Assembly (NCBI GenBank): GCA_010909165.1
Contig: MU008209.1
Location: 394,919-458,918 of the forward strand
Length of the DNA stretch: 64,000 bases
Source of the DNA: Anthoceros angustus
Taxonomy: Eukaryota > Plantae > Anthocerotophyta
Direction of reading: 5' to 3'
Part shown: piece after piece, positions 1 through 64,000 of the stretch
Layout of the letters: each line of letters opens with the position of its first letter
Position numbering within the stretch: position 1 is the stretch's first letter
Translations under genes and position numbers: made by a program
Notes under the pieces: generated by a model
What the model was told of the DNA's origin: nothing
The model's database searches: none
The model's input: only the letters and a program-made list of their open reading frames with translations

Positions 1-1012
1 TTTCCTCACCTTGAGGGGTTCCGGACTACACCCCAATTTCTTCTCAGGCGGTTGTAAACCGCCTCGACCGCCTCCACCTCCTAGGGTCCTCCTCAAACTT
101 TTGAGCGGACCTCCTTGTTGGACGGCCCGGCATCTTCCTGGCGTGTTCGACAAGTGTGACTGCCGAACGTCCACACCGCTGAAGATGTCCAGATGCCACT
201 TCTCCACCAAGTCCTCCTCCTCCAGTGCAGGTAGGTATCTCGGGGGTATGTGCGCTCCACGCCAAGGCTCCCATACCTCCGGCCTTCTTGGGTCCCATCA
301 CCGCCTTACTCCGCCGCATCGGGCCGCATGACGTTGCCTGCCTCTTCGCCGCTCACCCGCCCAACCACGGTGAGCCATGAGAAGGTGCCTCGAAAGGCCA
401 AGAGATAGCGCCTAAAGAGCGGGGTGGCGGAGCGCGAGAGACTGCGAAAATCGTCGTGAGGTCACAAAGAGAAATGGTCTTCCTTCCAGGTTGCGACGCC
501 GAGTAGTCGAGCTAAGGGTGTCCTTCGCCTGTGAATCGCCAGAGGTCTGCATGGCCTACTCCCGCCTTACGCTTCCGCTTACGCTGGCCTTACGCCACCG
601 CGTACTCTAACCTCACGTCGGCGAACCGTACCCGGAGCGTGAATAATCGCTTATAACGTGCCACCGGGCAACTCGCGGGCCCCGGTCTCACGATGCCTGC
701 CCACCACTCAAGACCGGCCCACGTGGCTTTGTCTGTCTAAATCACGCTCCAACTTCTAAGTTACTTTACTTTAGCGTGATTGTCCTGGCCCCCGCCTGAG
801 AGCGTGGTCTGACTTATCCTGACTCCGGCAAGTTGTCCGGAGCTCCTCCCGAGTGCTCGAGTCCTTCCACCTACTCCGTAGTCCTTACTGGAGGTGGAGT
901 ATCCGAGTAGTCCGGCTTATTTCTTCCTTTCCGCCTTATTTTGCACTCCGTACCTACGAAAAAAACAAAACCTAACTCATTCCCTACCCCCGGGGAGAGT
1001 CCGTGGTCCACA
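1..1012. mobile_element. Unclassified element X, terminal fragment (LTR-like end ...GGTCCACA plus start of a minus-strand ORF, MGPKK...)
   Basis: Homologous to about 38460-39430. Both copies end in A-run-CAAAACCTAACTCATT...GGTCCACA, after which the flanks are unrelated. Confidence 0.7.
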
Positions 1013-1147
1013 ACTATTAACTTTAAAACGAGCACATGCAAGCGGCTATGCCGCGAATTGTTCCTCATGGCGACCAATCTGTAACTCATCTGGGCCTTGA
1101 GCTAACACTCCATGTATGAACACTTTTAAGTTCCACATGCACTCCAC

Positions 1148-1686
1148 TTATGGGTCATCAAAACCATTACTCTTGCCCATGGACTTGGCGTCTTCATTAT
1201 CCCAAACTTCTGCCTCATCAATGTCGGCGATGTCGGCGATCGTACCTGTCCTCTTCCTCCATGCCTCGAACTTTCCGGACTCCGGTCCATAGCTGCATAG
1301 AGATTCACGTTTCTTGGTGTGTGGGGAACACATCGAGGAAGTCTTGGCGATGTTTGCATGCGCCTCCTCCAGCCTTTGCCTGCAGAAGTCATGTCAATAG
1401 TATTCAGTACTCAAGCATCCACCTGGTTTGTCTACAATTCCATTTCCATATAAAGTGCGTCAAAGTGTAGAGCGAGAGGACGAAACACACCATCGATGGT
1501 CCACAAAGCACTGTGGGTCATGTGTCGCAGACATAAACTTCGACACACCCCGCACCTGCTCGCCGGTATTGCTTTCTTCCGAGTAGCATCAAAGTCCCTC
1601 TGGAATTGCGACACAACATCGTTCTCCTCCTCTTGCAAAATCCGGTGGAAGCCGATTGTTAGCTCTGGAGCAACATCTGAAAGCAT
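1148..1686 (-). CDS. Spliced gene fragment of unknown function (3' exons)
   Basis: GT-AG intron 1555-1380 joins ORF 1432..1686 to the frame of ORF 1148..1333 in the correct phase (...KAIPASR|QRLEEAHAN...FDDP*). The 5' exons are unresolved. Confidence 0.5.
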
Positions 1687-2354
1687 ACAAATTGCAAACC
1701 GCGGGAACAGCGCTCACCTCAAACGCTTCAGAGCTGTGAGTTAAGTGTAACATCGTGGTACACTCACAACGCAGAGTTGACAATAGTCTTCAACCCGACA
1801 AGCGAGCACCTTTAGAGTCGCTGACATGTAGAGTTGGCTTAAGAGCCGGGCAATAAGACTACGGTATAAATGCGATGCATGCACAACTTAAATGATCAGC
1901 AACGGAAATCTTCGAACTCAGTGGAGAGAAACAGCGCCGCCTTTCCCAAACGACATGTAGGCCAGCAGTAATCATGAAATCGATTAAAATAAAGGTTAAT
2001 CTGAAGAGATTTTAACAGCGTAATGTGCCCATCGATTCAAACCGGGGCAACACCTAGGGTAATCACGTCTCAAACAGGGGTTTATGTTCTCAAGTACTCC
2101 ACGCTGCCACAAGCAGGAAACATCTTCAACGCGGCCTCACTTTGTTTAAACGTCACACAGCGCGCAAGAGCAGCAGACCGCGAGCACCACCGTCCGATCG
2201 GCTTCAGCCGGCCTGTGGAAGTAGGTGCGCACCGCCCATATTCCTTTCCACACGGCTTCATGCAATTCCACTGTTTTCTCTAACCCAGCTCCTCTTTCTT
2301 TCACTATTCTATGCCAGGGTATCATTGGGACGGAAGTTGCGGAGCAAGAAGGAC

Positions 2355-4997
2355 ATGGCGGACACACTTGGCGACCCGCCAGCAGTGGCCCCAAGGCAGA
2401 AGAAAGTGAAGAAGAAATCGACGGCGGATGATGCAAGCTCGGGTCCGCCGGGTGGAGGAACAACACGGAGGGGCATCCAAGAAAACCGATCGCACCAACA
2501 AAGCAAGCACAAAATCCGGAGCGGTTGGGTTGGAGAAGGCAGGTGGATCCAAAGGGCAGAAGAAAGGGCAACCAGAGCCAGTGCCGTCACCTTATAACCC
2601 GGAGGAAACCATGCTTTTGAGGAGACTGACCAATTCTCATGATGCAATTGTATGCATGGACAAGGAGTGGTTTCTGCAACAGGAAGCCGAAAATTTGGAT
2701 GATGCTGAGCGGTGGACACTGCTTTTGAAATTGTGGGTAACAGAATTTGGACCAGCCAAGCCTAATCAGAGAGTGAAAGTCGGATGGGTTGTCTGGGCTA
2801 ACTTGGACTTGTCAAACGGAGACCCGGAGTTTGAGATGTTGTTGACAACAAAGCCACAACAATTAGATGAAATACGCCCGGTTCCTGATGAGTTCAAGGT
2901 TTTCACCGTGGGGCTCGGAATGTTCAAGGTGAATAAGTGCACACCAGAGGTGTTAGTGACCGCATTTCGAGAGAGTATGAGTGACCCGCAAGTAAGTATT
3001 ATTTGAACTGGATTTGTTTTCTGCAACTCATCCTGGTCCTTTGTTGCTGTGAAGGTGTGATTCCCAAATGTAGTGAATTGTGCGGGCTGGGAGGGCTTTC
3101 TACAAGCAACTGTGTAGTTTCATCACGTAGTCAGTCATTGACCACCGGAGAGAGCTAAGCATGCAGCGTGCGAGAGCAGCGCTACCTAGAATTATGGGAA
3201 ACGATGCAACAGGTAGCTCGGAGGATGAAGAATTGGAACCTGAAGACGAGCATGACAAACTCCTGGAAGGGCAGTCTGATGACGAAGAGGGGAAAAATAT
3301 GGAATCTGATGCTGAGGACCAAGACAAGGAAGCCGAAGACATCCTAGAATTTGCTATGCATCGAGCATCTCTAGAAGTGCCTACTATTGCATATGACCTC
3401 CAGCTTCGGGAGGACGCCGGCATGTCGGCGTCCTCCCTGCCTTGGAGTGTCCCCAGTCCCTCCCAACCCCACATGCTGGCATGTTTATGGATGTCGGACG
3501 TGGAGGGGATGAGAGAGGACGCCGGCATGCCGGCGTCCACCCTTCATCATCCCAGGGCCGGCGGCACCCATCCACAATGGTTGGAGCTGTCCGCACCGAT
3601 GATGTAGGTGACAGGCCTTTGGGGGGACCAAGCATCGAAGACCGCCACGGGAAAAATAGGCCCGGACAACATCGAGAAGGAGATCCCCAAGCCCAATGGA
3701 AGAGGAAGACAGACCGTCCGGGAACGAGCTTATCACCGCGGATGTGAACAGGGCAGGTGGGAAGAGGAAAGGAAATAGAGAAGCAGCAGATGCTGGAAAT
3801 GGGAGTCAACTCGCAGATGATGTAGATGTTTCACCGCTAAAAGGTGAAAAGGAAGCTCCAATGAAGATGACATACCCACAGTTCATCTTTCAACAGATGA
3901 GGAGAGGCTGGCATCTTCTTTTCACGAGGAGGACTATCTAACCAAAGATTTGGGATGCGCCACATGCAAAGAAGGTTGTGCCCAAACGCATAGTGAAGTC
4001 GAGAATCTGTGCCGCTTCCTACCCCTCACCTGTATGAACAAATAAGGTGGGTGGATGAGGCATGGTCCAATTACTTGGCCCGCGTGATTGGAAAGGGACG
4101 AGTGGAAGAGGGCGTATTGCCTCTTCTGTGTATGATCGACCCAAAGGAGTGTGATGATCTGGAAGACTTGGACTGGAAAAAATTCAGGGCGAAGAAGTAT
4201 ATAATGGGCGTTTTAGGAGGCAATCCCACATTTGCTGTTGTGCAACACCTGGCGGACATTTTGCCTGTGAAAGAGCGATTCAAGTGGATAGAGGCCCATG
4301 TATATTGTGGGCTTACTTTACAAGAGATGAGGGTACTGGCAACATATCACAACACAATGCCTGGAGCAAACGCTTAAGATGTCTTTTATTGAGCAAGTTA
4401 GATACCTCGGAGAACGCTCATTGCGGCGAGATGGCGGTATATGTCAATGACTTGGAAGTTCAACTTATACAAGGTTCCCCGATCAAGACGATGAGGGACG
4501 AGAAGATGATGCACAAACAGTAACAAAGTCGACAATGTAACACATCTTGTGCATAGCGAAAGCCGAAGGGAAAGTCTCGGACCAATGTTGACAAGATCTT
4601 CAAGTGGAGGCTTGTGAATTGCCCCGAGCAAAAAAACATGTGGCGGCCGGTATGAACAAGAAGAGCAAAGGGAAGCGCAAAGGCAATCAAGACATGAAGG
4701 GTAAGAAGGGGTGTTTAGAAACCAAAGGTGGAGAAGACGGCTCGCGTTGCTTTCAAGGCATTCCAACAAGAGAAAGCGGGCAGCAAATGTATATCGCTGC
4801 AATCAAAAGTGGTCACCGTCTCATCGATTTGAAGGGTATGTCGGATGAAATTATTTTGCGGAAAAAGTTGCATATCATTCAGGTGGCAATGGCCAAGCAC
4901 CTTGGGTATTCGTCTTTCAAGATGGTGAGACAGGAGTATCCTCAACACTCCACTGACGAAGTGGTTGCTAGATTCCAGACGGCATTTGAGGGCAAGG
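2355..4997 (+). pseudogene. Spliced gene with a ParB/Srx-like domain (5' part, interrupted by copia)
   Basis: In-phase intron 2992-3130 (CAA|GTAAGT...GTAG|TCA). Motifs RWVDEAWSNYL...IDP...GVLGGNPTFAVVQHL...VYCGLTLQEMRVLATYHN at about 4040-4350 resemble the ParB-like GxH...A...Y.GL...HN pattern. Several frameshifts. Confidence 0.55.
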
Positions 4998-5152
4998 TAA
5001 TTTTAATTCAGTATCCTAGTGGTTCAAACTGCAGGAAAGGTTCTCCTCGAGGGAGGGTGCCAGCATGCCGGCGCCCTCCCTTGTTTTGGTATCCATGGTT
5101 GTGGTGGGCGCCCGCATGTTGGCGCCCACCCTAGTTTTGGCCTCTTGGGGCC

Positions 5153-5372
5153 TGATAAAATAGCTTACTATTAGGGCACTCTTCACTAGGGCACCTAGGA
5201 CTTAATAATTAATTTAGTCCTTAGGGCACTAAGTAGTTTCTTCTAGTAGTTATTTAATTGGTTAGTTGTTACAACCACCACTTACAACAACCTTGCCTAC
5301 ATAAAGGCATGTACTTTCTATTATGAATGTAATGCAACACATATTGCTTGAGCTTGTGTATGATTCTCATCA
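5153..5372 (+). repeat. Copia 1 5' LTR (about 220 bp, TG...CA)
   Basis: TGATAAAATAGC...GATTCTCATCA, followed directly by the PBS. Confidence 0.9.
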
Positions 5373-5384
5373 TGGTATCAGAGC
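5373..5384 (+). promoter_or_regulatory. Primer binding site, initiator tRNA-Met type
   Basis: TGGTATCAGAGC immediately after the LTR. Confidence 0.9.
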
Positions 5385-6155
5385 ACACTTGCTCTTTGTT
5401 TTCTTGTGCATCCTCGTGCATCTAAGTAGCTTATCTAGGAGACACTTTTTAATCTAGCATTTGCCTAGATGGATTGTGTTTATCCTAGAATTGCTATCTT
5501 TGCATGCATTCCTTTTATGCTAACATTTCTCTTCTAACAATGCTTTTATGCACTAATTCTTTGTCCTTCCTCCATGGATTTGTGTTCCCTTAGAAGGAGG
5601 AGGCATAGAGTTAAGAAGAGAGGTAGTCCCGCAAGACAATAAGAACAAATTAGGAGTCCAACATATAGAAGCAATAGAAGACAACAAGCTATAGAGGGAG
5701 AGATAGAAGAAACCTCCTCTTGTATAGCAAACTTCATTGCATCTATCTTAATTTCTAAACCAGATCAAGGGAAGTTTGTCATGTCAAGCTAGCTAGACGT
5801 GATTTGCTAGAAGTTTTTAGCCCAATTCACGTCAAGGCATTAGAATTAGCTCTCCAACATATCCCAAACTTGAATGCTGGTATTAGTACTCCTTTATCTT
5901 CTAGTCTCAAGACAAAATAGCATAGAAACTCTTAGATTTCAAGAAATTGATAGTCAATTAGCAACTCTTAGAATCCAATCTTTGATCTTAAGGGAGAATT
6001 ATCTGAATTAAGGACAAAATTGTCTATTCTCTCTAAGGTTGATAATGCGCAGATTTGAGAGCATGCTATCATCATCCGAATCGATTATGATGCAAGAGAA
6101 GAGTTTCGTGCAATAGAGAAGATGAGGTCAGGCCTAGTCCTCTAAATCACCTACA

Positions 6156-9100
6156 ATGGCTGGAGTGATCAATGATGAAGAACAAACTGCTCCTAATTCC
6201 CCATTGGGTAATGATAATGCTAACACTTCATTGCATTATCATTATTGCTTCAAAGAGAAAGATAGATTCAATGGAAGGGATTATGACATCCGGTCATTGA
6301 GAATGCGAGGAGCTTTGCGGCAAAGAGACCTTTGGGGCATCGTCGATGGATCAATTCCAAGGCCACACGCCCGATTTGAACGTGAACTTCAACCTTCCGG
6401 ACGCTGTGACGAGAAGGCACAAGATTTATTGGTCTGGACTTTCTCAACATATGGTGAGACATGTCGCACGCAAAGACCTCCAAGGATATGTGGACTCACC
6501 TTGCTCAATTATATTCATCTCGAGATGTAATGAGTATTGTTGCGCTTCACGTAACTTCCGCAACCTCTCAATGAAGGAGTCCGACACCATCGAACATCAT
6601 GTTAATGCAGATTGGCACGATCCCATTTGGAATCTTCAATGGCGTACCTATCTCGAGATGGAGGCTTACGTCATTCTCTTATCTTCATTGCCACCTTCTT
6701 ATAGGGCTTTCATTACAACTCAAAATGCGTGATTCGCAATGTCGAAAAAGCTGCAGATGAAGATCCAAATGAAGAGCCGACATCGTGTTCGAACTTATTG
6801 GAGCATTGCTACGGAGGAGGCAAGCACGTCATCATCACTCCGAGCCAACAAGCAGTGATGTATTCACAAAGGGGTAGAGGAAGAGGACGAGGCCGAGGTT
6901 CTACTTTCCAACGACCCCATATCCCGCACATACTTTCCATGATGGAGAGGCATCTTCTTCAACACCGCAAGAGGTAACAAGAAGATCGGGATTATATGTA
7001 ATTGGTGCGTAATCCCAAATCACATGGAAAAGGATTGTCGAAGAAGAAGAATGGGAACCTCAAGGAGGCCCCACTGAGCTAACATTGCGGAAGAAACAAT
7101 CTTCCTCAACTCCAGGTGCTCACTGTGTGCTTCTTCCAAGCCCTCCAATACCTCATGGTACTTAGACAGGAGCTACTTCACATATTTGTTACAATGAAAC
7201 TCTTTTGAGTCTTACTCACCCAGGACATCCGTCTCCTCCGGAGATGATCACAACCTACCCATTGCGGTGTTGGTTGATTGTATTCAAGTGTGATTCGTCT
7301 TCATCTTCATCAAGTCCTCCATGTTCCTTCAATGTGCAAGAATCTAGTATCACCGCAAGTCTTTGTCAAGAACACACTAGTGGTGATCCTTTATGCGATA
7401 GTTGTCTTCTCTCATAAGTGATAGAAACTATACAATGCGTGCACTTTAGATGATGGTCTCTATAGATTGTCAAGACAAGTGGGAGCCACCCATTCTCGCT
7501 AATGTTGCCATTCCAAACCCTGACACCTACCCAAACCATGCTTTGGCATTGTCGCCTTGGTCATCCTAATAGTCAAAAATTAATCCAAATGTCTAAGGGA
7601 GCTTTATATAGAACCCTTGCCTTGCAAAGGTTGAACACCTACCTTGGTGCGAATCTTGTGTCCTCACTAAACGACATCAAGAGCCTTTCAAAATAAATCT
7701 CCACAAAGGGCCAAGTCACCTTTAGAGATAGTGCACATGACATTTGTGGACCCTTGTCTACACCCTCCTTTAGTGGTAGTAGATATTTTTGACCTTCACA
7801 GATGATTTCTCTCGCTTTGTCTTTTCCTACATCCCGAAAAACAAGAGTGATGCCTTTCACTTCTTCAAGGACTACATGAAATGAGAGACTTACGATCACA
7901 AACTCAAGACCTTACGTTCCGACAATGGTGGAGAGTTTACATCATCGAATTTGAGGATTTTGTCGAACAAGGTATAGCTCAACAACTTACTTGTCTACAC
8001 TCCTCAACAAAATGGCGAGGCCGAGAACAAGAATCTACGCCCAAGAGATCACAGGTTGCTTATTGGTACAAGCTAAGTTATCTAAGGCTTATTGGGCAGA
8101 CCTCCACAAAGAACCTATCTCATGAATCGATTGCCTACATCAGCTCAAGGTATGACTCCATATGAAGCATTCATTGGCAAGAAGCCTTCTATTGACCACC
8201 TTGAATTTTTGGATCCCGCATATGTTTTTATTCCCAAAGCATTGCGTAAGAAGTTGGATCCCAAAGCAAGTACACTTTCATTGGCTACACCAAGGTATCA
8301 AAGGTACAAATTGTTCAACCCTTCTACAAGGCAACTTTTATACGCGAGTGTTACTTTTCATGAGTCTTACCTCTTTTCCCCATGGAGCGATGATTGGTCC
8401 TCCTCTTGATGAGACCATTGACCCTTCTTATTTTTGATGATCCGATTATTTCACTCCATTTCCCATTCCCGCTTCGTGTTCCTTTAGTTGAACCTATTAT
8501 GCGAGGAGGAGGAGTTAGCATCTATTCCACAACACAACTCAACGACGAACTGATGTTGACATCCCAGCAGAGGCGCGCTTGACACTCATGATGATGAGTT
8601 TGATGACCCTCCGGAGGATGACATTGTGGAGCCAGCAGATCCTCGTTGATCCGCTCCTGGATGATGCACTGCACAAAGGTACAACCTTAGATCCCGACCT
8701 ACTATCTCGGTCCTGCAGTTGGAAGGAACCTCCTTTAGGATACCTAGCTTTTTGATGATCCTATACCCCTATATCACTTTATTCTCAAGTCTACAAGGCA
8801 ACTATAGACCCGAAGAACCTCTTACCTTAAAACAAGCTTTCTCTTCTCCCGAAAAAGACTTATGGAAGGTAGTCAGATTCGAATATAATTCCCTAGTTAA
8901 TAACTCTACATGGAATTGGTCAAACCACCTAGGGGTAGGAAGATAGTAACCAGCAAATGGGTATTCAAAATTAAAAGAAAAGGAGATGGTTCTATAGAAA
9001 GGTATAAGGCACGCCTAGTAGAGGTTTACACAAATTCTGGTCTAGATTACATACCTTGGGCCACTTATGCCCCAGTAGCCAAATTTGCCACACTTCGAAT

Positions 9101-9700
9101 GATATTTGCCTTATGTGCCCAACATGATCTTGAACTCCACATGATGGATGTTAAGACAGCATATTTGTATGGGCGCCTACAAGAGGAAATATACATGAGA
9201 CAACCCGAGGGTTACGAAGTTAAGGGCAAAGAAGATTGGGTATATGCCGACTCATCAAAGGTTTGTATGGCCTTAAGCAAAAAGAATTGGAACTAACCAT
9301 ACATGTACAACTTATTGGGAGAGGATTTAAGCAAAGCCGGTGATGCTTGTATGTACATCCTAATATCCGCAATGATATATTTTATCTTCTACTTTATGTT
9401 GATGATGTTTTTATGGCAACAAACTCCCTCACTCTCCTAGCGAAACTAAAGCATGGCTTAGGACTCTATTTGAGATGTCCGATCTAGGAGAAATGACATA
9501 TGCACTTGGTGTTAATATTATACTAAATAGAGGTAATAAGACTCTAAGTATAGTTCAAACCAAGTATATTAAGGAGAGTTTAGCTAAATTTGGACTTGAG
9601 GATGCAAAGCTGCACCCACACCTTTGCAAGTGGTGTTAGGCTTACCTCTATATGAGTCCCAAAATAGCTGAAAAAAGCTAGAAATGTTAGCGCTCCATAT
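6156..9700 (+). pseudogene. Copia 1 gag-pol (gag, CCHC knuckle, protease, integrase, RT), frameshifted
   Basis: FNGRDY...LWGIVDG gag motif, ICNWC...HMEKDC at about 6990, WYLD.GATSH at about 7160, LWHCRLGHPN, D.CGP...RYFLTFTDD, and RT motifs KWVFKIK...RYKARLV and MDVKTAYLYG. Confidence 0.9.
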
Positions 9701-10194
9701 CGACATGCTATTGCACTGGCGCGACCACTGACGGCGCACAATCCCGTGTTGTTGCAAGGGTCCGCTCCCAAGAGAATGATAGGCTCGTTGACACGTTTCG
9801 AATTTTACCCCATGTCGTGGACCTTAGATCTGAAAGTGCCAAGTACCCGCCTTCTGACAACTACTCTTAACGTCTACCGAAGCAGGCTTGTGGCTAAACG
9901 TTTAAGGACTTCGTCGCCCGTGCCTGATCGCCCGCCCCTCATCGCCGCTCCGCCGGGCCTCTCCGGCTCCGCCTCCCGAGTTCCCACCATGCTCCGGCCC
10001 GTCTGACGCCGGGCCGCCGACGGGAGCAGCAAGGGTCCCCGATCGCCCACCCCCCGCACACACCATCTCACGTTAGGGTCCGTCACCGTGACCTTGATCG
10101 GCCTCTCCGAGCTGCCGCCAGGACTCGTGACTCACGTTAGCAAAGACGCACAAGGGTCTACAACGAAACGCGCTTTCCACCCCAAGAGAAAGCG

Positions 10195-13100
10195 GGCAAG
10201 AAATGTATATCGCAACTCAAAAGTGGTCGATCGTCTCATCGACGAAGGGGTGTTTGATGAAATTATTTTATGGAAAAAGTTGCATATCATCTGTGTGGCC
10301 AAGCACCTTGGGTGCCTTCAAGATGGAGACAGAGTATCCTCAACACCCCACCCATTTGGGTGGTGCTAGATTCCGCATTTGAGGGCAAGGTAATTTAATT
10401 CAAGATCCTAGTGGTTCAAACCGGCAGAAAGGTTTCCTCGAGGAGGGTGCCGATGCCTCCGCCCTTGTTTTGGTATCCATGAGTTGTGGTGGGCGCCTCG
10501 CATGTGGCGCCCACCCCAGTTTTGGCCTCTGGGGCCTCGATAAAATAGCTTACTATTAGGCACTCTTCACTAGGGCACCTAGGACTTAATAATTAATTTA
10601 GTCCTTAGGGCTCTAGGTAGTTTCTTTAGTAGTTATTTAATTGGTTAGTTTACAACCACTTATTGGTTACAACTACCTTGCCTACATAAAGGCATGTACT
10701 TTCTATTATGAATGTAATGCAACACATATTGCTAGAGCTTGTGTATGATTCTCATCATGGTATCGAGCACACTTGCTCTTTGTTTGCTGTGCATCCTCAT
10801 GCATCTAAGTAGCTTATCTAGGAGACACTTTCTAATCTAGCATTTGCCTAGATGGATTGTGTTTATCCTAGAATTGCTATCTTTGCATGCATTCTTTTAT
10901 GCTAACATTTCTCTTCTAACAATGCTTTTATGCACTAATTCTTTGTTCTTCCTCCATGGATTTGTGTTCCCTTAGAAGGAGAAGGCATAGAGTTAAGAAG
11001 AGAAGTAGTCCCGCAAGACAACAAGAACAAATTAGGAGCCCAACACATAGAAGCAATAGACAACAAGCTATAGAGGGAGAGTAGAAAAACCTCCTCTTGT
11101 ATAGCAAACTTCATTGCATCTATTTTAATTTCTAAACCGGATCAAGGGAAGTTTATCAAGCTAGCTAGACGTGATTTGCTAGAAGTTTTAGTCCAATTCA
11201 CGTCAAGGCATTAGAATTAGCTCCAACATATCCCAAATTTGAATGGTATTAGTACTCCTTTATCTTCTACTTTATGTTGATGATGTTTTTATGGCAACAA
11301 ACTCCCTCACTCTCCTAGCGAAACTAAAGCATGGCTTAGGACTCTATTTGAGATGTCCGATCTAGGAGAAATGACATATGCACTTGGTGTTAATATTATA
11401 CTAAATAGAGGTAATAAGACTCTAAGTATAGTTCAAACCAAGTATATTAAGGAGAGTTTAGCTAAATTTGGACTTGAGGATGCAAAGCTGCACCCACACC
11501 TTTGCAAGTGGTGTTAGGCTTACCTCTATATGAGTCCCAAAATAGCTGAAAAAAGCTAGAAATGTTAGCGCTCCATATCGACATGCTATTGCACTGGCGC
11601 GACCACTGACGGCGCACAATCCCGTGTTGTTGCAAGGGTCCGCTCCCAAGAGAATGATAGGCTCGTTGACACGTTTCGAATTTTACCCCATGTCGTGGAC
11701 CTTAGATCTGAAAGTGCCAAGTACCCGCCTTCTGACAACTACTCTTAACGTCTACCGAAGCAGGCTTGTGGCTAAACGTTTAAGGACTTCGTCGCCCGTG
11801 CCTGATCGCCCGCCCCTCATCGCCGCTCCGCCGGGCCTCTCCGGCTCCGCCTCCCGAGTTCCCACCATGCTCCGGCCCGTCTGACGCCGGGCCGCCGACG
11901 GGAGCAGCAAGGGTCCCCGATCGCCCACCCCCCGCACACACCATCTCACGTTAGGGTCCGTCACCGTGACCTTGATCGGCCTCTCCGAGCTGCCGCCAGG
12001 ACTCGTGACTCACGTTAGCAAAGACGCACAAGGGTCTACAACGAAACGCGCTTTCCACCCCAAGAGAAAGATAGATTCAATGGAAGGGATTATGACATCC
12101 GGTCATTGAGAATGCGAGGAGCTTTGCGGCAAAGAGACCTTTGGGGCATCGTCGATGGATCAATTCCAAGGCCACACGCGATTTGAACGTGAACTTCAAC
12201 CTTCCGGACGCTGTGACGAGAAGGCACAAGATTTATTGGTCATGGACTTTCTCAACATATGGTGAGACATGTCGCACGCAAAGACCTCCAAGGATATGTG
12301 GACTCACCTTGCTCAATTATATTCATCTCGAGATGTAATGAGTATTGTTGCACAACTTCCGCAACCTCTCAATGAAGGAGTCCGACACCATCGAACATCA
12401 TGTTAATGCATTTCGATTGGCACGATCCCATTTGGAATCTTCAATGGCGTACCTATCTCGAGATGGAGGCTTACGTCATTCTCTTATCTTCATTGCCACC
12501 TTCTTATAGGGCTTTCATTACAACTCAAAATGCGTGATTCGTAATGTCGAAAAGCTGCAGATGAAGATCCAAATGAAGAGCCGACATCGTGTTTCGAACT
12601 TATTGGAGCATTGCTACGGAGGAGGCAAGCACGTCATCATCACTCCAGCCAACAAGCAGTGATGTATTCACAAAGGGTAGAGGAAGAGGACGAGGCCGAG
12701 GTTCTACTTTCCACGACCCCATATCCCGCACATACTTTCCATGATGGAGAGGCATCTTCTTCAACACCGCAAGAGGTAACAAGAAGATCGGGATTATATG
12801 TAATTGGTGCGTAATCCCAAATCACATGGAAAAGGATTGTCGTAAGAAGAAGAATGGGAACCTCAAGGAGGCCCCACTGAGCTAACATTGCGGAAGAAAC
12901 AATCTTCCTCAACTCCAGGTGCTCACTGTGTGCTTCTTCCAAGCCCTCCAATACCTCATGGTACTTAGACAGGAGCTACTTCACATATTTGTTACAATGA
13001 AACTCTTTTGAGTCTTACTCACCCAGGACATCCGTCTCCTCCGGAGATGATCACAACCTACCCATTGCGGTGTTGGTTGATTGTATTCAAGTGTGATTCG

Positions 13101-14610
13101 TCTTCATCTTCATCAAGTCCTCCATGTTCCTTCAATGTGCAAGAATCTAGTATCACCGCAAGTCTTTGTCAAGAACACACTAGTGGTGATCCTTTATGCA
13201 GATAGTTGTCTTCTCTCATAAGTGATAGAAACTATACAATGCGTGCACTTTAGATGATGGTCTCTATAGATTGTCAAGACAAGTGGGAGCCACCCATTCT
13301 CGCTAATGTTGCCATTCCAAACCCTGACACCTACCCAAACCATGCTTTGGCATTGTCGAATTGGTCAAACCACCTAGGGGTAGGAAGATAGTAACCAGCA
13401 AATGGGTATTCAAAAATTAAAAGAAAAGGAGATGGTTCTATAGAAAGGTATAAGGCACGCCTAGTAGTAGGTTTTACACAAATTCGGTCTAGATTACATA
13501 CCTTGGGCCACTTATGCCCCAAGAGCCAAATTTGCCACACTCAATGATATTTGCCTTATGTGCCCAACATGATCTTGAACTCCACATGATGGATGTTAAG
13601 ACAACATATTTGTACCGCAAGAGGAAATATACATGAGACAACCCGAGGTTACGTCAAAGGCAAAGAAGATTGGGTATGCCGACTCATCAAAGGTTTGTAT
13701 GGCCTTAAGCAAAAAGAATTGGAATTTAACCATACATGTACAACTTATTGGGAGAGGATTTAAGCAAAGCGTGGTGATGCTTGTATGTACATCCTAATAT
13801 CCGCAATGATATATTTTATCTTCTACTTTATGTTGATGATGTTTTATGGCAACAAACTCCTTACTCTCCTAGCCAAACTAAAGCATGGCTTAGGACTCTA
13901 TTTGAGATGTCCGATCTAGGAGAAATGACATATGCACTTGGTGTTAATATTATACTAAATAGAGGTAATAAGACTCTAAGTATAGTTCAAACCAAGTATA
14001 TTAAGGAGAGTTTAGCTAAATTTGACTTGAGGATGCAAAGCTGCACCCACACCTTTGCAAGTGGTGTTAGGCTTACCTCGATATGAGTCCCAAAATAGCT
14101 GAAAAAAGCTAGAAATGTTAGCAGTTCCATCTTATTAGCATGGCGCGACTGGCCACGCCATAGCGCACAATCCGTGTTGTTGTAGCAAGGGTCCGTTCCC
14201 AAGAGAATGATAGGCTCTTGACACGTTTGACCGATTTTACCCCATGTCGTGACCGCTTAGACAGTGCGCTGCGGCAGCAGTTCTACGACTAACTCTTAAC
14301 GTCACCGAAGCAGGCCGTGGCTAAACGTTTAAGGAGACTCGTCCGCCGATCGCCGTCCCTCATCCGCCGTTCGCCGGCCTCGTCCGGCTCTTCACGCCTC
14401 CCGAGTTCCCACTCATGCGTTGGCCCGTCTGACGTCGCGCCGCCTGACGGCAGCAAGGGTCCTCGATCGTCACCCCGCACACCATCTCACGTTAGGGTCC
14501 GTCACCGTGACCTCGATCGCTCCGGAGCTGTCGACCTTTCGATGACTCGGACTCACGTTAGCAAAGACGCACAAGGGTCTACAACGAAACGGTTTCCACC
14601 CAAGAGAAAG
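10195..14610 (+). repeat. Mosaic of duplicated segments of 4775-10195, including a duplicated 5' LTR plus PBS at about 10539-10768
   Basis: 10195-11265 matches 4775-5900; 11265-12069 matches 9380-10195; 12069-13355 matches 6260-7555; 13355-14610 matches 8915-10195. Confidence 0.85.
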
Positions 14611-15248
14611 ATGCTTTACTAGAGCAGCGCCCTCTTATACTACGCCCAAGGGCGTCTTTATTACACTCCTATTCGAAATGGTAGCCACCAAGATGCCCTA
14701 GCCTACTATTTCCTTCCTAACCGCTATCTCGGCCGGTGATGGGTCCGGAGTGTTGGTTTCGCCTCGGCGCCGATGACCCAATCCCGTGCCCTGACACTTG
14801 CGGCGCACCCAATCGGATGATCCGCGAGGCGGGACCCTTCCCCTTCCCGAGACCCGCCGTTGGAGCTCTGCGTCGGTGATCCGACAACCGTGGTAACCAC
14901 CACATCCTCCTCTCTCGCCTCCAGTGGATCCCCGCTCAGGGGCCACCGGTTGGCTCCACCGAGTGTGGCAGACCTCTCTCCCTCCCGAGTGGGACTCCTG
15001 GGGTGCAGGTCTCGACTCGGGTCCGATCCTCGGTCGGCCTTATTTCGAGTCCGGACCTCGGGTCCGGTCGTCGGGTTCGGACCTCGAGGTCCGACTCATT
15101 ACTGTGGTCCGACCTCTACTGTGGTCCGACGTCCGGACCCCACCACTGACCCTCGATTGTTGGGGGTCCACCCTCGCTCACCGGACCCCCATCCTGGCTT
15201 GGGTCCGGTTGGTTTCCTCCTTCCCCACCCCTTTCGGGGCCCTCTGTC
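14140..15248. mobile_element. GC-rich unclassified segment, probably the distal part of element X
   Basis: Lies between the copia RT break and family A. Contains GGTCCGA(CCTC) short repeats at about 15040-15140. The CTGTC/CTGAC flanks of family A suggest continuity with 36161 onward. Confidence 0.4.
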
Positions 15249-15627
15249 GTGAAGCGTGAAAAGTTTGGGACTACCGGTGTCCCGAGTATGAGCTTGTCCC
15301 GGGGCAACTCCACCAATCTTAGCTGTGAGGACTATGGGATCGCCTTGTCCCATAGTGAGGCCCGCCCCTTGGTGGGACCGCCATGTCCCAAAGTTGGGAT
15401 GGCCCCTTGCCCTTGTGGATCGGGTAAGGTATCCGTCGCAGCTAAGGGGAACGCCATGTCCCATGGCCGGGACGATCTGGTTGCGCCCTTGCCTCCTCGT
15501 TACTAGCCCACTTATTGTCACTCCAGATTCGGACTCGTAGAATGGGGCCAAAGTTTCGGTCCGAGTATGAGTCCGCCACAAAGGGTCCCCTTGCAAAGAA
15601 CAAAATATGCTGGGAGAGCATCTGCTC
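15249..15627 (-). repeat. Family A repeat B2
   Basis: Same ends as 16410-16786 (GTGAAGCGTGAAAAGTTTGGG...GGGAGAGCATCTGC); the GC-rich middle is diverged. Confidence 0.85.
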
Positions 15628-16405
15628 AAAGGGATCCCCGCGCAATGGCAGGAATCACGAGATTTCTTGAAGATTTCTTGGCTAGACCAGTTTCTGGCTG
15701 GAGCCAGAATCAAGCCTTCCTTGTAGGGAAGCACACGAGCAAAACACAGATCCGATCGATCTTGGATTTCAGATTGCAAGGGTTCACAAAGTGCTTTCCT
15801 CCCTAACCCAAGGCGCTGCACGATTTGAAGACTACCCTCATTCCTTGCCCCACGGTCCTCAATCCCGCCGCCATCATCTCCATGCTCCGCTCGATTCCCA
15901 CCGATGTTTGCGCCATGATGCGAAGCAACCCTCACGCTTGGTGGTGCTCCTCCCACGTTGATCGGTGCCTTGTTTGGGTTTGGGTCCAGCTTTGGTTTCA
16001 CACCTAAACTAAGTGGCTTTTCTAGCCTACCTAGTTATCCGCTCATAACGGATCTATTTCTATAACTAGTATTTAAAGGAAATGAATCCTTGGACTATGG
16101 GCCAATCAAAATAAAGGATATGTTTTCATGTCCTTGGTTAATGAAAATGCCTAACCAAACGTAGTATAAAAGCAAGCATACATCGAGTTCACATTCTTTG
16201 CATGCGCCCTTAGTTCTTGTGTCTGACGTTGGGCTGGGCTGCATTTCCAGCCTGTGGACTGCATGTCCCATGGCTGGGATGGCTGTCCGGTGTGGACGCC
16301 ATGTCCCATGGGGGATCCGGCTATCCGGCTGGACTACCATGTCCCATGGCGATTCTGTCCTTGGGGATCGCCATGTCCCATGTCTAGGACGGTCTTGGCA
16401 ACCTC
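15628..16405 (-). repeat. Family A repeat A2
   Basis: Matches 35309-36160 from AAAGGGATCC to GGTCTTGGCAACCTC. Confidence 0.9.
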
Positions 16406-16409
16406 GGCC

Positions 16410-16786
16410 GTGAAGCGTGAAAAGTTTGGGACTACCGGTGTCCCGAGTATGAGCTTGTCCCGGCAACTCCACCAATCTTAGCTGAGGACTATGGGGTGCC
16501 TTGTCCCATAGACAGCCTGCAGCCCCGGCTGGACTGCCATGTCCCAAAGCTGGGATGCCGGCAGCCCCGGGACCGCTGTCCTGGCTGTCGAGTCCGGCAG
16601 CCTGGCTATGGGCCATGTCCCATGGCGATAGTCCTGTTGCAGCTCCTTGCCTCCACATTAGCCCACTTATCGTCACTCCAGATTCGGACTCTGTAGCTGA
16701 ATGGGGCCAAAGTTTCGCACCAGTATGAGTCCGCCACAAAGGGTCCCCCTTGCAAAGAACAAAATATGCTGGGAGAGCATCTGCCC
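16410..16786 (-). repeat. Family A repeat B1
   Basis: Copy of B2, adjacent to the end of the PHD ORF. Minus-strand TGGGGTAGGG at its inner border (16784-16793). Confidence 0.85.
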
Positions 16787-16809
16787 TACCCCAGCCATTG
16801 AAGCTTGTG

Positions 16810-18010
16810 TCAGAATGTCGAGGCTGCCGGAGAGGCAGCACATAGTGGACAATACCACGCAGTTCCCGGCACCCTGAGAGAGGCGCAAAGCAAAATAGGT
16901 GGTACCACGTGCTGGTCGCACAGATCAGCGTGGTCGTCTCCTCCGCAACTGCATGGGTAATCACCGAGGTACCCAATCACGACAATGGTTGGATCCAGTT
17001 GGGCAAATGGCAAGGCGCACAATTTTTCATGTGATCCTTGGTGGTACGTCCATCTGATCCTTGTAGCACTAGCACACCATTGTCCTTGACCTCCGAACTC
17101 GCAACATGTCGACGTGGTGGTGTCAAGGGTGTCTCCCACTTGCTTCGCAAGCAAAACAAAGTCCCACCGAATTTCTTGAGCTTGGGTCTGAAGCTGCCGC
17201 TGCGAGTGTGGGCATATCTAAGGGTGTCCCGATGTTGGGCAATCCTCAAATTAGCCATGGCCATCGGCATGGCTTGTCAAACAGTGCACGCCCGACCGAT
17301 GACCGTTGCCCAAATTGCTGGATCATCCAGATCCACTACCTCATAGAGTTGCTTGGCAATGGAGCTAGGCGGCATGGGTTCCCTCCCAAACAGCAAGAAG
17401 TAGGGACTGAAATGTGCCAAGGAGGCATGCCGACTCACACGGTAGCCCATGGCGATGTAGGGAAGAGCCAAGTCCCACTCTGTCTTTGGCATTTGAAGGC
17501 AGAGCTTCCTTAGACCCTTCTTGATGGTCTGTACCATCCGTTCAGCCAGGCCATCAGCCTGAGGATGGTCTCGGCTGGTCCTACGATGGTCGATGAGCGC
17601 TGTGTCCAGCAGGTCTTGGAATTCCCCTCGAAATTCAGACCCCTGATCCGTCAAGCACTCGGAGCAGCTCCCAAAGCGACTCAACACATTGTGAAGAAAG
17701 GCCTGAGCGGTGCTTTTGGAGCTCTTGTCCGGCAGGGCCACCACCTCTACCCACTTGGAGAAGTGCTCCATCATGACAAGAATGTACACGTTCCCTCGTG
17801 GTGTCTTGGGTAGTTCACCCAACAAGTCACAAGACCACCTAAAGAACAGCCCCATGATAGGCAAAGGGTGTGAGGGTTACGGATGGTGAAGGAGGTCTTC
17901 ACTGTCAGCCCTTGCAACAAAGCCACCGCTTGACTTGGGCGTACATCCCTTGCCAATGGAAATGTGGGAGGAGCAAACTGTAAGTACGCTTGACTCCAAA
18001 ATGGCCTGTC
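16810..18010 (-). pseudogene. Family A integrase (H2C2 zinc finger, DDE core) with degenerate C-terminal PHD finger
   Basis: GHFGVKRT, WSCDL...EHFSKWVEV...TDQGSEF...PQADGLAERMVQTIK, and C-terminal YPC...WYCPLC. Confidence 0.9.
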
Positions 18011-19543
18011 GTGCAAAAACAGCTGGACATCGGATAGCACAACATTTCGCTCACGCCTTGTGCATGTGGTAACACCACTAATCGACTACAAACATTTGCA
18101 AAGAACGTGACATGTCATGATCATACTCAACTACGACCCGAATGCACATCCGGCCGAGAGCTGATTAGAAAAGAAAACAATAATCCTGCTAAATTCCCAT
18201 CAAAATGCCTCATTCAATCGCCTATCACCGATCAAACGCGTGAGTTTGAGAGTTCACAGAGCCGGACATAGTGCCGCAACCCAAAACCAAGTGTCGACTC
18301 GGACATCCGTGATCGAAATTCCCAAGCAAGCTTTCGGCATTCACTAATCTATAACGGCCAGAGCTCTCCTCCTCGCTCAAGAGACTCTCAAGACTATCCT
18401 AAGCCAAGCACGCTTGCCTCTTGTATCCGCGCCTAGCCTGCCGCCTCTCCGCCCCTCCCGCCATGCATCGCCTTCCATCCTTTTCCATGATTGCTTCCTG
18501 TCACTCTCACGCTCCCGCAATCTCCTCATGATCCGGCAAATCAATCGGTAATTTCACCACGACCTTCCCGAAAACTAATGGCTAACAATACATGACATTT
18601 CTAGATGTCAAGATATTACCGATATCCTCTCTCTATGTACATGGACTTGCCTCAACCAATGATCCCGACACGCGTGAAGATGACATATTGGTCGGCAAAA
18701 CAAATTGGACATCGGATAGCACAACATTTCCTCACTTTTGTTGTATGTGGTAACACCACTAATCGACTACAAACATTTGCAAACGTGACATGTCATGATC
18801 AACGGCTCAACTACGACCAATGCACATCCGGTGAGAGCTGATTAGAAAAAGAAAACAATAATCCTGCTAAATTCCCATCAAAATGCCTCATTCAATCGGT
18901 CTATCACCGATCAAACGCGTGAGTTTGAGAGTTCACAACAGAGCCGACAGTGCCGCAACCCAAAACCAAGTGTCGACTGACATCCGATCGAAATTCCCAA
19001 GCAAGCCATTCACTAATCTACAACGGCCAGAGCTGCCCCCTCCGCTCAAGAGACTCTCAAGACTATCCTAAGCCAAGCACGCTTGCCTCTTGTATCCGCG
19101 CCTAGTCGCCTCTCGCCGCCCCTCCCGCCATGCATCGCCTTCCATCCTTTTCCATGATTGCTTTCCTTGTCCTCACCAGCCTCACAATCTCCTTGTTATG
19201 ATCCAAAGAAATCAATCGGTAATTTCGCCACGACCTTCCGAAAACTAATGGCTAACAATACATGACATTTCTAGATGTCAAGATATTACCGATATCCTCT
19301 CTATGTACATGGACTTGCCTCAACCAATGATCCCGACACCGTGATTCCAAAGATGACACCGTGCAAAACAAATTGGACATCGGATAGCACAACATTTCGC
19401 TCACACAGGTATGTGGTAACACCACTAATCGACTACAAACATTTGCAAAGAACGTGACATGTCATGATCAACCAACTACGACCAATGCACATCCGTCGAG
19501 AGCTGATTAGAAAAAGAAAACAATAATCCGCTAAATTCCCATC
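18011..19543 (-). repeat. Family C 3' repeats: B3 18011-18201, A3 18202-18685, B2 18694-18879, A2 18880-19358, B1 19361-19543
   Basis: About 680-bp periodic sequence. A units run AAAATGCCTC...GATGACA and B units run G(T/G)GCAAAA...AAATTCCCATC. Confidence 0.9.
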
Positions 19544-19581
19544 CCCATAAGCCAAGAGAAGGCCAACACGAGAATGCTGGT

Positions 19582-20800
19582 TCAACTAGAACTGCCAGGA
19601 TCCCAAAGAGGTCTGGAGCTGGTCTCTCCATTACACTGAGCACAATACCACAATCCTTCAGGCACCTCTGTTAATGGCGGAACAAGGCAAAACAGATGAA
19701 AGCCTCCATTACAACCATCACAAAGCAACATGAGCTCAGGGTCATCCACCCGTTGACAAACTTGACATGGATAATCACTAGGTGGCACCCAATTCGCTGT
19801 GACAATCGTGGGATCCAGATTAGGTAGATGGCAAGGAGCACAATTGGTCATGTGGTCTTGTATAGTCCGCCATCGCTCCTCGAGCACCAACACACCTGGA
19901 TCAAGTTCCTTCACACGCAGTAATGCCGTTAGTAGAAGGTTCTAATGTGTCGCCAGCTTGTCGCTGAAGATAAACATAATCGCCAACATGGAACTTCCTC
20001 ATCTTAGGTCGAAATGCCCACTCGTGTAAGCATAACGTAAAGAGTCCCGATGTTGAGCAATTTTCACCGCCATCGCCATAGGCATGGCTCGCTAAACAAC
20101 ACCGCCTGCCGCCAACAACCTTAGCCCAAGTGGCTGGATCATCCAGCTGGACCACCTGGTTCATTTCCTTGGCAATGGCAACCGGCGGAACCGGATCTCG
20201 TCCAAACAAGAGGAAATACGGTGAAAAGTGAGCTAGAAGCGTGTTTGCTCATACGCACCATAGCCACATATGGCAAAGCCAAATCACTGTCTTAGACATC
20301 TTGAGCAACAACTTACGAGCCCTTGTTTGATGGTCCGAACAAGTCGCTCACCAAACCGCCGCCTTGAGGATGGTCTCGCTAGTGCGTGATCGATGAATGC
20401 AAGTCTCAGATCTTGGAATTCTCCCGAATGTGCCTTGATCCGTCAAACACTGCATGACTACCAAAGCGATCGAGAACATGCAAAGAAGGCCCGAGAAGTG
20501 CTTCGGATGACTTGTCCTAGAGCCACAATTTCGCCCACTTGGAAAAATGTTCCACCATCACCATCACATACACGCTACGAGGCGCCCGGCAAATCTCCTA
20601 TAAGATCACAAGACCATCGTAAAACAAACCCATAATGGGTAATGGCGATGGCTTGATGTTAAGACTTCACTCACACCGCTCGCAAAGACGCCACCACGCC
20701 ACGCACTTGAGCATACATCCCAAACCAATGGAAATGAGGAGACAATAAACTATATGTTCGCTTGACCCCAAAGTGACCCATGTCGAATGAGCACGCATGA
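19582..20800 (-). pseudogene. Family C integrase with intact C4-H-C3 PHD finger
   Basis: CQVCQRVDDPELMLLCDGCNGGFHLFCLVPPLTEVPEGLWYCAQC at about 19636-19770; DMGHFGVKR and FGRDPVPP integrase motifs upstream. Confidence 0.9.
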
Positions 20801-20959
20801 CCAAAGCTATTCATGTGGTGTGCACCAGCACGAGCCCGTAGACAAGGTGCGGATCAAATAGCCATCTTTCCAACGATACCGAGCTCCGTCAGATCCGATC
20901 TCGCTGAAGTGTGTGCAATCAGCAGAAACAATCCACTTTGAAGAAACCGTAAGATGATC

Positions 20960-22200
20960 ATCTTCCCATATGTCGCGATGTGCCCGAAATCGCAATGGTT
21001 CTCCATGTCCCACACATAGATTCCGCAAACATGTTGTCAGTAAGAAACTTGACCCGTGATCTCATGGTCCCGCTTAGCACACGCCTCATCCTCATCACGT
21101 AGTCGGGATGTCGAAAGCACATCCGCATTCTCGTGTGTGATGCCGTGGCGAACGACTTGGAAGTCATAATCCGCAATGTCATTGCCCACCTTGCGACCTT
21201 GCCACCGAGCTTAGTATTCGTCATAAGCCAACGTAAAGGCGATGGTCACCACCAAAGTAAATGGCCGACCATACAGATAAGGTCCGAAATGGCAAATGCA
21301 TCATGCCAAACACTCCTTCATAGCTAGGATAATTGCTCTCACCTTGTTGCTACGTGCATAAGCGATAACACGCTCATGTCCTTCTTCGTCGCCAGTAAGC
21401 CGGCTCCAATACCTAATCGACCTAATCCGTATGAAGCACAAATGGCTTCTCGAAGCCGGGCCATCACAGCGCCATCACTTTCTTCAACAATTCAAATGCT
21501 GCTAAGTCCGTCCAATCCCAAATCACGCCCGCGCAGAGGTTGTTAAGTGGTTTAGCAAGACGCTAAAATCTTGAATGTAAATCCGTAGTAGTTACACAAT
21601 CCCAAATAGGAGCGCACTGACACACCGAGAATGTGTACCTCTAACACCTTGAACCTTTGCAGGTGGCATGATACCGTTAGGCACAATCCTATGTCCCAAA
21701 TAGGCGACAGATCCATGCCCACACACTTAGGATGGCATTTGAGTCCCGCCTATGGAGCTGCAAAATAGATCCTCTAAATGCCTCAAATGAGCCTCAAAAT
21801 CCTTCGTGCACGAGCACATCATCAATATAGCAAAGCGATGAGCAGCCCGGACAATACCTTGTCCATGATACAGAAATGTAACAGTGCATTTCAAACCCAA
21901 ACGGCATAAACAACCATTCCCATAGCCGCGAGCCATGAAATGTCTTTTTATGTCTTCTTCAACCATTGGCACCGGTTGAATCCTTGCCGCAGGTATAGAA
22001 CAGAGAAGAATGCTGACTGTCCGATGCTATCGAATAGCTCCTCCGTGTGGGCATCGGATAACGATCTTGAGCCGCACGCATTGATCGGTCGATAATCACC
22101 ACACATGCGTCGTCTATAAACCCCGATCGCCCTTCTTAGGAGGAAGAAGCACCGTGCATAAGTGGATGGTCGAATCAATCTCGCCTCAGCCTCGCTTATC
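20960..22200 (-). pseudogene. Family C RT and RNase H, heavily frameshifted
   Basis: RMCGDYRPIN, LRQGFN, and TNTKLGGKVARWAM motifs. Confidence 0.85.
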
Positions 22201-22599
22201 GACTATTTCCCATTCGCAGATCGAGCTCGTAACGACGCCGGTAGATGGGCTCATTAGTTGTCACCGCACTCAACTTCATAACGCAAGTACCAAGGTCCTT
22301 CATCGAAAACGCAAAACAATCTTGATATGTTATCATAAGCAATCCGCTGATCATTTGTCAATCGGACCCATCTTCCACCGGAAATCAGCCACTCTTAGCC
22401 TCGATTGCTTCGCCGATAACGCAACGAGTCGCCAGATCATCACCGTCGGAAACGATGATCTCTAAAATGCATACTCCCCGCCTTCCGAAAAGGCATGAAA
22501 AGCTCGAAAAGGCGATGAACAAAGATCCGATGACACAAGCGCGATCGCCAATCGACAAAGCCGCAAAACCAGGACCAAAGAAAAGTTGAAAGCCAAACA

Positions 22600-23500
22600 G
22601 ATGTCGACGAGTGTCACAAAGATGTAAATCCATGGCACGACCCAGCAAAGACATCACGAGCAATAGAAATGCCGAGCGGCAGATCGTGAGTCGCAAACCC
22701 CATAATGCTCCCGCCTCGCCAGCGGGTTCCTCCCAACGCCGAGTCTCGAATGCAAGAATAATCCCGGCCTTCCACGATACGCATAAGACCGAAACTAACA
22801 AGTGTAGGCAAGGTACGTCGCGGATAACCCACCTCATTGGTAGCAAACCATGGGGCTTTCTCCGGTCTGAATCGTCGAGGAGAGTGATAAACTTCGAGCA
22901 CATCCTGTAATTGACGTTCAGCAGGACGAATAGTATGATGTAAAGACAATACAAGGATCACAACGAGCCCGCTTTGTCCAAAACTGCGAAGACGATGAGC
23001 ATAATCACGCACATGCATCAAAACCGAGGCGGGCCCAAAACATGCTGCACCAAATTGGCGTCATGGCGCACAGACAGCCGAGAATCTAGATGTGCAGGAG
23101 TGTTTTCCAGAGTGTAAACCACCGACGGATTACACTGCTGAAACTCATGCTGCAGCTGCACGAGAGGCAAGAACAACCCAGATCGCGAATCCTGTAGGCC
23201 ATCCCCAAATCCAGCTTGGGAGAACCCCTGGCATTCCCAACCCGCAACCACAAGGTCCACACGTCCTAAAGCTTGAACATGGGAGGATTGAATCAACAAG
23301 ATGTCTTGTGGCAGGGTAGTAAAAGCACAATTGCAAGCGGACTGATTAAATTGCTGGGGAAAACGGATGCACAATCGCCGCAAACGATGTGCGAATTTGA
23401 CGAGCCACTAAGCGCTTATCACAGTAATAACTATGAATACGCAATCCGCACGCAATGGCCTCCAAGCTGCAAATACCTCCAAACAACTCCACCAATACAT
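22600..23500 (-). pseudogene. Family C DNMT3-like C5 cytosine methyltransferase domain
   Basis: Motif I VELFGGI (23469-23492); motif IV VDLVVAGWECQGFSQAG..GLQDSRSGLF (about 23170-23265); motif VI LENT (about 23100); AHRLR..WT (about 22980-23010); IMGF and LLGRAMD (about 22625-22720). Confidence 0.85.
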
Positions 23501-23899
23501 GCCTCGATGAAAGGCCACGAAATAGTCACACGTGTGAAAGCAACTCCTGTGCAATCTGCCCAAAGGTGCGAGGCCAGCCCAGCCACGATACCGAACGCAA
23601 ATTGACATGATGTTGAGCCTCAACCGACAACGAGGGTGACCGACAATCATCTCATCAACAAGAGCACAAGCCTCCACCATCGAGTCGTGCGCCACTTCAT
23701 CGATAGTCTCATCAACTCGAAAACAACCATTGCTCATGCTGATCATCCTTGACCAACCGAGGAATAAACTGCACCATACAGACATGGCGACCAGCCAGCG
23801 ACACTTCCATGTCATCATTGCGGTGATGCAAATCAAGTGGAATGTAGGCCAACCGCTTGCCTCCTTGCTGCCAATCAATTATGTAAAAAGCTTGCTCTG

Positions 23900-24435
23900 T
23901 CCAATTATCAATACTGACCCCAGGTGGAAACAAAAACTCCTGGCACAAGAGTACATCATAATTGGTAGCAGAAACCGCATAACGAACTCGAGAGTCACAT
24001 CGGCGCACGGTCAAGAGCAATAGACATTGGAAACACTGTCTCACCCTAGATCGGCTCCACAGCTCCCATTGCTGTACGGATGTTCCAGGGAGAGTTGCGT
24101 AATGCTGATCCCATCAACTGCAATCGAGTGGCCAGAGTCTGACCAATAATAACTGGCTGAGCACCAGTATCGAACAACACCATACGAGGTGCAACACCAT
24201 TGATCGTCACATGACCAGCGGTATTGTTCACCAATGCATGATTGACCCGAACTTGCAGGCGATTTGTTGGTTGCACCAACGGATTGCCTTGAGTGGCAAG
24301 GGCCAAGTGTGAAACCATCACCGGTTTTCCAGCAGCAAGTGGCTCAATCCAATCCAGCTCACTGGTAGCTAGAGCATCAGCTAGTGCTGTCTCACCAGTA
24401 CTCGGCTTGTCTAACTCGACTATCACGGCGTACAC
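23900..24435 (-). pseudogene. Family C aspartic protease
   Basis: VLFDTGAQPVIIG. Confidence 0.85.
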
Positions 24436-24999
24436 TGAACCAAATGATGTAAAGGAAGCAACCTGCGGGCCCCTATTCCCACCTCCTCAAGAGAAAATAA
24501 AGGTACATGCACCGCTTGTAGCAATCCCTCCCACGTCATGGAAGACAAACGAATAGGTTCACCTCCTTGATCTCTCACGACTCACGCCCGATATGGCAAA
24601 TGGTCTCGAACCACGCAATGGCGGAATGACGCCAAAGGTACAATGGCAAACGACTTAGGCATGATCGCCCTAGCTTGTCGCAACGATACTTTTGCCGTGG
24701 GAGCCGAACCTCCGCCGTCATGCTGGCCACTCGACCTAACCAAGAGCAAGGTAAGTCTTCTAGCATACTAGATGTGTGCACAACGTGCTCGCCTGTAATT
24801 TTCTTCGCCTCACCATCTTGTGAGCCATGCAAACATGGTAAGGATCCCCATAATCTTCTCCCACACGTACATGCTCATCAGGAGAGTCACAAACCATAAC
24901 TCCTGCAAGTTTATCTTCAGACACCACGAGCGAAGCTCCTCCAGCAGGCTTGACTGCCAAACTAGCAGTAAGTGTACCCAACTGCGTTGTAAGAGCAGC

Positions 25000-26500
25000 C
25001 ACAGCAGTTTCCAGTGCGGTTACCTTACTAGCATTGGCCACAGTCTTCTGCTTAAACTTCTCCCGCTTTAATTTGCTCTTGAAACAGTCCCCGCAGATGT
25101 CCCCATTATAGTAGGAGACCCAATGGCAATCATGGATGCTGAAATTTCACCATCTCCACCCGCCTTTTGCACTCGACGCCAGAAACTGAAACAGATCGTC
25201 ACAACATGACCGTGACAAGATGTGTAATACAATGACTCCATCACGCATTTGCATGGAGACAATGTTCGGTGCTTCCACATCTGTTACACAACGGTGAAAA
25301 GTGAAAGCAGGTTCGCTTATCGGTTTAACCTGTGTAGGCTTTACCACTCCACTGCTGCCGACTCCCGTCGAGTTACTTTTGCTAGCGGCAAACATGTGCT
25401 GATAATGCGAGTACGCCTTCGAGTGTTTGTAAGCATGTCGAGAATGCTACCCTTTCGCCTCGCTCAAACACTGCTCAAGAGTGTATTGATCTCCGTACTT
25501 GTCAACAAGTGAAGTGAACAATTGGAAATGAAATAATGGCTCCGTCTCCAAAGCACTAAGAAACTTCGAGCACTGATCAATCAACATGCCAAGACTTCCT
25601 TAGCTTCAGAGACGACGGAAAAGCCATTTGAATTTTCCTTTCGTGTAAACGCAGACAACTATAATCTTCTCTGGGTCTTGAAAGGAAAAGCCTTCTCAAG
25701 AATGATAAAGAATTCCTCCACCGGATTAGCGTAAGCTGGAACCTCAATGTATTCTTCTATACCCGCCGTGGCCGCAGCACGCTCTTGGGAGGTCATACTG
25801 ATCACTCCTGGAGGTTTCACATTAGGTGACACAGTACTAGCAGCGATGGCGGCTTGATGAGCTGACACCGCTAATGCATGCAAATTATTATACGCCACCT
25901 GCAAGGCTTGCTGATAAGCAGGATTAGGAGTCACAGATGTAGCCAGCAATGCAGCTGCATGTGTCTCATATAGATCGAGAGCCTCATCTGCCATGTAACC
26001 AGGCAGCTGCTCAAACATGTAACGATCTGAAAAGCTATGCCATGCTTGAATTTCACACGGCTAGTAAGGAAGTTGAAATAGAGCTGAAATCACGAAAGTC
26101 TGCGTGCAGTCTACCAGAAAACTTATCCGATTTGGCTGGAAGAGAACCAAGACGCCATGATTTGAGTCACTCGAAGAACCGAGCTCGACCGCTAGTCGTG
26201 ATCTCACCAATGGTGACCAGCCAACCAGATACGGCCGTTGAAGATGTCTCTTCAGAACAAGCGCATCTCCCGCTTGCGGGTCTTCCACGGATGCTCACTC
26301 ACGTAATCGATGATTTTGCTCTTTTTGGAGGTGTGCGAGCCACATGCTTGAGCACCCTCCTTGAACGTAATTGGTGGTGCCTCACCACTCAGCTCATCCG
26401 GCGATCCGTCATGCATGTAAGAACAATGATCGAAACCGATTTCATCCAACAACTTGATTACCACATTCTGTTTCACGACATCGAATCCGGACCCTAACTC
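25000..26500 (-). pseudogene. Family C gag-like region with zinc knuckles
   Basis: MFEQLPGYMADEALDLYE, homologous to family A MFEQLSSYLADEALDLYE; Cys/His knuckles at about 25100-25300. Confidence 0.75.
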
Positions 26501-26628
26501 AAGGCTTTCTCAAGAACCGTAACAAGGTCCTCGCAGCTTGACATCAAGGTGATGACATATGCAACTAGGAACATAGCTCAAGAACCCTAGTTCTTTCTCA
26601 AGCACGACATCACACGCGCCGTCGGAGC

Positions 26629-26640
26629 AGTCTTGAGAGT
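26629..26640 (-). promoter_or_regulatory. Family C candidate self-priming primer binding site
   Basis: AGTCTTGAGAGT directly abuts A1 and is the exact reverse complement of 26828-26839. Confidence 0.7.
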
Positions 26641-27148
26641 AAAATGCCTCATTCAATCAGCCTATCACCGATCAAACGCGGTGAGTTTGAGAGTTCACAA
26701 TGTGAGCCAAACATAGTGCCGCAACCCAAAACCAAGTGTCGACTCGGACATCCGCATCGAAATTCCCAAGCAAGCTTCGGCATTCACTACATAGCGCCGG
26801 AGCTCGTCCTCCCTCCGGCTCAAAGAGACTCTCAAGACTATCCTAAGCCAAGCACGCTTGCCTCTTGTATCCCGCGCCTAGTCGCTGCCGCTCTCGTCCT
26901 CCTCCCTCCCGCCATGCATCGCCTTCCATCCTTTTCCATGATTGCGTTTCCGGTCTTGTCACTCTCACCAGCTCCCGCGAATCTCCTTGTTATGATCCAA
27001 AATCAACTGGTAATCACCACGACCTTCACGAAAACTAATGGCTAACAATACATGACATTTCTAGATGTCAAGATATTACCGATATCCTCTCTATGTACAT
27101 GGACTTGCCTCAACCAATGATCCCGACACCGTGATTCCAAAGATGACA
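26641..27148 (-). repeat. Family C repeat A1
   Basis: Matches 18880-19358 and starts TGTCATC on the minus strand. No B sequence on either side. Confidence 0.9.
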
Positions 27149-28700
27149 GCCCATGTCAGCTGGCACTCGATTTAATCAGCTCCCTATCGTGGTGGTGGCA
27201 CCAATCGCTCCAGCCCATTGGTCGCCTCCTCAAAGAATGCCCATCACGCCATTGATACTTGGCCGAATTCTTTCTTGCTCGTGCTCAATGGCTGATCCAA
27301 ATTGTCCTGTTTGGACAAATAGGAGAGTTTCGGAGTCTTCCTAGATGTCCTTGGACCTCCTGTCCCCAGCATATGTGCTCAATGCTAAGGACGCCCCATA
27401 TTGGATTGTCCCATACGGGATACCACCCAGCTTGTCAAAGCCACCATCGCAGCCACCGACACATGCTGCAGATCTCCATCATCTTGGTCCTGTCGGCTTC
27501 TGTAACATCTTCGCAACAGCACTGGGATTCCGAGAGAGAGTGTCCGCTTTGGTGTGTGACTCGCTGGTGCACCACTTGAAATTCATAGTCCTGCAAGATC
27601 ATGGCCCACCTTGCAAGCTTCCCACTCAACTTGGTGTTGGTCATCAGCCATTTGAGGGGCTGATGGTCGTGACCAGCGTGAAGGGCTTGCCATACTGTGT
27701 AGGCCTAAATGACAAACCGCCCATACAGCCGCTAGACACTCCCTTGGTAGCTACTGTAGTTAGCTTCACGATTGTTGCTGCGTGAAGCATACGCAACCAC
27801 CCGCTCCTTTCCATCTTCATCTTGTTGGGCTAGCACAGCCCCTAGGCCCAAGATGCTCCAATCCGTATGTACCACAAACGGCTTGGAGAAGTCAGGTCTG
27901 GCCATGACAGGAGCTTCCGTCAAGCTCAGTTTCAGCGTGTCGAAAGCTTGCTGGGTCTTCTCTGTCCAGGCCCAAACAACATCCTTCCGCAGCAAGTCAT
28001 TCAGCGGCTTGGCAATTCGGCTGAAGTCCCGAATGTATACTCGGTAATAGTTGCATAGGCCGAGGAAAGCTCGCAGGGCAGAGAGGTTTGTGGGCTCTCG
28101 CACCTGCAAGATGGCCTGTACCTTGGCAGCATGAGGCATCGCGGCACAACCCTATGACCAAGGTATGCCACGGTGTCCATGCCAAATTCACACTTGGCGG
28201 GTGACATGTCAATCTTCGCAATCTCTTGAACAGATCTTCCAGGTGCACCAAATGAGACTCAAAGTCCTCTGTGGACCAGGACATCATCAATGTAGCACAT
28301 GAGGTTCGAACGCAAGTACTATGTCCATTACGCTGGAAAGTCACCGGCGTTCTTGAAGCCAAAGGGCATCACCAGCCATTCCACAGCTGCTGAGAGCCGT
28401 GGAAGGCTGTCTTCTTGATGTCCTCTTCAGCAACAGGCACTGGTTGAAGCCTTGACGCAAATCCAAAATCGAGAAGTAGGTAGACTTGCCAATGTTGTCG
28501 AAGATCTCCTCCGTTGGCATGGGGTACCGATCTGGCTGTCACCGAGTTGATAGGACGGTAGTCTCCGCACATCCTCTTCTCTGTCCACATCCGTTGTGTC
28601 CTTCTTGGGAGGCATCACCGTGGCAGATAGTCGGAGCTAGAGGGACGAATGAGCCCGGCTTCAAGCAACTCTTGACAGTGCATCCACCATGTCCCACTCT
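27149..28700 (-). pseudogene. Family A RT, RNase H and start of integrase
   Basis: RMCGDYRPINSVT, YIDD, LRAFLGLCNYYR, VHTDWSILGLGAVLAQ...VVAYASR. Confidence 0.9.
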
Positions 28701-29139
28701 GAGCCGTAGCGCCTCAGATAGGCTCCTTGCTGGTCGATTGATGCGGAAGGTGGTCACATTGCATCGCTTCACCCCGCATGGAGAAGGCAAACAGCTGGTA
28801 TTGGAGCAAGGGCATGTATCTGCTGCCCTTGTGAGTTGGGGCCCCATGACCCAATCGAAAGTCTCAGACATAAGGCTTGGGTGCTGTGAATTGGGAGTCC
28901 CTACTAATCTCCATAGGATCCCCATACTGGACGGTCCCATACTCGGAGCATTGCCATGTCCACGAGCTTGATGCTGAGAATGCAGGGATGGCCATGCCAC
29001 CTCCCCCCGCATCAAGCCAATATGACCGTGGTGTATCCGGGAAGGGCAAATGGATGTGCACAAGAAGATGTGGGAAAAGGACCTCGGTGGGAGCTCCGGG
29101 AATGCCAACAGCTGAAAGGCCAGACATATGCTGATGAGC

Positions 29140-30150
29140 CAAGTGAGTGACAGATCCATAGCGCCCAAGGCGGCATGACCTGGTAACTTGGGAGGCAGCG
29201 GCATGGGTGTGGAAACCCATGACGCTCCGCTCCTCCACATTGGGCTCCTCCCACCGGTGGGTGTTGCTGTTGAACAGCGAGCTTGTCCCCTGTAGGCATA
29301 GGAGCCGTGAAAGCTCACTAGGGTGGGAAGGGTCCGCTGCCCCGGTGGGAGCTCAAGGTGCACGCTGCCACTGTCTGGGATGCCAAGGGTCCAACACATT
29401 GGAGAGCTTGAGAGTGGGGTCCCGAGTAGTGCGGGTGACCACCAACTCTAGCAAAGGTTGAGGCGTTGGTCCAATAGTGCAGGCGATGAGCAAACCGCCA
29501 ACTGGACTCCATGAGCAAGGGCGTGCCCACATGCTGGATGATGGCCATGTCTTGGCGAACTTGCAAGTGTCCCGCGGTGTTCTCCAGCAAGCGCAGTGGG
29601 CTGGTGAACATCCACCAAGATGCGTGAAGGTCCCAAAACAAGGCGGTTCGTGGATCTTGTAATCCTCCCCGTGGCGGCTTGAGAAAATCCGGCATTCCCA
29701 TCCGCAATCAAGTGGATGGGGCCAATGTGGCGGGCCCAATATGGATGTCTTGGGGCTGAGGGTGCAGATAGCTGGCAAGTAGTGAAGGGAATGCACTCCA
29801 AGCAGCGTGCAGCTTGGGACAATGGTCCAATAAATGTAACGTGACCAAGATGCCATTGAGGGGTCCCCAGTGAGTGTCCCGACTGCTCGTCCCATGTCTT
29901 GACCCACCACGTCTGTTCTCCATGTGCCCAGTGAAGGCTCGCTGCGAATGTGGCGGGGCGCGCTTGTGATGCTGATGATGTCTTGGGCCTGCCGGCGGGC
30001 CCCATGGTAGAGAATGGCGTGGAATAGTGAAGAATCGCAGCCGGTGCCATAGAATGCATTGCGCCTTGGGACATGTTCACGACCAAGATGCCATTCAGCA
30101 AAAGAGCCTCAGCTACCAGCAGTGCAAATGCCCCAAATGCAAAGTAATGC
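29140..30150 (-). pseudogene. Family A DNMT3-like C5 cytosine methyltransferase domain
   Basis: FG.ICT..EALLLNGILV (about 30080-30145); IA.WEC..FSQA..GGLQDPRTALFWDL (about 29640-29710); LLENT; AHRL..WTN; VMGFHTH; AALGAMDL. Confidence 0.8.
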
Positions 30151-30376
30151 GTGGCACACGATGATCTTGGCTCACCGTGGTGGAGGATGCCTGTCCGCCC
30201 AAGGGGGAGTGCTGAAGCTGCAGAGCTTGCTGCACTCGTGGAAGAGCTTGCTGAACCAGGTCGGACACTTTGAATGATGGTGGAGTGTCTCCTAGGCAGG
30301 CTGCTGTGACCAAATGGTCGGCCTCGTGATCTGGATCCAAGTCGGCAAGCTCCAGCATGTCACTCAAATGCTGGCC

Positions 30377-31573
30377 GTGGGAGCACCTCGGGGACAGCCT
30401 GAATGGTCGCCATAAGGACTGGAGTAGCTAGGACAGTGGCGACCTCGGTGTCCAATCCGCCATGCAGATTCAAGGGAAAGTGCGCCACTTGCTGACCTCC
30501 ACTACGCCAATCGGGGCGATAGTGAGCTTGCTCTGTCCAATTGTCCACGCTGATGCCGGGTGGAAACAAAAACTCCTGTCCGAGAAGGACATCGTAGTTA
30601 GCAGCTGTCGTGACAAGGCAATGAATGGCCAATGTCATGGCAGCGGCTATCCCGGGCTTGAGCGTGATGGCGCACACAGGTTCCACAGCGCCAGAGGCTG
30701 TCCTGATGTTCCAGGGTGAATGGCGGAGTGCCGTTCCCTGCAAGTTCAACCTGGCGGCGAGAGCCTTGCCAATGATCACGGGCTGTGCCCCCGTGTCCAA
30801 GAGCACAAGCTTGGGAGCATAGCCATTCACCGTGACATGGCCTTCCCTATTGTCCACCATGGCATTGCTCACTCGCACATTCATGCGATTGGTGGGCTGA
30901 ATGCGGGTGCTCCCGAGTACTCCGCGCTGGGACGCAGGCGCATCGCCTCCAAGTGGCTGGCCCTCCTCATGGCTGTGGGAGCACCTCGGGACAGCCTGAA
31001 TGGTCGCCATAAGGACTGGAGTAGCTAGGATGGGCGACCGTATCCAATCCGCCATGCATTCAAGGGAAAGTGCCACTCGACCTCCACTACGCCAATCGGG
31101 GCGATAGTGAGCTTGCTCTGTCCAATTGTCCACGCTGATGCCGGGTGGAAACAAAAACTCCTGTCCGAGAAGGACATCGTAGTTAGCAGCTGTCGTGACA
31201 AGGCAATGAATGGCCAATGTCATGGCAGCGACTGTCCCGGGCTTGAGCGTGATGGCGTGGTCAGCCTCCACACACAGGTTCCACAGCCAGAGGCTGTCCG
31301 ATGTTCCAGGGTGAATGGCGGAGTGCCGTTCCTCGCAAGTTCAACCGGCGGCGAGCCTTGCCAATGATCACGGGTGCCCCGTGTCCAAGAGCACAAGCTT
31401 GGGAGCATAGCCATTCACCGTGACATGGCCTTCCCTATTGTCCACCATGGCATTGCTCACTCGCACATTCATGCGATTGGTGGGCTGAATGCGGGGTGCT
31501 CCCGAGTACTCCGCGCGCGCTGGGACGCATAGGCGCGCATCTGCCCTCCAAGTGGCTGGCCCTCCTCATGGCT
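30377..31573 (-). pseudogene. Family A aspartic protease, present as two tandem copies of about 600 bp
   Basis: LLDTGAQPVIIG region at 30377-30974 and again at 30975-31573, with GTGGG at the junctions. Confidence 0.85.
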
Positions 31574-31669
31574 GTGGGTGGCCTGCCCTGTCACTCCCAC
31601 CATCGTAACATGGTCGATGGTGGTGGGCAATACCCAGCCTGAAACGTCAGGTAAGGCTGCCCATGTGGG

Positions 31670-32045
31670 ATCCACCGGCAGTCCCGGCTGTCCCGAGTAT
31701 GGGACTGCGGAGGCCCGGTGATGGGCTTCTCCTCGCAGTCCTTGGCATGGAGCTGAAGGTGCCTGGCATTGGGACTCGCCTGTCAGTCCCAGGTGTGGGA
31801 CTGTTGAGAGCCAAGGCTGAGATTCCCCCGGCAGTCCCGAGTATGGGACTGCGGAGTCTCGGTGTTGAGCCTCCACCGGCTGTCCCGAGTATGGGACTGG
31901 AGAATCCCAATGCTGGGGCCCTCCTGGCAGTTCTGAACATGGAGCTGTGGTGTGCCGCTGTTGAGGTGTCCCCAGCAGTCCCATGTATGGGACTGGAGTG
32001 TCCCGGCGCTGGGACTCTCCCGGCAGTCCCGAGTATGGGATAGCC
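31670..32045 (-). repeat. About 33-bp coding tandem repeat in the gag-PR linker
   Basis: Recurring GTCCCGAGTATGGGACTG, translating as repeated VPYSGLPGE-like units. Confidence 0.75.
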
Positions 32046-32599
32046 GCGGAAGCTTCAGCTGTTGCCAAGCCCAGCACCTGCTGTAACTGAGCACGCCCAA
32101 CTCCCATGTCCTGGAGGGAGATCAAAGGAGTCTCCAACACCTTGCGCATGATCAAGGTCGGGGTGTACGCCGGTGGTAGATGCGCGCGCACATTCGGCGG
32201 TGTCCCATGACTTGAATGTGGAGGCTGCTCTCTCGGCGCTCCATCCAGGTGATCCTGTCCCCGAACAGGGATGGCCACGCCAGGCGGCAGTGGCGCAAAG
32301 GATCTAGGCATAGTAGCCCTCGCCCTCTGTTGCCGAGTAAGGGGATCAGCGTCCCTAGCTGCAACATCCAAATGTGCCTTCTTCAAGTCACATCCTACCC
32401 ATGTGGCGGGTAGGATCAATCGGCGTGGAATCCACAAGACAATGGATGACAGCCTCATGTGGCAGGCCGTAATCCTCCTCTCCTCCTCACGGGTGCCAAA
32501 ATGGCGCCCGCGGGCTTGGAGGTGGAGGTGCCGCCACCGGCAGCCTGGGCTCCTAGCTGAGTAAGTGCTGCCACCGCTGCCTCCAATGCGGCAATCTTG

Positions 32600-33910
32600 T
32601 CAGTTAGCCGCTCCTTGGCCTTGGCCCCATTCCGCGTGATCGGCCCTTCGACGCATTTGAACGCGGCCGCTGGGAGTCCCGCTGAAGGTGTGGACCGTCC
32701 TTGCCGATATCGCGCCCGGATGCTTTTGAAATGCATCAAATGGCCAGTCTTGTTGCAATGGGAACAATGCAAACCTTCCACAGAAGCTTGCACGCCGGAG
32801 CCAAATGATCCGGGCTGCCACAGCGATTGCATAGCACTGTGGAGGTGGCTGCGGCTGCTGACTTGATTGGCCTGGCCTGAATGGGCTTGGAAACCCCTGA
32901 TCCCACGCCTCCAGATGTGTTCCCCTTGCTGGAAAACATGCTTTGATAGTGCGTGAAGGCCTTGGAGTGTCGAGAAGCATACGCTGAAAACGCGATTTCC
33001 TTGCGCTCCGCTTCTTCATGGACTGTTCGGTGTAGCTGTCCCCATACTTGTCCACCAAAGAGGTGACAAGTTGAAAGTGGAACAATGGATCTCCCTCCAA
33101 CGCCATAAGAAACTTCTCGGCTGCCTCTTGGTCAACATCCCAGTGCCTTCTCGCAGCTTCTGGAGCCTGCGAAAGGTCATCTGGACAGTCTCACCCTTCT
33201 TGCGAGCGAAACTGGCCAGCTCAGCTATTTTCTCAGGAGTCTTGAGCGGAAACGCCTTCTCGAGGATGGCCATGAACTCCTCCACCGGATTGAGGTACTT
33301 GGGAGTTTGGATGAACTCCGGGACCCCAATCGTGGCTGCCACCCTCTCAGCAGCAGTCAGACTCACCACGGATGGTGGCTGAACGGTGGCTGCGACTGTC
33401 CCAGCAGCAATCTTAGCCTGGTGGGCACTCACAGCCGTGGCCAACTTGCCATTGTAGGCAAGCTGCAGCGCTCCTTGAAACTGGGGATTCACCGTGGAGA
33501 TGGTAGAAGACAAATCAGCTTGATGTGCCTCATACAGATCCAGCGCCTCGTCCGCCAAGTAGCTTGAAAGCTGTTCAAACATGTACTGGTGATTGTAAGC
33601 GCCGCCATGCTTGAACCTGACCCGGCTGATGATAGCGTTGAGGGACAGCCGAAAGTCTCGCAGCGATTGAGTGCCAGGCCTCCGGAAAATCTGTCCCGCC
33701 TGTACGAGGGTCCTCCACCTTCCATGGTGTCCGAATCCTCCGAAAGATCAGCTGATTCTCGATCTTGTCTATCAAATTGGGACAAGTTTGTCCCAATTGA
33801 TCTCCCGGCAAGGAGTCGGATGATTCTTTGCCGGTTGAGATCTGCAAAATGGAGACCAGCTGGTTGCTGTCCAAGGTGGCAGGTGGCGTGGCCTGCAAAC
33901 CGCTTGCCAA
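32600..33910 (-). pseudogene. Family A gag-like region with two CCHC knuckles
   Basis: ORFs 33575..33910 and 33016..33582; CNRCGSPDH...C and CSHCNKTGH. Confidence 0.8.
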
Positions 33911-34224
33911 CTCCTCCTGTGCTTGCTGGTGTTGAAAAGAACGCCTTCGCTGTACTCCGCCGGAGTGGTCCGCTGGATGTCCCGTGTCCTCAAGCGGTAA
34001 CGGGGACTGATCTCATGTCCCTCGGGGTGCATCACCCATGTGACTAACGCATAAGATCAGCAACACTCCCTTAAATGTGAAAGAACAACGAAATCCTCCA
34101 CTCACTCCACTCCTGTCGCCAAGCCCGGTGTGAGCGCGCCTCCTAGCAATTCTGGCAGCAAAATGGATTACCCCTACGCTTGGATCACTCCAGCAGCCCT
34201 GGTGTAGGGTAGGGATTGTCCTAA

Positions 34225-34520
34225 CAGTCCCAGCAATGGGACTGGACAGTCCACGAAGTGGGACTGTCCCAGCAGTCCCGGCGCTGGGTCGGGACTGTCC
34301 CTACAGTCCCAGCAATGGGACTGGACAGTCCACGAAGTGGGACTGTCCCAGCAGTCCCGGCGCTGGGTCGGGACTGTCCCTACAGTCCCAGCAATAGGAC
34401 TGGACAGCCCACGAGGTGGGACTGTCCCAGCAGTCCCAGCGCTGTGTAGGGACTGTCCCTTCAGTCCCAGCAATGGGGCTGGACAGCCCACAAAGTGGGA
34501 CTGTCCCAACAGTCCCGGCT
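34225..34520. repeat. 79-bp tandem array (about 4 units) in the family A leader
   Basis: Units start at 34225, 34304, 34383 and 34462, rich in GGGACTGTCCC near-palindromes. Confidence 0.9.
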
Positions 34521-35296
34521 CTCCTCCCAACAATCCTTGAAATGGGACTGTTCCCACAGCCCTTGGAATTAGGACTGTACAGTCCCTAAAATGGGACTGT
34601 CTAGGGGTCAGCACCCACGCCTCAGCCTCTGAGAAAGGTCAGCAACGACAAACGGCACTCACACATCCGAAATTGAAACGTGAGTGTCAAATAAACGTGA
34701 TCCTCCCCTTCCACTTTCTGACCGCGCTGAGCCGGACACCTTGATGGTGGGATCTGTTCTCCTCTCCAGCACGCTGTCACTGTAAGAAACCAGCAGAAGT
34801 GAAAGGGCCGCTCACCAAATCCCAAAATCCCCAAAATCAGAAATGTTGGCAAAGTTGCAATCCGCCTGCTCCTGATCTGGGAATCAAACCAAAGTATCAG
34901 ACCATGCTGTAGCCCGCCTGAAATGGAGATCTTGAGTGGCAAGGTCTGTCCTCCCTCTCCCACAAGCTCTGCTGCAAAGATCGAAAAGGGATGAGAAAAG
35001 CGCTCGCTAGATCTTGAATTCCCAGCTGTATTTGGGAAAGCCCATGGATCAGGCCTGGATCTGGCCTCCTCTCTAGCACGCCATCACTGTAAGGAGCCAG
35101 CAAAGGTGAAGGAATGCCCTGAAGACCTCGAAATCCCAGCTGAATCTGGGAACGCCCACGGGCTGAGCCTGGATTGGGCCACAGCTGAAGGTGTAATCGC
35201 CCAGCTGTGATCCAGGCTCCAAAATGGCGTCGCCCCAGCTAGAGGAGGCGCCTCAAATGTCGCCACTCCGCCTTGGAGTGTCGCCCTTGAAGATTG

Positions 35297-35308
35297 AGTC
35301 TTCGAAAT
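35297..35308 (-). promoter_or_regulatory. Family A candidate self-priming primer binding site
   Basis: AGTCTTCGAAAT directly abuts A1 and is the exact reverse complement of 35513-35524. Confidence 0.7.
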
Positions 35309-36160
35309 AAAGGGATCCGCTGCGCAATGGCAGGAATCACGAGATTTCTTGAAGATTTCTTGGCCAGCCCAGTTTGCGCTGGCTGGGAGCCTGTAAATCG
35401 AGCCTTGGCGCCTTGTAGGGAAGCACGCTGAGCAAAACACAGATCTAATCGATCTTGGATTTCGATTGCAAGGGTTCACAAAGTGCTTTCCTCCTAACCG
35501 CGCTCCTGCACGATTTCGAAGACTACCCTCTGTTCCTTGCCCCACGGTCCTCATTCCCGCGCTCGCCATCATCTCCACGCTCCGCCCAGCTCGATTCCCA
35601 GCTGATGTTTGCGCCATGATGCGAAAGCAACCCTCACGCTTGGTGGTGCTCCTCCCACGTTGATCAGGTGCCTTGTTTGGGTTTGGGTCCAGTTTGGTTT
35701 CACACCTAAACTAAGTGGCTTTTTCTAGCCTACCTAGTTATCCGTTCATAACGGATCTATTTCCTATAACTAGTATTTAAAGGAAATGAATCCTTGGACT
35801 ATGGGCCAATCAAAATAAAGGATATGTTTTCATGTCCTTGGTTAATGAAAATGCCTAACCAAACGTAGTATAAAAGCAAGCATACATCGAGTTCACATTC
35901 TTTGCATGCGTACCTTAGTTCTTGTGTCTTGACGTTGGGCTGGTGGCTGCGACAGTCCCGGCAGTCCCGGCTGTGGGACTGCCATGTCCCATGGCTGGGA
36001 CAGTCCCGGCTGTCCCGGGTGTGGGACTGCCACGTCCCATGGCTGGGACAGTCCCGGCTATCCCGGCTGTGGGACTACCATGTCCCATGGCTGGGACAGT
36101 CCCGGCTGTCCCGGCTGTGGGACTGCCATGTCCCATGTCTAGGACGGTCTTGGCAACCTC
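35309..36160 (-). repeat. Family A repeat A1
   Basis: Matches 15628-16405; no B sequence adjacent. Confidence 0.9.
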
Positions 36161-39100
36161 CTGACACCTCGTTTCTATCCTCCTTGGCTGGTTGCGGCTG
36201 GCTTACCTCAAGTCTTGTTACGCTGCTTCGCCCCTCTCCACCGCTGGCCGTCACCGAACAAGACCAAGGCCCCTGCCCCGGCCCTTCTTCTTCCTCTCCT
36301 TCCGATCTCCTCGAGGTCCGTCCAATTGTCGTGGGTGACGCGAAACCTCCAGAGCCTTGAGGAGCTCAGCGTGGTAGTAGGCAAAGTCCGAGTCGACTTG
36401 TGGCTGCTCCACATGCGCCCGGAGCACCCGATACTCCTTCGCCATAGGCTCAGTGCTGCCGGCCTGCTTGCCGGGCCCCGCTCCATCGCTGTGTTCGTAC
36501 TGAGCCAGCAGAATCTCGAGGCCACGAGGGAGGCCTCACTTACTGCAGCCGATGCCGCCTCCGCCTCCGCCTCCGCCTCCGCTTCCTCCGCCTCCACCGC
36601 CTCCCCGCCATGGCGCAGCCCCTCCGCCTTCCTCAAGGGACGGCTTCTTTTGCTGGCCCAGGCCCCGCTCCCCATTCATCCTAGCTCAAGCTCCGCCATC
36701 TCTTCCCAGTGGGTCCTAAGAACTCGCCGATTTCTTGCTTCGGCCTGTGTCCTTCTCCATTTCGCAACGCCCGCCTCCTTACTCCATCGCCTTACCTCTC
36801 CGCCTCCAACAGAGCTAGAGTCGCTCTATCTCCCGCTGTGAGCCGATCACGCATCAAGAGCCCTGCTCATTGTATCTTGGAGCAGCTCCAAGGTCTGCGG
36901 TCCTCCATCTCCGCCGCTTCCTCGCCACAAGAATTGAGCCCGGAGATTTTCCATCTCCTGGCCTCCTTCTCTTCTACACTACCGGTGGCTCGCCCATCGC
37001 CACGTGCTCGCCGTTAGCAGCCGCCCTCGCTGCCTCCTCCACCGGTTCCGATCCCGCTGTAATGGTCCCATGGCGGTCATGCCCGCCTCCGCGCCTCACC
37101 CTGAGCTTCCTGTGCTTGGTGTTGCTCTGCCGAGCCGCCTCGGCCAGTCCCGAGCTCCGCTTGCCTTCTAAGCCTCCAACTCCCTTGCGCCGCTTCTTGC
37201 CGCTCAGAGGTCCTTTGCGGGCTTGGCCTCTGCTACCGCCACCGCAGTGAAGGACCTTGGTCCGGTTCAGAGACCTCGCCTGCCTCGACGCTTCTTCGAT
37301 CCGGCGAGGGACTCCGCCTTCTTCCCCGGGCCGCCGCCTCCACCGCCTCCCCGAGAAGCACCATGCACCTCCTAGTGGCCTCCACTGGTTTTCTCTGCCG
37401 TCCGTGAGAGACCCCAAAGCATACCGTCCATGATGGTTGCCAAGACTGTCTCCTCCACGGCCGCATGAGTGAGGCCCTCAAGAAGTCCGGCGTTTGATCT
37501 CCGGTCCCCGGACCGCCATCTGCATCCGAGCGAGCGGACTTGGCTCTCCGGACTGATCAGACCTCAGTCCCGAGTGCCTTGGTCCGATCCTTCCACCTCC
37601 TTGGCCTGCTTTGGCCACTAACTCTCCGCCCGCCTGCTTGGGGCTCGGCGAGGGGGTCCGGAGCGGCTTCTCTTCTGCCGGGACAGACTGCTCGGATGTG
37701 GTTCTGCTGCCCTCGCACCTTGGCGTCTCGCCTCCGCTCTCATCGCTTCCTCCGCCTCCTGCTACTCCGTGGTAGGCGGAGGAACTGTCGCTTGGCGCTT
37801 CTCCAGGAGCCGCTTTTCCGCCTCTTGACGACTCGCCTCCCCTGCTAGGGCTGGTGGGTTGCTAGGCGGTGGGCGCCGCGCCAGCCTCCCTCCGTAGGTG
37901 CTCCTCCATCGGGGCCTCGCTCGGAACGAAGGGAGGAGGGAATATCCTCCCATACCTCCCCTGGGCGAGGGGGTCCGTCGATCGAATGGAATCCGGGATC
38001 CTTCCCAATTGTCCTCCCTCCTGCTTTGGCCTTAGGAGGTCGGACCTCCGCCTTGCGCCTTCGCTCCTTCCCCTCGCCTCCTGAGTAGGGCCGCCACCCT
38101 TCCCGAGCGCCTGCTCTCTTCTCCTCCTTCAGAGGTTGAGGTGTCCCCATACATGGATGAGGAAGGGTGGCAGTGACGGAGGAGGCTTTTCACTCCACAG
38201 CCTGCCTCCGGTTGATCCGGCGAAGATGATACGCCCCGTCTCCTCTTCCTCGTCAGAGGCGTGCAAACACAGAAGATTGTCACCAAGGTGATCCACCTTG
38301 GTGAGCATGTTCCAATGGACAATGACCTTAGCCACGCCTCACCCGCCTATCCAGCAGTCCGACATCGCCCAGCTGCTTGGACGACTGCTGCGCCCCTCGC
38401 CGCCCGCCGCTTCCACCTTTCCTCACCTTGGGGCCCGAACTCGCCCCAATTTTCTTCCACCGGGCGGTAAATCGCCTCGGGACCTCCACGGTCCACCTCC
38501 GGGATCCTCCTCAAGCTCTTGAGCGAACCTCCTTGTTAGCAATCGCCAAGATCTTCTTGGCATTCTCGACGAGCGCCGGACATCAAACATCCGGACCACG
38601 CTGAAGATGTCCAAGTGCCATTGCTCCACGAGCTCCTCCGCTTCCTCCGCCAGCCCGGTTGGGGTATCGCTTGGACGATGTTGCCCACCAAGCGCCTGTG
38701 GCTCCCATACCTCCGCCGCCTTCTTGGGTCCCATGGGGCTTTCCTCGCCATTTGGAAATTGTGCTACTCTCCGCCGCCTGCCGCGTTGGCCACTCCAACC
38801 ACGAAGGTGAGCCGGTGCGAGAGTGCTGGCGCTTGAAAGACAACACCAGAGAGCTTGGTGTGGAGCGCGAGACTGAAAACCGCCACGAGGTCGTGAGAAA
38901 GAATGGCTTCTCCTCCGCGACGCCTAAGTAGTCATGCGGCGTCTCTCTCGCTGCCCAGAATCGCCGTGAGGTCGCATGGCTTACTCCCCGCCTTACGCCC
39001 GCTTACTCGCCTTACGCCACAGTTTAGCCTTTACGCCACTGACTGGAGCGTGAATACCGCTTATAACGCCATCGGCAGCCCCTACGGCCCCGGTCTCACG

Positions 39101-39430
39101 ATGCCCGCTCACCTCTCAATACCGCCACGTGGCCCTGTATGTCTAAAACACACTCCGACTCCTAAGTTACTTTACTCGTACTCATCCGGTCCGGCGGTAG
39201 TCCGACCACTCGGACTGGTGCGGTCCGCCTCCAAGTAGTCAGTAGTCCTCGGGAGTGTGCTCCGAGTCCTTTGCCTACTCCGAGTCCTTCGACCTACTCC
39301 AGTCCTTCGACCTACTCCGAGTGCAACCGACTCCTGACTTATTTCTTCCTTCCACTTTATTTTTCTACTCCGCGAAAAAAAAAAACAAAACCTAACTCAT
39401 TTCCTACCCTGTGGGAGAGTCCGGTCCACA
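36161..39430 (-). mobile_element. Unclassified element X, copy 2, with a long frameshifted minus-strand ORF (about 38734-36210) and an LTR-like end
   Basis: Homology to 1-1012. ORF pieces run from MGPKKAAEVWEP to a charged, coiled-coil-like C-terminus. No RT or integrase recognised. Confidence 0.6.
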
Positions 39431-39431
39431 G

Positions 39432-40075
39432 CTAATATATTTATGTAATTTTACGAGACGATATATCTTTTGAACTCCCTCGCCACAATTCTTGGAGAAT
39501 CCGGACGTGAACCTGATGTCTACAAGCGTATATTTAGATACCTTAAAGGCACTATGTACACAGGACTGATGTTCAAGCATACACCAGCTATCAACACATT
39601 AACTCTAACGGCATATGCTGATGCCGACTATGCCGACAATACAAAAATCAGATGGGTATGTATTACTCTTGGGAGGAGCACCAATATCCTGGTCAAGTAA
39701 GAAACAACCTACTATAGCTTTGTCAAGTACTGAATCTGAGTACATGGTACTAACCTCAGTTTCTAAAGACATAGTGTGGTCCAAAGTTAGTTTTGAGTGA
39801 ACTTCACCATCCTCAACTTAAGCCTACATCTTTGTTTAGTGATAGCGGTGCCATTGCACTTGCACGAAATCGTTTTTCATTCTAGAACTAAACATATAGC
39901 TGTTGAGTATCACTACATAAGGGAAAAGTTAGAAGATAAAACTATAAATATTAGTTATGTTCAAACTTTAGACAATGCTGCTGATTTATTAACAAAGTCA
40001 TTGGGAATTGAGTTACATAGGAAACACATGAAATGTTTGGGTATAATGGACACACAGTCCAAACCTTTAACCTAA
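39432..40075 (+). pseudogene. Copia 1 RT C-terminus and RNase H
   Basis: KRIFRYLKGT, YADADYA, ISWSSKKQPTIALSSTESEY, HSRTKHI, ADLLTK. Confidence 0.9.
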
Positions 40076-40844
40076 TACTCACCCTAGCAGCCTTAGGGCC
40101 GATTTAAGATAACCTTAAAATCTTAGTCCAAAAATTATTGTCTTAATATTTTTCTGAACATTTTTTCTTCTTCTATCTCAAAATAGCTTAGGTCATCTCT
40201 GCCTTCCTCCTCATAGACAGCCAACATAGAACCTGGAATATTTCTATTAAAAATAAAAATAATAATATTTAAGCAGTATTTATGTAATTAAAACATTAAA
40301 TTCCCTTAGCACCAAAGGCACCTATGGAAAATATGTTTGATATGTCCTGGAAATTCCTCACATGGGAGACTTGCTATTTTTATCATGTGGATGGTAGTTT
40401 CCTCACATATATAGGAGTCCGGACATCTCCTTTTCACTTAAACCTAAGGTGAGTATGTATACTTTATTTTCCTGGTCACCTTTTGGTAGAATTCGCTTAT
40501 AATAGCCCATGTTTTTGTCTTTAATACACTTAGGAAACAAAATGTGTTTACAGCATCAATCGTAGAAAATTTATGCTAGGTTATTATAGATCCTAAAATC
40601 CACATAGAAATTAGGATATTTAAATACTGAATAACCTTTAATTAATATATTCCACCTTTTCCGCCTGCCTTCCTTGTCGTATCCTCCCCATGCCGTCTCC
40701 ACCCATTCGCCTCCAAACGCGCCACACAACCATGTCACCTTTCCTTTATCCATAAAACTGTTAGCACCCCGTGGAGACCATATGTACACTAACCCTTCTC
40801 TCAACTCGGTTTGAACGAATTTTTTGTTTTTTTTCTGTTGTTGG

Positions 40845-43800
40845 TGTAATGGAATGCTTAGGAATCGTCCGGGTAAGGCCTTTTATACTGAAAGTGGTCC
40901 TTGGCCCATGGCAATAATATTTTTATAAATTATTGGTCCTTGGGCTTCGACCCTAGGTATGTTAGGTCAGATAGAAAGTCCTTGGACCTTGGCATTTTTA
41001 GAAATAAAAAGTGTCTATATATGCTAGGAATTGGGACGTACAAGCCAGGGGGAGTTAACAACCCTAGTGGCGGAGGCAAGGCTGACAGTAAGTTGGGCAA
41101 GTCGGAGCGCAACCGGAAGAAGACCACACCGATACCGAGAGGTCCGCGAGATTTCAAGGAGAGAGCGATGGACAAGACTTCAGCCGGAGCGGAAGGACGC
41201 CACATGCAGCCGCGCCTAGAAGAGGTTTTCTCCGTGCGGTGGCGCAGGTGATGGGCGCCGCCGTGGCCAAGGCGCGACGGAGGAAAAGACCCCAAAGACG
41301 CCGAGGCGACGACCGTAGGCGAGGCGAAGTCCGAGGCGAGGAGTGTGGATCGCGGAGCTCAAGGATAATTGTCCCTCCCCGAACCGTGGTTCGGAGTAGA
41401 GCCCGAGGCTTGAACGAGGTGGAAGGAGGGAAGAAATGGCGCCTCGAGCGCAGATCTCACTACGCAGCGGCCCAATATGGACCATCGGAAGGTTAGAGCC
41501 GGCGGCCTTGTGGAGTTGGTTGAGCTTCATGGAGATGAAATGGTGCTACTATAGTTCAAAGATTGTGCAGAATGCGCCCGCCAATTGAGGATCAGGTGCA
41601 AGAGGGCGACATGAGGAAGAGGCCACAAATTGGGGCTCATTGAGGCTCTTCCGAGCAAAGAAGGGGCGAGAGGAATCGGAGGATGGAGTCTAGTAACAGG
41701 AAGAAGACCTAAAAGCCGCAGCACGCAATCATGAAGCCTGGGAAGTGAGGGTTAATAATGGATGGGTGACCCGCCAACTCGTGTCTGCAACTGGGGGTTG
41801 GCCAAGTGGATTTTGTGTTTTTGCGTAACCGAAATTGATCACATGGCGCACACTCGGTCTTCCTTCATGAAGTGGTTAAAGGCACACGGATTGACTGGGG
41901 AGGATGATTTTGAGAGGGCCTGAAGAGAGGCGACTTCTCCTCCTCGCCTCTTGATCTCGCCTTTCCGATTCATGTGTTTGCGATTCAATGCCTAACTGAG
42001 TTGGAGGTTGTGTCCGCCTTCATAGTTGGAAACCGCCGTGAACTCAAGGTAGAGAGAAGAAGAGTCTAAGGAGGATTGTGGAAGGATTCCAGTAGCTTGG
42101 GAATTCGCCTCACCAGAATCTGATGAAGGTGGAGAGGTTACAAAGAGTAAGAAGAGGAAGGCACATCGAATCGAGGTCGGCCAAAAGGGGAGAACACAGT
42201 GGGAGGAGGAGCCCATAACCACACCCTGGATCACTGTGTCAAGACGGCAGCAGGGCCGCATGGAAGGAGGGAAAGCAAAAGGGAACGTTGTCCCTCTTGG
42301 TGCGGAGGATGAATCGCAACCGCTAGGGGAGTTTTTACGAATGAGGAAGCAAGTGCATCAACCCCTAGGGAGGAAGGGTTAATTTCAAAGAAGGCTCGGA
42401 GCTCAAGGACATTTTTGGAGATATTCCATTGGCCTGCCCACCGGAGTGGAGGCGAGTGACATAGCCAGACGGGCTTGTTGTGGAAGGAATGGGCACCGGA
42501 GCCCAATTTGGGAATCTGTGTTCTAACTTCGAATGGCTCGACTCCAAAGCGGACCTTCTCGACAAGGCAGCTATGGCTCTCACTTGAGTGCAGGGCAACA
42601 AGAGAAGTTGCTCAAGGAAAAGTTGGAGGGATTGGAGAGCGAGAAAAAGGCAGAGACCGCAGCGGAGTGCGAGGAGGCACCGAGCAAGACACAGAGAGGC
42701 CATGTCCACCCAACAAGAGGCCCCGTGAGTCAAGTAAAAGGGGCGATGCTACGATTGAGGAGCTAATGAAGTTTCGCGAGTCCAAGAACAGTGGAGATGC
42801 GCCCGGAGAAGTTCAAGAAACGGAGAGATATAAGCGAGAGAGATGAGGCTAGGCTGATCAAGAGAGAGGCAAAACCAAGAAGGGCAGAGCGAGCCACCGA
42901 GGTCAAGCAACCACCGCTGGGAAAGAACTACCACGGTGGCTAAACCGCCACCGCCGCGAAGGAGGACCCGAGGTAGGGGAAGCCACCGACAAGAGCGCCG
43001 CAGCGGGATGCAACTTCCCGGATTCCGTGGAGGCAGCCCCGGATTGTCCACGGTGGAGAGGGTAAGGACCCCATAGCGGAAGGGCACACAGCGCGCCGAT
43101 GAGGATGCTCATTTCGCCGCTCGCATGGTGAGCGGTGCTCACTCTAAATGTGTATGTGGTTGTTGGGATGAGGGGCGTAACTACTGGCCGCACATCTTAA
43201 CCGCCATGGGTGTCTACCATGGTTTCTTCGAACGGAGCTGGGGCCTACCCCGCAAGTGGTGCTTGAGGAGATGAGCAAGGCGGAGGCCGAGCGTGGAGGG
43301 GAGGAACGACGGTGGCTGTCTGCTGATGAGGAGGATAACATGCATGGGGGCAATGGACGAGCTGCACTGAAGAGGTGAAGGAACCACGGGCAGCGAAAGT
43401 GAGGTGGAGGTTTTGAGGGAGAATCGCTCGGATCGAGGCGTGGTAGGAGGGGACACCCATGGGTCATAGTTAGGGCAAAGAATCATGAGGCGGCTGATTT
43501 TAGAGGGAAGCGCATCATAGGTCGTGGGTTTTTTCTTGGATTAGGGATAGGGTGTTTTAAGGGCATGGAGCTATAGTTACCGAATTGGTAGGTGCGCCGT
43601 GGTGGATAGCCGATTTTTAGACACGAAAGAGTGAGTGTTCCGCACTGGATGTATAAGAGACCTTTCCGTGTCTCCGATAGACAATTGTGTGAGCTTCGTA
43701 ATCAAGGCGGGGTTGATTGGAGACATCCGTCAACAACAACCGATTGCACCGCCTCTCACAAGAGGGCTGTGGAGATCCTGGGTGGTCGAGAGCCGAGTGA

Positions 43801-44587
43801 CCAAGCTCCGATCCGGGTGATGGGTGCCACGCACTGGAAGGAGAGATTTCCAGTCCGGCGAGATGGTCAGTAAATTCTCGGTGTCGTCAAAGATTTTCCC
43901 GCCTTCTTTCCAACCTGCCTAACCAAATTGTGTTTAACTCTAAGAGAGGGGTCTGGGGCCTGTGGTAGGTAGGGGCCTGTGGTAGGGGCCCAGTGGCCTG
44001 TGAGGGTCCGTGGGCGAGAGAGGGATGGCGAGAGCAACTTGTGTGTGGTGGTGTCCGAGAGTTTAGGAAGGAAGAGGGAAGTGAGTCGACGGGAGGAGCC
44101 TAGGGAGGGTGAAGGTGAAAGTTTGGGGAGCGCGTAGGAGAGGGGTTGGGGTGAAGAGTGGAATGAAGCGAATCGGTGATGGAGTGAGGCGCCGCGTGAG
44201 TGGCCGAGGTAGGCGCCCCGTGAGTTTTGGGGTGGATACCCCGGAGGTGATCCGGAGTAGGTGCGAACTGAGACTATAACCCTTAGAATCACGCCAGAGG
44301 AGCCGGGTGTCAAGTAGTCAGCGCGGCTGCGTGGCCATGGGACCAACCGCAGCGGTGGTTGAGTGCCCATCCGCCGAGTCTCATTACTGCGGGTCGAACT
44401 TACCACGGTGGTGGGTCTTGGACGGTAGTAGGTTGCGGCTGGGTAGGAACTGTAGTAGGGCTAGAACCCATAGTTTTGGAACACCTTGACACAAAACCAT
44501 TCCCTTGGGATCGAATCCTAGGACTATAACGACATAGAGGATAAATGTGGCCTCCTTGTGTCTCCAGACGCAAAATACCATTCCACA
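40845..44587 (+). mobile_element. Family D (Athila/Tat-like) LTR-containing insertion; left boundary uncertain
   Basis: About 43660-44587 is homologous to 56910-57906 and ends in the same CCATTCCACA, but no PBS follows. Confidence 0.55.
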
Positions 44588-45602
44588 ACCCCTGCAATCC
44601 TTTTTTGCCATAGCTTCTTCTTAGAAACATATTGTAGGCAACAAGCTTTCCCTATAAGCACATTTGGCAAAGGTGGACATTTTTCGGCAGGAGCATCATT
44701 GATTGAAGAGGGGGAGGGGAGGCGGGAGGGATTTGAGGGGGCACATCCTCGCCAACTAGGTTGTGCTTCCCCTTTGGTAGACATATCCAGCATTTGCTTT
44801 ACAAATCTATGCATCCTAGGAGAAATGGCAAATTCAAGGCATAATCTCACATTCTCGGACATGCCCTCTTTTCGTGCTAGAACGCTGCCTTGTGTAGGAT
44901 CCTAAGGCCCTCGTTTCAGCTTCATCCTCCAAGGATGAGGTCGATCAATGATCAATGTGAGTCTTCTTTTGAAAGTGCAGAGAGACGAGGTCTGTGGAGG
45001 CGGAGACTCTCCATTGGCAGCGGAACGCCGACTATGGGCATCTGCAGTAGGGCGCCCTCTTTACCTTTCTATTAGAGCGCCAAAGAAACGCCCATGAGCA
45101 TCCCTCGCCGCAAGGACGCCTGGCGCTAGGGAGGGCCTCGCACGGCTGAGCGAGCGGCCGCTGGGAGAGGGTGGCGGCGACTACGGCACGATGGCGCCCA
45201 CGTGTGCGCCTCCCGTAAGGCGTGATTAGTACTGGTTGCCATAGGCCGCATTGCCATTGCCATCGCCATCACACCGCAAGCCAAACAACAAATCCGTAAT
45301 CGCAAATCGCGAAAAGGAGGAAGGAGGGTATTACCTATTATCCTTTGTATTTTCCTTTTGAAAATTAGGCTATTATATTTTCTGAACTACTTTTAATTAG
45401 TTTTAATCCAACCTAATTACTTAAAGTTGGGTGATTAGTTCTCACCTCAGTTCTCCTTAAGTGGGAGTTATTTTAATGGTGATTATTATTTTCAGTTTTT
45501 ACTTAATGCTTTTAAAAGTTTAGTTAGGGACTAGTTTTGCTAGGCTAGTTTTCCTTGACCCTTTTTGGTCGAAAATCACCCCTAGTTCATAGTGAGTGGG
45601 AG

Positions 45603-45814
45603 TGATAAAATAGCTTACTATTAGGGCACTCTTCACTAGGGCACCTAGGACTTAATAATTAATTTAGCCCTTAGGGCACTAGTTTTCTTCTAATAGTTAT
45701 TTAATTGGTTAGTTCTTACAACCACTTAACTTACAACAACCTTACCTACATAAAGGCATGTACTTTCTATTATAAATCAATGCTATTGCTTGAGCTTGTG
45801 TATGATTCTCATTA
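45603..45814 (+). repeat. Copia 1 3' LTR
   Basis: Matches 5153-5372 and is preceded by a purine tract at 45591-45602. Confidence 0.9.
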
Positions 45815-45949
45815 GGGCTGGATGCGGCGCCCCTGGGTTCCCGCCTTTTGAGGCAAAGGGTGCGCGATGCCCCGGCCCCAAGAGCCGAGATCGAGGGTGC
45901 CATGCCGCGCCCATGGGGACCCCTTCATTTGGCCGGAACTCCTCCGGCC

Positions 45950-47086
45950 GACATCTTCCTGGATTCGAGATTGAAGACCGCAGCCACGCCGATATTGGTT
46001 TCCGTCATGTGCAGAATGTATGATATTGAGGTGCGAAAGTGCCCGAGAATTTTCAACAATTCATTTATGAGGTGAACACATGGAAGGGCTTAGAAGATGA
46101 GCAAAGACAACTAGTAGACCGAGACATAGAGGATGGACTCCTTCAATTCACTGCTCCACATTCGAGAAAAGGTGCGATATCGTACATGGAGAGATATCCT
46201 CGACATGTGTGAGGGTACGTGAGGAAGAGAAGGTACTTTTGTTTGTGATGGATGTACCTGGTTGAGAAAGGCTCAAAGGACCCCGCTTTGATGCTTGGGA
46301 AAATGTTTTTGCATGCCTTCCATGATTTAAATGTGATCGTGATGATAATCATGAATGGTGTTGAAGATGCCCATTTGGTGAGGGAGGCAATGCGAAGTGG
46401 TGCCAAAAGGGGGACTCATTTCGCTTTGTCCGGGACAAGATAAACGTAAACAATGACAAAGGTGGTTTCGACACTCCGCTGAGTATGTGACATGAGGATG
46501 GGGTTTGAGAAGACAAGTGACCGCAATGGGCATCATGTTACCGAATGCTTTGCATAACATTTAACAATGGAAGATTGGTGATTGGCCACAAACTGTGGTG
46601 AAGAAATTGTTATATCATTCACTCGACAAACTTGTTGTCCGCTCCTACCAAAGGCCTTTGGGGTTGATGATGAAGCTCATCAAGACATTCTCTAAGGAAG
46701 GCGATTGGATAGTAGATGCTTGTTCGTGAGTGGGACATCTTTGATGGCTACTTTGTTGTCCGCCGCCATTGTATTTCTATTGAGGCCGACAAGAGGTGTG
46801 TAATTCATTCCGCGAGTGCATGGATATGAAGTATTGCCGATGCGTAAGAGGAGCTCACCCATGAGCCACACCGCCGAGGAATATCTGGCGCCAAGGAGGT
46901 TTGCATGAGTGAAAAAGAAATTGGAAAGGCTCGACAGCCTCTTGTCGCTGTGGAGAATGAAAGAACATATTGGAGACCTTTTGGATGAGGGTATACACTT
47001 GATGCATGGCCTTCGCCTCAAAAGTTGATGGGATAGAGGAAGATGATGCAAAGGCAATGAAGGCGAGACACTTTCAAGACGCATGA
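45950..47086 (+). pseudogene. Possible beta-class N6-adenine/N4-cytosine DNA methyltransferase-like C-terminus of the ParB-like gene
   Basis: Motif-like pieces in beta order: LLFVMDVPG (46251), SAEYV (46475), IGDLLDEG...KVDGIEEDD...KAR (46968-47070). Degenerate and recognised by eye only. Confidence 0.35.
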
Positions 47087-49649
47087 TAGTTGCCTTAGAA
47101 ACATTACCGTCGTCTCGAGCGTTCTCTACGTGTGTAGCGTAATCCCAATCTCAACTTGCAAGTTGATCCGAACCAGACACATGTAATGCCCGAAACCTAG
47201 CAATCGCCACGGTTTGATTGTGTGTTTTTATGTACAAGGCCACCGGTATGCCGGCATCCTACTATGGTTTTAGGGTAATTACTTGATCGGTGCCCGGAAC
47301 GTTTTCAAGAAATGTTTATGTTTTCTCTTGCAAATATACCGATGGCGCGGGCCAAAAACACTAAACTATATTCTCTCGGTCCATGAAATGAAATAGTCGT
47401 ATCTTGTAAACTAGGCTTTACTGAGTCTTGCATGCATAGTGTCCAACAAGCCCGTCTGTCATGAGCCTAATCTGAGGGGACAAGAAATACGAACCCGGCG
47501 ATGTTTCGAACTGCATTCATTATTCGACGGAAAGAACATTATGGTTTTATTTAACTACTTATGAAAGGGTGAAAATAGTGTCCTCAAACCTTGGATTGAA
47601 TGTTAGGGACCAAGTTGGTCCAAGGCCCAAGGAGCGCATTGTTGGGAAGGACGTTAGACAAATCACTTCAAAGATGCCTCGCAACCAAGAGGGCTCGCTT
47701 TGAAGCCACCGACTTGGTGTCAAGGAGGATTGGCAAAGTTTGGATGACCTTGTGTTTGCCGTGATATGGGAAACATGCCAAAGATGACAGGGCCAAAAGA
47801 TTCCACGTATGGCTTTGGTTTTTCTTGTGGAGAAGATGCTAGGAAGGGTGTGGAAAGCCTATAAAATGGTCTCTAGGAAGGAAGGCCAACAAGCAAGCAA
47901 AGACTAGAAAGGTGGCCAGGAAGAAGGTAGGGAAGAAGGGGAGAACGGGGCAGCTAACCTGCACATGGTGAGCCCTGTGGCCCCGTGACTAGGTCACAGA
48001 GCCGAGGAAGCCAACACACCAAGCCCGAGGTTGCCGAGGATGTTCAGAGGCATTGGGCAAGCTAGAGAGGCCGAGGTGTAGTGATGCCTATTGTGGATGA
48101 TGCCGAGGTGCCAGCGTGGAGAAGGTCATCATCTTGTCCATGACGCCCGTGCTTTAAGCCATGGTTCGGGCCATGCTTTCATCATCAAAGGTAGATGTGG
48201 AGGCCTGTGGGATTGATGCAGTCGGGTGGGGAATGGTTGGGCATGCCGCATCCTTGATAGATTTGTTCATATTTGCATCGGGCTTGGCGTGACTTAATTG
48301 CTAATGTTCTATTCTCTTGTCCATTTTAGAGTTGTGCAGCACTGGGTTTTGCTGGAACCCTCGGGATCATGCTAATTTGGTGTAGTGGTTGTGAGTGTTG
48401 TGGGTTGTGGGTGATGCGGGCACATTGGTCGAGGCAGTCAAATTGGCTCGCTGCGATGAGTTTCATTTGTTTTTTCCATCGACATGTGTTGCGCTCGAGG
48501 TGTGCCTAAATGTTTGGATCCCTATTATAGGCACGCATCAGGCTAAGCGTCCGAATCGCTGGTTGCATGTGCTCGGGTCGCCTGTGCTGTATTTACCGAC
48601 GGATTTACCTTGAGTGTGTTATGCTTGCCTGCATGGATTTGCCTGTAGTATCACCGTGGTCTGGTCCCATATGGGCACTAATGTGGGGTCTCGACACCTG
48701 TAGATTCACATGGTCACAATGTGGATTCATCAATGCTTGACCGCTCGACTTTTGCCCTACTAGAAATGGCAGCCCATGTATGTTAAGATTTGGACCCTCG
48801 GATGTAACACTTATGTTGCAATTTTGGGGTCATGTAACACTTTTGGGCCTCTTGTTACACTTTTAGCTTGGAAACCAAACTGAGCGTTTGTTGCAACCAT
48901 GTTGCAATGGTGTTGCAATTATGTTGAGATGAAGTGAGAGGTGCTTTTGTCCTCTCTCAAGATTGCAACAAGATTGTAACATATAAAGTGTTAAAAGTCT
49001 TGTAACACTTTTGGAGGCTTGGCACCGAACCTCCTCCCCATCTACCTTCCTCCTTTTACTATTATTACCCTATAATGGAATACCTAGTTTTACTTAGTAG
49101 TTCCCACTATACTGTATGAATATACATATACATAAATATATGTACAAATACATTCTTCAGAAATACACATATTGTTCATATGACATATACTATATGGTAA
49201 TGATATACGGTCATATTCTATTTTGTATAAAATAAGCATATACGTCACACTAACATACTTTGTACACGTCCACGATACGCTTACCGCTTGTTCTTGAGCA
49301 CTCGGTGCCTTTTGTGCCTACGAGTTTGTGCTAACCCATGTTTGCTATGCGCTGGGGTTGTTTGGCCCAAGTCCTCCCTCCTTCTCTCTCCTAGACAACC
49401 GCCTCATGTCCGTTACGAGCCTTTTTGCCCCCGCCGACCATGGCTGCTGTTGGTTGCTCCATTCCTATCCTCCCTCTACCACCCACCTCTTCCCCTCCCT
49501 TGCGTTGTTTTCACTGTCCACACTCAACACATGTCTGTTACTTGCTGGTGACAGTACACTCGCCCTTCTTTGTGCTACAGGACCGGATCCGCCTCCAAAC
49601 ACGTCCCTCCTACTGCAATCGGCCTTGTCACTCCCTATCCACCAAGACC

Positions 49650-50175
49650 CCGCCTACTAGCATCGCCTTCTAATGTCACATCACGTTACGCGCATCAAAT
49701 AAAATTTTGAGGTAGGAAATCACAGCATGGAATGGGTCTTGGCCTCACCTTGCAGCTATACATGTACATGAGACCCCGCCATTCTTCCATCGCCTTCCCT
49801 AACTTCACATCATAGTCTGGTTACGCATCAGCTGAAAATTTGAGATAGGAAATAACAGCATGGAATGGGTCTTGGCCTGACCTTGCAACTACTTGCAGTT
49901 GTACATGTACACGAGACACCCCGCCATGCTACTATCGCCTTCTCTAACATCAAATCACACTAGCTTACGCACGCCTGAAAATTTGAGAGGAAATCATGAT
50001 TGGAACAGTGTCTTGGCCGACCTTGCAATGCTCGCAAGTACAAGATCCGCTAGAGACGTGATCCGCCCGCCACCATCCCTTCACCAACCTCATGTCACAC
50101 CGGTTACGCATCACCGAAAATTTGAGACTGGAAATCACAACATGGAACGGGTGTACTTGAAATCACGCATGGAAT
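49650..50175. repeat. Degenerate tandem repeat, about 4 units of 130-145 bp
   Basis: Recurring TTACGCA...AAAATTTGAG...GGAAAT...TGGAA...GTCTTGGCC...ACCTTGCA. Confidence 0.75.
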
Positions 50176-50179
50176 GGGC

Positions 50180-50580
50180 CTCCTCCTTCCCTCTCCCTCC
50201 TCCTCCTTCCCATCTCCCCTCCTCTTCCTTCCCTCTCCCCTCCTCTTGCTCCTCTTCTTTTCCATCTTCCCTCCTCCTCCTTATAATCTCCTCCTTCTTT
50301 CGCTCCTCCTCCTCCTTCCTCTCTCGCCCTCTCCTCCTCCTCCTCCTCTCCTCCTCCTCCTCCTCTACCTCATCCTCTCCCTTTTCCTCCTTGCCTCCTT
50401 CCTCCTCCTCCTCTCTCCTCCTCCTCCTCTCCCCTCCTCCTTGCCTCCGAACGCAGAGTGAGCCTCGCACCACGAACTTAGACATAGGTAAATAATATTA
50501 TGTTTAGGTTACAAGTATATACAAGTATAAATATATATATATATATACATACATAAATATTTATATATATATATAGGAAT
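50180..50580. repeat. (TCC)-rich polypyrimidine tract followed by an AT microsatellite
   Basis: Almost pure C/T at 50180-50445 and (TA)n-rich at 50505-50580. Confidence 0.9.
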
Positions 50581-52499
50581 ATACACAACAAGTGGGCGCA
50601 AACCGTATATATAGATAGACATATAAATAATCTAGAATCCTACTATACATAATCGTAAAACAAGAGTTTTCAATTGTGTATGGAGCTTAAAAACAAAACC
50701 AGATGTGGACACGGGTGCATTGAAGAGGGAAGGTAGATTATAAATGCATAGCTATGCAAAGGAGGCAAAAAGAGAATGACAACCACGGGGAGAGAGATAG
50801 AGTTCTTTGTTGTCATGTAGGAAAAGCAAGAGGGAAGAATAAAATAGTAGCGTGAGAGGGGAACACAATGTTGCAACACAAAGAGGGAAAAATTATAAAA
50901 TGGGTGTCATCTGGAGCATTAACTAGGAGTGTGAGGTGAAAGGAGAGACCAAAGGAGTTGTTAAGATGGTGAGAGAAGGTGGAGAAGAAAATCACAAACT
51001 TAACACCAAGCCAACAAACTTAATGCTAAGCTCTTAATGGTGAGGTGTAAGGTCAACAGACCACTTGCATGTTGTTAAGATGGTGAGAGAAGGTGGAGAA
51101 GAGTATCACAAACTTAACACCAAGCCAACTAACTTAATGAGTGTTCCAAATGGAAAGTGTTACATGAAATTGTAACAAAGGATAACATAAGCAGTTTGCA
51201 TAGTATATGTTTGAAATCATAAACAATGCTTGTGAGAGAGAGGTGTACTTAGGAGGGTGAGGTGATGAGGGAGAGTCGTTCTGTTATTATGATGGTGACA
51301 AAATGAGAAGGAATAGTGTCAAACTTAATACCAAGCCTACAGCTTGTTGCAATTTGGAAGTGTAACATAAAATTGCAACAACGATCGTAATGAGGCTTCC
51401 TTTTCTAGTAGGGTTGCTTGTGTGTGCTTGGGCATACGTCGTCCTGACCATTGTCCGTGAAGCCGGTGGTGGTGCCAATTCATGCCACCCATCACCGGCA
51501 TTGAAGCTAGTGGCAGCCCCATGCCACCCACGATCACCGGCATTGAAGCGGTGGTCGTGGCCACTCATAGCCCGTGACTAGTGGTAATGATCCGGGTGGT
51601 CACCTCCCATGAGTGCTTATAAGCTTGGTCACATGATCACACGATGTGTACCCCCGGTTTTAATTTTCCTTCATGCTTCCGAGTGGATTTGCCAAATTGG
51701 GAGACGATGAGTGTGCGTACAAGGTTCAATCGCAATTGATATTGGAGCTTGCAATGTTATCTAATGAAGAAGCTTGTTTGACAACAAAGGCATTGGAGGA
51801 GCAATCCAAGTTGAGTAACATGAAGCTTGTGGCTGTCCTTATTTGTGCACAAGTTGATGGCGACCAAGCAAGGAACGAGTGTTTTCTCGCCACATGACTT
51901 TCCGGCCTCTACATTGTTGTCTTGCTAGAGGTCTAACTGCAAGCTAATTTTGGGCCATAGGCAAAGGCCGCAGTGTTAGCAGTTAGAGCCTGTCCGCTAT
52001 TACAGAAGCTGCCCTCATAGCCAATAGGAAAAGCGAAGAGCTTGAAGTGATGTCGATCGCCAAGGAGGCGATGTTTTAAACGACACATGCAATGATGAAG
52101 ATGAAGGCTCAATTCCACAATGGATTCTAGCTCCTAGCCACTAATCAATGCCCTTGCAGTGCTACATACCATGCTTGTACCAGTGATTCTCATGTAATGA
52201 GGGTCTTCTTAAGTGCATTGCTTCCACGATGCTTGTTTGTTTCAATCGCTTGCACGCCTCCGTGTCTTGCCCTCTGTGGGATGCAACCTTGATGTGCACC
52301 CAAGATGGCCTTAAATCACGAGGGTGGCCTTTAATAAGTAACATGCCCAATGACTCGTGGCAAGTAGATGAAGAAGAGGACTGGACAGTGGATTACATTG
52401 AACTTGCCTGTGAATAGGAAGAACATGCTAGAGTCACTAGGTCAAATATAAACTGAATCTTGGACCCTTTTTGTTTCCTACTCCAACACCTACAACGTC

Positions 52500-55400
52500 A
52501 ACAACGTCCTGACCCTCTACAGCGTCAGGCAGGAGTTCAACGCCCTCAAAATGAAGGAGTCCGACATGGTGGCGGCACATACCTCAAGATTCCTAGCATG
52601 AGACACCGGTGCCTTGGCCGACCATGACCGACGACGCCTGCCCAATTGCGATGAGCTTACCACCCTCCTACGATCTTGTCACCCCCGATGTCGATGTCAA
52701 CACGGTGTCACCGGCTCCACCTCTTCTCTTCTGGAGGAGATTATCGGAGGCCTATCAACACGAGTGAGCCGCCTTACCTCGAAGCGGGTCCAAGCCCCAA
52801 GGCGATAAGGCGCTGCTTTCAGCCGGAAGGCGCAAGGGAAGCCAACACCTCAAGGGTGCTGACCTCTGCACCTCACGGACGGCAATCAACAAACGGCACT
52901 CCACCACCGCGGAATGCCGGAAGAAGAAAGCCGGGAGCCTCGGGCGGCCAGACGGCAAATGTGGCCGTCAAGGGCAAGACCGAGGACGGCAAGACGGTGA
53001 AGATTCTTACCGTTTGCTTGAGCACCCACCACAACAGGACTGGGGTGGTACAAATGACCGCCCACATCCGCAACGACGACACCCCTCTTCTCCCATTGGA
53101 CCGGTCCACTGAGGAGAGAGGTACTCGGCGACAAGCAAAACAAGTCAAGCCCCGCCATACTCGGCCAAGGGACTTGCGAGCTGCCCCTATCGATGGGACT
53201 ACACTAACCCTAGAGCCCTCAGGCTCTATGTGCTGATGGGGAAGAATCTCGTGTCTACCAATCACTGCATAGCCCATCGAAGTAACTTTTTCCCGCGACT
53301 CTTGTCGCTTTTACGGCCACCGACCAGGCCTCGGGCGCCATCCTCCAAGATGGTCTGATAGACTTATTGAGTAGCAAAACAAGGACCCTTGCTTACGCTG
53401 GACAATCATCAAGACTGCTGCCCTATGGCATGCCAGTCCACATCAACAAGCACAAGCTCATCTCCATGTCCTCAGGGCCTCTACCAAGAGCCACTCCTAG
53501 ATGCTTCCAACACCTCTCGTCGTGAATCTCATCGCCAGCGGAGTCTCCCTTCCGGCGGGGCGATCGGGCCGAGGCCGTCGGCCTTAGTTCATGCCGACAT
53601 ATCCGGAAGATCCATACTCCCTCGGCGGTGCTATATACTATCTCACCCTCACGACGACTTGAGATATATTCTTGGACCTTTCCAATGCATCGAAGAGTGA
53701 GACGTTCACACACTTCAAGGAGGCCCGTCAACGCCGGATAAAGCAAGACCACAGAGCGATAACGCAGAGTTTGTGAACCATGAGTTTGATGCCTTCCCGG
53801 AGCGAGGAATTGAGAGACAACTCACGGTACTACTCCACAGCAGGCAGAAGCGGAGCGCAAGAACCAGACTCCCGTCCATGACCAGGAGCATGCTGCTATG
53901 GTCCGGACTTCCACAAGGTTTCTGGGCGGAGGCGATTGTGGCGGCCACCTATATTCTGAACCGAGTGATCACAAGCTCAGTTCTTGGCCGCACCCCCTAT
54001 GAGGTATATTGGCGATGCAAGCCCAGCATTCAGCACCTACGGGTATTCGGCTCGCCAGCCTTTGCTCACATCCCTGCCTAGAAGCGACGCAAGTTGGATG
54101 ACAGGGCAAAGAAGCTTATCTTCGTGGGCTACAGTGAGAGCTCCAAGGCCTATAAGCTCTTCGACCCGGAGACGCACGACATCACCTTGGCGCGCACCGT
54201 CACCTTCTCGAGCCAGCCGGCCAGAGGGAGACGTCGGTCGCGACCAGCGATACCGACAATGCAGCCCCACCAAGACGGTGACCTGCCACTTGAGAACCGG
54301 ACGACGGCCCACCCTCGAGGACAACGAGCCTATCGCCCACCGATACCAAGACCACAATGGTACCTACCCATTGCTCACTGTTGATGATGTCCGACGACCG
54401 GCCAGGATCTCGCCCCGCCGAGGAGCCGTGAGCTGTTGGTGACGATGAGCCTATGCCGGCCGCTCGGCACTCAATCCCGGCCCTCGTCGCGATTTCGACC
54501 GAGCCACCATCTCGGCGAGCCGCCTACCCATTGACGTGATGCCTTGACTCTCTATTCGGCCTTATCTCCTGCGGCTCTTGAGGAACCGACCACTCTTTCC
54601 CAAGCCCTAGACCCGAGTCCTCGAGTGGCGGATCGCTGAGGATGAGTACGAGTTTGCTTCAAAACAAAACTTGGGAACTCGTCGACCCGCCTGGAAGGAA
54701 GCCCATCTCCGCAAGTGGACCTTCAAGCTCAAGCTCAACGCCCAAGGACGGTGGCTCGTTTAAGGCCCCCGGTAGCTCGTGGATTCTCCCAGGTTGAAGG
54801 CCTGGACTATCAAGAGACCTTCTCCCCGGTGGTACGCGCGCAATCCATACGGGTTTTGCTTGCCCTTGCGGCTGAACTGGACCTGGAGCTCCACCAAATG
54901 GACGTCAAGACCGCCTACCTCTACGGCATCCTGGACGAGGAACTCTACATGGATCAGCCAGAGGGCTACGTCAGCAAGGAGTTTCCCCATAAAGTGCTCC
55001 GGTTAAGGAAGTGCATATATGGCCTCAAGAGGCGAGTGTATATTACTATGCACATCTACCGCTCAAGCATTTCCTTCGTCAGTGACGTAACGCGGCACAC
55101 ATTGACTCGAGGCCTTCACTTTGTCATCCTTGCCTTGTATGTGGACGACTCATCCTCTCCGCTAACAACCTCGACTTAAGGAAGTTAAAGCCTCCTAAGC
55201 TCCCGTTTGAGATGAAGGACATTGGGAGCTTCAATTGTCTCTTGGAATTGATTTTAAGGAGCCGAAGGAAGCCGGTCATCCATCACACAAGTACATCAAT
55301 GAGATACGCCAAGTTCCTGGATCAAGCCGGCGCCGTCACCACACCCTATCTGGGCACTAAACTCACCGAAAGGCTGCGCTGCAGACAAAGAAGAGGCCAA

Positions 55401-56315
55401 GGAAATGCATGGGATTCCCTATCGCCATGCCAGGAAGCCTTCTCTTCGCTAGTGGTTGGACACGACATCCATTACTCCGTTTCCATGATCTCAATTCCTA
55501 GAGACACCGCAAGGCGCATTGCGCGATCAAGAGAGTGTTCGCTATTTGAAGGGCACCACGACATACGGGCTAATGTAGAGTGGAGGAACGGCAAGCTCCT
55601 CCTCGGTGGCTACACTGGACGCCAGGGCATCGACCAGACTCGAGGAAGAGCTTAAGTGCTCATTGTTTTCTGCTATCCTCAGCTGCTGTGAATTGGAGTT
55701 GTAAGAAGCAGACCTCTATAGCACTCTCTTCTACAGAGGCCGAGTACAAGTCACTCACCGATGCCTCCAAGGAAGCTGAGTGGGAGAGGGCCTTCCTAGC
55801 CGACACTGGCCAGAGACAAGACCAGCCGACATCACTCTACTGTGACAATATGTCGGCCCTGGCCCTGATCTCAAGCCCCAAGTTCCACGCCAGGACGAAG
55901 CACATAGAGATTCAGCATCACTATATCCGAGATGTGGTTGAGCGCAGGGTGCTACCACGTGCCCACCGAGGACAACTGTGACGCCCCGACAAAGGCCTCG
56001 CCAAGGCATTACACAAAGACATGTGAGCATGGGGCTAATCGACCGCCTTACCTCCCCAACACTTGAGGACCGTAAGATGTTTCGACAGAGGGAGTTGTAG
56101 CTCGTGTTCGTTACCCTTAAGAGGGAGTGTTAAGACTAGTAAGGGTCACATAACCCTAGCTAATAGTCGTGCAAGTTAGGCTAACCACGGCTCGTTAACA
56201 ACAGATCCCCCTACGAAGGGGTGTCTGGGCTCTAAAAGGGCCCCTAACCTATGTACTTCTTTAATCTTTTCTAATTCATGCTTCCGCTATTTTCTATACA
56301 TTAGGAAAGTTCACA
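52500..56315 (+). mobile_element. Ty1/copia element 2, 5'-truncated and frameshifted
   Basis: EFNALKMKESD gag motif, integrase GFWAEAIVAATYILNR, RT MDVKTAYLYG, RNase H KQTSIALSSTEAEY...HARTKHI, purine tract AAGAGGGAG (56119-56127) and an LTR starting TGTTAAG at 56128. Confidence 0.85.
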
Positions 56316-56324
56316 TCTTGCTTA

Positions 56325-56900
56325 TGCGCCATGATGCAAACGGCAGCTCACGCTCTTGGTTCTTCCTCTCCCACGTTGAACACACGCGATTTGGGGCCTA
56401 TACAGCCTTTCACACCTATAGCTAAATTATTCTTGACCTACTTATCCGCTCATAACGGATCTATTTTCTAGAACGAGTATTTAAAAGAAATGCATCCTTG
56501 GACTATGGGCCAATCAAAATAAAGGACATGTTCTTGGTTAAAAATGACCAACTAGAGTAGTTTATAAAACAAACATACATCAACTTCACATTCTTTTAGT
56601 GCGTACCTTAGTCCTTGTGTTTGACGTTGTGGTGCGACGGCTGCGATCCGGCAGCCCCTTGGGGCGCAATGTCCCATGGCGGCCCAATCCTCGGCCGCCC
56701 CGGCCGTGGATCCATGTCCCATGGTCGATCCCGTGCAGCCTCCGTGGATCGCATGTCCCATGGCCGGGCGTAGTCCCGGCCGGGACCGCCATGTTATGGC
56801 TGGACAGCCCCCGGCTGTCCGGCCAGGCTGGGCTCATGTCCCATGGTCAGATGCACTGTCCCATTGTGGACCATGTACCATAACAGGTCTTGGCAACCTC
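56325..56900 (-). repeat. Diverged, truncated family-A-type A repeat
   Basis: Shares ATCCGCTCATAACGGAT, CCTTGGACTATGGGCCAATCAAAATAAAGG and the terminus GGTCTTGGCAACCTC. Confidence 0.8.
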
Positions 56901-59900
56901 GATGCACCTTTTGTGTCTCTCTTAATAGACAATTTCAGTGTGAACTTCCGTGATGAATCTACGCGAGGTTGGTTAGAGACGTCTGATCAGCATCAAACTG
57001 GTTCGATGCACCGTCTTCTCGTCACAAGAAGGCCGGGAAGATCCCTGGGTGGTCGAGAGCGGAGTGGCCAAGCTCCACGTCTGGGAGTGGTGGGAGGTAG
57101 CTGGCGCATGCCGGGGGTGAGGTAGGAATTTCCGCGGAAGGCTGGGGTGAGACTGCCGAAAGGCGAATCGCCCAAGTACTGACCAGTGTTTTCCTTCCTG
57201 TCCCTCCTTCCCAAACCGCTGCCACCAGGACGTGTTTCATTCCATGAGAGGGGGTCTGTGTGGCCCGAGGTGAGGTCTGTGTGGCCTGTGAGAGAGGGAG
57301 AGAGGATTTATTTGTGGAGTGGAAGGTCCCCGGAGGCGGTTGAGTGTCTTGTTGTAGGGGATTGTATGCGTATGGGGAAGTCGGGAAATGATCGAGAAGA
57401 GTGGAAGTGAATGGTGGGGTCATGGGAAACTAGCGGCGAGTGAGGCGCCAAGCATTCGAGGTCGTGGTGCATAACCCTCGGAGAAGATCCGATCATGAGT
57501 ATCCTGGAAGAGAAGTAAGAGTACATGTAGGTGTGTGTGTATGTCCATAAGCCCCAAGGACCGGCGAGAAGCCGGGTGAAAAGTCACCCGCGACACGAGG
57601 GGCGCCGTGGGTGGGGCCCGCCATATGGTTGAGCCAACCACACGGGTTGAGCCTTCCACTGGTGGCCGAGTCTTCCACGGTGGTGGCCGAGTCTTCCAAG
57701 GTGGTGGCCGAGTCTTCCACGGTGGTGGGTTTGGGCATGGTAGCTGGTTACGGAGGGGTAGTGATCGATTGTGGTAGGACTAGAGTCCATAGTTTTAGAA
57801 CATCTTGACACAAAACCATTCCCTTGGGATCGAATCCTAGGACTATAACGACATAGAGGGTAAATGTGGCCTCTTTGCATCTTCGGATGCAAAAACCCAT
57901 TCCACATTTTGGCGCCGTTGCCGGGGAATGAAACTGCTGTCAAGGTTATGGGAAGACTAACCATAGCTTAGGTGTCTAGTTTGGAGTGTATCTAGTTGGG
58001 TAGATGGATGCCACGAGTTGAGTCGGAGGATTCAGAGTTAAGTCGGGACGGAAAGCCTCAAGTGAAGCAACAGCGCCAAGCACTGGAAAGGTTGAAAAGG
58101 GTTGCAAACCGGGAGTTGAGGAGGACCCAACCGGAGGATGCGCCTGTCGGGAGGAGAAGGGAAGTAAGGAATCAACCAGGGGTCGGGGGTCCGATCTTGT
58201 TGGAGCAAGATCCCCAACCTCTAGACTTGGACGGTACCACGGCCAAGGAACCTCGACCAATTCCATCTTGACCTCTCTCTTCCGGTGTATGCGGTTTTGC
58301 GGTCAATCAACTTCCACAGGGACCGTTCTTTGAATCAACCCACGGTTCGAATCGCCACGATAGTCATGTCACCACCGTGCGGTGATGGTCACCACCAAAC
58401 CTGTACCCGTTGTATGGGGAGGGAAGGGTATGAGGACCACAGTGAATTTGTTGGCGTTTTGAGCGGTGACATTTTACCAAAAGGCGGAGATGCAGCGCTT
58501 TGTTCTATGGAGTTCTTCGGGAGGTCCAGCAAAAGTGGTATAGGCGAATACCATCAAGTCGACCACACCTACCTTTGAAGAGTTAAAACCGCCTATACAT
58601 GAGAGGTTTAGGGGCAGCGTGGAGGGATCGTGTTGTCCAAACTTGAAAAGGCTAGAGAGGAAGGAAGGAAACCTTGCAGCGTATGTTGAGAGGTTTCACG
58701 ACTTCTGTGATCAAAGTGGCCCTCATTCGGAGTTGCGAACATCGGTGGTTCGCTAAAGGCACAGGTTCTAAGATGGGGAGACACGTAAGGTTGCAAGCGG
58801 AGAAGAGTGGGCAAGGCTATCAGGCGCTAAATTATAGAATCTAACCCGCATGATATAAAGAGGCTAGGAAGGGCGGAGGAAGCCCGGCAGGAAAAAGAGA
58901 AGGGATTCCTCATCCTCCTCGGAAGAAAGTTCATCGGTGAAGAGAGCTCCTGAAGATTCCACGAAAGTTCCACGGAGGAAGAAAGCAGTGGCAGTTCGGA
59001 GGCGTCATTAGATGAGGCGCGCGGAAAAAAAAAAATGAAGGGTCGCTGCAGGACAACAAGAGCTGGCAAGGCGGCAAGAAGCGATGTCTGTGAAAAGGAT
59101 GCGGAGCAAGCAAGGAGGGAGGCCGAGGTGGCAGAAAGTGGAACAACAGGAAACAAGATGGAGATGATAGCAAAATTTGAGAAATTCCATCTTAAGCGGT
59201 AGGAACACGAGAGAAGGAGAGGCATCGATCCACGGGCTAACCTCTTACATTCAGCGTGTGGACAGAGGTCACTCCAAGGCTAATTGCCCAACAACGAGAG
59301 TGCATCTGCTCGGATATGAGGAGGAAGAGGAAGATACCGTGGAGGATACATACCAAATTCAGAAGTACAACAAACCGTGCCAAGACTATGTATCCCTCCA
59401 ACTTACGAAATTCGCGGGCGTAGGCGTCAGAATCACCGCGGGTAATAACCAATGGGCACCCTGTTATACATCGCAACCTTGGACACTATGCGCACAGTTG
59501 CCCTTGGCCAACTCGGCAAGGCAATGGAGATTTCGATAAACTGTGCCAAGATTGCAAGCAGCAGGGGCATTTGGCAGGAAGTGTACTCTGCCAGAACCCC
59601 AGAAAAGGGGGTTCAGCCGGCTCCAGCCAAGGTTCTGTGCCTGCCATGCATGTAGAAGACGCGCTGATGGCTGTATGGGAGGACGCCAAGGTTAAGACCC
59701 TAAGAAGCTTAGAGGGTTTAGATGCCACGGATAGTGATTATTATGGGAAGGCATCCGCCATGGTTGTCGAGCAGCGGGCTCAAAAGCTAAGGAAAGAGGC
59801 GTGGGGAAAGAAAAGAAGGAAGGAGGTGACGACCACGGTGGTCGGATGAGGGGAGCGATCTCGCCGCGCCAAGCGAGGAAATGTCAAAATTTGCGTAAAC

Positions 59901-62180
59901 GCGCTCGAGGTGGAACGGACCCAAGCGCATCCGGTACTTTGGCGGACGAACCAATGGGTGAAGGTACGTGGATATGAGTTCAGGCGAGGTGGAAATTCAA
60001 AGCAGGAAAAGGAATCGCGACGGACATAGTCGTGAAACTTTACAAGCCCCAGAATTGCCGAAAGGGGAAAAATGGGTTAGGATTTCCACCGGACGTGCGG
60101 GAAGAGGTTATGGATATGATCCAGGAGGAGCTGAGTAAGAAGGCCACGGTAGTGGAGGCGGAGATGCGGTTTCAATGCCACAGTCGCCACCCCACGAGAG
60201 ACCCGTACGAAGCCTAAGGGGTCTACAACCAACGTAAACCCTGGCGGGGGAAAGCAGCGAGAAGGTGCTTCCTTTAACTTAGCAGAGGCCATCATGGATC
60301 AGCATTTTATGATCACATTCGGACAACTCCTTCGAGACAACCCACGGTATAGGCAGCAGATCAGGAGGGCATTGAAGGAAGCCCAGCCCAAGAAAAGGCG
60401 ATGCCTTCCTAAACCAGGTCCAAGGCCACTTGCTGTGAATCTAGTATCCATGGTTGACCAAGGACCAGCTGAACTCCAGGTAGAGATTGCGGGGTGCGTC
60501 ATAAAAGGAGTACCTCTCGATACGGGGTCAGGTGTGAATATCATGACGGAGGAAACGGCTAGGAAATTGGGGTTGGAAATCGAACATACAGGCAAGGTTT
60601 TGCGGTTGGCGGATATGTCCAGAATGGTGCCAGTAGGAGAACTGACAGGCGTGTTAACGATCATTGGGACCATCCCCTATCTAATGGATTATGTAGTCAT
60701 CAAGCACAAGTCGCCGGGTATAGTGTTTTAATTGGTCGAACTTGGATGTATGGATCTCAATGCACGCTCAAATGGGGAAGAAAGGAGGTCGGATTCAAAC
60801 CTCTGGAATGGGACCCTAAGACCAAGGAAGGTAGGATTTGCTTAACTGGAGTAAGGACATGTACGCTGGCGAGACCCCAACGAAGCGGAAGGATACACCT
60901 CGGCGAAGACACATCGGGAGATGGAACAAGAAGACAAATTTCCTTTCGCACATCTCATGGTCGGCGAGGAGCAGGATTATCGCAGATATTCTCGATCAAT
61001 CGGTGGTGTATGGGGTAACCATAGGCTGCCGATTTCGATGGAAGAAGGAGAAAGCGAAGGGCAGGAACAACCGAATGAGGAGGATGAAATAGGCATCACG
61101 CGTTTCACCTCGGAAGATCTGTTTAGAGAGTGGGGCATGCGAGAAGAGGAACCGAGGGAGCCAGAAGAGGGTTTTGGAATCAGCTCCGCACCAGTAGAGC
61201 GTGAATGGGTACAGGCGGATGAGGTTAAGGATGTCGAGGTGCTTCCAGGAAAAGTGCTCAAATTCTCCCGAACAATGGATGTAGTGCTTGAAGAGGGTAT
61301 GAAACAGCTGCTTGCACAATTCATTGATGTCTTTGCCTTCAAGGTGACCAATATGAAGGGTATACCCAAGGAGTGGGGGGAGCATAGGATCGACTTGGAA
61401 CCTGGAGCAATCCGAGTGAGGATTCCGCAGTACAAGTTAAATCCTAAGTACTCATTGAAGGTAAAGGATCAGTTGGAGCTGTATCTCAAGGCGGATGTAA
61501 TCTATCCTATCGTCAATACCGAATGGGTGGCTCCGATTGTGGTGGTCCCGAAGAGACAGCCAGGAAAGATTTGGGTTTGCCAAGACTGGCGAAGGTTGAA
61601 TAAGGTCACCAAAAAGGATCATTTCCCATTGCCCTTCATCGATAACATCCTGGATCTGGTCGCAGGTAGGATGGCGTATTCCTTTTTAGATGGGTATTCA
61701 GGCTATAACCAGCTGCATCTCCGGGAAAGCGATTGGCCACTGATCATGACCGCCTTTACAACGGACTGGGGGACATATGCCTACAAGCGCAGTGCATTCG
61801 GGTTGACGGGGGCGCCTGGGTCTTTCATGCGAACCATTGTCAAGATCTTCAAAGACTTCCTCAGGGACTTTATGGAAGTTTTCTTGGACGACTTTTGCGT
61901 GTTTGGAGCTGTGAAGGACCATCTGATGCACCTTCGAAAGTGTCTGGAACGATGTCGAGCCACACAATTATGTTTGCATCCTAGAAAAGTGCTATTTCGG
62001 CATGTCAGAAGGAATCTGTTGGGACATCGAATTTCGAGCAGAGGTATAGAGGTTGATCCCGACAAGGTCAAGGTCATAGCCACTCTAAAAGCTCCAACAA
62101 CGCTAAAGGAACTTCGTGGGTTCCTTGGGATTGGTATTACAGACGCTTGCTCCAAATTTTGCAGCAGGTGCTCCACTACT
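56901..62180 (+). mobile_element. Family D Athila/Tat-like (non-chromovirus) gypsy: partial 5' LTR, PBS, gag, protease, RT
   Basis: LTR ends at 57906; PLDTGSGVNIM protease; RT WVAPIVVVPK...KDHFPLPFID...SFLDGYSGYNQ...FLDDF. Confidence 0.85.
57910..57927 (+). promoter_or_regulatory. Primer binding site, tRNA-Asp type
   Basis: TGGCGCCGTTGCCGGGGA, 3 nt after the LTR end; typical of Athila-like elements. Confidence 0.85.
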
Positions 62181-62186
62181 GGGCGA

Positions 62187-64000
62187 GAGGGCCCCAGCAT
62201 TGGGATTCTCCAGTCCCATACTCGGGACAGCCGGTGGAGGCTCAACACCGAGACTCCGCAGTCCCATACTCGGACCGCGGAATCTCACTTGGCCTCAATT
62301 CCCACACTGGATCGACAGGCGAGTCCCAATGCAAGGCACCTTCAGCTCCATGCCAAGGACTGCGAGGAGAAGCCCATCATCGGGCCTCCAGTCCCATACT
62401 CGGGACAGCCGGAACTGCCGGTGGATCCCACATGGGCAGCCTTACAGCGTTTGGTGGTATTGCCCACCACCATGGACCATGTTACGATGGTGGGAGTGAC
62501 AAGGCAGGCCACCCATAGCCATGAGGAGGGCCAGCCACTTGAGGAGGCGCGCACCTATGCTTCCCAGCGCGCGCGGAGTACTCGGGAGCACCCCCGCATT
62601 TAGCCCACCAATCGCATGAATGTGCGAGTGAGCAATGCCATGGTGGACAATAGGGAAGGCCATGTCACGGTGAATGGCTATGCTCCCAAGCTTGTGCTCT
62701 TGGACACGGGGCACCGTGATCATTGGCAAGGCTCTCGCCGAGTTGAACTTGCGAACGACACTCCGCCATTCACCACGGAACATCGGGACAGCCTGGCCCT
62801 GTGGAACTGTGTGGAGAGCTGTTCAGCCAGCCATCACGCTCAAGCTCGGACAGTACCGCCATGACATTGGCCATTCATTGCCTTGTCACACGACTTAACT
62901 ACGATGTCCTTCTCGGACAGGAGTTTTTGTTTCCACCCGGCATCAGCGTGGACAATTGGACAGAGCAAGCTCACTATCGCCCCGATTGGCGTAGTGGAGG
63001 TCAGCAAGTGGCGCACTTTCCCTTGAATCTGCATGGCGGATTGGACACCGAGGTCGCCACTGTCCTAGCTACTCCAGTCCTTATGGCGACCATTCAGGCT
63101 GTCCCGAGGTGCTCACGATGACGGCATTTGAGTGACATCTTGGAGCTTGCCGACTTGGATCGAGATCACGAGGCCGACCATTTGGTCACGCGCCTAGGAG
63201 ACACTCCACCATCATTCAAAGTGTCCGACCTGGTTCAGCAAGCTCTTCCACGAGTGCAGCAAGCTCTGCAGCTTCAGCACTCCCCTTGGGCGGGCACCTT
63301 CCACCACAATGAGCGGATCATCACGTGACCACTGCATTACTTTCTGGGCTGTTTGGGGGCATTTGCACAGGTCTGGAGGCCCTTTTGCTGAATGGCATCT
63401 TGGTCAGTCGTTACATTTATTGTGACCATTGTCCCAAGGCGCAATGCATTGCTGCTTTTCGCCTTCAGGAGCTGCGGCAGCGATTCCCTTCACTACTTCC
63501 CGCCAATGCTATCTCAGGCACCTTTTCTACAGTGCCCCAAGACATCCAGCTGTTGCAGCGCCGCCACATTCAGCTCCTGGCCCCCATCCACTTCGTGATT
63601 GCGGGATGGGAATGCCAAGGATTTTCTCAAGCCGGCACAGGGGGAGGATTACAAGACCCACGAACCGCCTTGTTTTGGGACCTTCACCGCATCTTGGTGG
63701 ATGTTCAGCACTTCAGCCTGGCTGCGCTTACTTGGAGAACACCTCGGCACTGGACACTCTACCGCAAGTTCGCCAAGACATGGCCATCATCCAAGCATGT
63801 GGGCACGCCCTTGCTCATAGATGCTGTCGAGTTGGCGGTTCGCTCATCGCTGCGAAACTATTGGACCAACTGGCCCCTCAACCTTGCTAGAGTTGGTGGT
63901 CACCCGCACTACTCGGGACCCCACTCTCAAGCTCTCCGATGTGTTGGACCCTTGGCATCAGCCACGGGCTGTGGCAGTGCCGGCGTGCACCTTGGTACCG
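62187..64000 (+). mobile_element. Family A internal fragment (gag-PR linker, protease, DNMT domain), running off the window end
   Basis: Reverse-complement homology to about 31930-29380, with a single protease copy. Confidence 0.85.
63330..64000 (+). pseudogene. DNMT3-like C5 cytosine methyltransferase domain (clearest copy)
   Basis: LFGGICTGLEALLLNGILVSRYIYCD (from 63349); AGWECQGFSQAGTGGGLQDPRTALFWDL (from 63601); YLENT (63729); AHR.RNYWTN (63842-63870). Confidence 0.88.

Follow-up and report, generated by a model that had tools for sequence, protein, structure and literature searches.

Split direct repeats in a Ty3/gypsy retrotransposon lineage with a DDE integrase

Introduction

A 64,000-nucleotide stretch of Anthoceros angustus DNA (MU008209.1:394919-458918; hereafter the window) holds two retrotransposon families, A and C, which raise the question of how elements that encode a DDE integrase come to be built on split direct repeats instead of paired LTRs. 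An initial annotation of the window recognized in both families the order A1-internal-B1-A2-B2, the hallmark of the tyrosine-recombinase elements PAT, TOC1 and Ngaro, and knew of no described gypsy lineage with such a structure. This last statement no longer holds, as KnitGypsy-Dnmt3 of Klebsormidium nitens has been described as having "DIRS-like repeats, Gypsy domains" (de Mendoza et al. 2018, Nat Commun 9:1341, PMC5890265, Fig. 4c legend). That paper devotes one sentence to the layout, without termini, target duplications, priming sites or mechanism. The layout itself is already known; we found no published mechanism for it and no report of it from bryophytes.

Results

Self-BLAST of the window reproduced the order A1-internal-B1-A2-B2 of family A on the minus strand, with the annotated coordinates correct to within 8 nt. 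A2 (15628-16405) matched A1 (35309-36160) at 87% identity over 857 columns (E = 0), and B2 (15241-15625) matched B1 (16402-16784) at 82% identity (E 2e-86). Boundary alignment placed A1, the 5' end of the element, at 35309..36156; it includes a minisatellite of 48 bp as well as the predicted transcription start and R-U5. The start motif of A, TTGCCAAGACC, lies at 36142-36156 and again at 16387-16401. B1 occupies 16406..16784, followed by GAGG (16402-16405) and A2 (15628..16401); after two extra nucleotides at the A2|B2 joint (15626-15627), B2 (15245..15625) finishes with CACGACA and is followed by a further GAGG (15241-15244).

Family C also lies on the minus strand. Its A1, which begins TGTCATC, spans 26641..27148 exactly as annotated, whereas the 3' block proved longer than had been stated, running from 19543 to 18007 as B-A-B-A-B, one A|B unit more than in family A. 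Its parts are B (19362-19543), A (18880-19358), B (18689-18879), A (18202-18685) and B (18007-18201, finishing CACGACA at 18007), and the repeat copies are mutually 88-90% alike. Both window elements are old and stop-ridden, and they sit in a repeat-dense region.

The initial annotation had found no B adjoining either A1, and we obtained the same result: in the 300-500 nt on each side of A1, Smith-Waterman scores against B were no higher than for shuffled sequence in either family. Neither window family has two identical complete LTRs; the 5' end is A only and the 3' end is B-NN-A|B (NN, the spacer at the B|A junction). The A and B sequences of the two families, described earlier as not alignable, gave no cross-family BLAST match, and the outermost ends are nonetheless common to both, A beginning TG(T/C)CA and B finishing CACGACA. 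These results confirm that the A-int-B-A-B layout of both window elements is genuine.

We next consider the coding content, all of it on the minus strand. In family A, an aspartic protease piece (30363..31340; PF13975, E 4e-12) precedes reverse transcriptase and RNase H pieces (27438..28614; PF17919, E 1e-23, and PF17917), with RT_RNaseH at 27438-28151 and the RT motif MCGDYRPIN within 28372-28614. The integrase (17280..18006; PF00665, E 3e-14, and blastx to intact integrases) comprises a DDE core (rve, 17280-17876) and an H2C2 remnant that reads GHFGVKRTY from 18006, and its gene is interrupted by the family C insertion. Family C likewise holds a protease piece (24049..24486; PF13975, E 6e-7), a decayed RT-RNase H region (21069..22339; tblastx to the Calypogeia RT-RNase H gene and family A) and an integrase core with a C-terminal PHD finger (19585..20784; tblastx to family A and moss integrases), the finger itself at 19585-19941 (PF00628, E 1e-13). 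Between its protease and RT lies a C5 DNA methyltransferase fragment (23021..23407; PF00145, E 1.8e-6, 28 bits against a cut-off of 22), whose motif IV and VI region can be aligned to M.HhaI. Profile and tblastx comparison recognized no DNA methyltransferase in family A. The enzyme is also present in the Calypogeia copies L092 and L093, with moss copy L001 linked by tblastx.

The pol order PR-RT-RNase H-integrase, a Ty3/gypsy trait, was found in both window families, and the nearly intact Calypogeia copy L093 encodes PR, RVT_1, RT_RNaseH, Integrase_H2C2 and rve in that order. The reading of these elements as gypsy elements with an H2C2 zinc finger and a DDE integrase, and with no recombinase, was borne out by matches to PF17921 and PF00665 and by the profile search for a tyrosine recombinase that had been proposed along with it. 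Phage_integrase (PF00589) had no match in 30 pieces of the window, where the decay of the copies makes the negative weak, nor in moss L001 or the ORFs of L093. The integrase is 65-80% conserved across hosts. Collectively, these elements are one Ty3/gypsy lineage with the gene order gag-PR-(C5 DNA methyltransferase)-RT-RNaseH-H2C2/DDE integrase-(PHD).

The int-B-A-B arrangement occurs in about 30 distinct moss-like metagenome copies, six of which also retain A1. L093, from Calypogeia fissa, has the same layout on a 66-Mb contig, with A1 and A2 99.3% and B1 and B2 100% identical, and L009 provides a second Calypogeia 3' end. The same complete repeat stood at both ends in none of the 13 related moss-like copies with both ends, nor in L093; instead, a 5' end of A only and a 3' end of B-NN-A|B were found in all 13 moss copies with 5' ends and in L093. 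Since about 30 independent moss-like copies and a long-read liverwort assembly of chromosome scale show the arrangement again, it is a trait of the lineage and neither an assembly accident, as the initial annotation had already argued, nor chance nesting. The usual chromosomal form of the lineage is A-int-B-NN-A|B. Copies of the form A-int-B are present in similar number (about 26 versus about 30), together with solo A-B units (L060 and L009). Sphagnum yielded named protein matches, and the split-repeat layout is probably common to the whole lineage, extending from algae-like hosts to liverworts and mosses.

In all families, A starts with TGTCATG, except for the TGTCATC of family C A1, and B ends with CACGACA, so that the TG of the A start and the CA of the B end make a short inverted repeat at the ends of the inserted unit. 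Perfect 4-bp target duplications were present in 9 of 14 scoreable copies (L002 TTAT, L035 ATGT, L057 ACCT, L001 GATT, L005 ATAA, L037 CCAA, L062 GTAT, solo unit L060 CAAT and L093 CACC), and they enclose the A1 start and the B2 end, not the A2 end. In the young L093, a single clean duplication surrounds the whole A...B unit, whose repeats are 99-100% alike. A 4-bp duplication around the unit implies that a DDE integrase inserts DNA with the A start and the B end as its ends. Family C has its target duplication, the 5' copy GGGC at 27149-27152 and the 3' copy GGC at 18004-18006 (GGGC / GG-C), within the readable codon series of the family A integrase; its flanks read VPADMG | GHFGVKRTY, with a glycine codon on both sides.

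A polypurine tract adjoins the start of B1 as a run of 7-10 G followed by AT-ACATGAG, invariant in about 47 of 52 copies, and a G-rich tract lies likewise beside B1 in L093 and in the window. Family A has a polypurine-like tract, GGCTGGGGTAGG, directly 5' of B1 (16785..16796), and in family C the purine-rich tract TATGGGGATGGGAA spans the B1 start (19536..19549). A candidate self-priming site adjoins the 3' end of A1 and is complementary to 11-14 nt inside A. In family A, the predicted RNA 5' end and self-primer AGTCTTCGAAAT (35513..35524) is the exact reverse complement of the 12 nt after A1, where complementarity predicts the primer-binding site ATTTCGAAGACT (35297..35308). In family C, AGTCTTGAGAGT (26828..26839) is the exact complement of 26629-26640, the correspondingly predicted primer-binding site ACTCTCAAGACT, which again adjoins the A1 3' end. 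With the moss pair GTTTTTCTAGAA/TTCTAGAAAAAC and the Calypogeia pair (14 nt), four unrelated pairs show this complementarity and covary, and one compensatory change occurs within the moss family (L001). In that family, the self-primer always follows the TATA box TATAAAA by 32-33 nt and precedes the end of A by about 128 nt.

The two repeat junctions differ in their precision. The B|A junction had no indels in 29 copies, and its RY spacer (GC 8, GT 8, AC 8, AT 4, AA 1) amounts to GC plus transitions within a palindrome. By contrast, 14 of 26 copies had small indels at the A2|B2 joint, 8 with 1-3 nt deleted and 6 with 1-17 nt inserted, and 12 were precise. Several of the insertions begin with T or TC, resembling the primer-binding site. 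The joint nucleotides hardly vary at the places where they border the polypurine tract or the primer-binding site.

Discussion

Because the polypurine tract adjoins B1 and the self-priming site adjoins the 3' end of A1, the LTR is predicted to be B-NN-A, and textbook reverse transcription would yield a linear cDNA bearing that LTR. U3 would comprise B, NN and the 5' part of A, and R-U5 the last 128-216 nt of A (predicted lengths 128 in the moss family, 199 in family C and 216 in family A). The integrase sites would then stand back to back in the middle of the LTR and not at the cDNA tips; at the B|A junction lies the near-perfect 16-bp palindrome CACGACA-GC-TGTCATG. The layout implies that the integrase cuts at an internal position of the LTR and not at its tips.

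We moderately favor integration from DNA resembling a 2-LTR circle, opened at this internal palindrome. In the proposed steps, joining of the cDNA tips (the U5 end and the U3 start) would create the A|B joint, as happens in 2-LTR circles and in head-to-tail joints; the integrase would open the palindrome in the LTR beside the primer-binding site; and the two CA-3'OH ends would be inserted with a 4-bp stagger, giving A-int-B-NN-A|B. Only this form would supply the next round with terminally redundant RNA, having one R in A1 and another in A2. A transcript that ends at the R of A2 would lack the A2|B2 joint, which must consequently be rebuilt every cycle, and the indels at that joint are as expected for a U5 end newly joined to a U3 start. 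Copies of the form A-int-B and solo A-B units would arise by B x B and A x A recombination, and unequal B x B exchange would leave extra A|B units, such as that of family C, as its reciprocal product. Retroviral integrases offer a precedent, as they cut the palindromic LTR-LTR junction of 2-LTR circles (PMC1905944, PMC1180852).

Several observations stand against this mechanism. A 2-LTR circle would carry two identical palindromes, and opening the other would give A|B-NN-A-int-B. None of the 13 moss copies with a 5' end has that form, nor does either window family, and the mechanism therefore needs an unexplained bias or purge. The heterogeneity of the joint could partly be slippage in a short AT run, as indel rates there are similar to those in a (TA)n tract inside B. 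Family A breaks the NN rule, as the same GAGG(T) stands on the 5' side of A1, at the boundary of B1 with A2 and on the 3' side of B2. Finally, the A-int-B copies match the full form in frequency and could be primary products instead of deletion derivatives.

The missing orientation is explained if reverse transcription alone makes a terminally redundant linear DNA, with no covalently closed circle, which we regard as possible but rather doubtful. The plus strand at the U5 end would switch end-to-end to the U3 start and recopy B, and the integrase would trim to the outermost TG and CA; this route gives A-int-B-NN-A|B and cannot give A|B-NN-A-int-B. Such switching would also leave small insertions and deletions at the joint. 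However, the A end has no homology with the sequence preceding B that could guide the switch, and the integrase would have to cut the cDNA about 180 bp in from its left end, for which we know of no precedent in LTR elements.

We think it unlikely that A-int-B is the primary product, formed when a linear cDNA is cut at the palindrome in each of its LTRs, with A-int-B-A-B secondary, for example through a circle recombining with a resident solo A-B. The near-equal frequency of A-int-B copies with good duplications and the existence of solo units suit this order of events. However, A-int-B cannot yield an RNA that has an R at each end and so could not sustain the lineage, a crossover of circle and solo unit in B should also generate the unseen A-B-A-int-B, and the single clean duplication around the whole unit of L093, with its near-identical repeats, also speaks against this order of events.

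Mobilization as in DIRS, PAT and Ngaro elements, through circular cDNA and a tyrosine recombinase acting in trans or overlooked while the integrase is idle, appears very improbable. The repeats are arranged exactly as split direct repeats are (PMC5890265); against this, 9 of 14 copies show the 4-bp duplications and TG..CA inverted ends that mark the action of a DDE integrase, the integrase is conserved across hosts, and no Phage_integrase match was obtained in the window elements, moss L001 or the nearly intact Calypogeia copy. The conservative site-specific recombination of DIRS elements makes no target duplication.

Least credible of all are ordinary elements whose LTR is A, with B as 3' untranslated sequence and B2 a chance neighbor, transduced flank, nested fragment or assembly error: LTR-finding logic does pair A1 with A2, and the window copies are old and lie among repeats, but this reading is already contradicted by a polypurine tract beside B1 and not A2, by duplications bracketing the A1 start and the B2 end, and by recurrence at about 30 independent loci in other genomes, among them a chromosome-scale assembly from long reads in which B1 and B2 are 100% identical.

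The initial comparison with PAT, TOC1 and Ngaro stands for geometry and fails for the enzyme. These elements of the DIRS order share A1-int-B1-A2-B2, an internal B|A junction that copies the joined-end junction, and more than one unit length in the chromosome, permitting full RNA transcription. Theirs is a tyrosine recombinase, with no duplication and no TG..CA integrase ends, whereas the present elements encode an H2C2-DDE integrase, are flanked by 4-bp duplications and have a junction, CA-NN-TG, that is palindromic. As TG..CA ends and 4-bp duplications are lacking in tyrosine-recombinase elements, the resemblance to DIRS-type elements lies in geometry, not enzyme.

KnitGypsy-Dnmt3 is closer, combining Gypsy domains with a Dnmt3-type C5 methyltransferase in pol, as does family C with its methyltransferase fragment between protease and RT; family A, in which no methyltransferase is recognizable, differs. 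Judged by its published description, where the Fig. 4c legend calls the repeats "the same as that of a DIRS retrotransposon", its repeat arrangement is that of the window families, the moss copies and L093. Its host is Klebsormidium, and the lineage here extends to the liverwort Calypogeia, with protein matches in Sphagnum. Tf1/sushi elements share the gene order PR-RT-RNaseH-IN, and the candidate primer-binding site here, which directly follows the 5' repeat and would pair with the opening 11-14 nt of the predicted transcript, resembles theirs. The LTRs of Tf1-type elements, by contrast, are an identical pair with the integrase sites at their tips.

In the 2-LTR circles of HIV-1 (PMC1905944) and prototype foamy virus (PMC1180852), back-to-back integrase ends likewise form a palindrome, and U5 is joined to U3 with small junctional indels. 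In those viruses the U5|U3 joint itself forms the palindrome and the circle mostly leads nowhere, whereas here an inherited palindrome lies inside U3, the U5|U3 joint lies elsewhere and the joined form appears obligatory. Caulimoviridae, the sister group of Ty3/gypsy, also combine circular DNA with a terminally redundant RNA longer than one unit, such that competent chromosomal copies must exceed one unit; however, they use tRNA priming and no integrase-mediated insertion, whereas the present elements integrate with target duplications.

It is conceivable, at somewhat short of an even chance, that a whole DDE-integrase clade, spanning a charophyte-like host, liverworts and probably peat mosses, uses joined-ends DNA of the 2-LTR-circle type as an obligatory substrate, with att sites shifted from the LTR tips to an inherited U3 palindrome and every provirus circularly permuted relative to the cDNA. 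If the proposal is true, this lineage would be a living example of the "circle junction as precursor" route, which has long been rejected for retroviruses, and a convergent, integrase-based counterpart of the DIRS/PAT strategy.

A related gypsy element from Riccia (L090), included as a control, has an ordinary LTR pair, and its polypurine tract adjoins the TG of the LTR.

Split direct repeats in the window elements

Self-BLAST of the window reproduced the A1-internal-B1-A2-B2 arrangement that the initial annotation had described for the two decayed gypsy-type elements, families A and C, both of which lie on the minus strand. In family A, A1 (36156-35309) and A2 (16401-15628) were 87% identical over 857 columns, and B1 (16784-16406) and B2 (15625-15245) were 82% identical. 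Family C had its A1 at 27148-26641 and the same split geometry, but its 3′ block (19543-18007) was found to be B-A-B-A-B, one A-B unit longer than previously noted. All copies within this block were 88-90% alike, with equal divergence among the family's three copies of A and three of B; the extra A-B unit is expected as the reciprocal product of an unequal B x B exchange. When the 300-500 nt flanking A1 on either side were aligned locally to B, no diverged B scored above shuffled controls in either family, which agrees with the annotation's statement that no B adjoins A1. Likewise, window self-BLAST returned no matches between the repeats of families A and C, as the eye had judged.

On the minus strand, GAGG was present 5′ of family A A1 (36157-36160), between B1 and A2 (16402-16405) and 3′ of B2 (15241-15244). 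The occurrence of GAGG(T) at all three sites is known from this one old copy and contrasts with the conserved RY (purine-pyrimidine) B-A spacer of all other families. Family A additionally contained a 608-bp tandem duplication in its interior (30372-31578), a 79-bp tandem repeat (34190-34519) and a 48-bp minisatellite shared between A1 (35944-36149) and an internal site (31684-32040).

Coding content and relationship to KnitGypsy-Dnmt3

The remaining coding pieces of both elements hold gypsy domains in the gypsy order. On the minus strand we located protease (30363-31340), RT/RNase H (27438-28614) and rve (17280-17876) in family A, whereas family C holds protease (24049-24486), RT/RNase H (about 21069-22339) and an integrase that ends in a PHD finger (19585-19941). 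A PHD finger was also observed at the integrase C-terminus of Calypogeia protein P0042, at the place where chromoviruses have a chromodomain. The best integrase matches of the window elements were 79% identical and moss- or liverwort-like; the homologues were bryophyte-like, one of them being named Calypogeia fissa. The GC content of the window is about 50%. The absence of a recombinase reported by the initial annotation was borne out by profile searches, which detected no tyrosine recombinase in 30 window ORF pieces or in the moss and liverwort copies. The family C element is inserted in the family A integrase, within its H2C2 region, where the flanks, read against intact integrases, encode VPADMG and GHFGVKRTY with the glycine codon on either side, a target duplication (GGGC / GG-C).

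Between the protease and RT of family C we identified a fragment of a C5 DNA methyltransferase (23021-23407, minus strand; PF00145, E 1.8e-6), whose motif IV and VI region could be aligned to M.HhaI. The domain aligned at 48-53% to moss copies by tblastx, was present in two Calypogeia fissa loci (L092:8232-9524; L093:8327-11671), and had named homologues in Calypogeia and three Sphagnum species. This shows that the methyltransferase-carrying gypsy lineage described from Klebsormidium also occurs in a liverwort; Sphagnum is the named source of close protein relatives. KnitGypsy-Dnmt3 of Klebsormidium nitens combines a DIRS-type repeat arrangement with Gypsy domains (de Mendoza et al. 2018, Fig. 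4c legend, PMC5890265), and the RT tree of the same study places it in Gypsy (PMC5890265). With the DIRS-like layout in both and the methyltransferase in family C, the window elements appear to be of the KnitGypsy-Dnmt3 kind. The split-repeat layout in gypsy elements is already on record, in a single sentence; the initial annotation had known of no described gypsy lineage with this structure. Our literature search (split direct repeats in gypsy; PHD integrases in moss; circular permutation) found nothing on the layout beyond PMC5890265, and in the library searched no other paper mentioned KnitGypsy-Dnmt3. The searches gave no account of this lineage in bryophytes, nor of its termini and target duplications, its priming sites, the palindrome inside it or the heterogeneity of its joint.

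The geometry of the repeats is that of the split direct repeats of PAT, Ngaro and TOC1. However, a recombinase and an absent target duplication define the DIRS order, and since both are contradicted in the window lineage, it does not belong there; it agrees with gypsy in every criterion except paired LTRs. With these corrections, the interpretation as DDE-integrase gypsy elements with PAT/TOC1/Ngaro-type split repeats is supported.

Recurrence of the layout in related copies

The first usable related locus (L002), from a genome of 36% GC, again displayed A1-int-B1-A2-B2, where int denotes the internal coding part. An integrase-alignment scan of metagenome contigs yielded 80 loci, onto which reference A and B units were mapped and distinct copies counted. 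About 30 distinct copies had int-B-A-B ends, about 26 had int-B ends, and a few loci were solo A-B units. The 5′ end was A alone in all 13 copies with this end on the contig. An ordinary arrangement, with the same complete repeat at both ends of most full-length copies, had been named as the finding that would overturn the layout; it was seen in none of the distinct copies from the 80 loci, and the layout stands. In one locus (L001), self-BLAST revealed no repeats and mapping of the reference units identified an A-int-B copy. The procedure detects normal elements, since ordinary LTRs were recovered from a Riccia gypsy of another family (L090), in which the polypurine tract touches the TG of the LTR.

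A young Calypogeia fissa copy in a chromosome-scale contig (L093) had A1/A2 99.3% and B1/B2 100% identical and was nearly intact, encoding gag-PR-DNA methylase, RT and RNase H-H2C2-rve. Recurrence in the related copies and in this contig excludes assembly error or chance nesting as the source of the layout, in keeping with the initial judgement that a single assembly accident was unlikely. The first Calypogeia locus (L009/L092) showed a clean B1-A2-B2 end, no A1, and an inverted solo A-B upstream. A second Riccia locus (L091) belonged to a gypsy family other than that of the window elements, and the Sphagnum magellanicum locus (L094) contained a tandem array only, with no usable copy. Within and around L093 we also observed many repeats of 68-690 bp, 99-100% identical and in both orientations (L093:1-5400, 8082-8300, 11756-12557, 13606-13673, 15486-15639), which look like small non-autonomous insertions.

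Termini, junctions and priming sites

A starts with TGTCATG throughout (TGTCATC in family C) and B ends with CACGACA throughout, the two forming a short inverted repeat. Of the 14 copies that could be scored, 9 had perfect 4-bp target duplications around the complete A...B unit: TTAT, ATGT, ACCT and CACC around A-int-B-A-B copies, GATT, ATAA, CCAA and GTAT around A-int-B copies, and CAAT around one solo A-B (L060).

The B1-A2 junction, CACGACA-RY-TGTCATG, is a near-perfect 16-bp palindrome that was free of indels in all 29 copies, with spacers (GC 8, GT 8, AC 8, AT 4, AA 1) amounting to GC plus transitions. The reading of this spacer as a copy of the target duplication, suggested by family A and L009, was rejected, because in L093 and every moss copy the spacer is a conserved RY dinucleotide that bears no relation to the duplication. 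In 29 moss-like loci, L009 and L093, the palindrome contains CAGCTG with a GC/GT/AC/AT centre, and the flanking CACG/CATG is also transition-variable; judged from the sequences, this is the pattern expected of deamination at methylated CHG and CG sites.

In about 47 of 52 copies, and in L093, B1 was immediately preceded on its 5′ side by a polypurine run of G7-10, and both window families have G-rich tracts as the polypurine tract at this position. Directly 3′ of A1, the 11-14 nt of the predicted primer-binding site are exactly complementary to a site within A, in four unrelated sequence pairs: GTTTTTCTAGAA / TTCTAGAAAAAC in the moss family, AGTCTTGAGAGT / ACTCTCAAGACT in window family C, AGTCTTCGAAAT / ATTTCGAAGACT in window family A, and a 14-nt pair in Calypogeia. 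In the moss family, the site within A is 32-33 nt past TATAAAA and about 128 nt ahead of the A end, and one member (L001) carries a compensatory change in the pair. By its sequence, the arrangement looks like self-priming of the Tf1 type, a mode of priming summarised in PMC2864245.

Proposed route of reverse transcription and integration

In the standard scheme, the polypurine tract would set the left cDNA tip and the primer-binding site the right tip, so that the cDNA should be (B-NN-A)-int-(B-NN-A), NN being the B-A spacer, with a predicted U3 of B, NN and the 5′ part of A and a predicted R-U5 of the 3′ part of A. Bounded by the A start and the B end, however, the integrated copy is a circular permutation of this predicted molecule. 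It holds a single joint, A2-B2, that connects the end of U5 to the beginning of U3, and since an RNA ending at R in A2 cannot contain this joint, it would have to be remade in every cycle. Among 26 distinct copies the joint was precise in 12, lacked 1-3 nt in 8 and had gained 1-17 nt in 6, several insertions starting with T or TC as the primer-binding site does; next to the polypurine tract or the primer-binding site, the same nucleotides hardly vary. Such heterogeneity agrees with a joint made afresh per cycle, and slippage within a short AT run may account for part of it.

We infer, as the simplest reading, that the cDNA tips would be joined as in a 2-LTR circle, that integrase would then cut this molecule open at the palindrome within the LTR that neighbours the primer-binding site, and that it would insert the CA ends at target positions staggered by 4 bp. 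Cleavage of palindromic LTR-LTR junctions is established for retroviral integrases (PMC1905944, PMC1180852). A 2-LTR circle would hold two identical palindromes, and a cut at the other one would give A-B-NN-A-int-B; none of 13 moss copies and neither of the window families has this form, so that either the cut is biased or the form is removed. The main rival, in which the plus strand switches template end to end and no circle is formed, would account for the bias, and we consider it rather unlikely. Standard two-jump reverse transcription with read-through RNAs or alternative primer sites was rejected as the source of A-int-B-A-B, because every variant yields symmetric LTRs or requires primers contradicted by the conserved polypurine tract and self-priming site. 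A-int-B copies with good 4-bp duplications make up about half of the moss-like set (L001, L005, L036, L037, L055, L062 and about 20 others); these may be B x B deletion products or may instead be primary products.

Joining of the tips followed by opening at the palindrome is the reading we prefer. The layout parts the ends made by reverse transcriptase from those used by integrase, and predicts U5-U3 joining, normally a dead end, as a required step. LTR-retrotransposon finders and the textbook life cycle presuppose that the two LTRs are identical and that integrase acts at their tips, a rule that this lineage breaks in a regular manner. Standard LTR tools would match A1 to A2 and set the 3′ boundary about 180-380 bp before the true end. 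They would miss the target duplication and assign such copies a wrong age or reject them.

Other repeats and elements in the window

A further gypsy element lies on the plus strand within 52000-64000, with a protease (60294-60731) and an intact 560-aa RT ORF (60921-62603) whose best matches, at 60%, are from Riccia; from 62187 it runs on into a stretch that is 87-91% similar to family A 29379-31923. At 54715-55179 there is a piece of a copia RT. The interval 4767-14612 is a non-coding repeat mosaic (X..Y..Z X' Zb Y' Z') with identities of 87 to 100%, the highest in an 812-bp pair (9381-10192 and 11259-12070, 100%), and its GC content of 43-47% is below that of the gypsy elements. Outside the families A and C, two direct repeats (1-1016 and 38418-39434), separated by about 38 kb, have diverged to 73-82% identity.

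Follow-up and report, generated by a model that had tools for sequence, protein, structure and literature searches.

The window, that is, the whole stretch of 64,000 nucleotides of Anthoceros angustus DNA that was analysed, contains two nested Gypsy retrotransposons, totalling 20.9 kb, in which protease, C5 methyltransferase, reverse transcriptase (RT), RNase H, DDE integrase and PHD domains were recognised. Protease, RT, RNase H and integrase follow the Ty3/Gypsy order. The integrase core is a match to Pfam rve, its D, D and E align with those of foamy virus integrase (the spacing from the second D to E is one residue shorter), and its C terminus carries a PHD finger and no chromodomain. No Pfam match to a tyrosine recombinase was obtained in 133 frames of the window, nor in 48 frames of three full relatives plus 6 polyproteins; a weak remnant could be missed, because the frames are broken. 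No tRNA genes were found in the window. The window is rich in indels, with near-identical re-duplications. Both elements have the layout A-internal-B-A-B, A and B being repeats.

All features of the two elements lie on the minus strand. The outer element is flanked by the target site duplication GAGG, the 5′ copy at 36167-36170 being identical to the 3′ copy at 15241-15244. Its A0 repeat (35309-36166), with a TGTCA start, would represent the 3′ part of U3, R and U5 of the LTR deduced below. It contains a self-primer site, the predicted RNA 5′ end, at 35513-35524, complementary to a 12-nt primer binding site that abuts the end of A0 (35297-35308). The 5′ part of the internal region (27153-35296) is frameshifted and comprises gag-like, protease, RT and RNase H sequences and the start of the integrase; the methyltransferase is placed at about 29.4-30.0 kb by inference from a homologue at 63313-63999. 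The 3′ part (16794-18003) holds the integrase core (17280-17876, with D, D and E present) and the C-terminal region. B1 (16406-16786), A1 (15628-16405) and the terminal B2 (15245-15627) follow.

The inner element is inserted into the outer integrase gene, with a 5′ target duplication GGGC at 27149-27152 and a 3′ copy GGC at 18004-18006, so that 3 or 4 bp are duplicated. A0 (26641-27148) starts with TGTCA and ends with CATTTT, abutted by the 12-nt primer binding site (26629-26640); the self-primer site, again the predicted RNA 5′ end, is at 26828-26839 and is repeated in A1 (19053-19064) and A2 (18384-18395). The frameshifted internal region (19548-26628) includes protease (ORF at 24049-24486), C5 DNA methyltransferase (23021-23407), RT, RNase H, integrase and PHD (19585-19941). 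After it come B1 (19359-19543), A1 (18880-19358), B2 with a noisy B2/A2 junction (18686-18879), and an extra unit at 18007-18685 made of A2 (18202-18685) and the terminal B3 (18007-18201), which is either a true duplication or an assembly artefact.

A first-pass annotation had described several of these borders. As it stated, A ends in a T run in both families (at 35309 in the outer and 26641 in the inner element), the A/B joints read TTT/GA (15628/15627, 18880/18879 and 18202/18201), and the inner A starts with TG, at 27148. Its description of B as ending in CAC needs correction, the terminal B of both families ending in CACGACA (at 15245 and 18007), hence in the canonical CA. Nor is the TG start limited to one family: the outer A0 also has it, at 36166, six bases before the repeat border drawn initially. 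Both insertions in the window have TG...CA termini next to their target duplications.

Counts on relatives refer to one family, the best 80 of 534 matches, and to two loci of another (L081 and L082). Relatives reach a liverwort (77% identity) and metagenome loci. None was found in the viral collection, and 10 of 12 matches in the prokaryote collection were weak (E of 8e-8 or worse).

The primer site had been postulated to lie after A, and a 12-nt site of the Tf1 self-priming type was found there. In four families it is complementary to a site inside A, at which the RNA start is predicted. All 12 of 12 bases pair in both window families (0/1000 and 13/1000 in the null), and this pairing is the outer helix of both predicted folds, whose overall z-scores are weak (−1.86 and −1.29); the fourth family has a different complementary 12-mer. 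Among the best 80 of 534 matches, an exact self-primer match of at least 10 nt was present in 13 of 20 loci, and a TATA box precedes the site by about 30 nt; no clear TATA box was seen upstream of it in either window family. Because self-complementarity accounts for the site, a tRNA primer was set aside. The presence of the self-priming site after A in four families leads to the conclusion that the true LTR is likely B+A, in agreement with the earlier proposal.

The termini of the insertions are then inside the primer-defined LTR. No insert was bounded by two complete LTRs of this kind, and the inserted forms were A-internal-B-A-B or A-internal-B only. Sixteen relatives among the best 80 of 534 matches had both ends; their 4-bp target duplications, read by eye, were exact in 9, carried one mismatch in 4, were absent in 2 and unreadable in 1, and methyltransferase matches were found in 14 of the 16. 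One could suspect that ordinary Gypsy elements were rearranged after insertion, or that the layout is an assembly artefact of a noisy window, given its indels and re-duplications and the extra A-B unit of the inner element. However, A-internal-B-A-B was present in ten independent short-read copies, most with target duplications, internal-B-A-B was found in the fourth family (L081), the standard BA-internal-BA or AB-internal-AB was seen in none of the 16 copies with both ends in view, and the layout is in print for Klebsormidium (PMC5890265). This explanation is refuted for the layout and retains a negligible probability; it may apply to the extra A2-B3 unit only.

A G tract had been reported at the internal/B1 border, and TGGGGTAGGG (16784-16793, outer) and TGGGGATGGG (19538-19547, inner) are indeed at these positions on the minus, coding strand. 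The position holds, but the tract is not wholly outside B. It straddles the B start, at 19543 in the inner element (TGGG/GATGGG) and at about 16786 in the outer one (TGGGGTA/GGG), only its 5′ part remaining outside. The motif alone is not significant, since TGGGGNNGGG is no commoner in the window than by chance (4 observed for 3.84 expected, 54 of 100 shuffles reaching 4); its position is significant, in that the two internal/B1 borders account for both matches found in the 20.9-kb nested element. In related loci from the best 80 of 534 matches, a run of at least five G was found within 12 nt upstream of B1 in 60 of 62 cases, with 8 pairs of duplicates among the 62; only 3 of 7667 background windows have such a run. 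The more distant family (L081, L082) has the run as well, and this G run directly 5′ of B1 supports the suggested plus-strand primer before B; in both window elements, the tract is the predicted primer from which the plus strand would be started.

Of 31 insertions among the best 80 of 534 matches, 15 have an exact A/B joint and 16 an imprecise one, to be compared with indels in 40 of 738 background windows (p=9e-12). The variants included the first base of the primer site in 3 copies, an extra G in 1, and a 2-nt microhomology loss in 5; in L062, the start of B2 is at another GG/ATAC site, some 135 nt further upstream. Pairs of B1 and B2 from the same copy had 21 rare variants in common (29 pairs), other pairs 76 (1624 pairs); for A0 and A1, the numbers are 29 (10 pairs) and 57 (180 pairs). 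As judged from these variants, B2 is shown to derive from the same template as B1. Imprecise joints and variant sharing both support the idea that the A/B joint would be made anew by joining of cDNA ends.

The split direct repeats of PAT, Ngaro and VIPER elements have the same layout, A1-ORFs-B1-A2-B2, and these elements encode a tyrosine recombinase (PMC6681497, PMC3266345). By analogy of layout, the RNA might run into B2, the A1/B2 joint and B2 passing from parent to daughter without end joining. Against such inheritance, rare variants are shared by B2 with its own B1 at some 15 times the frequency seen with others, B1 and B2 are not distinguished by any column, a trimming artefact aside, and the primer sites make B+A the LTR. 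The joint is also heterogeneous, and no two imprecise joints fall together on the tree (16 variants, 16 changes). This tree is star-like, 31 of 50 inner branches being open, which weakens the claim that joint variants each arose independently. We consider inheritance of split repeats largely refuted, with very little probability left to it. The likeness to PAT, Ngaro and VIPER is probably convergent, because the present elements have a DDE integrase, TG...CA ends and 4-bp duplications.

An alternative to host end joining is that RT itself jumps from the end of A to the start of B, the integrase still cutting the internal palindrome described below. The joint shows insertions of one base (+C, +A, +T) and losses of 2-nt microhomologies, and untemplated addition and template jumping could account for both as well. 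Resection followed by repair would better explain a large A deletion (L023) and a loss of 8 nt (L054), and we hold RT jumping to be unlikely.

The B/A junction, in contrast with the variable joint, is fixed. It reads CA-NN-TG in relatives, with a 2-nt spacer in 32 of 33 distinct insertions, which is GC or one of the deamination products AC, GT and AT in 29 of the 33 (both counts among the best 80 of 534 matches). L081 and L082 have the same GACAGCTGTC palindrome, and inserted copies end at the CA and TG of the junction. Both B1/A1 junctions of the window are damaged, being about 4 nt (inner) and 8 nt (outer) short, and therefore the palindrome is known from relatives and not from the window itself. 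The damage is probably due to indel-rich read errors; what counts against this cause is that gaps of at least 8 nt occur in only 1 of 8 repeat comparisons. Another candidate for alternative cut sites was the length variation of B, which occurs in a long and a short version owing to a 15-bp tandem repeat. It was dismissed, because this repeat differs between L013 and L036, two assemblies of one insertion. The fixed junction in relatives, together with the D, D and E residues, supports the view that a DDE integrase would act on the internal B/A junction. Such a reaction has a parallel in HIV-1, whose integrase cuts the palindromic 2-LTR junction in vitro (PMC1905944).

Our preferred reading, to which we give a probability of roughly 70%, is that the LTR is likely B+A, that the integrase likely cuts the CA-NN-TG palindrome in the 5′ LTR, and that the cDNA ends are likely joined imprecisely. 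In the corresponding scheme, each step of which is deduced from inserted copies, RNA would start at the self-primer site inside A and prime itself, as in Tf1, and reverse transcription would yield B′-A0-internal-B1-A1. Nicks after CA on both strands would leave integration-ready ends with 2-nt overhangs, and joining of the cDNA ends in every cycle would give A-internal-B-A-B. Whether joining comes first, in an integrase-held circle, or the cut comes first, fits the data equally well. The A-internal-B form would come from a cut before LTR duplication, or from B1/B′ annealing. Its origin by assembly collapse was judged unlikely, because such copies are as diverged as the B-A-B ones (median end branch 0.071 versus 0.073, p=0.65).

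The mechanism put forward at first was that the host joins the ends into a free two-LTR circle, of which the integrase opens a B/A junction. Its primer sites, B+A LTR, new A/B joint and internal B/A cut are retained here. Imprecise joints and a fixed palindromic junction agree with it, two-LTR circles arise by end joining (PMC7197481), and those of HIV can be linearised and integrated (PMC4372172). The free circle as written is contradicted, however. It has two equal B/A junctions, so that A-B-A-internal-B is expected as often as A-internal-B-A-B, and we found 0 of the former and 10 of the latter (p=0.002); likewise, among the best 80 of 534 matches, not one of the 22 distinct 5′ ends had B upstream. 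In its literal form this mechanism is quite improbable. It survives only with an added bias, and therefore merges into the preferred reading of a cut in the 5′ LTR. A circular L082 contig, with a 127-nt terminal overlap, was examined as possible evidence of circles and read as a collapse of identical repeats. As far as inserted copies tell, the cut is biased to the 5′ LTR junction. We propose, in kinetic terms, that the integrase would commit to this junction because it stays double-stranded while the plus strand has about 9 kb left to copy.

The top integrase match by E-value was a Klebsormidium nitens protein (62%), and by this similarity the present elements may be of one clade with KnitGypsy-Dnmt3 of this alga. 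In KnitGypsy-Dnmt3, Pol includes a C5 methyltransferase besides Gypsy domains (de Mendoza et al. 2018, PMC5890265), and the Fig. 4c legend gives it DIRS-type repeats, defined in the same paper as A-coding-B-A-B. The elements described here likewise have a C5 methyltransferase within Pol (by homology in the outer one) and A-coding-B-A-B repeats. In the text available from that paper, neither primer sites nor a junction, a target duplication or a mechanism are described, and its main text does not mention PHD (PMC5890265). A mechanism for the A-internal-B-A-B layout was not found in print, in a search thin on subscription journals and Repbase reports.

Other systems share single steps with our scheme. 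Circles of the IS3/IS30 type are opened by a DDE enzyme at a junction where the two ends meet across a short spacer, as proposed here; these are bacterial DNA transposons, without reverse transcription. In Tf1/Sushi and Tcn1 elements, the LTR termini that integrate are the cDNA ends, and those which are chromoviruses have a chromodomain; in the present elements, the termini are internal to the LTR, and a PHD finger is found at the integrase C terminus. Common to both groups are the Gypsy domain order and a primer site complementary to the predicted RNA 5′ end, not to a tRNA, Tf1/Sushi and Tcn1 being self-priming Gypsy elements (PMC6317226, PMC4600332). Troyka was rejected as a counterpart, since it has CG...CG termini and 3-bp duplications and is restricted to animals (PMC12440569), as opposed to TG...CA and 4 bp here. 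A parallel to the cut is retroviral 2-LTR junction cleavage, in which a DDE integrase cuts an internal palindrome of two attachment sites; in that case the palindrome is where the cDNA ends are joined, and the reaction a side route (PMC1905944, PMC4372172). Here the palindrome, with its 2-nt spacer, is encoded inside the LTR, separate from the end joint, and its cleavage appears to be the main route.

According to the textbook view, retroviral-type integration uses the ends produced in reverse transcription. In this green-plant Gypsy clade, the integrase attachment sites have probably shifted from the cDNA ends to an encoded CA-GC-TG palindrome inside U3, and internal 5′ LTR cleavage and end joining would be the normal route. 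The literature searched suggests that this route has not been described for ordinary retrovirus-like elements. A layout that was published in 2018 with no mechanism would thereby acquire one, and split direct repeats are shown to occur with a DDE integrase, not only with a tyrosine recombinase. LTR finders requiring two terminal repeats would likely miss such elements. Internal cleavage of an LTR-LTR palindrome has been disputed, as a side route, in retroviruses; this clade appears to rely on it as its main route, and since each inserted copy records the outcome, in a fixed junction, a variable joint and two forms, the question becomes testable in plants. If the scheme is true, these are DDE-integrase retroelements that need end joining for a fertile copy, and failed joining or an early cut would leave dead A-internal-B copies behind.

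The window carries two nested Gypsy elements on the minus strand, built from repeat units A and B whose successive copies are numbered 5′ to 3′. An outer element, A0-internal-B1-A1-B2 (36166-15245), is interrupted in its integrase gene by an inner one, A0-internal-B1-A1-B2-A2-B3 (27148-18007). Pfam and tblastn searches placed protease, C5 DNA methyltransferase, RT, RNase H, integrase and PHD domains along both, the methyltransferase of the outer element being predicted from a homologue at 63313-63999. Both elements have TGTC...GACA termini, with flanking duplications GAGG/GAGG for the outer and GGGC/GGC for the inner one, and the nested A/B-repeat feature is genuine. Repeat copies in the window differ by 2-9% substitutions and many gaps. 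As these differences are mostly indels, as in uncorrected long reads, relatives were used for fine detail. The surplus A-B unit of the inner element (18007-18685), which gives A-internal-B-A-B-A-B, is either a true duplication or a mis-merged long-read overlap.

Several other features lie in these elements or elsewhere in the window. Arrays of 48-bp and 79-bp repeats with GTCCC/GGGAC words (31683-32046, 34190-34601 and 35944-36154) occupy the A repeat, leader and gag-pol frame of the outer element, and a 590 bp tandem duplication is found at 30372-31578. An inverted copy of the outer-family protease and methyltransferase region (62187-64000, 79-90% identical, without its own 5′ A) splits the RT of an unrelated Gypsy element, and is possibly a chimera. 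A diverged (71%) outer-family A fragment at 56310-56901 adjoins an apparent Copia end repeat. Within a Copia element at 4758-14612, near-identical re-duplications (9381-10192 and 11259-12070 at 100%, 6253-7563 and 12062-13367 at 98%) look like assembly artefacts.

The same layout and domain set are given for KnitGypsy-Dnmt3 in a figure legend (PMC5890265), a name that our literature search found in no other paper; the text sections and supplement searched there hold no mechanism for the layout. Split direct repeats are otherwise known from tyrosine-recombinase elements (sections of PMC6681497, PMC3266345), but the window elements combine them with a D, D, E integrase. Troyka, as described in part of PMC12440569, is a poor fit. 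Literature searches, with subscription journals mostly outside coverage, returned no published account of the mechanism proposed below.

An integrase query returned 102 proteins, with Klebsormidium, Calypogeia fissa (77%), Closterium and Sphagnum as named sources. Their alignment led to metagenome loci (best 80 of 534 matches) of essentially one family, and to two loci of a second family, L081 and L082. The latter, elements of the same clade, come from a bin assigned to a cyanobacterial genome and are probably eukaryotic contamination. Eight locus pairs represent one insertion seen twice, and each was counted once unless stated. Both ends were visible in 16 copies among the best 80 of 534, 10 being A-internal-B-A-B and 6 A-internal-B; their 4-bp duplications, scored by eye, were exact in 9 and mismatched at one base in 4, with no duplication in 2 copies and no legible one in 1. 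In two related proteins, P0081 and P0078, a weak methyltransferase match follows RNase H instead of lying between protease and RT, suggesting that this domain may have moved or been gained twice.

The first-pass annotation had placed a primer site after A and a plus-strand primer before B, and both placements were supported. In the two window families, the 12 nt directly 3′ of A0 match the reverse complement of a site within A at every base (0 and 13 of 1000 in the null), and this pairing closes the predicted fold, with a weak overall z (-1.86 and -1.29). The self-complementary site of the metagenome family lies ∼30 nt downstream of a TATA box, an exact match of at least 10 nt being kept in 13 of 20 copies (best 80 of 534), and L082 has its own complementary 12-mer, of different sequence, 29 nt downstream of a TATA-like word. 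Since four families have four different covarying complementary sequences, these point to Tf1-type self-priming (compare parts of PMC4600332, PMC6317226). Before B1 stands a conserved G run, and both G tracts are where they had been described. The word TGGGGNNGGG has 4 matches in the window where 3.84 are expected, so that its count alone is uninformative; inside the elements, its two matches fall at the two internal|B1 borders. Of 62 loci (best 80 of 534, duplicates included), 60 have a G run of at least 5 before B1, a feature seen in 3 of 7667 background windows, and the tract is thus kept in related elements. The T run ending A and the TTT|GA joints were likewise found as reported. Terminal B copies, said to end in CAC, actually end in CACGACA, and A does start with TG in the inner family, although not as a family-specific trait, as the outer A0 starts with TG too.

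These primer sites define the LTR as B+A. Standard reverse transcription steps on such an LTR would yield a cDNA B′-A0-internal-B1-A1, B′ being the B of the 5′ LTR, with ends that are neither TG nor CA. The termini of inserted copies are instead precisely the CA and TG of the B|A junction, with the spacer missing. Of 33 distinct insertions (best 80 of 534), 32 show CA and TG (or decayed forms of them) separated by a 2-nt spacer at B1|A1, and in 29 of the 33 this spacer is GC or its deamination product; L081 and L082 share the palindrome GACAGCTGTC at the junction. Attachment sites appear to be internal, not at the cDNA ends, and nicks on both strands after CA would yield the inserted termini. 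For HIV-1, integrase has been reported to cut the palindrome at an LTR-LTR junction (parts of PMC1905944, PMC4372172). In the window, roughly 4 and 8 nt are missing from the two B1|A1 junctions, which counts against an internal palindrome; read error is the likely cause. The integrase has its D, D and E residues, and Pfam searches gave no tyrosine-recombinase match in the window frames or in three full relatives and 6 polyproteins. At 17280-17876, the integrase is one residue shorter between the second D and E than that of foamy virus, a spacing that appears clade-wide since nearly all aligned relatives lack a gap there. One metagenome copy (L078:4484-4943) has its B|A junction deleted and stops just before the A end, without B2, possibly through insertion without integrase or later deletion.

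The A|B joint, where cDNA ends would meet, was exact in 15 of 31 insertions and imprecise in the other 16 (best 80 of 534); as background, 40 of 738 ten-column windows between paired repeats held indels (p = 9×10−12). Among the imprecise joints, 3 carry the first base of the primer site, 1 has an additional G and 5 have lost 2 nt at a microhomology; others show larger deletions. The B2 of L062 starts ∼135 nt farther upstream, at a different GG|ATAC site, as expected of a mis-primed plus strand. Imprecise joints never group on the tree (16 variants, 16 changes), but its star-like shape weakens this point. With L004 and L028 excluded as truncated or broken, 29 same-copy pairs of B1 and B2 share 21 rare non-deamination variants, compared with 76 for 1624 other pairs, and A0 and A1 show the same pattern. 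Such sharing means that B2 is the B of the 5′ LTR, shifted to the right end. The joint is formed anew.

The first-pass annotation had proposed a circle with two BA units, opened at an internal B|A junction. A free two-LTR circle of this kind holds two equal junctions, so that cutting the 3′ one should yield A-B-A-internal-B; none was seen against 10 A-internal-B-A-B (p = 0.002), and B lies upstream of none of the 22 distinct 5′ ends (best 80 of 534), which makes a free symmetric circle very improbable. An internal attachment site combined with end joining is well supported, and we give it a probability of about 70%. The integrase would commit to the junction of the 5′ LTR, which would stay double-stranded while the 3′ junction awaits ∼9 kb of plus-strand synthesis. 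Joining of the cDNA ends, by the host or by reverse transcriptase, would precede the cut or follow strand transfer. A-internal-B would result if the cut came early or if B1 annealed with B′; this form accounts for 20 of 51 classified 3′ ends (best 80 of 534). Its copies are as diverged as those of the B-A-B form, and its equal share among younger and older copies (10 of 25 in each half, L003 excluded) suggests that it arises during insertion or shortly afterwards. These elements act like a self-priming Gypsy retrotransposon, yet break the rule that LTR ends are the integrated ends.

What the first reader, a model, noticed from the sequence alone, without database searches (positions are those of the whole stretch)
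22600..30150. Two gypsy families carry a DNMT3-like cytosine methyltransferase between protease and RT
Seen: in family C (22600-23500), family A (29140-30150) and a third copy (63330-64000), the protease-RT gap holds C5-MTase motifs in canonical order: LFGGI, GWECQGFSQAG..GL.D.R..LF, ENT, AHRLR..WTN, MGF, LG.AMD. Known: AHR.R.FW.N and ER..GF are DNMT3-type features, and DNMT capture by retrotransposons has been reported in charophytes and dinoflagellates (de Mendoza et al. 2018), so the capture itself may not be new. Both diverged families share the non-canonical WEC (for PC, catalytic Cys kept) and ENT (for ENV), which suggests selection. Inference: a protease-released DNMT packaged with the cDNA could methylate the new copy or its target.
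Basis: partly seen in the sequence, partly recalled or inferred. Interest (0 to 1): 0.9.

Follow-up and report, generated by a model that had tools for sequence, protein, structure and literature searches.

The report
Plant retrotransposons carrying DNMT3-like methyltransferase
Two nested jumping-gene families in this probably moss- or liverwort-like plant genome each encode their own DNMT3-like DNA methyltransferase domain, which likely methylates the element's new copies; the arrangement is already described from a green alga, so this extends a known oddity.

Summary
Two Ty3/gypsy families (C nested inside A, plus a truncated second A copy) read gag-protease-DNMT-RT-RNaseH-integrase-PHD. The domain's profile and the predicted fold of a relative match DNMT3A/B best. 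Both elements have A-coding-B-A-B split repeats and TG...CA ends, the layout reported for KnitGypsy-Dnmt3 of Klebsormidium. A Klebsormidium protein found here has the same protease-then-DNMT order, so this is a new member of a known kind. Nearest named relatives are from a liverwort (Calypogeia) and Sphagnum; I found no paper on land-plant members, but this scan noted the same thing on other DNA (10 earlier notes). WEC and ENT are not private: among 200 homologous domains the residue before Cys is Glu in 121 and Pro in 67, while catalytic Cys, Glu and both Args are nearly invariant. Purifying selection is shown instead by near-saturated synonymous sites between A and C. Most frameshifts look like long-read deletion errors, so the copies may be young. 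Methylation of the element's own cDNA is the likeliest role but untested. Side result: related domains sit between RNase H and integrase in chlorophyte elements.

The parts
15245..36166 (-). Family A gypsy element, whole span (contains element C); ends TGTCA...CGACA, flanked by GAGG on both sides (4-bp target duplication)
35309..36166 (-). A: 5' repeat (A1)
32790..33681 (-). A: gag-like region and CCHC knuckle (32831)
   Evidence: tblastn with P0006
30456..30905 (-). A: aspartic protease (a 585-nt local duplicate lies at about 31080-31496)
   Evidence: PF13975 E 4e-12
29150..30150 (-). A: DNMT3-like C5-methyltransferase domain, frameshifted; N-terminal part scrambled and about 190 nt longer than in a short-read contig
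27530..28680 (-). A: RT (YIDD 28294) and RNase H
16820..18006 (-). A: integrase core and frameshifted PHD finger; interrupted at its start by element C
   Evidence: PF00665 E 3e-14
15245..16784 (-). A: 3' repeats B1 (16784-16406), A2 (16405-15628), B2 (15625-15245)
18007..27148 (-). Family C gypsy element, nested in A between RNase H and integrase core; ends TGTCA...CGACA
   Evidence: a short-read contig joins the two flanks
26641..27148 (-). C: 5' repeat (A1); no TGG primer-binding-like site follows
25632..26057 (-). C: gag-like match
   Evidence: tblastn with P0006
24004..24354 (-). C: aspartic protease (DTGA 24171)
   Evidence: PF13975 E 5.5e-7
22590..23520 (-). C: DNMT3-like C5-methyltransferase domain, motifs I to X in order, 8 frame breaks, no stop
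   Evidence: PF00145 28.1 bits
21105..22340 (-). C: RT (YIDD 21829) and RNase H
19620..20780 (-). C: integrase and PHD finger (about 19770-19630)
   Evidence: PF00628 E 1e-13
18007..19543 (-). C: 3' repeats B1 (19543-19359), A2, B2, A3, B3 (18201-18007); one A-B unit more than in A
62187..64000 (+). Second family-A copy, 5'-truncated: spacer, protease (about 62600-63040), DNMT motifs I-VIII (63337-64000), cut by the window end
   Evidence: PF00145 31.1 bits

Best explanation
These are two related Ty3/gypsy families of the Gypsy-DNMT3 kind whose coding region carries an intronless DNMT3-like domain between protease and RT, and this domain likely methylates cytosines in the element's own newly made cDNA inside the particle. 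Shown: domain order, DNMT3 affinity, catalytic Cys/Glu/Arg kept across the clade, purifying selection, split repeats with integrase-type ends. Inferred: the enzyme is active despite Glu in place of the Pro before the catalytic Cys; it is made in one polyprotein with protease and RT, may be cut free at the long linkers on both sides, acts in cis, and the new copy arrives pre-methylated and so looks like host heterochromatin, while the PHD finger would steer the integrase by histone marks. Identity of the element about 0.9; the cDNA-methylation role about 0.5.
For: Profile of 13 relatives ranks DNMT3A/B/C (E 2e-22 to 5e-16) above DRM2 (4e-10) and M.HhaI (1e-8). Model of relative P0024 (pLDDT above 90 over the domain) matches DNMT3B Z 28.4 (rmsd 2.5, 276 aligned) and DNMT3A Z 27.0 (2.5, 268), then M.MpeI 25.4 (3.2, 286) and M.HhaI 23.3 (3.0, 270); all 33 Foldseek rows shown are DNMT3 entries. 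In 200 domains: Cys 199, motif VI Glu 200, motif VIII Arg 197 and 196. A vs C: synonymous sites differ at 0.69-0.82, non-synonymous at 0.31-0.33 in the DNMT (58 and 92 codons). Natural single ORFs with protease-DNMT-RT: P0069, P0245, P0250, P0251, P0322. RT and DNMT trees both join A and C with Calypogeia/Sphagnum-type rows (99 SH-aLRT; 100/98), so the domain travels with the RT. DIRS-borne Dnmt3 domains methylate CG de novo in yeast, and the authors argue for action in cis (PMC5890265).
Against: KnitGypsy-Dnmt3 itself gave no methylation in the yeast assay (called inconclusive by the authors). The PC dipeptide is EC here and I found no biochemical data on such a loop. CpG observed/expected is low in family A (0.53-0.66) but not in C (0.89), against 0.76-0.84 in DNMT-less elements of the window, so there is no consistent self-methylation footprint. 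DNMT dN is about twice that of RT, integrase and protease (0.40-0.44 vs 0.18-0.22). In all 8 FPC-type rows, Klebsormidium included, the ORF stops 5-6 residues after the DNMT, so fusion to RT is not universal. Frame continuity in the window copies cannot be read. The 200 domains were found by a profile built on these motifs and include near-copies; the codon filter favours conserved stretches. No tree with host DNMT3 genes was built.
Confidence: 0.55

Rival explanations
1. The enzyme is active but acts at or after integration, methylating the insertion site and flanks, or other DNA in trans, together with the PHD-guided integrase.
For: PHD finger at the integrase C-terminus in C and A and in most relatives; in 110 of 201 domain-bearing proteins the DNMT sits beside the integrase, after RNase H. 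C inserted into another gypsy element in a repeat-only window.
Against: In this window the domain is far from the integrase; nesting is common for any element in repeat-rich DNA. No methylation data.
Confidence: 0.17
2. The WEC variant is a weak or dead enzyme kept as a DNA-binding or base-flipping module that shields cDNA or competes with host methyltransferases.
For: Pro of the PC motif is replaced by Glu in 121 of 200 domains; the Klebsormidium domain was inactive in yeast; faster evolution than RT.
Against: Cys, Glu, both Args and the SAM-binding glycines are near-invariant; Glu/Pro swaps at least 8 times, as expected of a tolerated position; the inactive Klebsormidium type appears to have ordinary PC (P0121).
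Confidence: 0.14
3. The substrate is the genomic RNA or the RNA:DNA hybrid during reverse transcription rather than finished double-stranded cDNA.
For: Position next to RT; these elements lack a visible tRNA primer site and have split repeats, so replication is unusual; failure on yeast chromosomal DNA would fit.
Against: Closest solved relatives are DNA enzymes, DNMT3 far ahead of DNMT2 (E 1e-22 vs 1e-6 to 1e-8; Z 28 vs 21-22).
Confidence: 0.1
4. The segments are decayed passengers (host DNMT3 fragments or assembly chimeras) with no role for the element.
For: All three copies are frameshifted; the assembly has local duplications.
Against: Same position in two families with saturated synonymous sites and in intact proteins from liverwort, Closterium and Klebsormidium; an independent short-read contig runs protease to DNMT; 67 of 73 breaks are missing bases and the DNMT segments have no stop.
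Confidence: 0.02

Closest known systems
KnitGypsy-Dnmt3 of Klebsormidium nitens (de Mendoza et al. 2018, PMC5890265; parts 1-5 of 7 of the text read, figures and main supplement not seen)
   Same: Gypsy domain set with an intronless, non-permuted DNMT3-related domain under purifying selection; DIRS-like A-coding-B-A-B repeats (Fig. 1e and 4c legends). K. nitens GAQ93235.1 (P0121, taken by me to be such a copy) has protease then DNMT; K. nitens integrase-PHD proteins match family A integrase (62%).
   Different: Host is probably a land plant (nearest named relatives Calypogeia and Sphagnum). Motifs WEC/ENT against FPC/ENV in P0121, which falls in another subclade and whose ORF ends 6 residues after the DNMT. 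A PHD finger is not mentioned in the text I read.
SymbioDIRS-Dnmt3 of Symbiodinium (same paper)
   Same: Dnmt3 domain in Pol, A-coding-B-A-B repeats; the only retrotransposon DNMT shown to be active (de novo CG in yeast).
   Different: DIRS RT and tyrosine recombinase; here gypsy RT, DDE integrase, TG...CA ends and 4-bp target duplication.
EpiLTRs and DAM-LTRs (bioRxiv 10.64898/2026.05.21.726589; parts 1-3 of 5 and passages read)
   Same: Gypsy-like elements with a methyltransferase and a chromatin reader.
   Different: Those carry DAM, a chromodomain and a DNMT4-sister enzyme; the window's elements carry a DNMT3-like domain and PHD, and no adenine methyltransferase follows the PHD. The preprint lists Gypsy-DNMT3 simply as streptophyte.
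Human DNMT3A/DNMT3B catalytic domain (PDB 6u8p, 4u7t, 2qrv)
   Same: Best sequence-profile and fold match; same motif order, AHR-x-R and E-x-ER-xx-GF motifs (alignment).
   Different: About 20% identity; SPC replaced by WEC; inserts after motif II and in the target-recognition region; no PWWP/ADD.

Membership tests
Gypsy-DNMT3 (KnitGypsy-Dnmt3 kind) | Ty3/gypsy domain set with protease-RT-RNaseH-DDE integrase | tested here: met
Gypsy-DNMT3 (KnitGypsy-Dnmt3 kind) | Intronless, non-permuted DNMT3-related domain | tested here: met
   328 residues in 936 nt in C, motifs I-X in order; DNMT3 best by profile and fold; no tree with host DNMT3
Gypsy-DNMT3 (KnitGypsy-Dnmt3 kind) | DIRS-like split repeats A-coding-B-A-B | tested here: met
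   both elements; C has one extra A-B unit
Gypsy-DNMT3 (KnitGypsy-Dnmt3 kind) | DNMT in the same ORF as RT and RNase H | tested here: inconclusive
   window frames broken; met in close relatives P0004 and P0069, not in FPC-type rows
Gypsy-DNMT3 (KnitGypsy-Dnmt3 kind) | [quoted passage not shown] | tested here: met
   A vs C dN 0.40, dS 1.9; third copy vs C dN 0.44, dS saturated; A vs third copy uninformative (7 differences in 43 codons)
Gypsy-DNMT3 (KnitGypsy-Dnmt3 kind) | Common descent with the Klebsormidium domain | tested here: inconclusive
   P0121 scores 405 bits with the profile and shares the position, but deep branches are unresolved and only one DIRS-like outgroup was used
C5-cytosine DNA methyltransferases (PF00145) | Catalytic Cys (IV), Glu (VI), Arg-x-Arg (VIII), motifs I and X | tested here: met
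   complete in C; partly readable in A and third copy; near-invariant in 200 relatives
C5-cytosine DNA methyltransferases (PF00145) | Pro-Cys dipeptide in motif IV | tested here: not met
   Glu-Cys in all three copies; Glu 121, Pro 67 of 200 relatives
C5-cytosine DNA methyltransferases (PF00145) | Methyl transfer from SAM to cytosine C5 | not testable with these tools
   needs an assay
DRM (domains rearranged) methyltransferases | Circular permutation of motifs (VI-X before I-V) | tested here: not met
   linear order I to X; DRM2 matches only the N-terminal part
SymbioDIRS-Dnmt3 / DIRS elements | Tyrosine recombinase and DIRS-type RT | tested here: not met
   DDE integrase, RT closest to Ty3 for relative P0030, target duplication present
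EpiLTR | DAM domain and chromodomain together with a DNMT | tested here: not met
   reading frame ends after the PHD and repeat B starts within about 80 nt

The most novel reading that the evidence does not exclude
These are young, perhaps still open-framed land-plant members of one ancient green-plant gypsy lineage that captured DNMT3 once, kept it from chlorophytes (Monoraphidium, Scenedesmus) through Klebsormidium and Closterium to bryophytes, moved it between two slots of Pol, repeatedly swapped the canonical Pro of the catalytic loop for Glu without losing activity, and replicates without a tRNA primer through split repeats while writing its own methylation; many chlorophyte members add an adenine-methyltransferase-like tail, a dual-methylase design not described with DNMT3.
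Probability: 0.35. Interest if true: 0.7.

Novelty: new member of a known kind. Interest (0 to 1): 0.42.

Why it matters
Cytosine methylation is the plant's main weapon against transposons, so elements that keep their own DNMT3 under selection raise an open question that the 2018 paper left unanswered: its one gypsy enzyme was inactive in yeast. Land-plant members and hundreds of natural variants (598 clusters at 50% identity with E up to 1e-30), with both Pro-Cys and Glu-Cys loops and two positions in Pol, make activity, substrate and role testable. The capture itself is known and this scan has noted bryophyte copies before, so this window adds breadth and unusually complete termini rather than a new system.

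Tried and rejected
No whole genome was held, so copy number and dN/dS over many genomic copies could not be done. Sequencing-run search listed 2 runs of one sample with small shares (0.10, 0.05) and no holder on record as RNA: no evidence on expression, and the host was not identified. The long contig does not cover the catalytic Cys codon of copy A. CpG depletion gave mixed results and may be biased by read errors. The AU test of whether the pre-RT rows form one clade returned no answer and was not repeated; nesting of the chlorophyte clade within streptophyte-type rows is therefore weak (84-91 SH-aLRT, unresolved, 81-96). The careful tree used 49 rows: 16 sampled post-RNaseH rows of 110, near-copies dropped; the RT tree used 22 of 57 post-RNaseH rows. 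Only the best 150 of 19,496 hits were seen. No host DNMT3 sequence was obtained for a tree. Literature searches for land-plant or chlorophyte Gypsy-DNMT3, split repeats with integrase, Selgy/PHD and Pro-Cys variants found only the 2018 paper and the 2026 preprint on point; the library lacks most subscription papers and Repbase reports. The 2018 main supplement (its Fig. S13a alignment) was too large to read and may already show motif variants. ARAGORN found 0 tRNA genes. Rejected: WEC/ENT as a window-specific innovation; a nested host gene; DRM origin; dead fossil status as the only reading of the frameshifts.
Full report
Observation. A frame-break-aware alignment to a natural relative, with X at each break, recovers motifs I to X in order in family C, motifs IV to X in family A, and I to VIII in the third copy, which the window end cuts. 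Motif I was not recovered in the family-A copy at 29150-30150, whose N-terminal part is scrambled. Two of 20 ORFs scanned pass the PF00145 cut-off, and a profile of relatives finds the three segments and no other place in the window. A third gypsy family in the window (protease 60519, RT motif 61881) has about 450 codons between these motifs against about 780 in C, and no methyltransferase.

Anatomy. Both elements lie on the minus strand and read gag, protease, DNMT, RT, RNase H, integrase, PHD finger. Self-comparison shows that neither has two ordinary LTRs: A is A1-coding-B1-A2-B2 and C is A1-coding-B1-A2-B2-A3-B3. Both begin TGTCA and end CGACA; A is flanked by GAGG on both sides and C by GGGC and GGC; no TGG primer-like site follows the 5' repeat. 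C sits inside A between RNase H and the integrase core; a short-read contig of family A joins 27191 to 18006 with about 43 letters between. The repeats within each element differ by 1.5-5.8% substitutions but by many gaps.

State of the copies. Of 73 frame breaks counted over eight segments, 67 are missing bases and 6 extra bases; the three DNMT segments hold no stop, the RT and integrase segments five. A 3213-nt contig from run X1 runs from upstream of the protease through the DNMT and differs from the window by 24 substitutions and 121 gap letters over the five pieces laid in 28829-30300; all 12 indel rows shown are letters missing from the window, 59 more rows were not shown. That contig may be another copy of the family. 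I infer that most breaks are long-read errors and that the insertions are young; a few stops and local duplications may be real.

The domain. A profile of 13 relatives ranks DNMT3A/B/C far above DRM2, M.HhaI and DNMT2 among solved structures. An AlphaFold model of relative P0024 is confident over the domain and matches DNMT3B (Z 28.4, rmsd 2.5, 276 aligned) and DNMT3A (Z 27.0, 2.5, 268) ahead of M.MpeI (25.4) and M.HhaI (23.3). The window's own copies were not folded.

Relatives. Searches found the same architecture in Calypogeia fissa, a fragment in Sphagnum magellanicum, and, by look-up, Klebsormidium nitens GAQ93235.1 and three Closterium clusters among 10 proteins asked about. Family A integrase is 77% identical to a Calypogeia integrase-PHD protein. 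The profile finds 598 clusters at E up to 1e-30. Of 201 proteins with most of the domain, 37 have it before RT, 110 between RNase H and integrase, 54 undetermined; the only named members of the second type are chlorophytes, Monoraphidium and Scenedesmus (1 of 10 clusters asked about). In the DNMT tree A and C form a clade (99/94) sister to Calypogeia and Sphagnum-type rows (100/98); the post-RNaseH rows form one clade (100/99); Klebsormidium falls in an FPC subclade; deep branches are open. The RT tree gives the same two groups (99 and 100 SH-aLRT). The host is therefore probably a bryophyte-grade land plant, but this is an inference from relatives only.

WEC and ENT. In 200 aligned domains, near-copies included, the catalytic Cys is kept in 199, the motif VI Glu in 200 and the motif VIII Args in 197 and 196; the residue before Cys is Glu in 121 and Pro in 67, and motif VI ends in Thr 88, Val 79, Ala 21. 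Glu and Pro exchange at least 8 times on the tree. So the two variants are clade-wide and tolerated, and A and C share them by descent. Selection is shown otherwise: between A and C synonymous sites are near saturation in every domain, while dN is 0.40-0.44 in the DNMT and 0.18-0.22 in protease, RT and integrase (the codon filter favours conserved stretches).

Mechanism. Relatives encode protease, DNMT and RT in one ORF, with 98-197 residues between DNMT and RT, so the enzyme would be packaged with RT and meet the cDNA first. I commit to methylation of the element's own cDNA as the likeliest role (about 0.5), following the cis argument of de Mendoza et al.. Against it: their gypsy domain was inactive in yeast, CpG depletion is seen in A but not C, and in all 8 FPC-type rows the ORF ends 5-6 residues after the DNMT. 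Release by the protease is untested. The internal B-A junction repeats both element ends, which could let them be regenerated without a tRNA primer; this is speculation by analogy with DIRS elements.

What is known. De Mendoza et al. 2018 (PMC5890265; parts 1-5 of 7 read; passages of the peer-review file; figures and main supplement not seen) describe KnitGypsy-Dnmt3 with a Dnmt3 domain in Pol and DIRS-like repeats. A 2026 preprint (10.64898/2026.05.21.726589; parts 1-3 of 5 and passages) and Sarre et al. 2025 (PMC12344493, passages) place such elements in streptophytes without naming land plants in what I read. A PHD-bearing gypsy is described in Chlamydomonas (PMC9940879, passages) with no methyltransferase in its listed domains. 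Passages of PMC8557442, PMC6317226, PMC6673714 and PMC11244446 added nothing on this family. Nine searches found no account of land-plant or chlorophyte Gypsy-DNMT3 or of the Glu-Cys loop. Ten earlier notes of this scan, 8 shown, report the same kind of element in other DNA, mostly peat moss; none for this genome.

Verdict. A real, selected DNMT3-like domain in two gypsy families: a new member of a known kind, extending it to a probable land plant, with complete termini and a clade-wide non-canonical catalytic loop. Interest 0.42; 0.7 if the single ancient lineage with an active Glu-Cys enzyme holds.

Noticed in passing
proteins P0014, P0089, P0136, P0145 and others: 36 proteins of the post-RNaseH type end in a further domain with DP-x-x-G and SP-(P/W)-(F/W)-like motifs, resembling an adenine (amino) methyltransferase; with DNMT3-like and PHD domains this would be a dual-methylase element unlike the DNMT4-sister EpiLTRs. 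No Pfam methyltransferase hit at E 0.01 for the four scanned.
   Followed up: partly
P0033, P0078-P0080, P0083, P0108, P0121, P0243: In the FPC subclade, Klebsormidium included, the gag-protease-DNMT ORF stops 5-6 residues after motif X, so the DNMT is not fused to RT there.
   Followed up: partly
P0021: A DIRS-like protein with DNMT3-like domain (WPC/ENV), RT and a C-terminal NPPF motif: cytosine and adenine methyltransferases in one ORF.
   Followed up: no
P0028: Named as a bacterial (Obscuribacterales) methyltransferase in NCBI, but its cluster mate P0077 is a gag-protease-DNMT retrotransposon protein; likely misbinned eukaryotic DNA.
   Followed up: partly
window 60150-62187 (+): A distant gypsy family without DNMT (protease, RT); its frame runs straight into the 5'-truncated family-A copy at about 62187, by recombination or misassembly.
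   Followed up: partly
window 31683-32046 and 35948-36128: 48-bp tandem repeats between gag and protease of family A resemble (about 60-70%) tandem repeats in its own terminal repeat.
   Followed up: no
window 30372-31578, 29690-30053, 18007-18879, 9381-12070, 34190-34522: Local duplications: 585-nt protease repeat, about 190 extra nt in the family-A DNMT, an extra A-B unit in C, an 812-nt exact repeat in a copia RT, and a 79-bp array; some may be assembly artefacts.
   Followed up: partly
run X1 contig laid (joints at 32453, 23219-23272, 28440-28596, 27850, 18003): A deep contig touches the pre-protease region, the family-C catalytic motif, RT, RNase H and integrase in that order by short matches: possibly a further DNMT-bearing family in that sample.
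   Followed up: no
window 8086-14610 and 53700-55200 (+): Copia-type elements (RVT_2, SH3) without a methyltransferase; no host gene was recognised among 108 ORFs scanned.
   Followed up: partly
window 56325-56724: A solitary, about 74% identical relative of the family-A terminal repeat.
   Followed up: no

Follow-up and report, generated by a model that had tools for sequence, protein, structure and literature searches.

The window analysed here, a 64-kb stretch of Anthoceros angustus contig MU008209.1, contains two old, nested and degenerate Ty3/gypsy-type retrotransposons of the DNMT3-carrying kind, both on the minus strand. The elements are termed family A and family C. Family C was found inserted within the integrase gene of family A, and the coding region of the latter is broken at 27148/18007. 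The features of the two elements are listed below in the order of the minus strand.

36167-36170 (5' copy) and 15241-15244 (3' copy), minus strand: 4-bp target-site duplication GAGG of family A, read directly
35309-36166, minus strand: family A repeat A1, starting TGTCAGG and ending GGATCCCTTT, with 48-nt tandem repeats in its 5' part
27149-35296, minus strand: family A coding region, 5' part, with gag (33019-33747), protease (30363-31340) and RNase H (27438-28151), from Pfam
26641-27148, minus strand: family C repeat A1, starting TGTCATC and ending GAGGCATTTT, from self-blast and alignment
19585-26060, minus strand: family C degenerate coding region with many stops and frameshifts, from Pfam, tblastn and the ORF list; gag (25662-26060), protease (24049-24486), DNMT (23021-23407), integrase zinc finger (20674-20853) and PHD finger (19585-19941)
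19544-19553, minus strand: family C G-rich tract GGCTTATGGG adjoining the start of B1, candidate plus-strand primer (polypurine tract)
18007-19543, minus strand: family C 3' repeat block B1-A2-B2-A3-B3, with B units at 19361-19543, 18686-18879 and 18007-18201 and A units at 18880-19358 and 18202-18685; B3 ends GCACGACA
16797-18006, minus strand: family A coding region, 3' part, with integrase zinc finger (17908-18006, of piece 17908-18048) and DDE integrase core (17280-17876)
16785-16796, minus strand: family A G-rich tract GGCTGGGGTAGG adjoining B1
15245-16784, minus strand: family A 3' repeat block, with B1 (16406-16784), A2 (15628-16405) and B2 (15245-15625/7); the 3' end of B2 reads CTTCACGACA

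The integrase of family A was recognised by Pfam matches to rve (2.8e-14) and Integrase_H2C2 (6.7e-9). In family C, a methyltransferase match (PF00145, 1.8e-6) was obtained at 23021-23407 and a PHD finger (PF00628, 1.3e-13) at 19585-19941. Tblastn matches to DNMT were located at 23027-23498 and 63280-63717, and the DNMT stretch of family A was too decayed to score. The gag regions of the two families are 61% identical. Repeats are arranged A-coding-B-A-B in both, with one extra A-B unit in family C, where the target duplication reads GGGC/GGCC and is one base off. The window copies of both families are dead and contain many stops.

The 12 nt that directly follow A1 are exactly complementary to a site inside A1 in both families, as the initial annotation had described and as direct reading and a script confirmed. 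The sites are as follows.

35513-35524, minus strand: family A upstream site AGTCTTCGAAAT, preceded by T; predicted first 12 nt of the element RNA
35297-35308, minus strand: family A downstream site ATTTCGAAGACT, beginning at the first base after A1; predicted self-priming primer-binding site
26828-26839, minus strand: family C upstream site AGTCTTGAGAGT, preceded by T, 309 nt into A1; predicted first 12 nt of the element RNA
26629-26640, minus strand: family C downstream site ACTCTCAAGACT, beginning at the first base after A1; predicted self-priming primer-binding site

Read along the minus strand, AGTCTTGAGAGT (26839 to 26828) is the exact reverse complement of ACTCTCAAGACT (26640 to 26629), and AGTCTTCGAAAT (35524 to 35513) that of ATTTCGAAGACT (35308 to 35297). 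The claim that complementarity stops at exactly 12 nt also held, as the maximal exact length was 12 in both families and the flanking bases are unpaired. Both downstream arms begin right after the last base common to A1 and its other copies, that is after GAGGCATTTT in family C and GGATCCCTTT in family A. The family C upstream site is conserved at 12 of 12 positions in A2 (19053-19064) and A3 (18384-18395), and that of family A is found in A2 with a 1-nt deletion (15823-15833). A third A-like repeat at 56290-56760 is uninformative on the pairing, its similarity to family A ending before the site. The reported lack of a tRNA-type primer-binding site after A1 was borne out: the bases there read ACTCTC... 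and ATTTCG..., neither 12-mer begins with TGG, and the 64-kb window holds no tRNA genes.

The frequency of such pairs by chance was then considered. At a spacing of 60-600 nt the window contains 14 inverted pairs of at least 11 nt, five of which are at least 12 nt, and a pair of this length alone is thus not rare. The position of the pairs is a different matter: the reverse complement of the 12-mer adjoining A1 occurred inside shuffled A1 once in 20000 trials for family C and never in 20000 for family A (analytic expectations 3e-5 and 5e-5, respectively), and the positional coincidence for both families jointly is approximately 1e-9. Both window strands were also scanned for 12-mers of the form Y/AGTYTT, the slash marking the outer end of the pairing, with a complement (at most two mismatches) 60-450 nt downstream. 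The only exact matches were these two pairs, that of family C appearing also in the plus-strand mirror reading, and one further match with two mismatches was found at 35134.

Covariation across related families, named as a check by the initial annotation, was evaluated using relatives found with a gag piece, namely L004 on a 34-Mb NCBI contig and L006 and L008 on two contigs of one JGI metagenome. For the same 243-aa gag piece, no protein homologues at E<=0.001 were found among proteins of 134-425 aa. In the relatives, too, the domains run gag-protease-DNMT-integrase(-PHD). L006 likewise has a PHD finger, A-B-A-B repeats, a 4-bp target duplication (TTGT) and a G-rich tract at the start of B, in the same position as in families A and C. 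In L004 a second A copy was absent from the 20.9 kb examined, which contain nested insertions. The adjoining of pair and A end is seen in the three elements with more than one A copy, families A and C and L006, where the downstream arm follows A1 without a gap. Contigs too short for repeat A were left out of the pair table (L001-L003, L005 and L009-L012 from Logan, L007 from JGI); L005 gave ambiguous pairs of 9-10 nt only.

The pair table comprised five elements from three sources and was built in a script by position from both ends, because MAFFT, given the five start-to-site stretches, opened gaps within the arms. L004 has an exact pair of 14 nt (AGTCTTTCTTCAGT, 9240-9253 with 9391-9404), L008 an exact pair of 15 nt (AGTTTTTCTAGAATT, 769-783 with 893-907) and L006 a 15-nt pair with one G:U; pairs as long as those of the relatives were obtained in 0 of 300 shuffles. 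Across positions 1-12 all 60 cells of the table were paired (59 Watson-Crick, one G:U), and both sides had changed at 7 of the 12 positions (4 and 7-12). Families A and C differ at four paired positions with pairing retained, in agreement with the compensatory differences first noticed, and the single position that differs between L006 and L008 is compensated as well (A:U versus G:C). The outer end of the pairing is a pyrimidine followed by AGT in all five elements, which extends the pyrimidine-purine pattern originally read in the two window families. A TATA box lies at -32 from this end in L008 (TATAAAAG) and L006 (TGTATAAAG), family C has a weak TATA-like ATACAAG at about -31, and family A has none.

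Minimum-free-energy folding of the RNA from start to site closed the full duplex in four of the five elements and 14 of 15 pairs in L006. The whole leader folds no better than shuffles (z -1.6 and -0.8), and folding consequently supports the duplex only and no larger Tf1-like structure. One sequencing run was matched (X1, Logan contigs, share 0.29), its RNA nature being a guess, and was compared with window positions 25000-28000 (3001 letters, likeness 80). Three contigs resulted: two resembled the RNase H region of family A (27191-28000) and one was a 47-nt piece inside family C (25471-25517), and none of the three covered the family C repeat or its primer site.

Taken as a mechanism, these observations suggest that both families probably primed reverse transcription from their own RNA in the manner of Tf1, with no need for a host tRNA. 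The genomic RNA would most likely start inside repeat A at the conserved pyrimidine-AGT (26839 and 35524), and its first 12 nt would fold back on the complementary 12 nt directly after A1. The RNase H of the element would then cut the RNA at the inner end of the duplex, and the freed 12-nt 5' fragment could prime minus-strand DNA through the last ~190-205 nt of A, a product that would transfer to the same stretch in A2. The in silico support for self-priming is good: exact pairs adjoin A1 in both families, changes across five elements are compensatory, the outer end is invariant and two of the elements have a TATA box at -32. The Tf1-like reading offered by the initial annotation thus gained support on the points that sequence can address, namely position, the lack of a tRNA-type site and compensatory change.

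Covariation proves conserved pairing and not its use. The duplex might accordingly be a leader stem that serves another purpose (packaging, dimerisation, translational control or 5'-end protection, for example) in an element primed by some other, unrecognised primer; stems that close the leader exist in other retroelements. We consider this unlikely, since its downstream arm begins immediately after A1 in three families, precisely the place expected of a primer site, since no other candidate primer site and no TGG-type site was found, and since the outer end is the fixed Y/AGT, 32 nt past a TATA box in L006 and L008, as self-priming requires. The inverted repeat might instead act at the DNA stage, as a hairpin or by annealing in circle formation or in resolution of the permuted repeats. 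Some unusual step is indeed needed to turn B.A repeats into an integrated A-internal-B-A-B element, but no mechanism is known to use such a pair, the junctions that need explaining (A/B and B/A) lie elsewhere, and the G:U of L006 is tolerated in RNA and is a mismatch in DNA, all of which make a role in DNA very unlikely.

A host RNA, either a tRNA fragment or another small RNA, could in principle bind the 12-mer and prime, the match to the repeat being secondary, and its final six bases, AAGACT or AAAACT, are in fact nearly invariant across families. The other 6-9 bases vary by family and always match the element's own repeat, which a host primer cannot follow from family to family; as the site also lacks a TGG complementary to CCA, such priming appears extremely improbable. 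That the pairs arose by chance, or were left neutrally by some small inverted duplication, is effectively excluded: the five window pairs of at least 12 nt at comparable spacing speak for it, but they are set against the joint coincidence of position and against pairing kept with changes on both sides in five elements from three sources.

The pairing also bears on how the element ends are formed. The marks of reverse transcription are found at the end of A, which the primer site adjoins, and at the start of B, which the G-rich tract adjoins. The marks of integration, TGTCA... and ...CACGACA flanked by 4-bp duplications, are found at the start of A and the end of B, respectively, and the A2/B2 junction is exactly the end of A joined to the start of B. 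This distribution points to ends that are circularly permuted between reverse transcription and integration, and as the G-rich plus-strand primer tract adjoins B, reverse transcription would define a repeat of B+A and not of A alone. We tentatively propose, with somewhat less than even confidence, that these elements pass through an obligatory circular (two-repeat) or concatemeric DNA that the DDE integrase opens at the internal, palindrome-like B/A site (GACA/TGTC). To our knowledge, a circular or concatemeric route opened at an internal B/A site has not been established for any LTR retrotransposon. If true, it would account for the origin of DIRS-like split repeats where no tyrosine recombinase is present, and the permuted ends may matter more than the priming site itself.

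What is new here is not the Tf1-type trick, which was already known, but its predicted use in the DNMT-carrying gypsy group, where it was previously unreported. DNMT3-carrying streptophyte gypsy elements thereby gain a concrete and testable primer mechanism independent of host tRNA. LTR finders that seek tRNA sites will miss or misjudge such elements, and host defence aimed at tRNA-type primer sites would have no target in a self-primed element because it has no such site. For promoter mapping, the pairing assigns the predicted start of transcription to a fixed point within repeat A. Combined with the target duplications and the G-rich tract, it distinguishes the ends made by reverse transcription from those that are integrated, and the DIRS-like repeat arrangement in an element with a DDE integrase, so far unexplained, becomes a question answerable at the bench.

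Self-primed reverse transcription is known from Tf1 of Schizosaccharomyces pombe (Levin 1995, Lin and Levin 1997, summarised in PMC7175516). The present elements resemble Tf1/Tf2 and the Tf1/sushi group in that the RNA is predicted to begin with bases that can pair with a site immediately past the 5' repeat, with no tRNA site, and in the predicted RNase H cut of the pairing that would yield the primer. The pairing is 11 nt in Tf1 and 12-15 nt here. The present elements differ in carrying a DNMT, in repeats arranged A-internal-B-A-B instead of two plain LTRs and in ending in a PHD finger in place of the chromodomain expected at the integrase C-terminus in Tf1/sushi and Tcn1. Self-priming has also been predicted for the Tcn1 clade (chromoviruses of moss and club-moss) and for TAR of Ty1/copia (Neumann et al. 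2019, PMC6317226). These too are streptophyte LTR elements without a tRNA site, a likeness in predicted mechanism, but they are ordinary LTR elements with a chromodomain (Tcn1) or of copia type (TAR).

The A1-internal-B1-A2-B2 repeats, with joined element ends at the internal B/A junction, recall the DIRS order (DIRS1, Ngaro, PAT-like). Members of that order rely on a tyrosine recombinase and leave no target duplication, whereas the present elements have a DDE integrase (rve) and 4-bp duplications and thus fall outside it. Identity with dinoflagellate SymbioDIRS-Dnmt3 was dropped on the same ground, those elements having a tyrosine recombinase and the present ones an rve integrase. For DIRS-1, the primer has been described as unknown (PMC7192593). 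No mention of priming in Gypsy-DNMT3 elements was found in the literature searched, and the description of KnitGypsy-Dnmt3 (PMC5890265) mentions neither a primer-binding site nor priming. That element, from Klebsormidium nitens, combines gypsy domains with a DNMT3-type methyltransferase in Pol and DIRS-like A-coding-B-A-B repeats (de Mendoza et al. 2018, PMC5890265). The domain set on which the window elements match the Gypsy-DNMT3 type is gag, protease, DNMT, RT/RNase H, DDE integrase and PHD finger. The window elements share with KnitGypsy-Dnmt3 the aspartyl protease, RT/RNase H, DDE integrase, C5 methyltransferase in Pol and A-coding-B-A-B order, and the match to the published Gypsy-DNMT3 type is one of domain set and repeat arrangement.

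Families A and C, two minus-strand retrotransposons delineated in the window by self-comparison, alignments and direct reading, each carry an exact 12-nt complementarity between the sequence abutting the 5' repeat A1 and a site inside A1 (26629–26640 with 26828–26839 in family C; 35297–35308 with 35513–35524 in family A). The initial annotation had described these pairs, and they were borne out in both families with a maximal length of 12 nt in each. Its placement of the site directly after A1 was likewise correct, the downstream arm beginning right after the last base common to A1 and the other A copies (family C, A1 end GAGGCATTTT followed by ACTCTCAAGACT; family A, GGATCCCTTT followed by ATTTCGAAGACT). 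The direct repeats A and B and the coding domains of the two elements are given below.

Repeats (self-comparison, alignment and direct reading) and domains (Pfam) of the two window elements
27148 to 26641, minus strand, family C A1, internal part next
19543 to 19361, minus strand, family C B1
19358 to 18880, minus strand, family C A2
18879 to 18686, minus strand, family C B2
18685 to 18202, minus strand, family C A3
18201 to 18007, minus strand, family C B3
36166 to 35309, minus strand, family A A1, internal part next
16784 to 16406, minus strand, family A B1
16405 to 15628, minus strand, family A A2
15625 to 15245, minus strand, family A B2
17280–17876, DDE integrase core
17908–18048 and 20674–20853, integrase zinc fingers
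19585–19941, PHD finger
23021–23407, C5 DNA methylase
Family A and family C, aspartyl protease
Family A, RT-linked RNase H

The repeat A copies are 87–89% alike, and both elements contain many stops and are decayed. Family C is inserted in the integrase of family A, within its zinc-finger part, where the flanks ...GACATGGGC and GGCCATTTTGGAGTC, once joined, give back D-M-G-H-F-G-V, in agreement with ...FDMGHFGVKRT of family C itself. An extra A-B unit in family C (18007–19543) makes its 3' repeats B-A-B-A-B versus B-A-B in family A and in the related element L006; this unit could have come from a three-repeat intermediate or from unequal crossing-over at a later time. GGGAC/GTCCC-rich tandem repeats with unit lengths of 48 and 79 nt (35944–36183, 34190–34519 and 31684–32053) lie in the 5' part of repeat A and inside the coding region of family A. 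Elsewhere in the window a plus-strand copy akin to family A (62187–64000), with protease and DNMT (63280–63717), continues beyond the window end, and its 5' repeat was not found within the window. A third A-like repeat (55900–56760, minus strand) is about 80% identical to the 5' part of family A; the similarity ends near 56290, before the start site, and the repeat was probably cut by another insertion. A separate AT-richer block at 4767–14612 comprises units at 4767–5903, 6253–7563 and 8913–10192, repeated at 10183–14612, with one repeat pair 100% identical over 812 nt.

Inverted pairs as long as those next to A1 are, taken alone, not rare, as 14 of at least 11 nt, including 5 of at least 12 nt, occur in the window at a spacing of 60–600 nt. 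The rare feature is that the complement of a fixed 12-mer abutting A1 lies within A1, for which the expectation was 3e-5 in family C and 5e-5 in family A, and which arose in 1 of 20000 shuffles for family C and in 0 of 20000 for family A. A motif-guided scan covering both strands of the window revealed no further exact case of this kind. Minimum-free-energy folds are closed by this helix, and the leaders as a whole fold no better than shuffles (z of -1.6 and -0.8).

Related elements were sought with phmmer using the family A gag piece, which is 61% identical to that of family C, against 1.84 billion representatives. This resulted in 23 matches, and the contigs of ten were examined, of which three were of sufficient length to contain repeat A: L004 (a 34-Mb contig of NCBI assembly GCA_965154635.1) and L006 and L008 (both from JGI metagenome 3300009709). 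By tblastn the order gag-protease-DNMT-integrase is common to all three, with a PHD finger also in L006. The repeat arrangement of L006 is that of the window elements (A1 8388–8697, B1 from 16585, A2 16716–17027, B2 from 17107), with TGTCATG at the start of A and TCACGACA at the end of B. L004 carries 45-nt tandem repeats at 8537–8843, just upstream of its A.

A comparable pair was present upstream of gag in all three relatives: AGTCTTTCTTCAGT in L004 (9240–9253 with 9391–9404, 14 nt exact), AGTTTTTCTAGAATT in L008 (769–783 with 893–907, 15 nt exact) and AGTTTTTCTAAAATT in L006 (15 nt, one G:U). Among 300 shuffles of these regions, none produced a pair of 14 or 15 nt. In L006, where A1 and A2 together define the end of A, the site begins at that end and the pairing extends 3 nt into A. 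The pairing of the five elements was tabulated by position from both outer ends, and all 60 cells at positions 1–12 were paired (59 Watson-Crick, one G:U), with two-sided changes at positions 4 and 7–12. The close pair L006 and L008 differ at one position, which is compensated (A:U versus G:C). The covariation expected across related families was found, with pairing kept through compensatory changes. The outer end is a pyrimidine followed by AGT in every element; the inner end is variable (12, 12, 14, 15 and 15 nt).

Self-priming would require an RNA whose first base is the outermost base of the pairing, since otherwise plus-strand strong-stop DNA would, on the retroviral model, copy unpaired primer bases. 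The start is predicted at this end (26839 and 35524 in the window), and the indirect evidence for it comprises the fixed outer end, the pyrimidine-purine step there and the sequences upstream. At 32 nt upstream of the predicted start a canonical TATAAAAG is found in L008 and TGTATAAAG in L006, ATACAAG is similarly placed in family C, and family A has no recognisable TATA-type motif at the corresponding distance. Two short Logan contigs of related elements, L001 (1–45) and L003 (40–70), start just before ...TTTTCAACAACT and do not include the repeat itself; TTTTCAACAACT would be the site for an RNA starting AGTTGTTGAAAA, again an AGT start. Within L006 repeat B, TTTTAGTCTTTTTG (16625–16650 and 17147–17172) resembles the start-site motif TTTTAGTTTTTC of its repeat A. 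Contigs of the one sequencing run found, X1, contained nothing matching the family C repeat. Contigs of this run (depth 30–60) do align to the RNase H region of family A (27191–28000), at about 90–93%; one of them runs beyond 27191 and departs from the window sequence 43 nt before the family C junction, and represents a related copy because its continuation is related sequence.

The ends that reverse transcription would make and those found integrated can be compared from the following features.

G-rich tracts abutting the B1 start and 4-bp target-site duplications
19544–19553, family C, G-rich tract GGCTTATGGG, then GATGGG
16785–16796, family A, G-rich tract GGCTGGGGTAGG, then GCAGATGC
About 16545–16552, L006, G-rich tract TCTGGGGGGGG, then ATACATGAG
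36167–36170 and 15241–15244, family A, duplication GAGG
27149–27152 and 18003–18006, family C, duplication GGGC/GGCC, one base off
About 8384–8387 and 17221–17224, L006, duplication TTGT

As the primer site lies at the A end and the G-rich tract at the B1 start, reverse transcription would, if it followed the usual rules, give a linear DNA from B start to A end with repeats of B+A. Integrated copies in all families run from the A start (TGTCA...) to the B end (...CACGACA), so that, relative to them, the repeat arising in reverse transcription would be circularly permuted. The duplications border the A start and B end, which is consistent with integration by the DDE integrase even though the repeats are DIRS-like. 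At the A2/B2 junction of family C and L006 the end of A meets the start of B exactly; the family A junction has one substitution if B starts GRGCAGATGC, or two extra bases (GA) if B starts GCAGATGC. The simplest reading, which we infer, is that a circular or concatemeric intermediate may be cut open by integrase at the B/A site, GACA/TGTC, which is a palindrome. Internal B/A junctions are imperfect, with 2–3 odd bases or small deletions relative to the CACGACA/TGTCA expected from the element ends (19359–19362, 18686–18692 and 16403–16408 in the window; about 16690–16716 in L006).

Taken together, the initial interpretation that the transcripts self-prime is supported in silico, the RNA start itself being a prediction, and we regard self-priming as the probable function of the pair. 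That the stem has some other role is improbable, and action of the pair at the DNA stage rather more so. Priming by a host molecule is very unlikely, because the site differs among families and yet always follows the element's own repeat, and that the pair arose by chance is hardly credible.

Membership of DIRS was rejected on the basis of the DDE integrase and the target duplications of the window elements; for DIRS-1 itself, PMC7192593 describes the primer as unknown. With KnitGypsy-Dnmt3 of Klebsormidium nitens the elements have in common the set of gypsy domains, a DNMT located within Pol and repeats ordered A-coding-B-A-B; the figure legend in the paper on that element describes DIRS-like repeats and Gypsy-like domains (PMC5890265). 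Neither that paper nor the later literature found makes a statement on primer sites, and the present case is one of a known mechanism in a known kind of element without earlier description of such priming. The arrangement of site and complement is that of Tf1, and self-priming has also been predicted in the Tcn1 clade of mosses and club-mosses and in TAR elements (PMC6317226).
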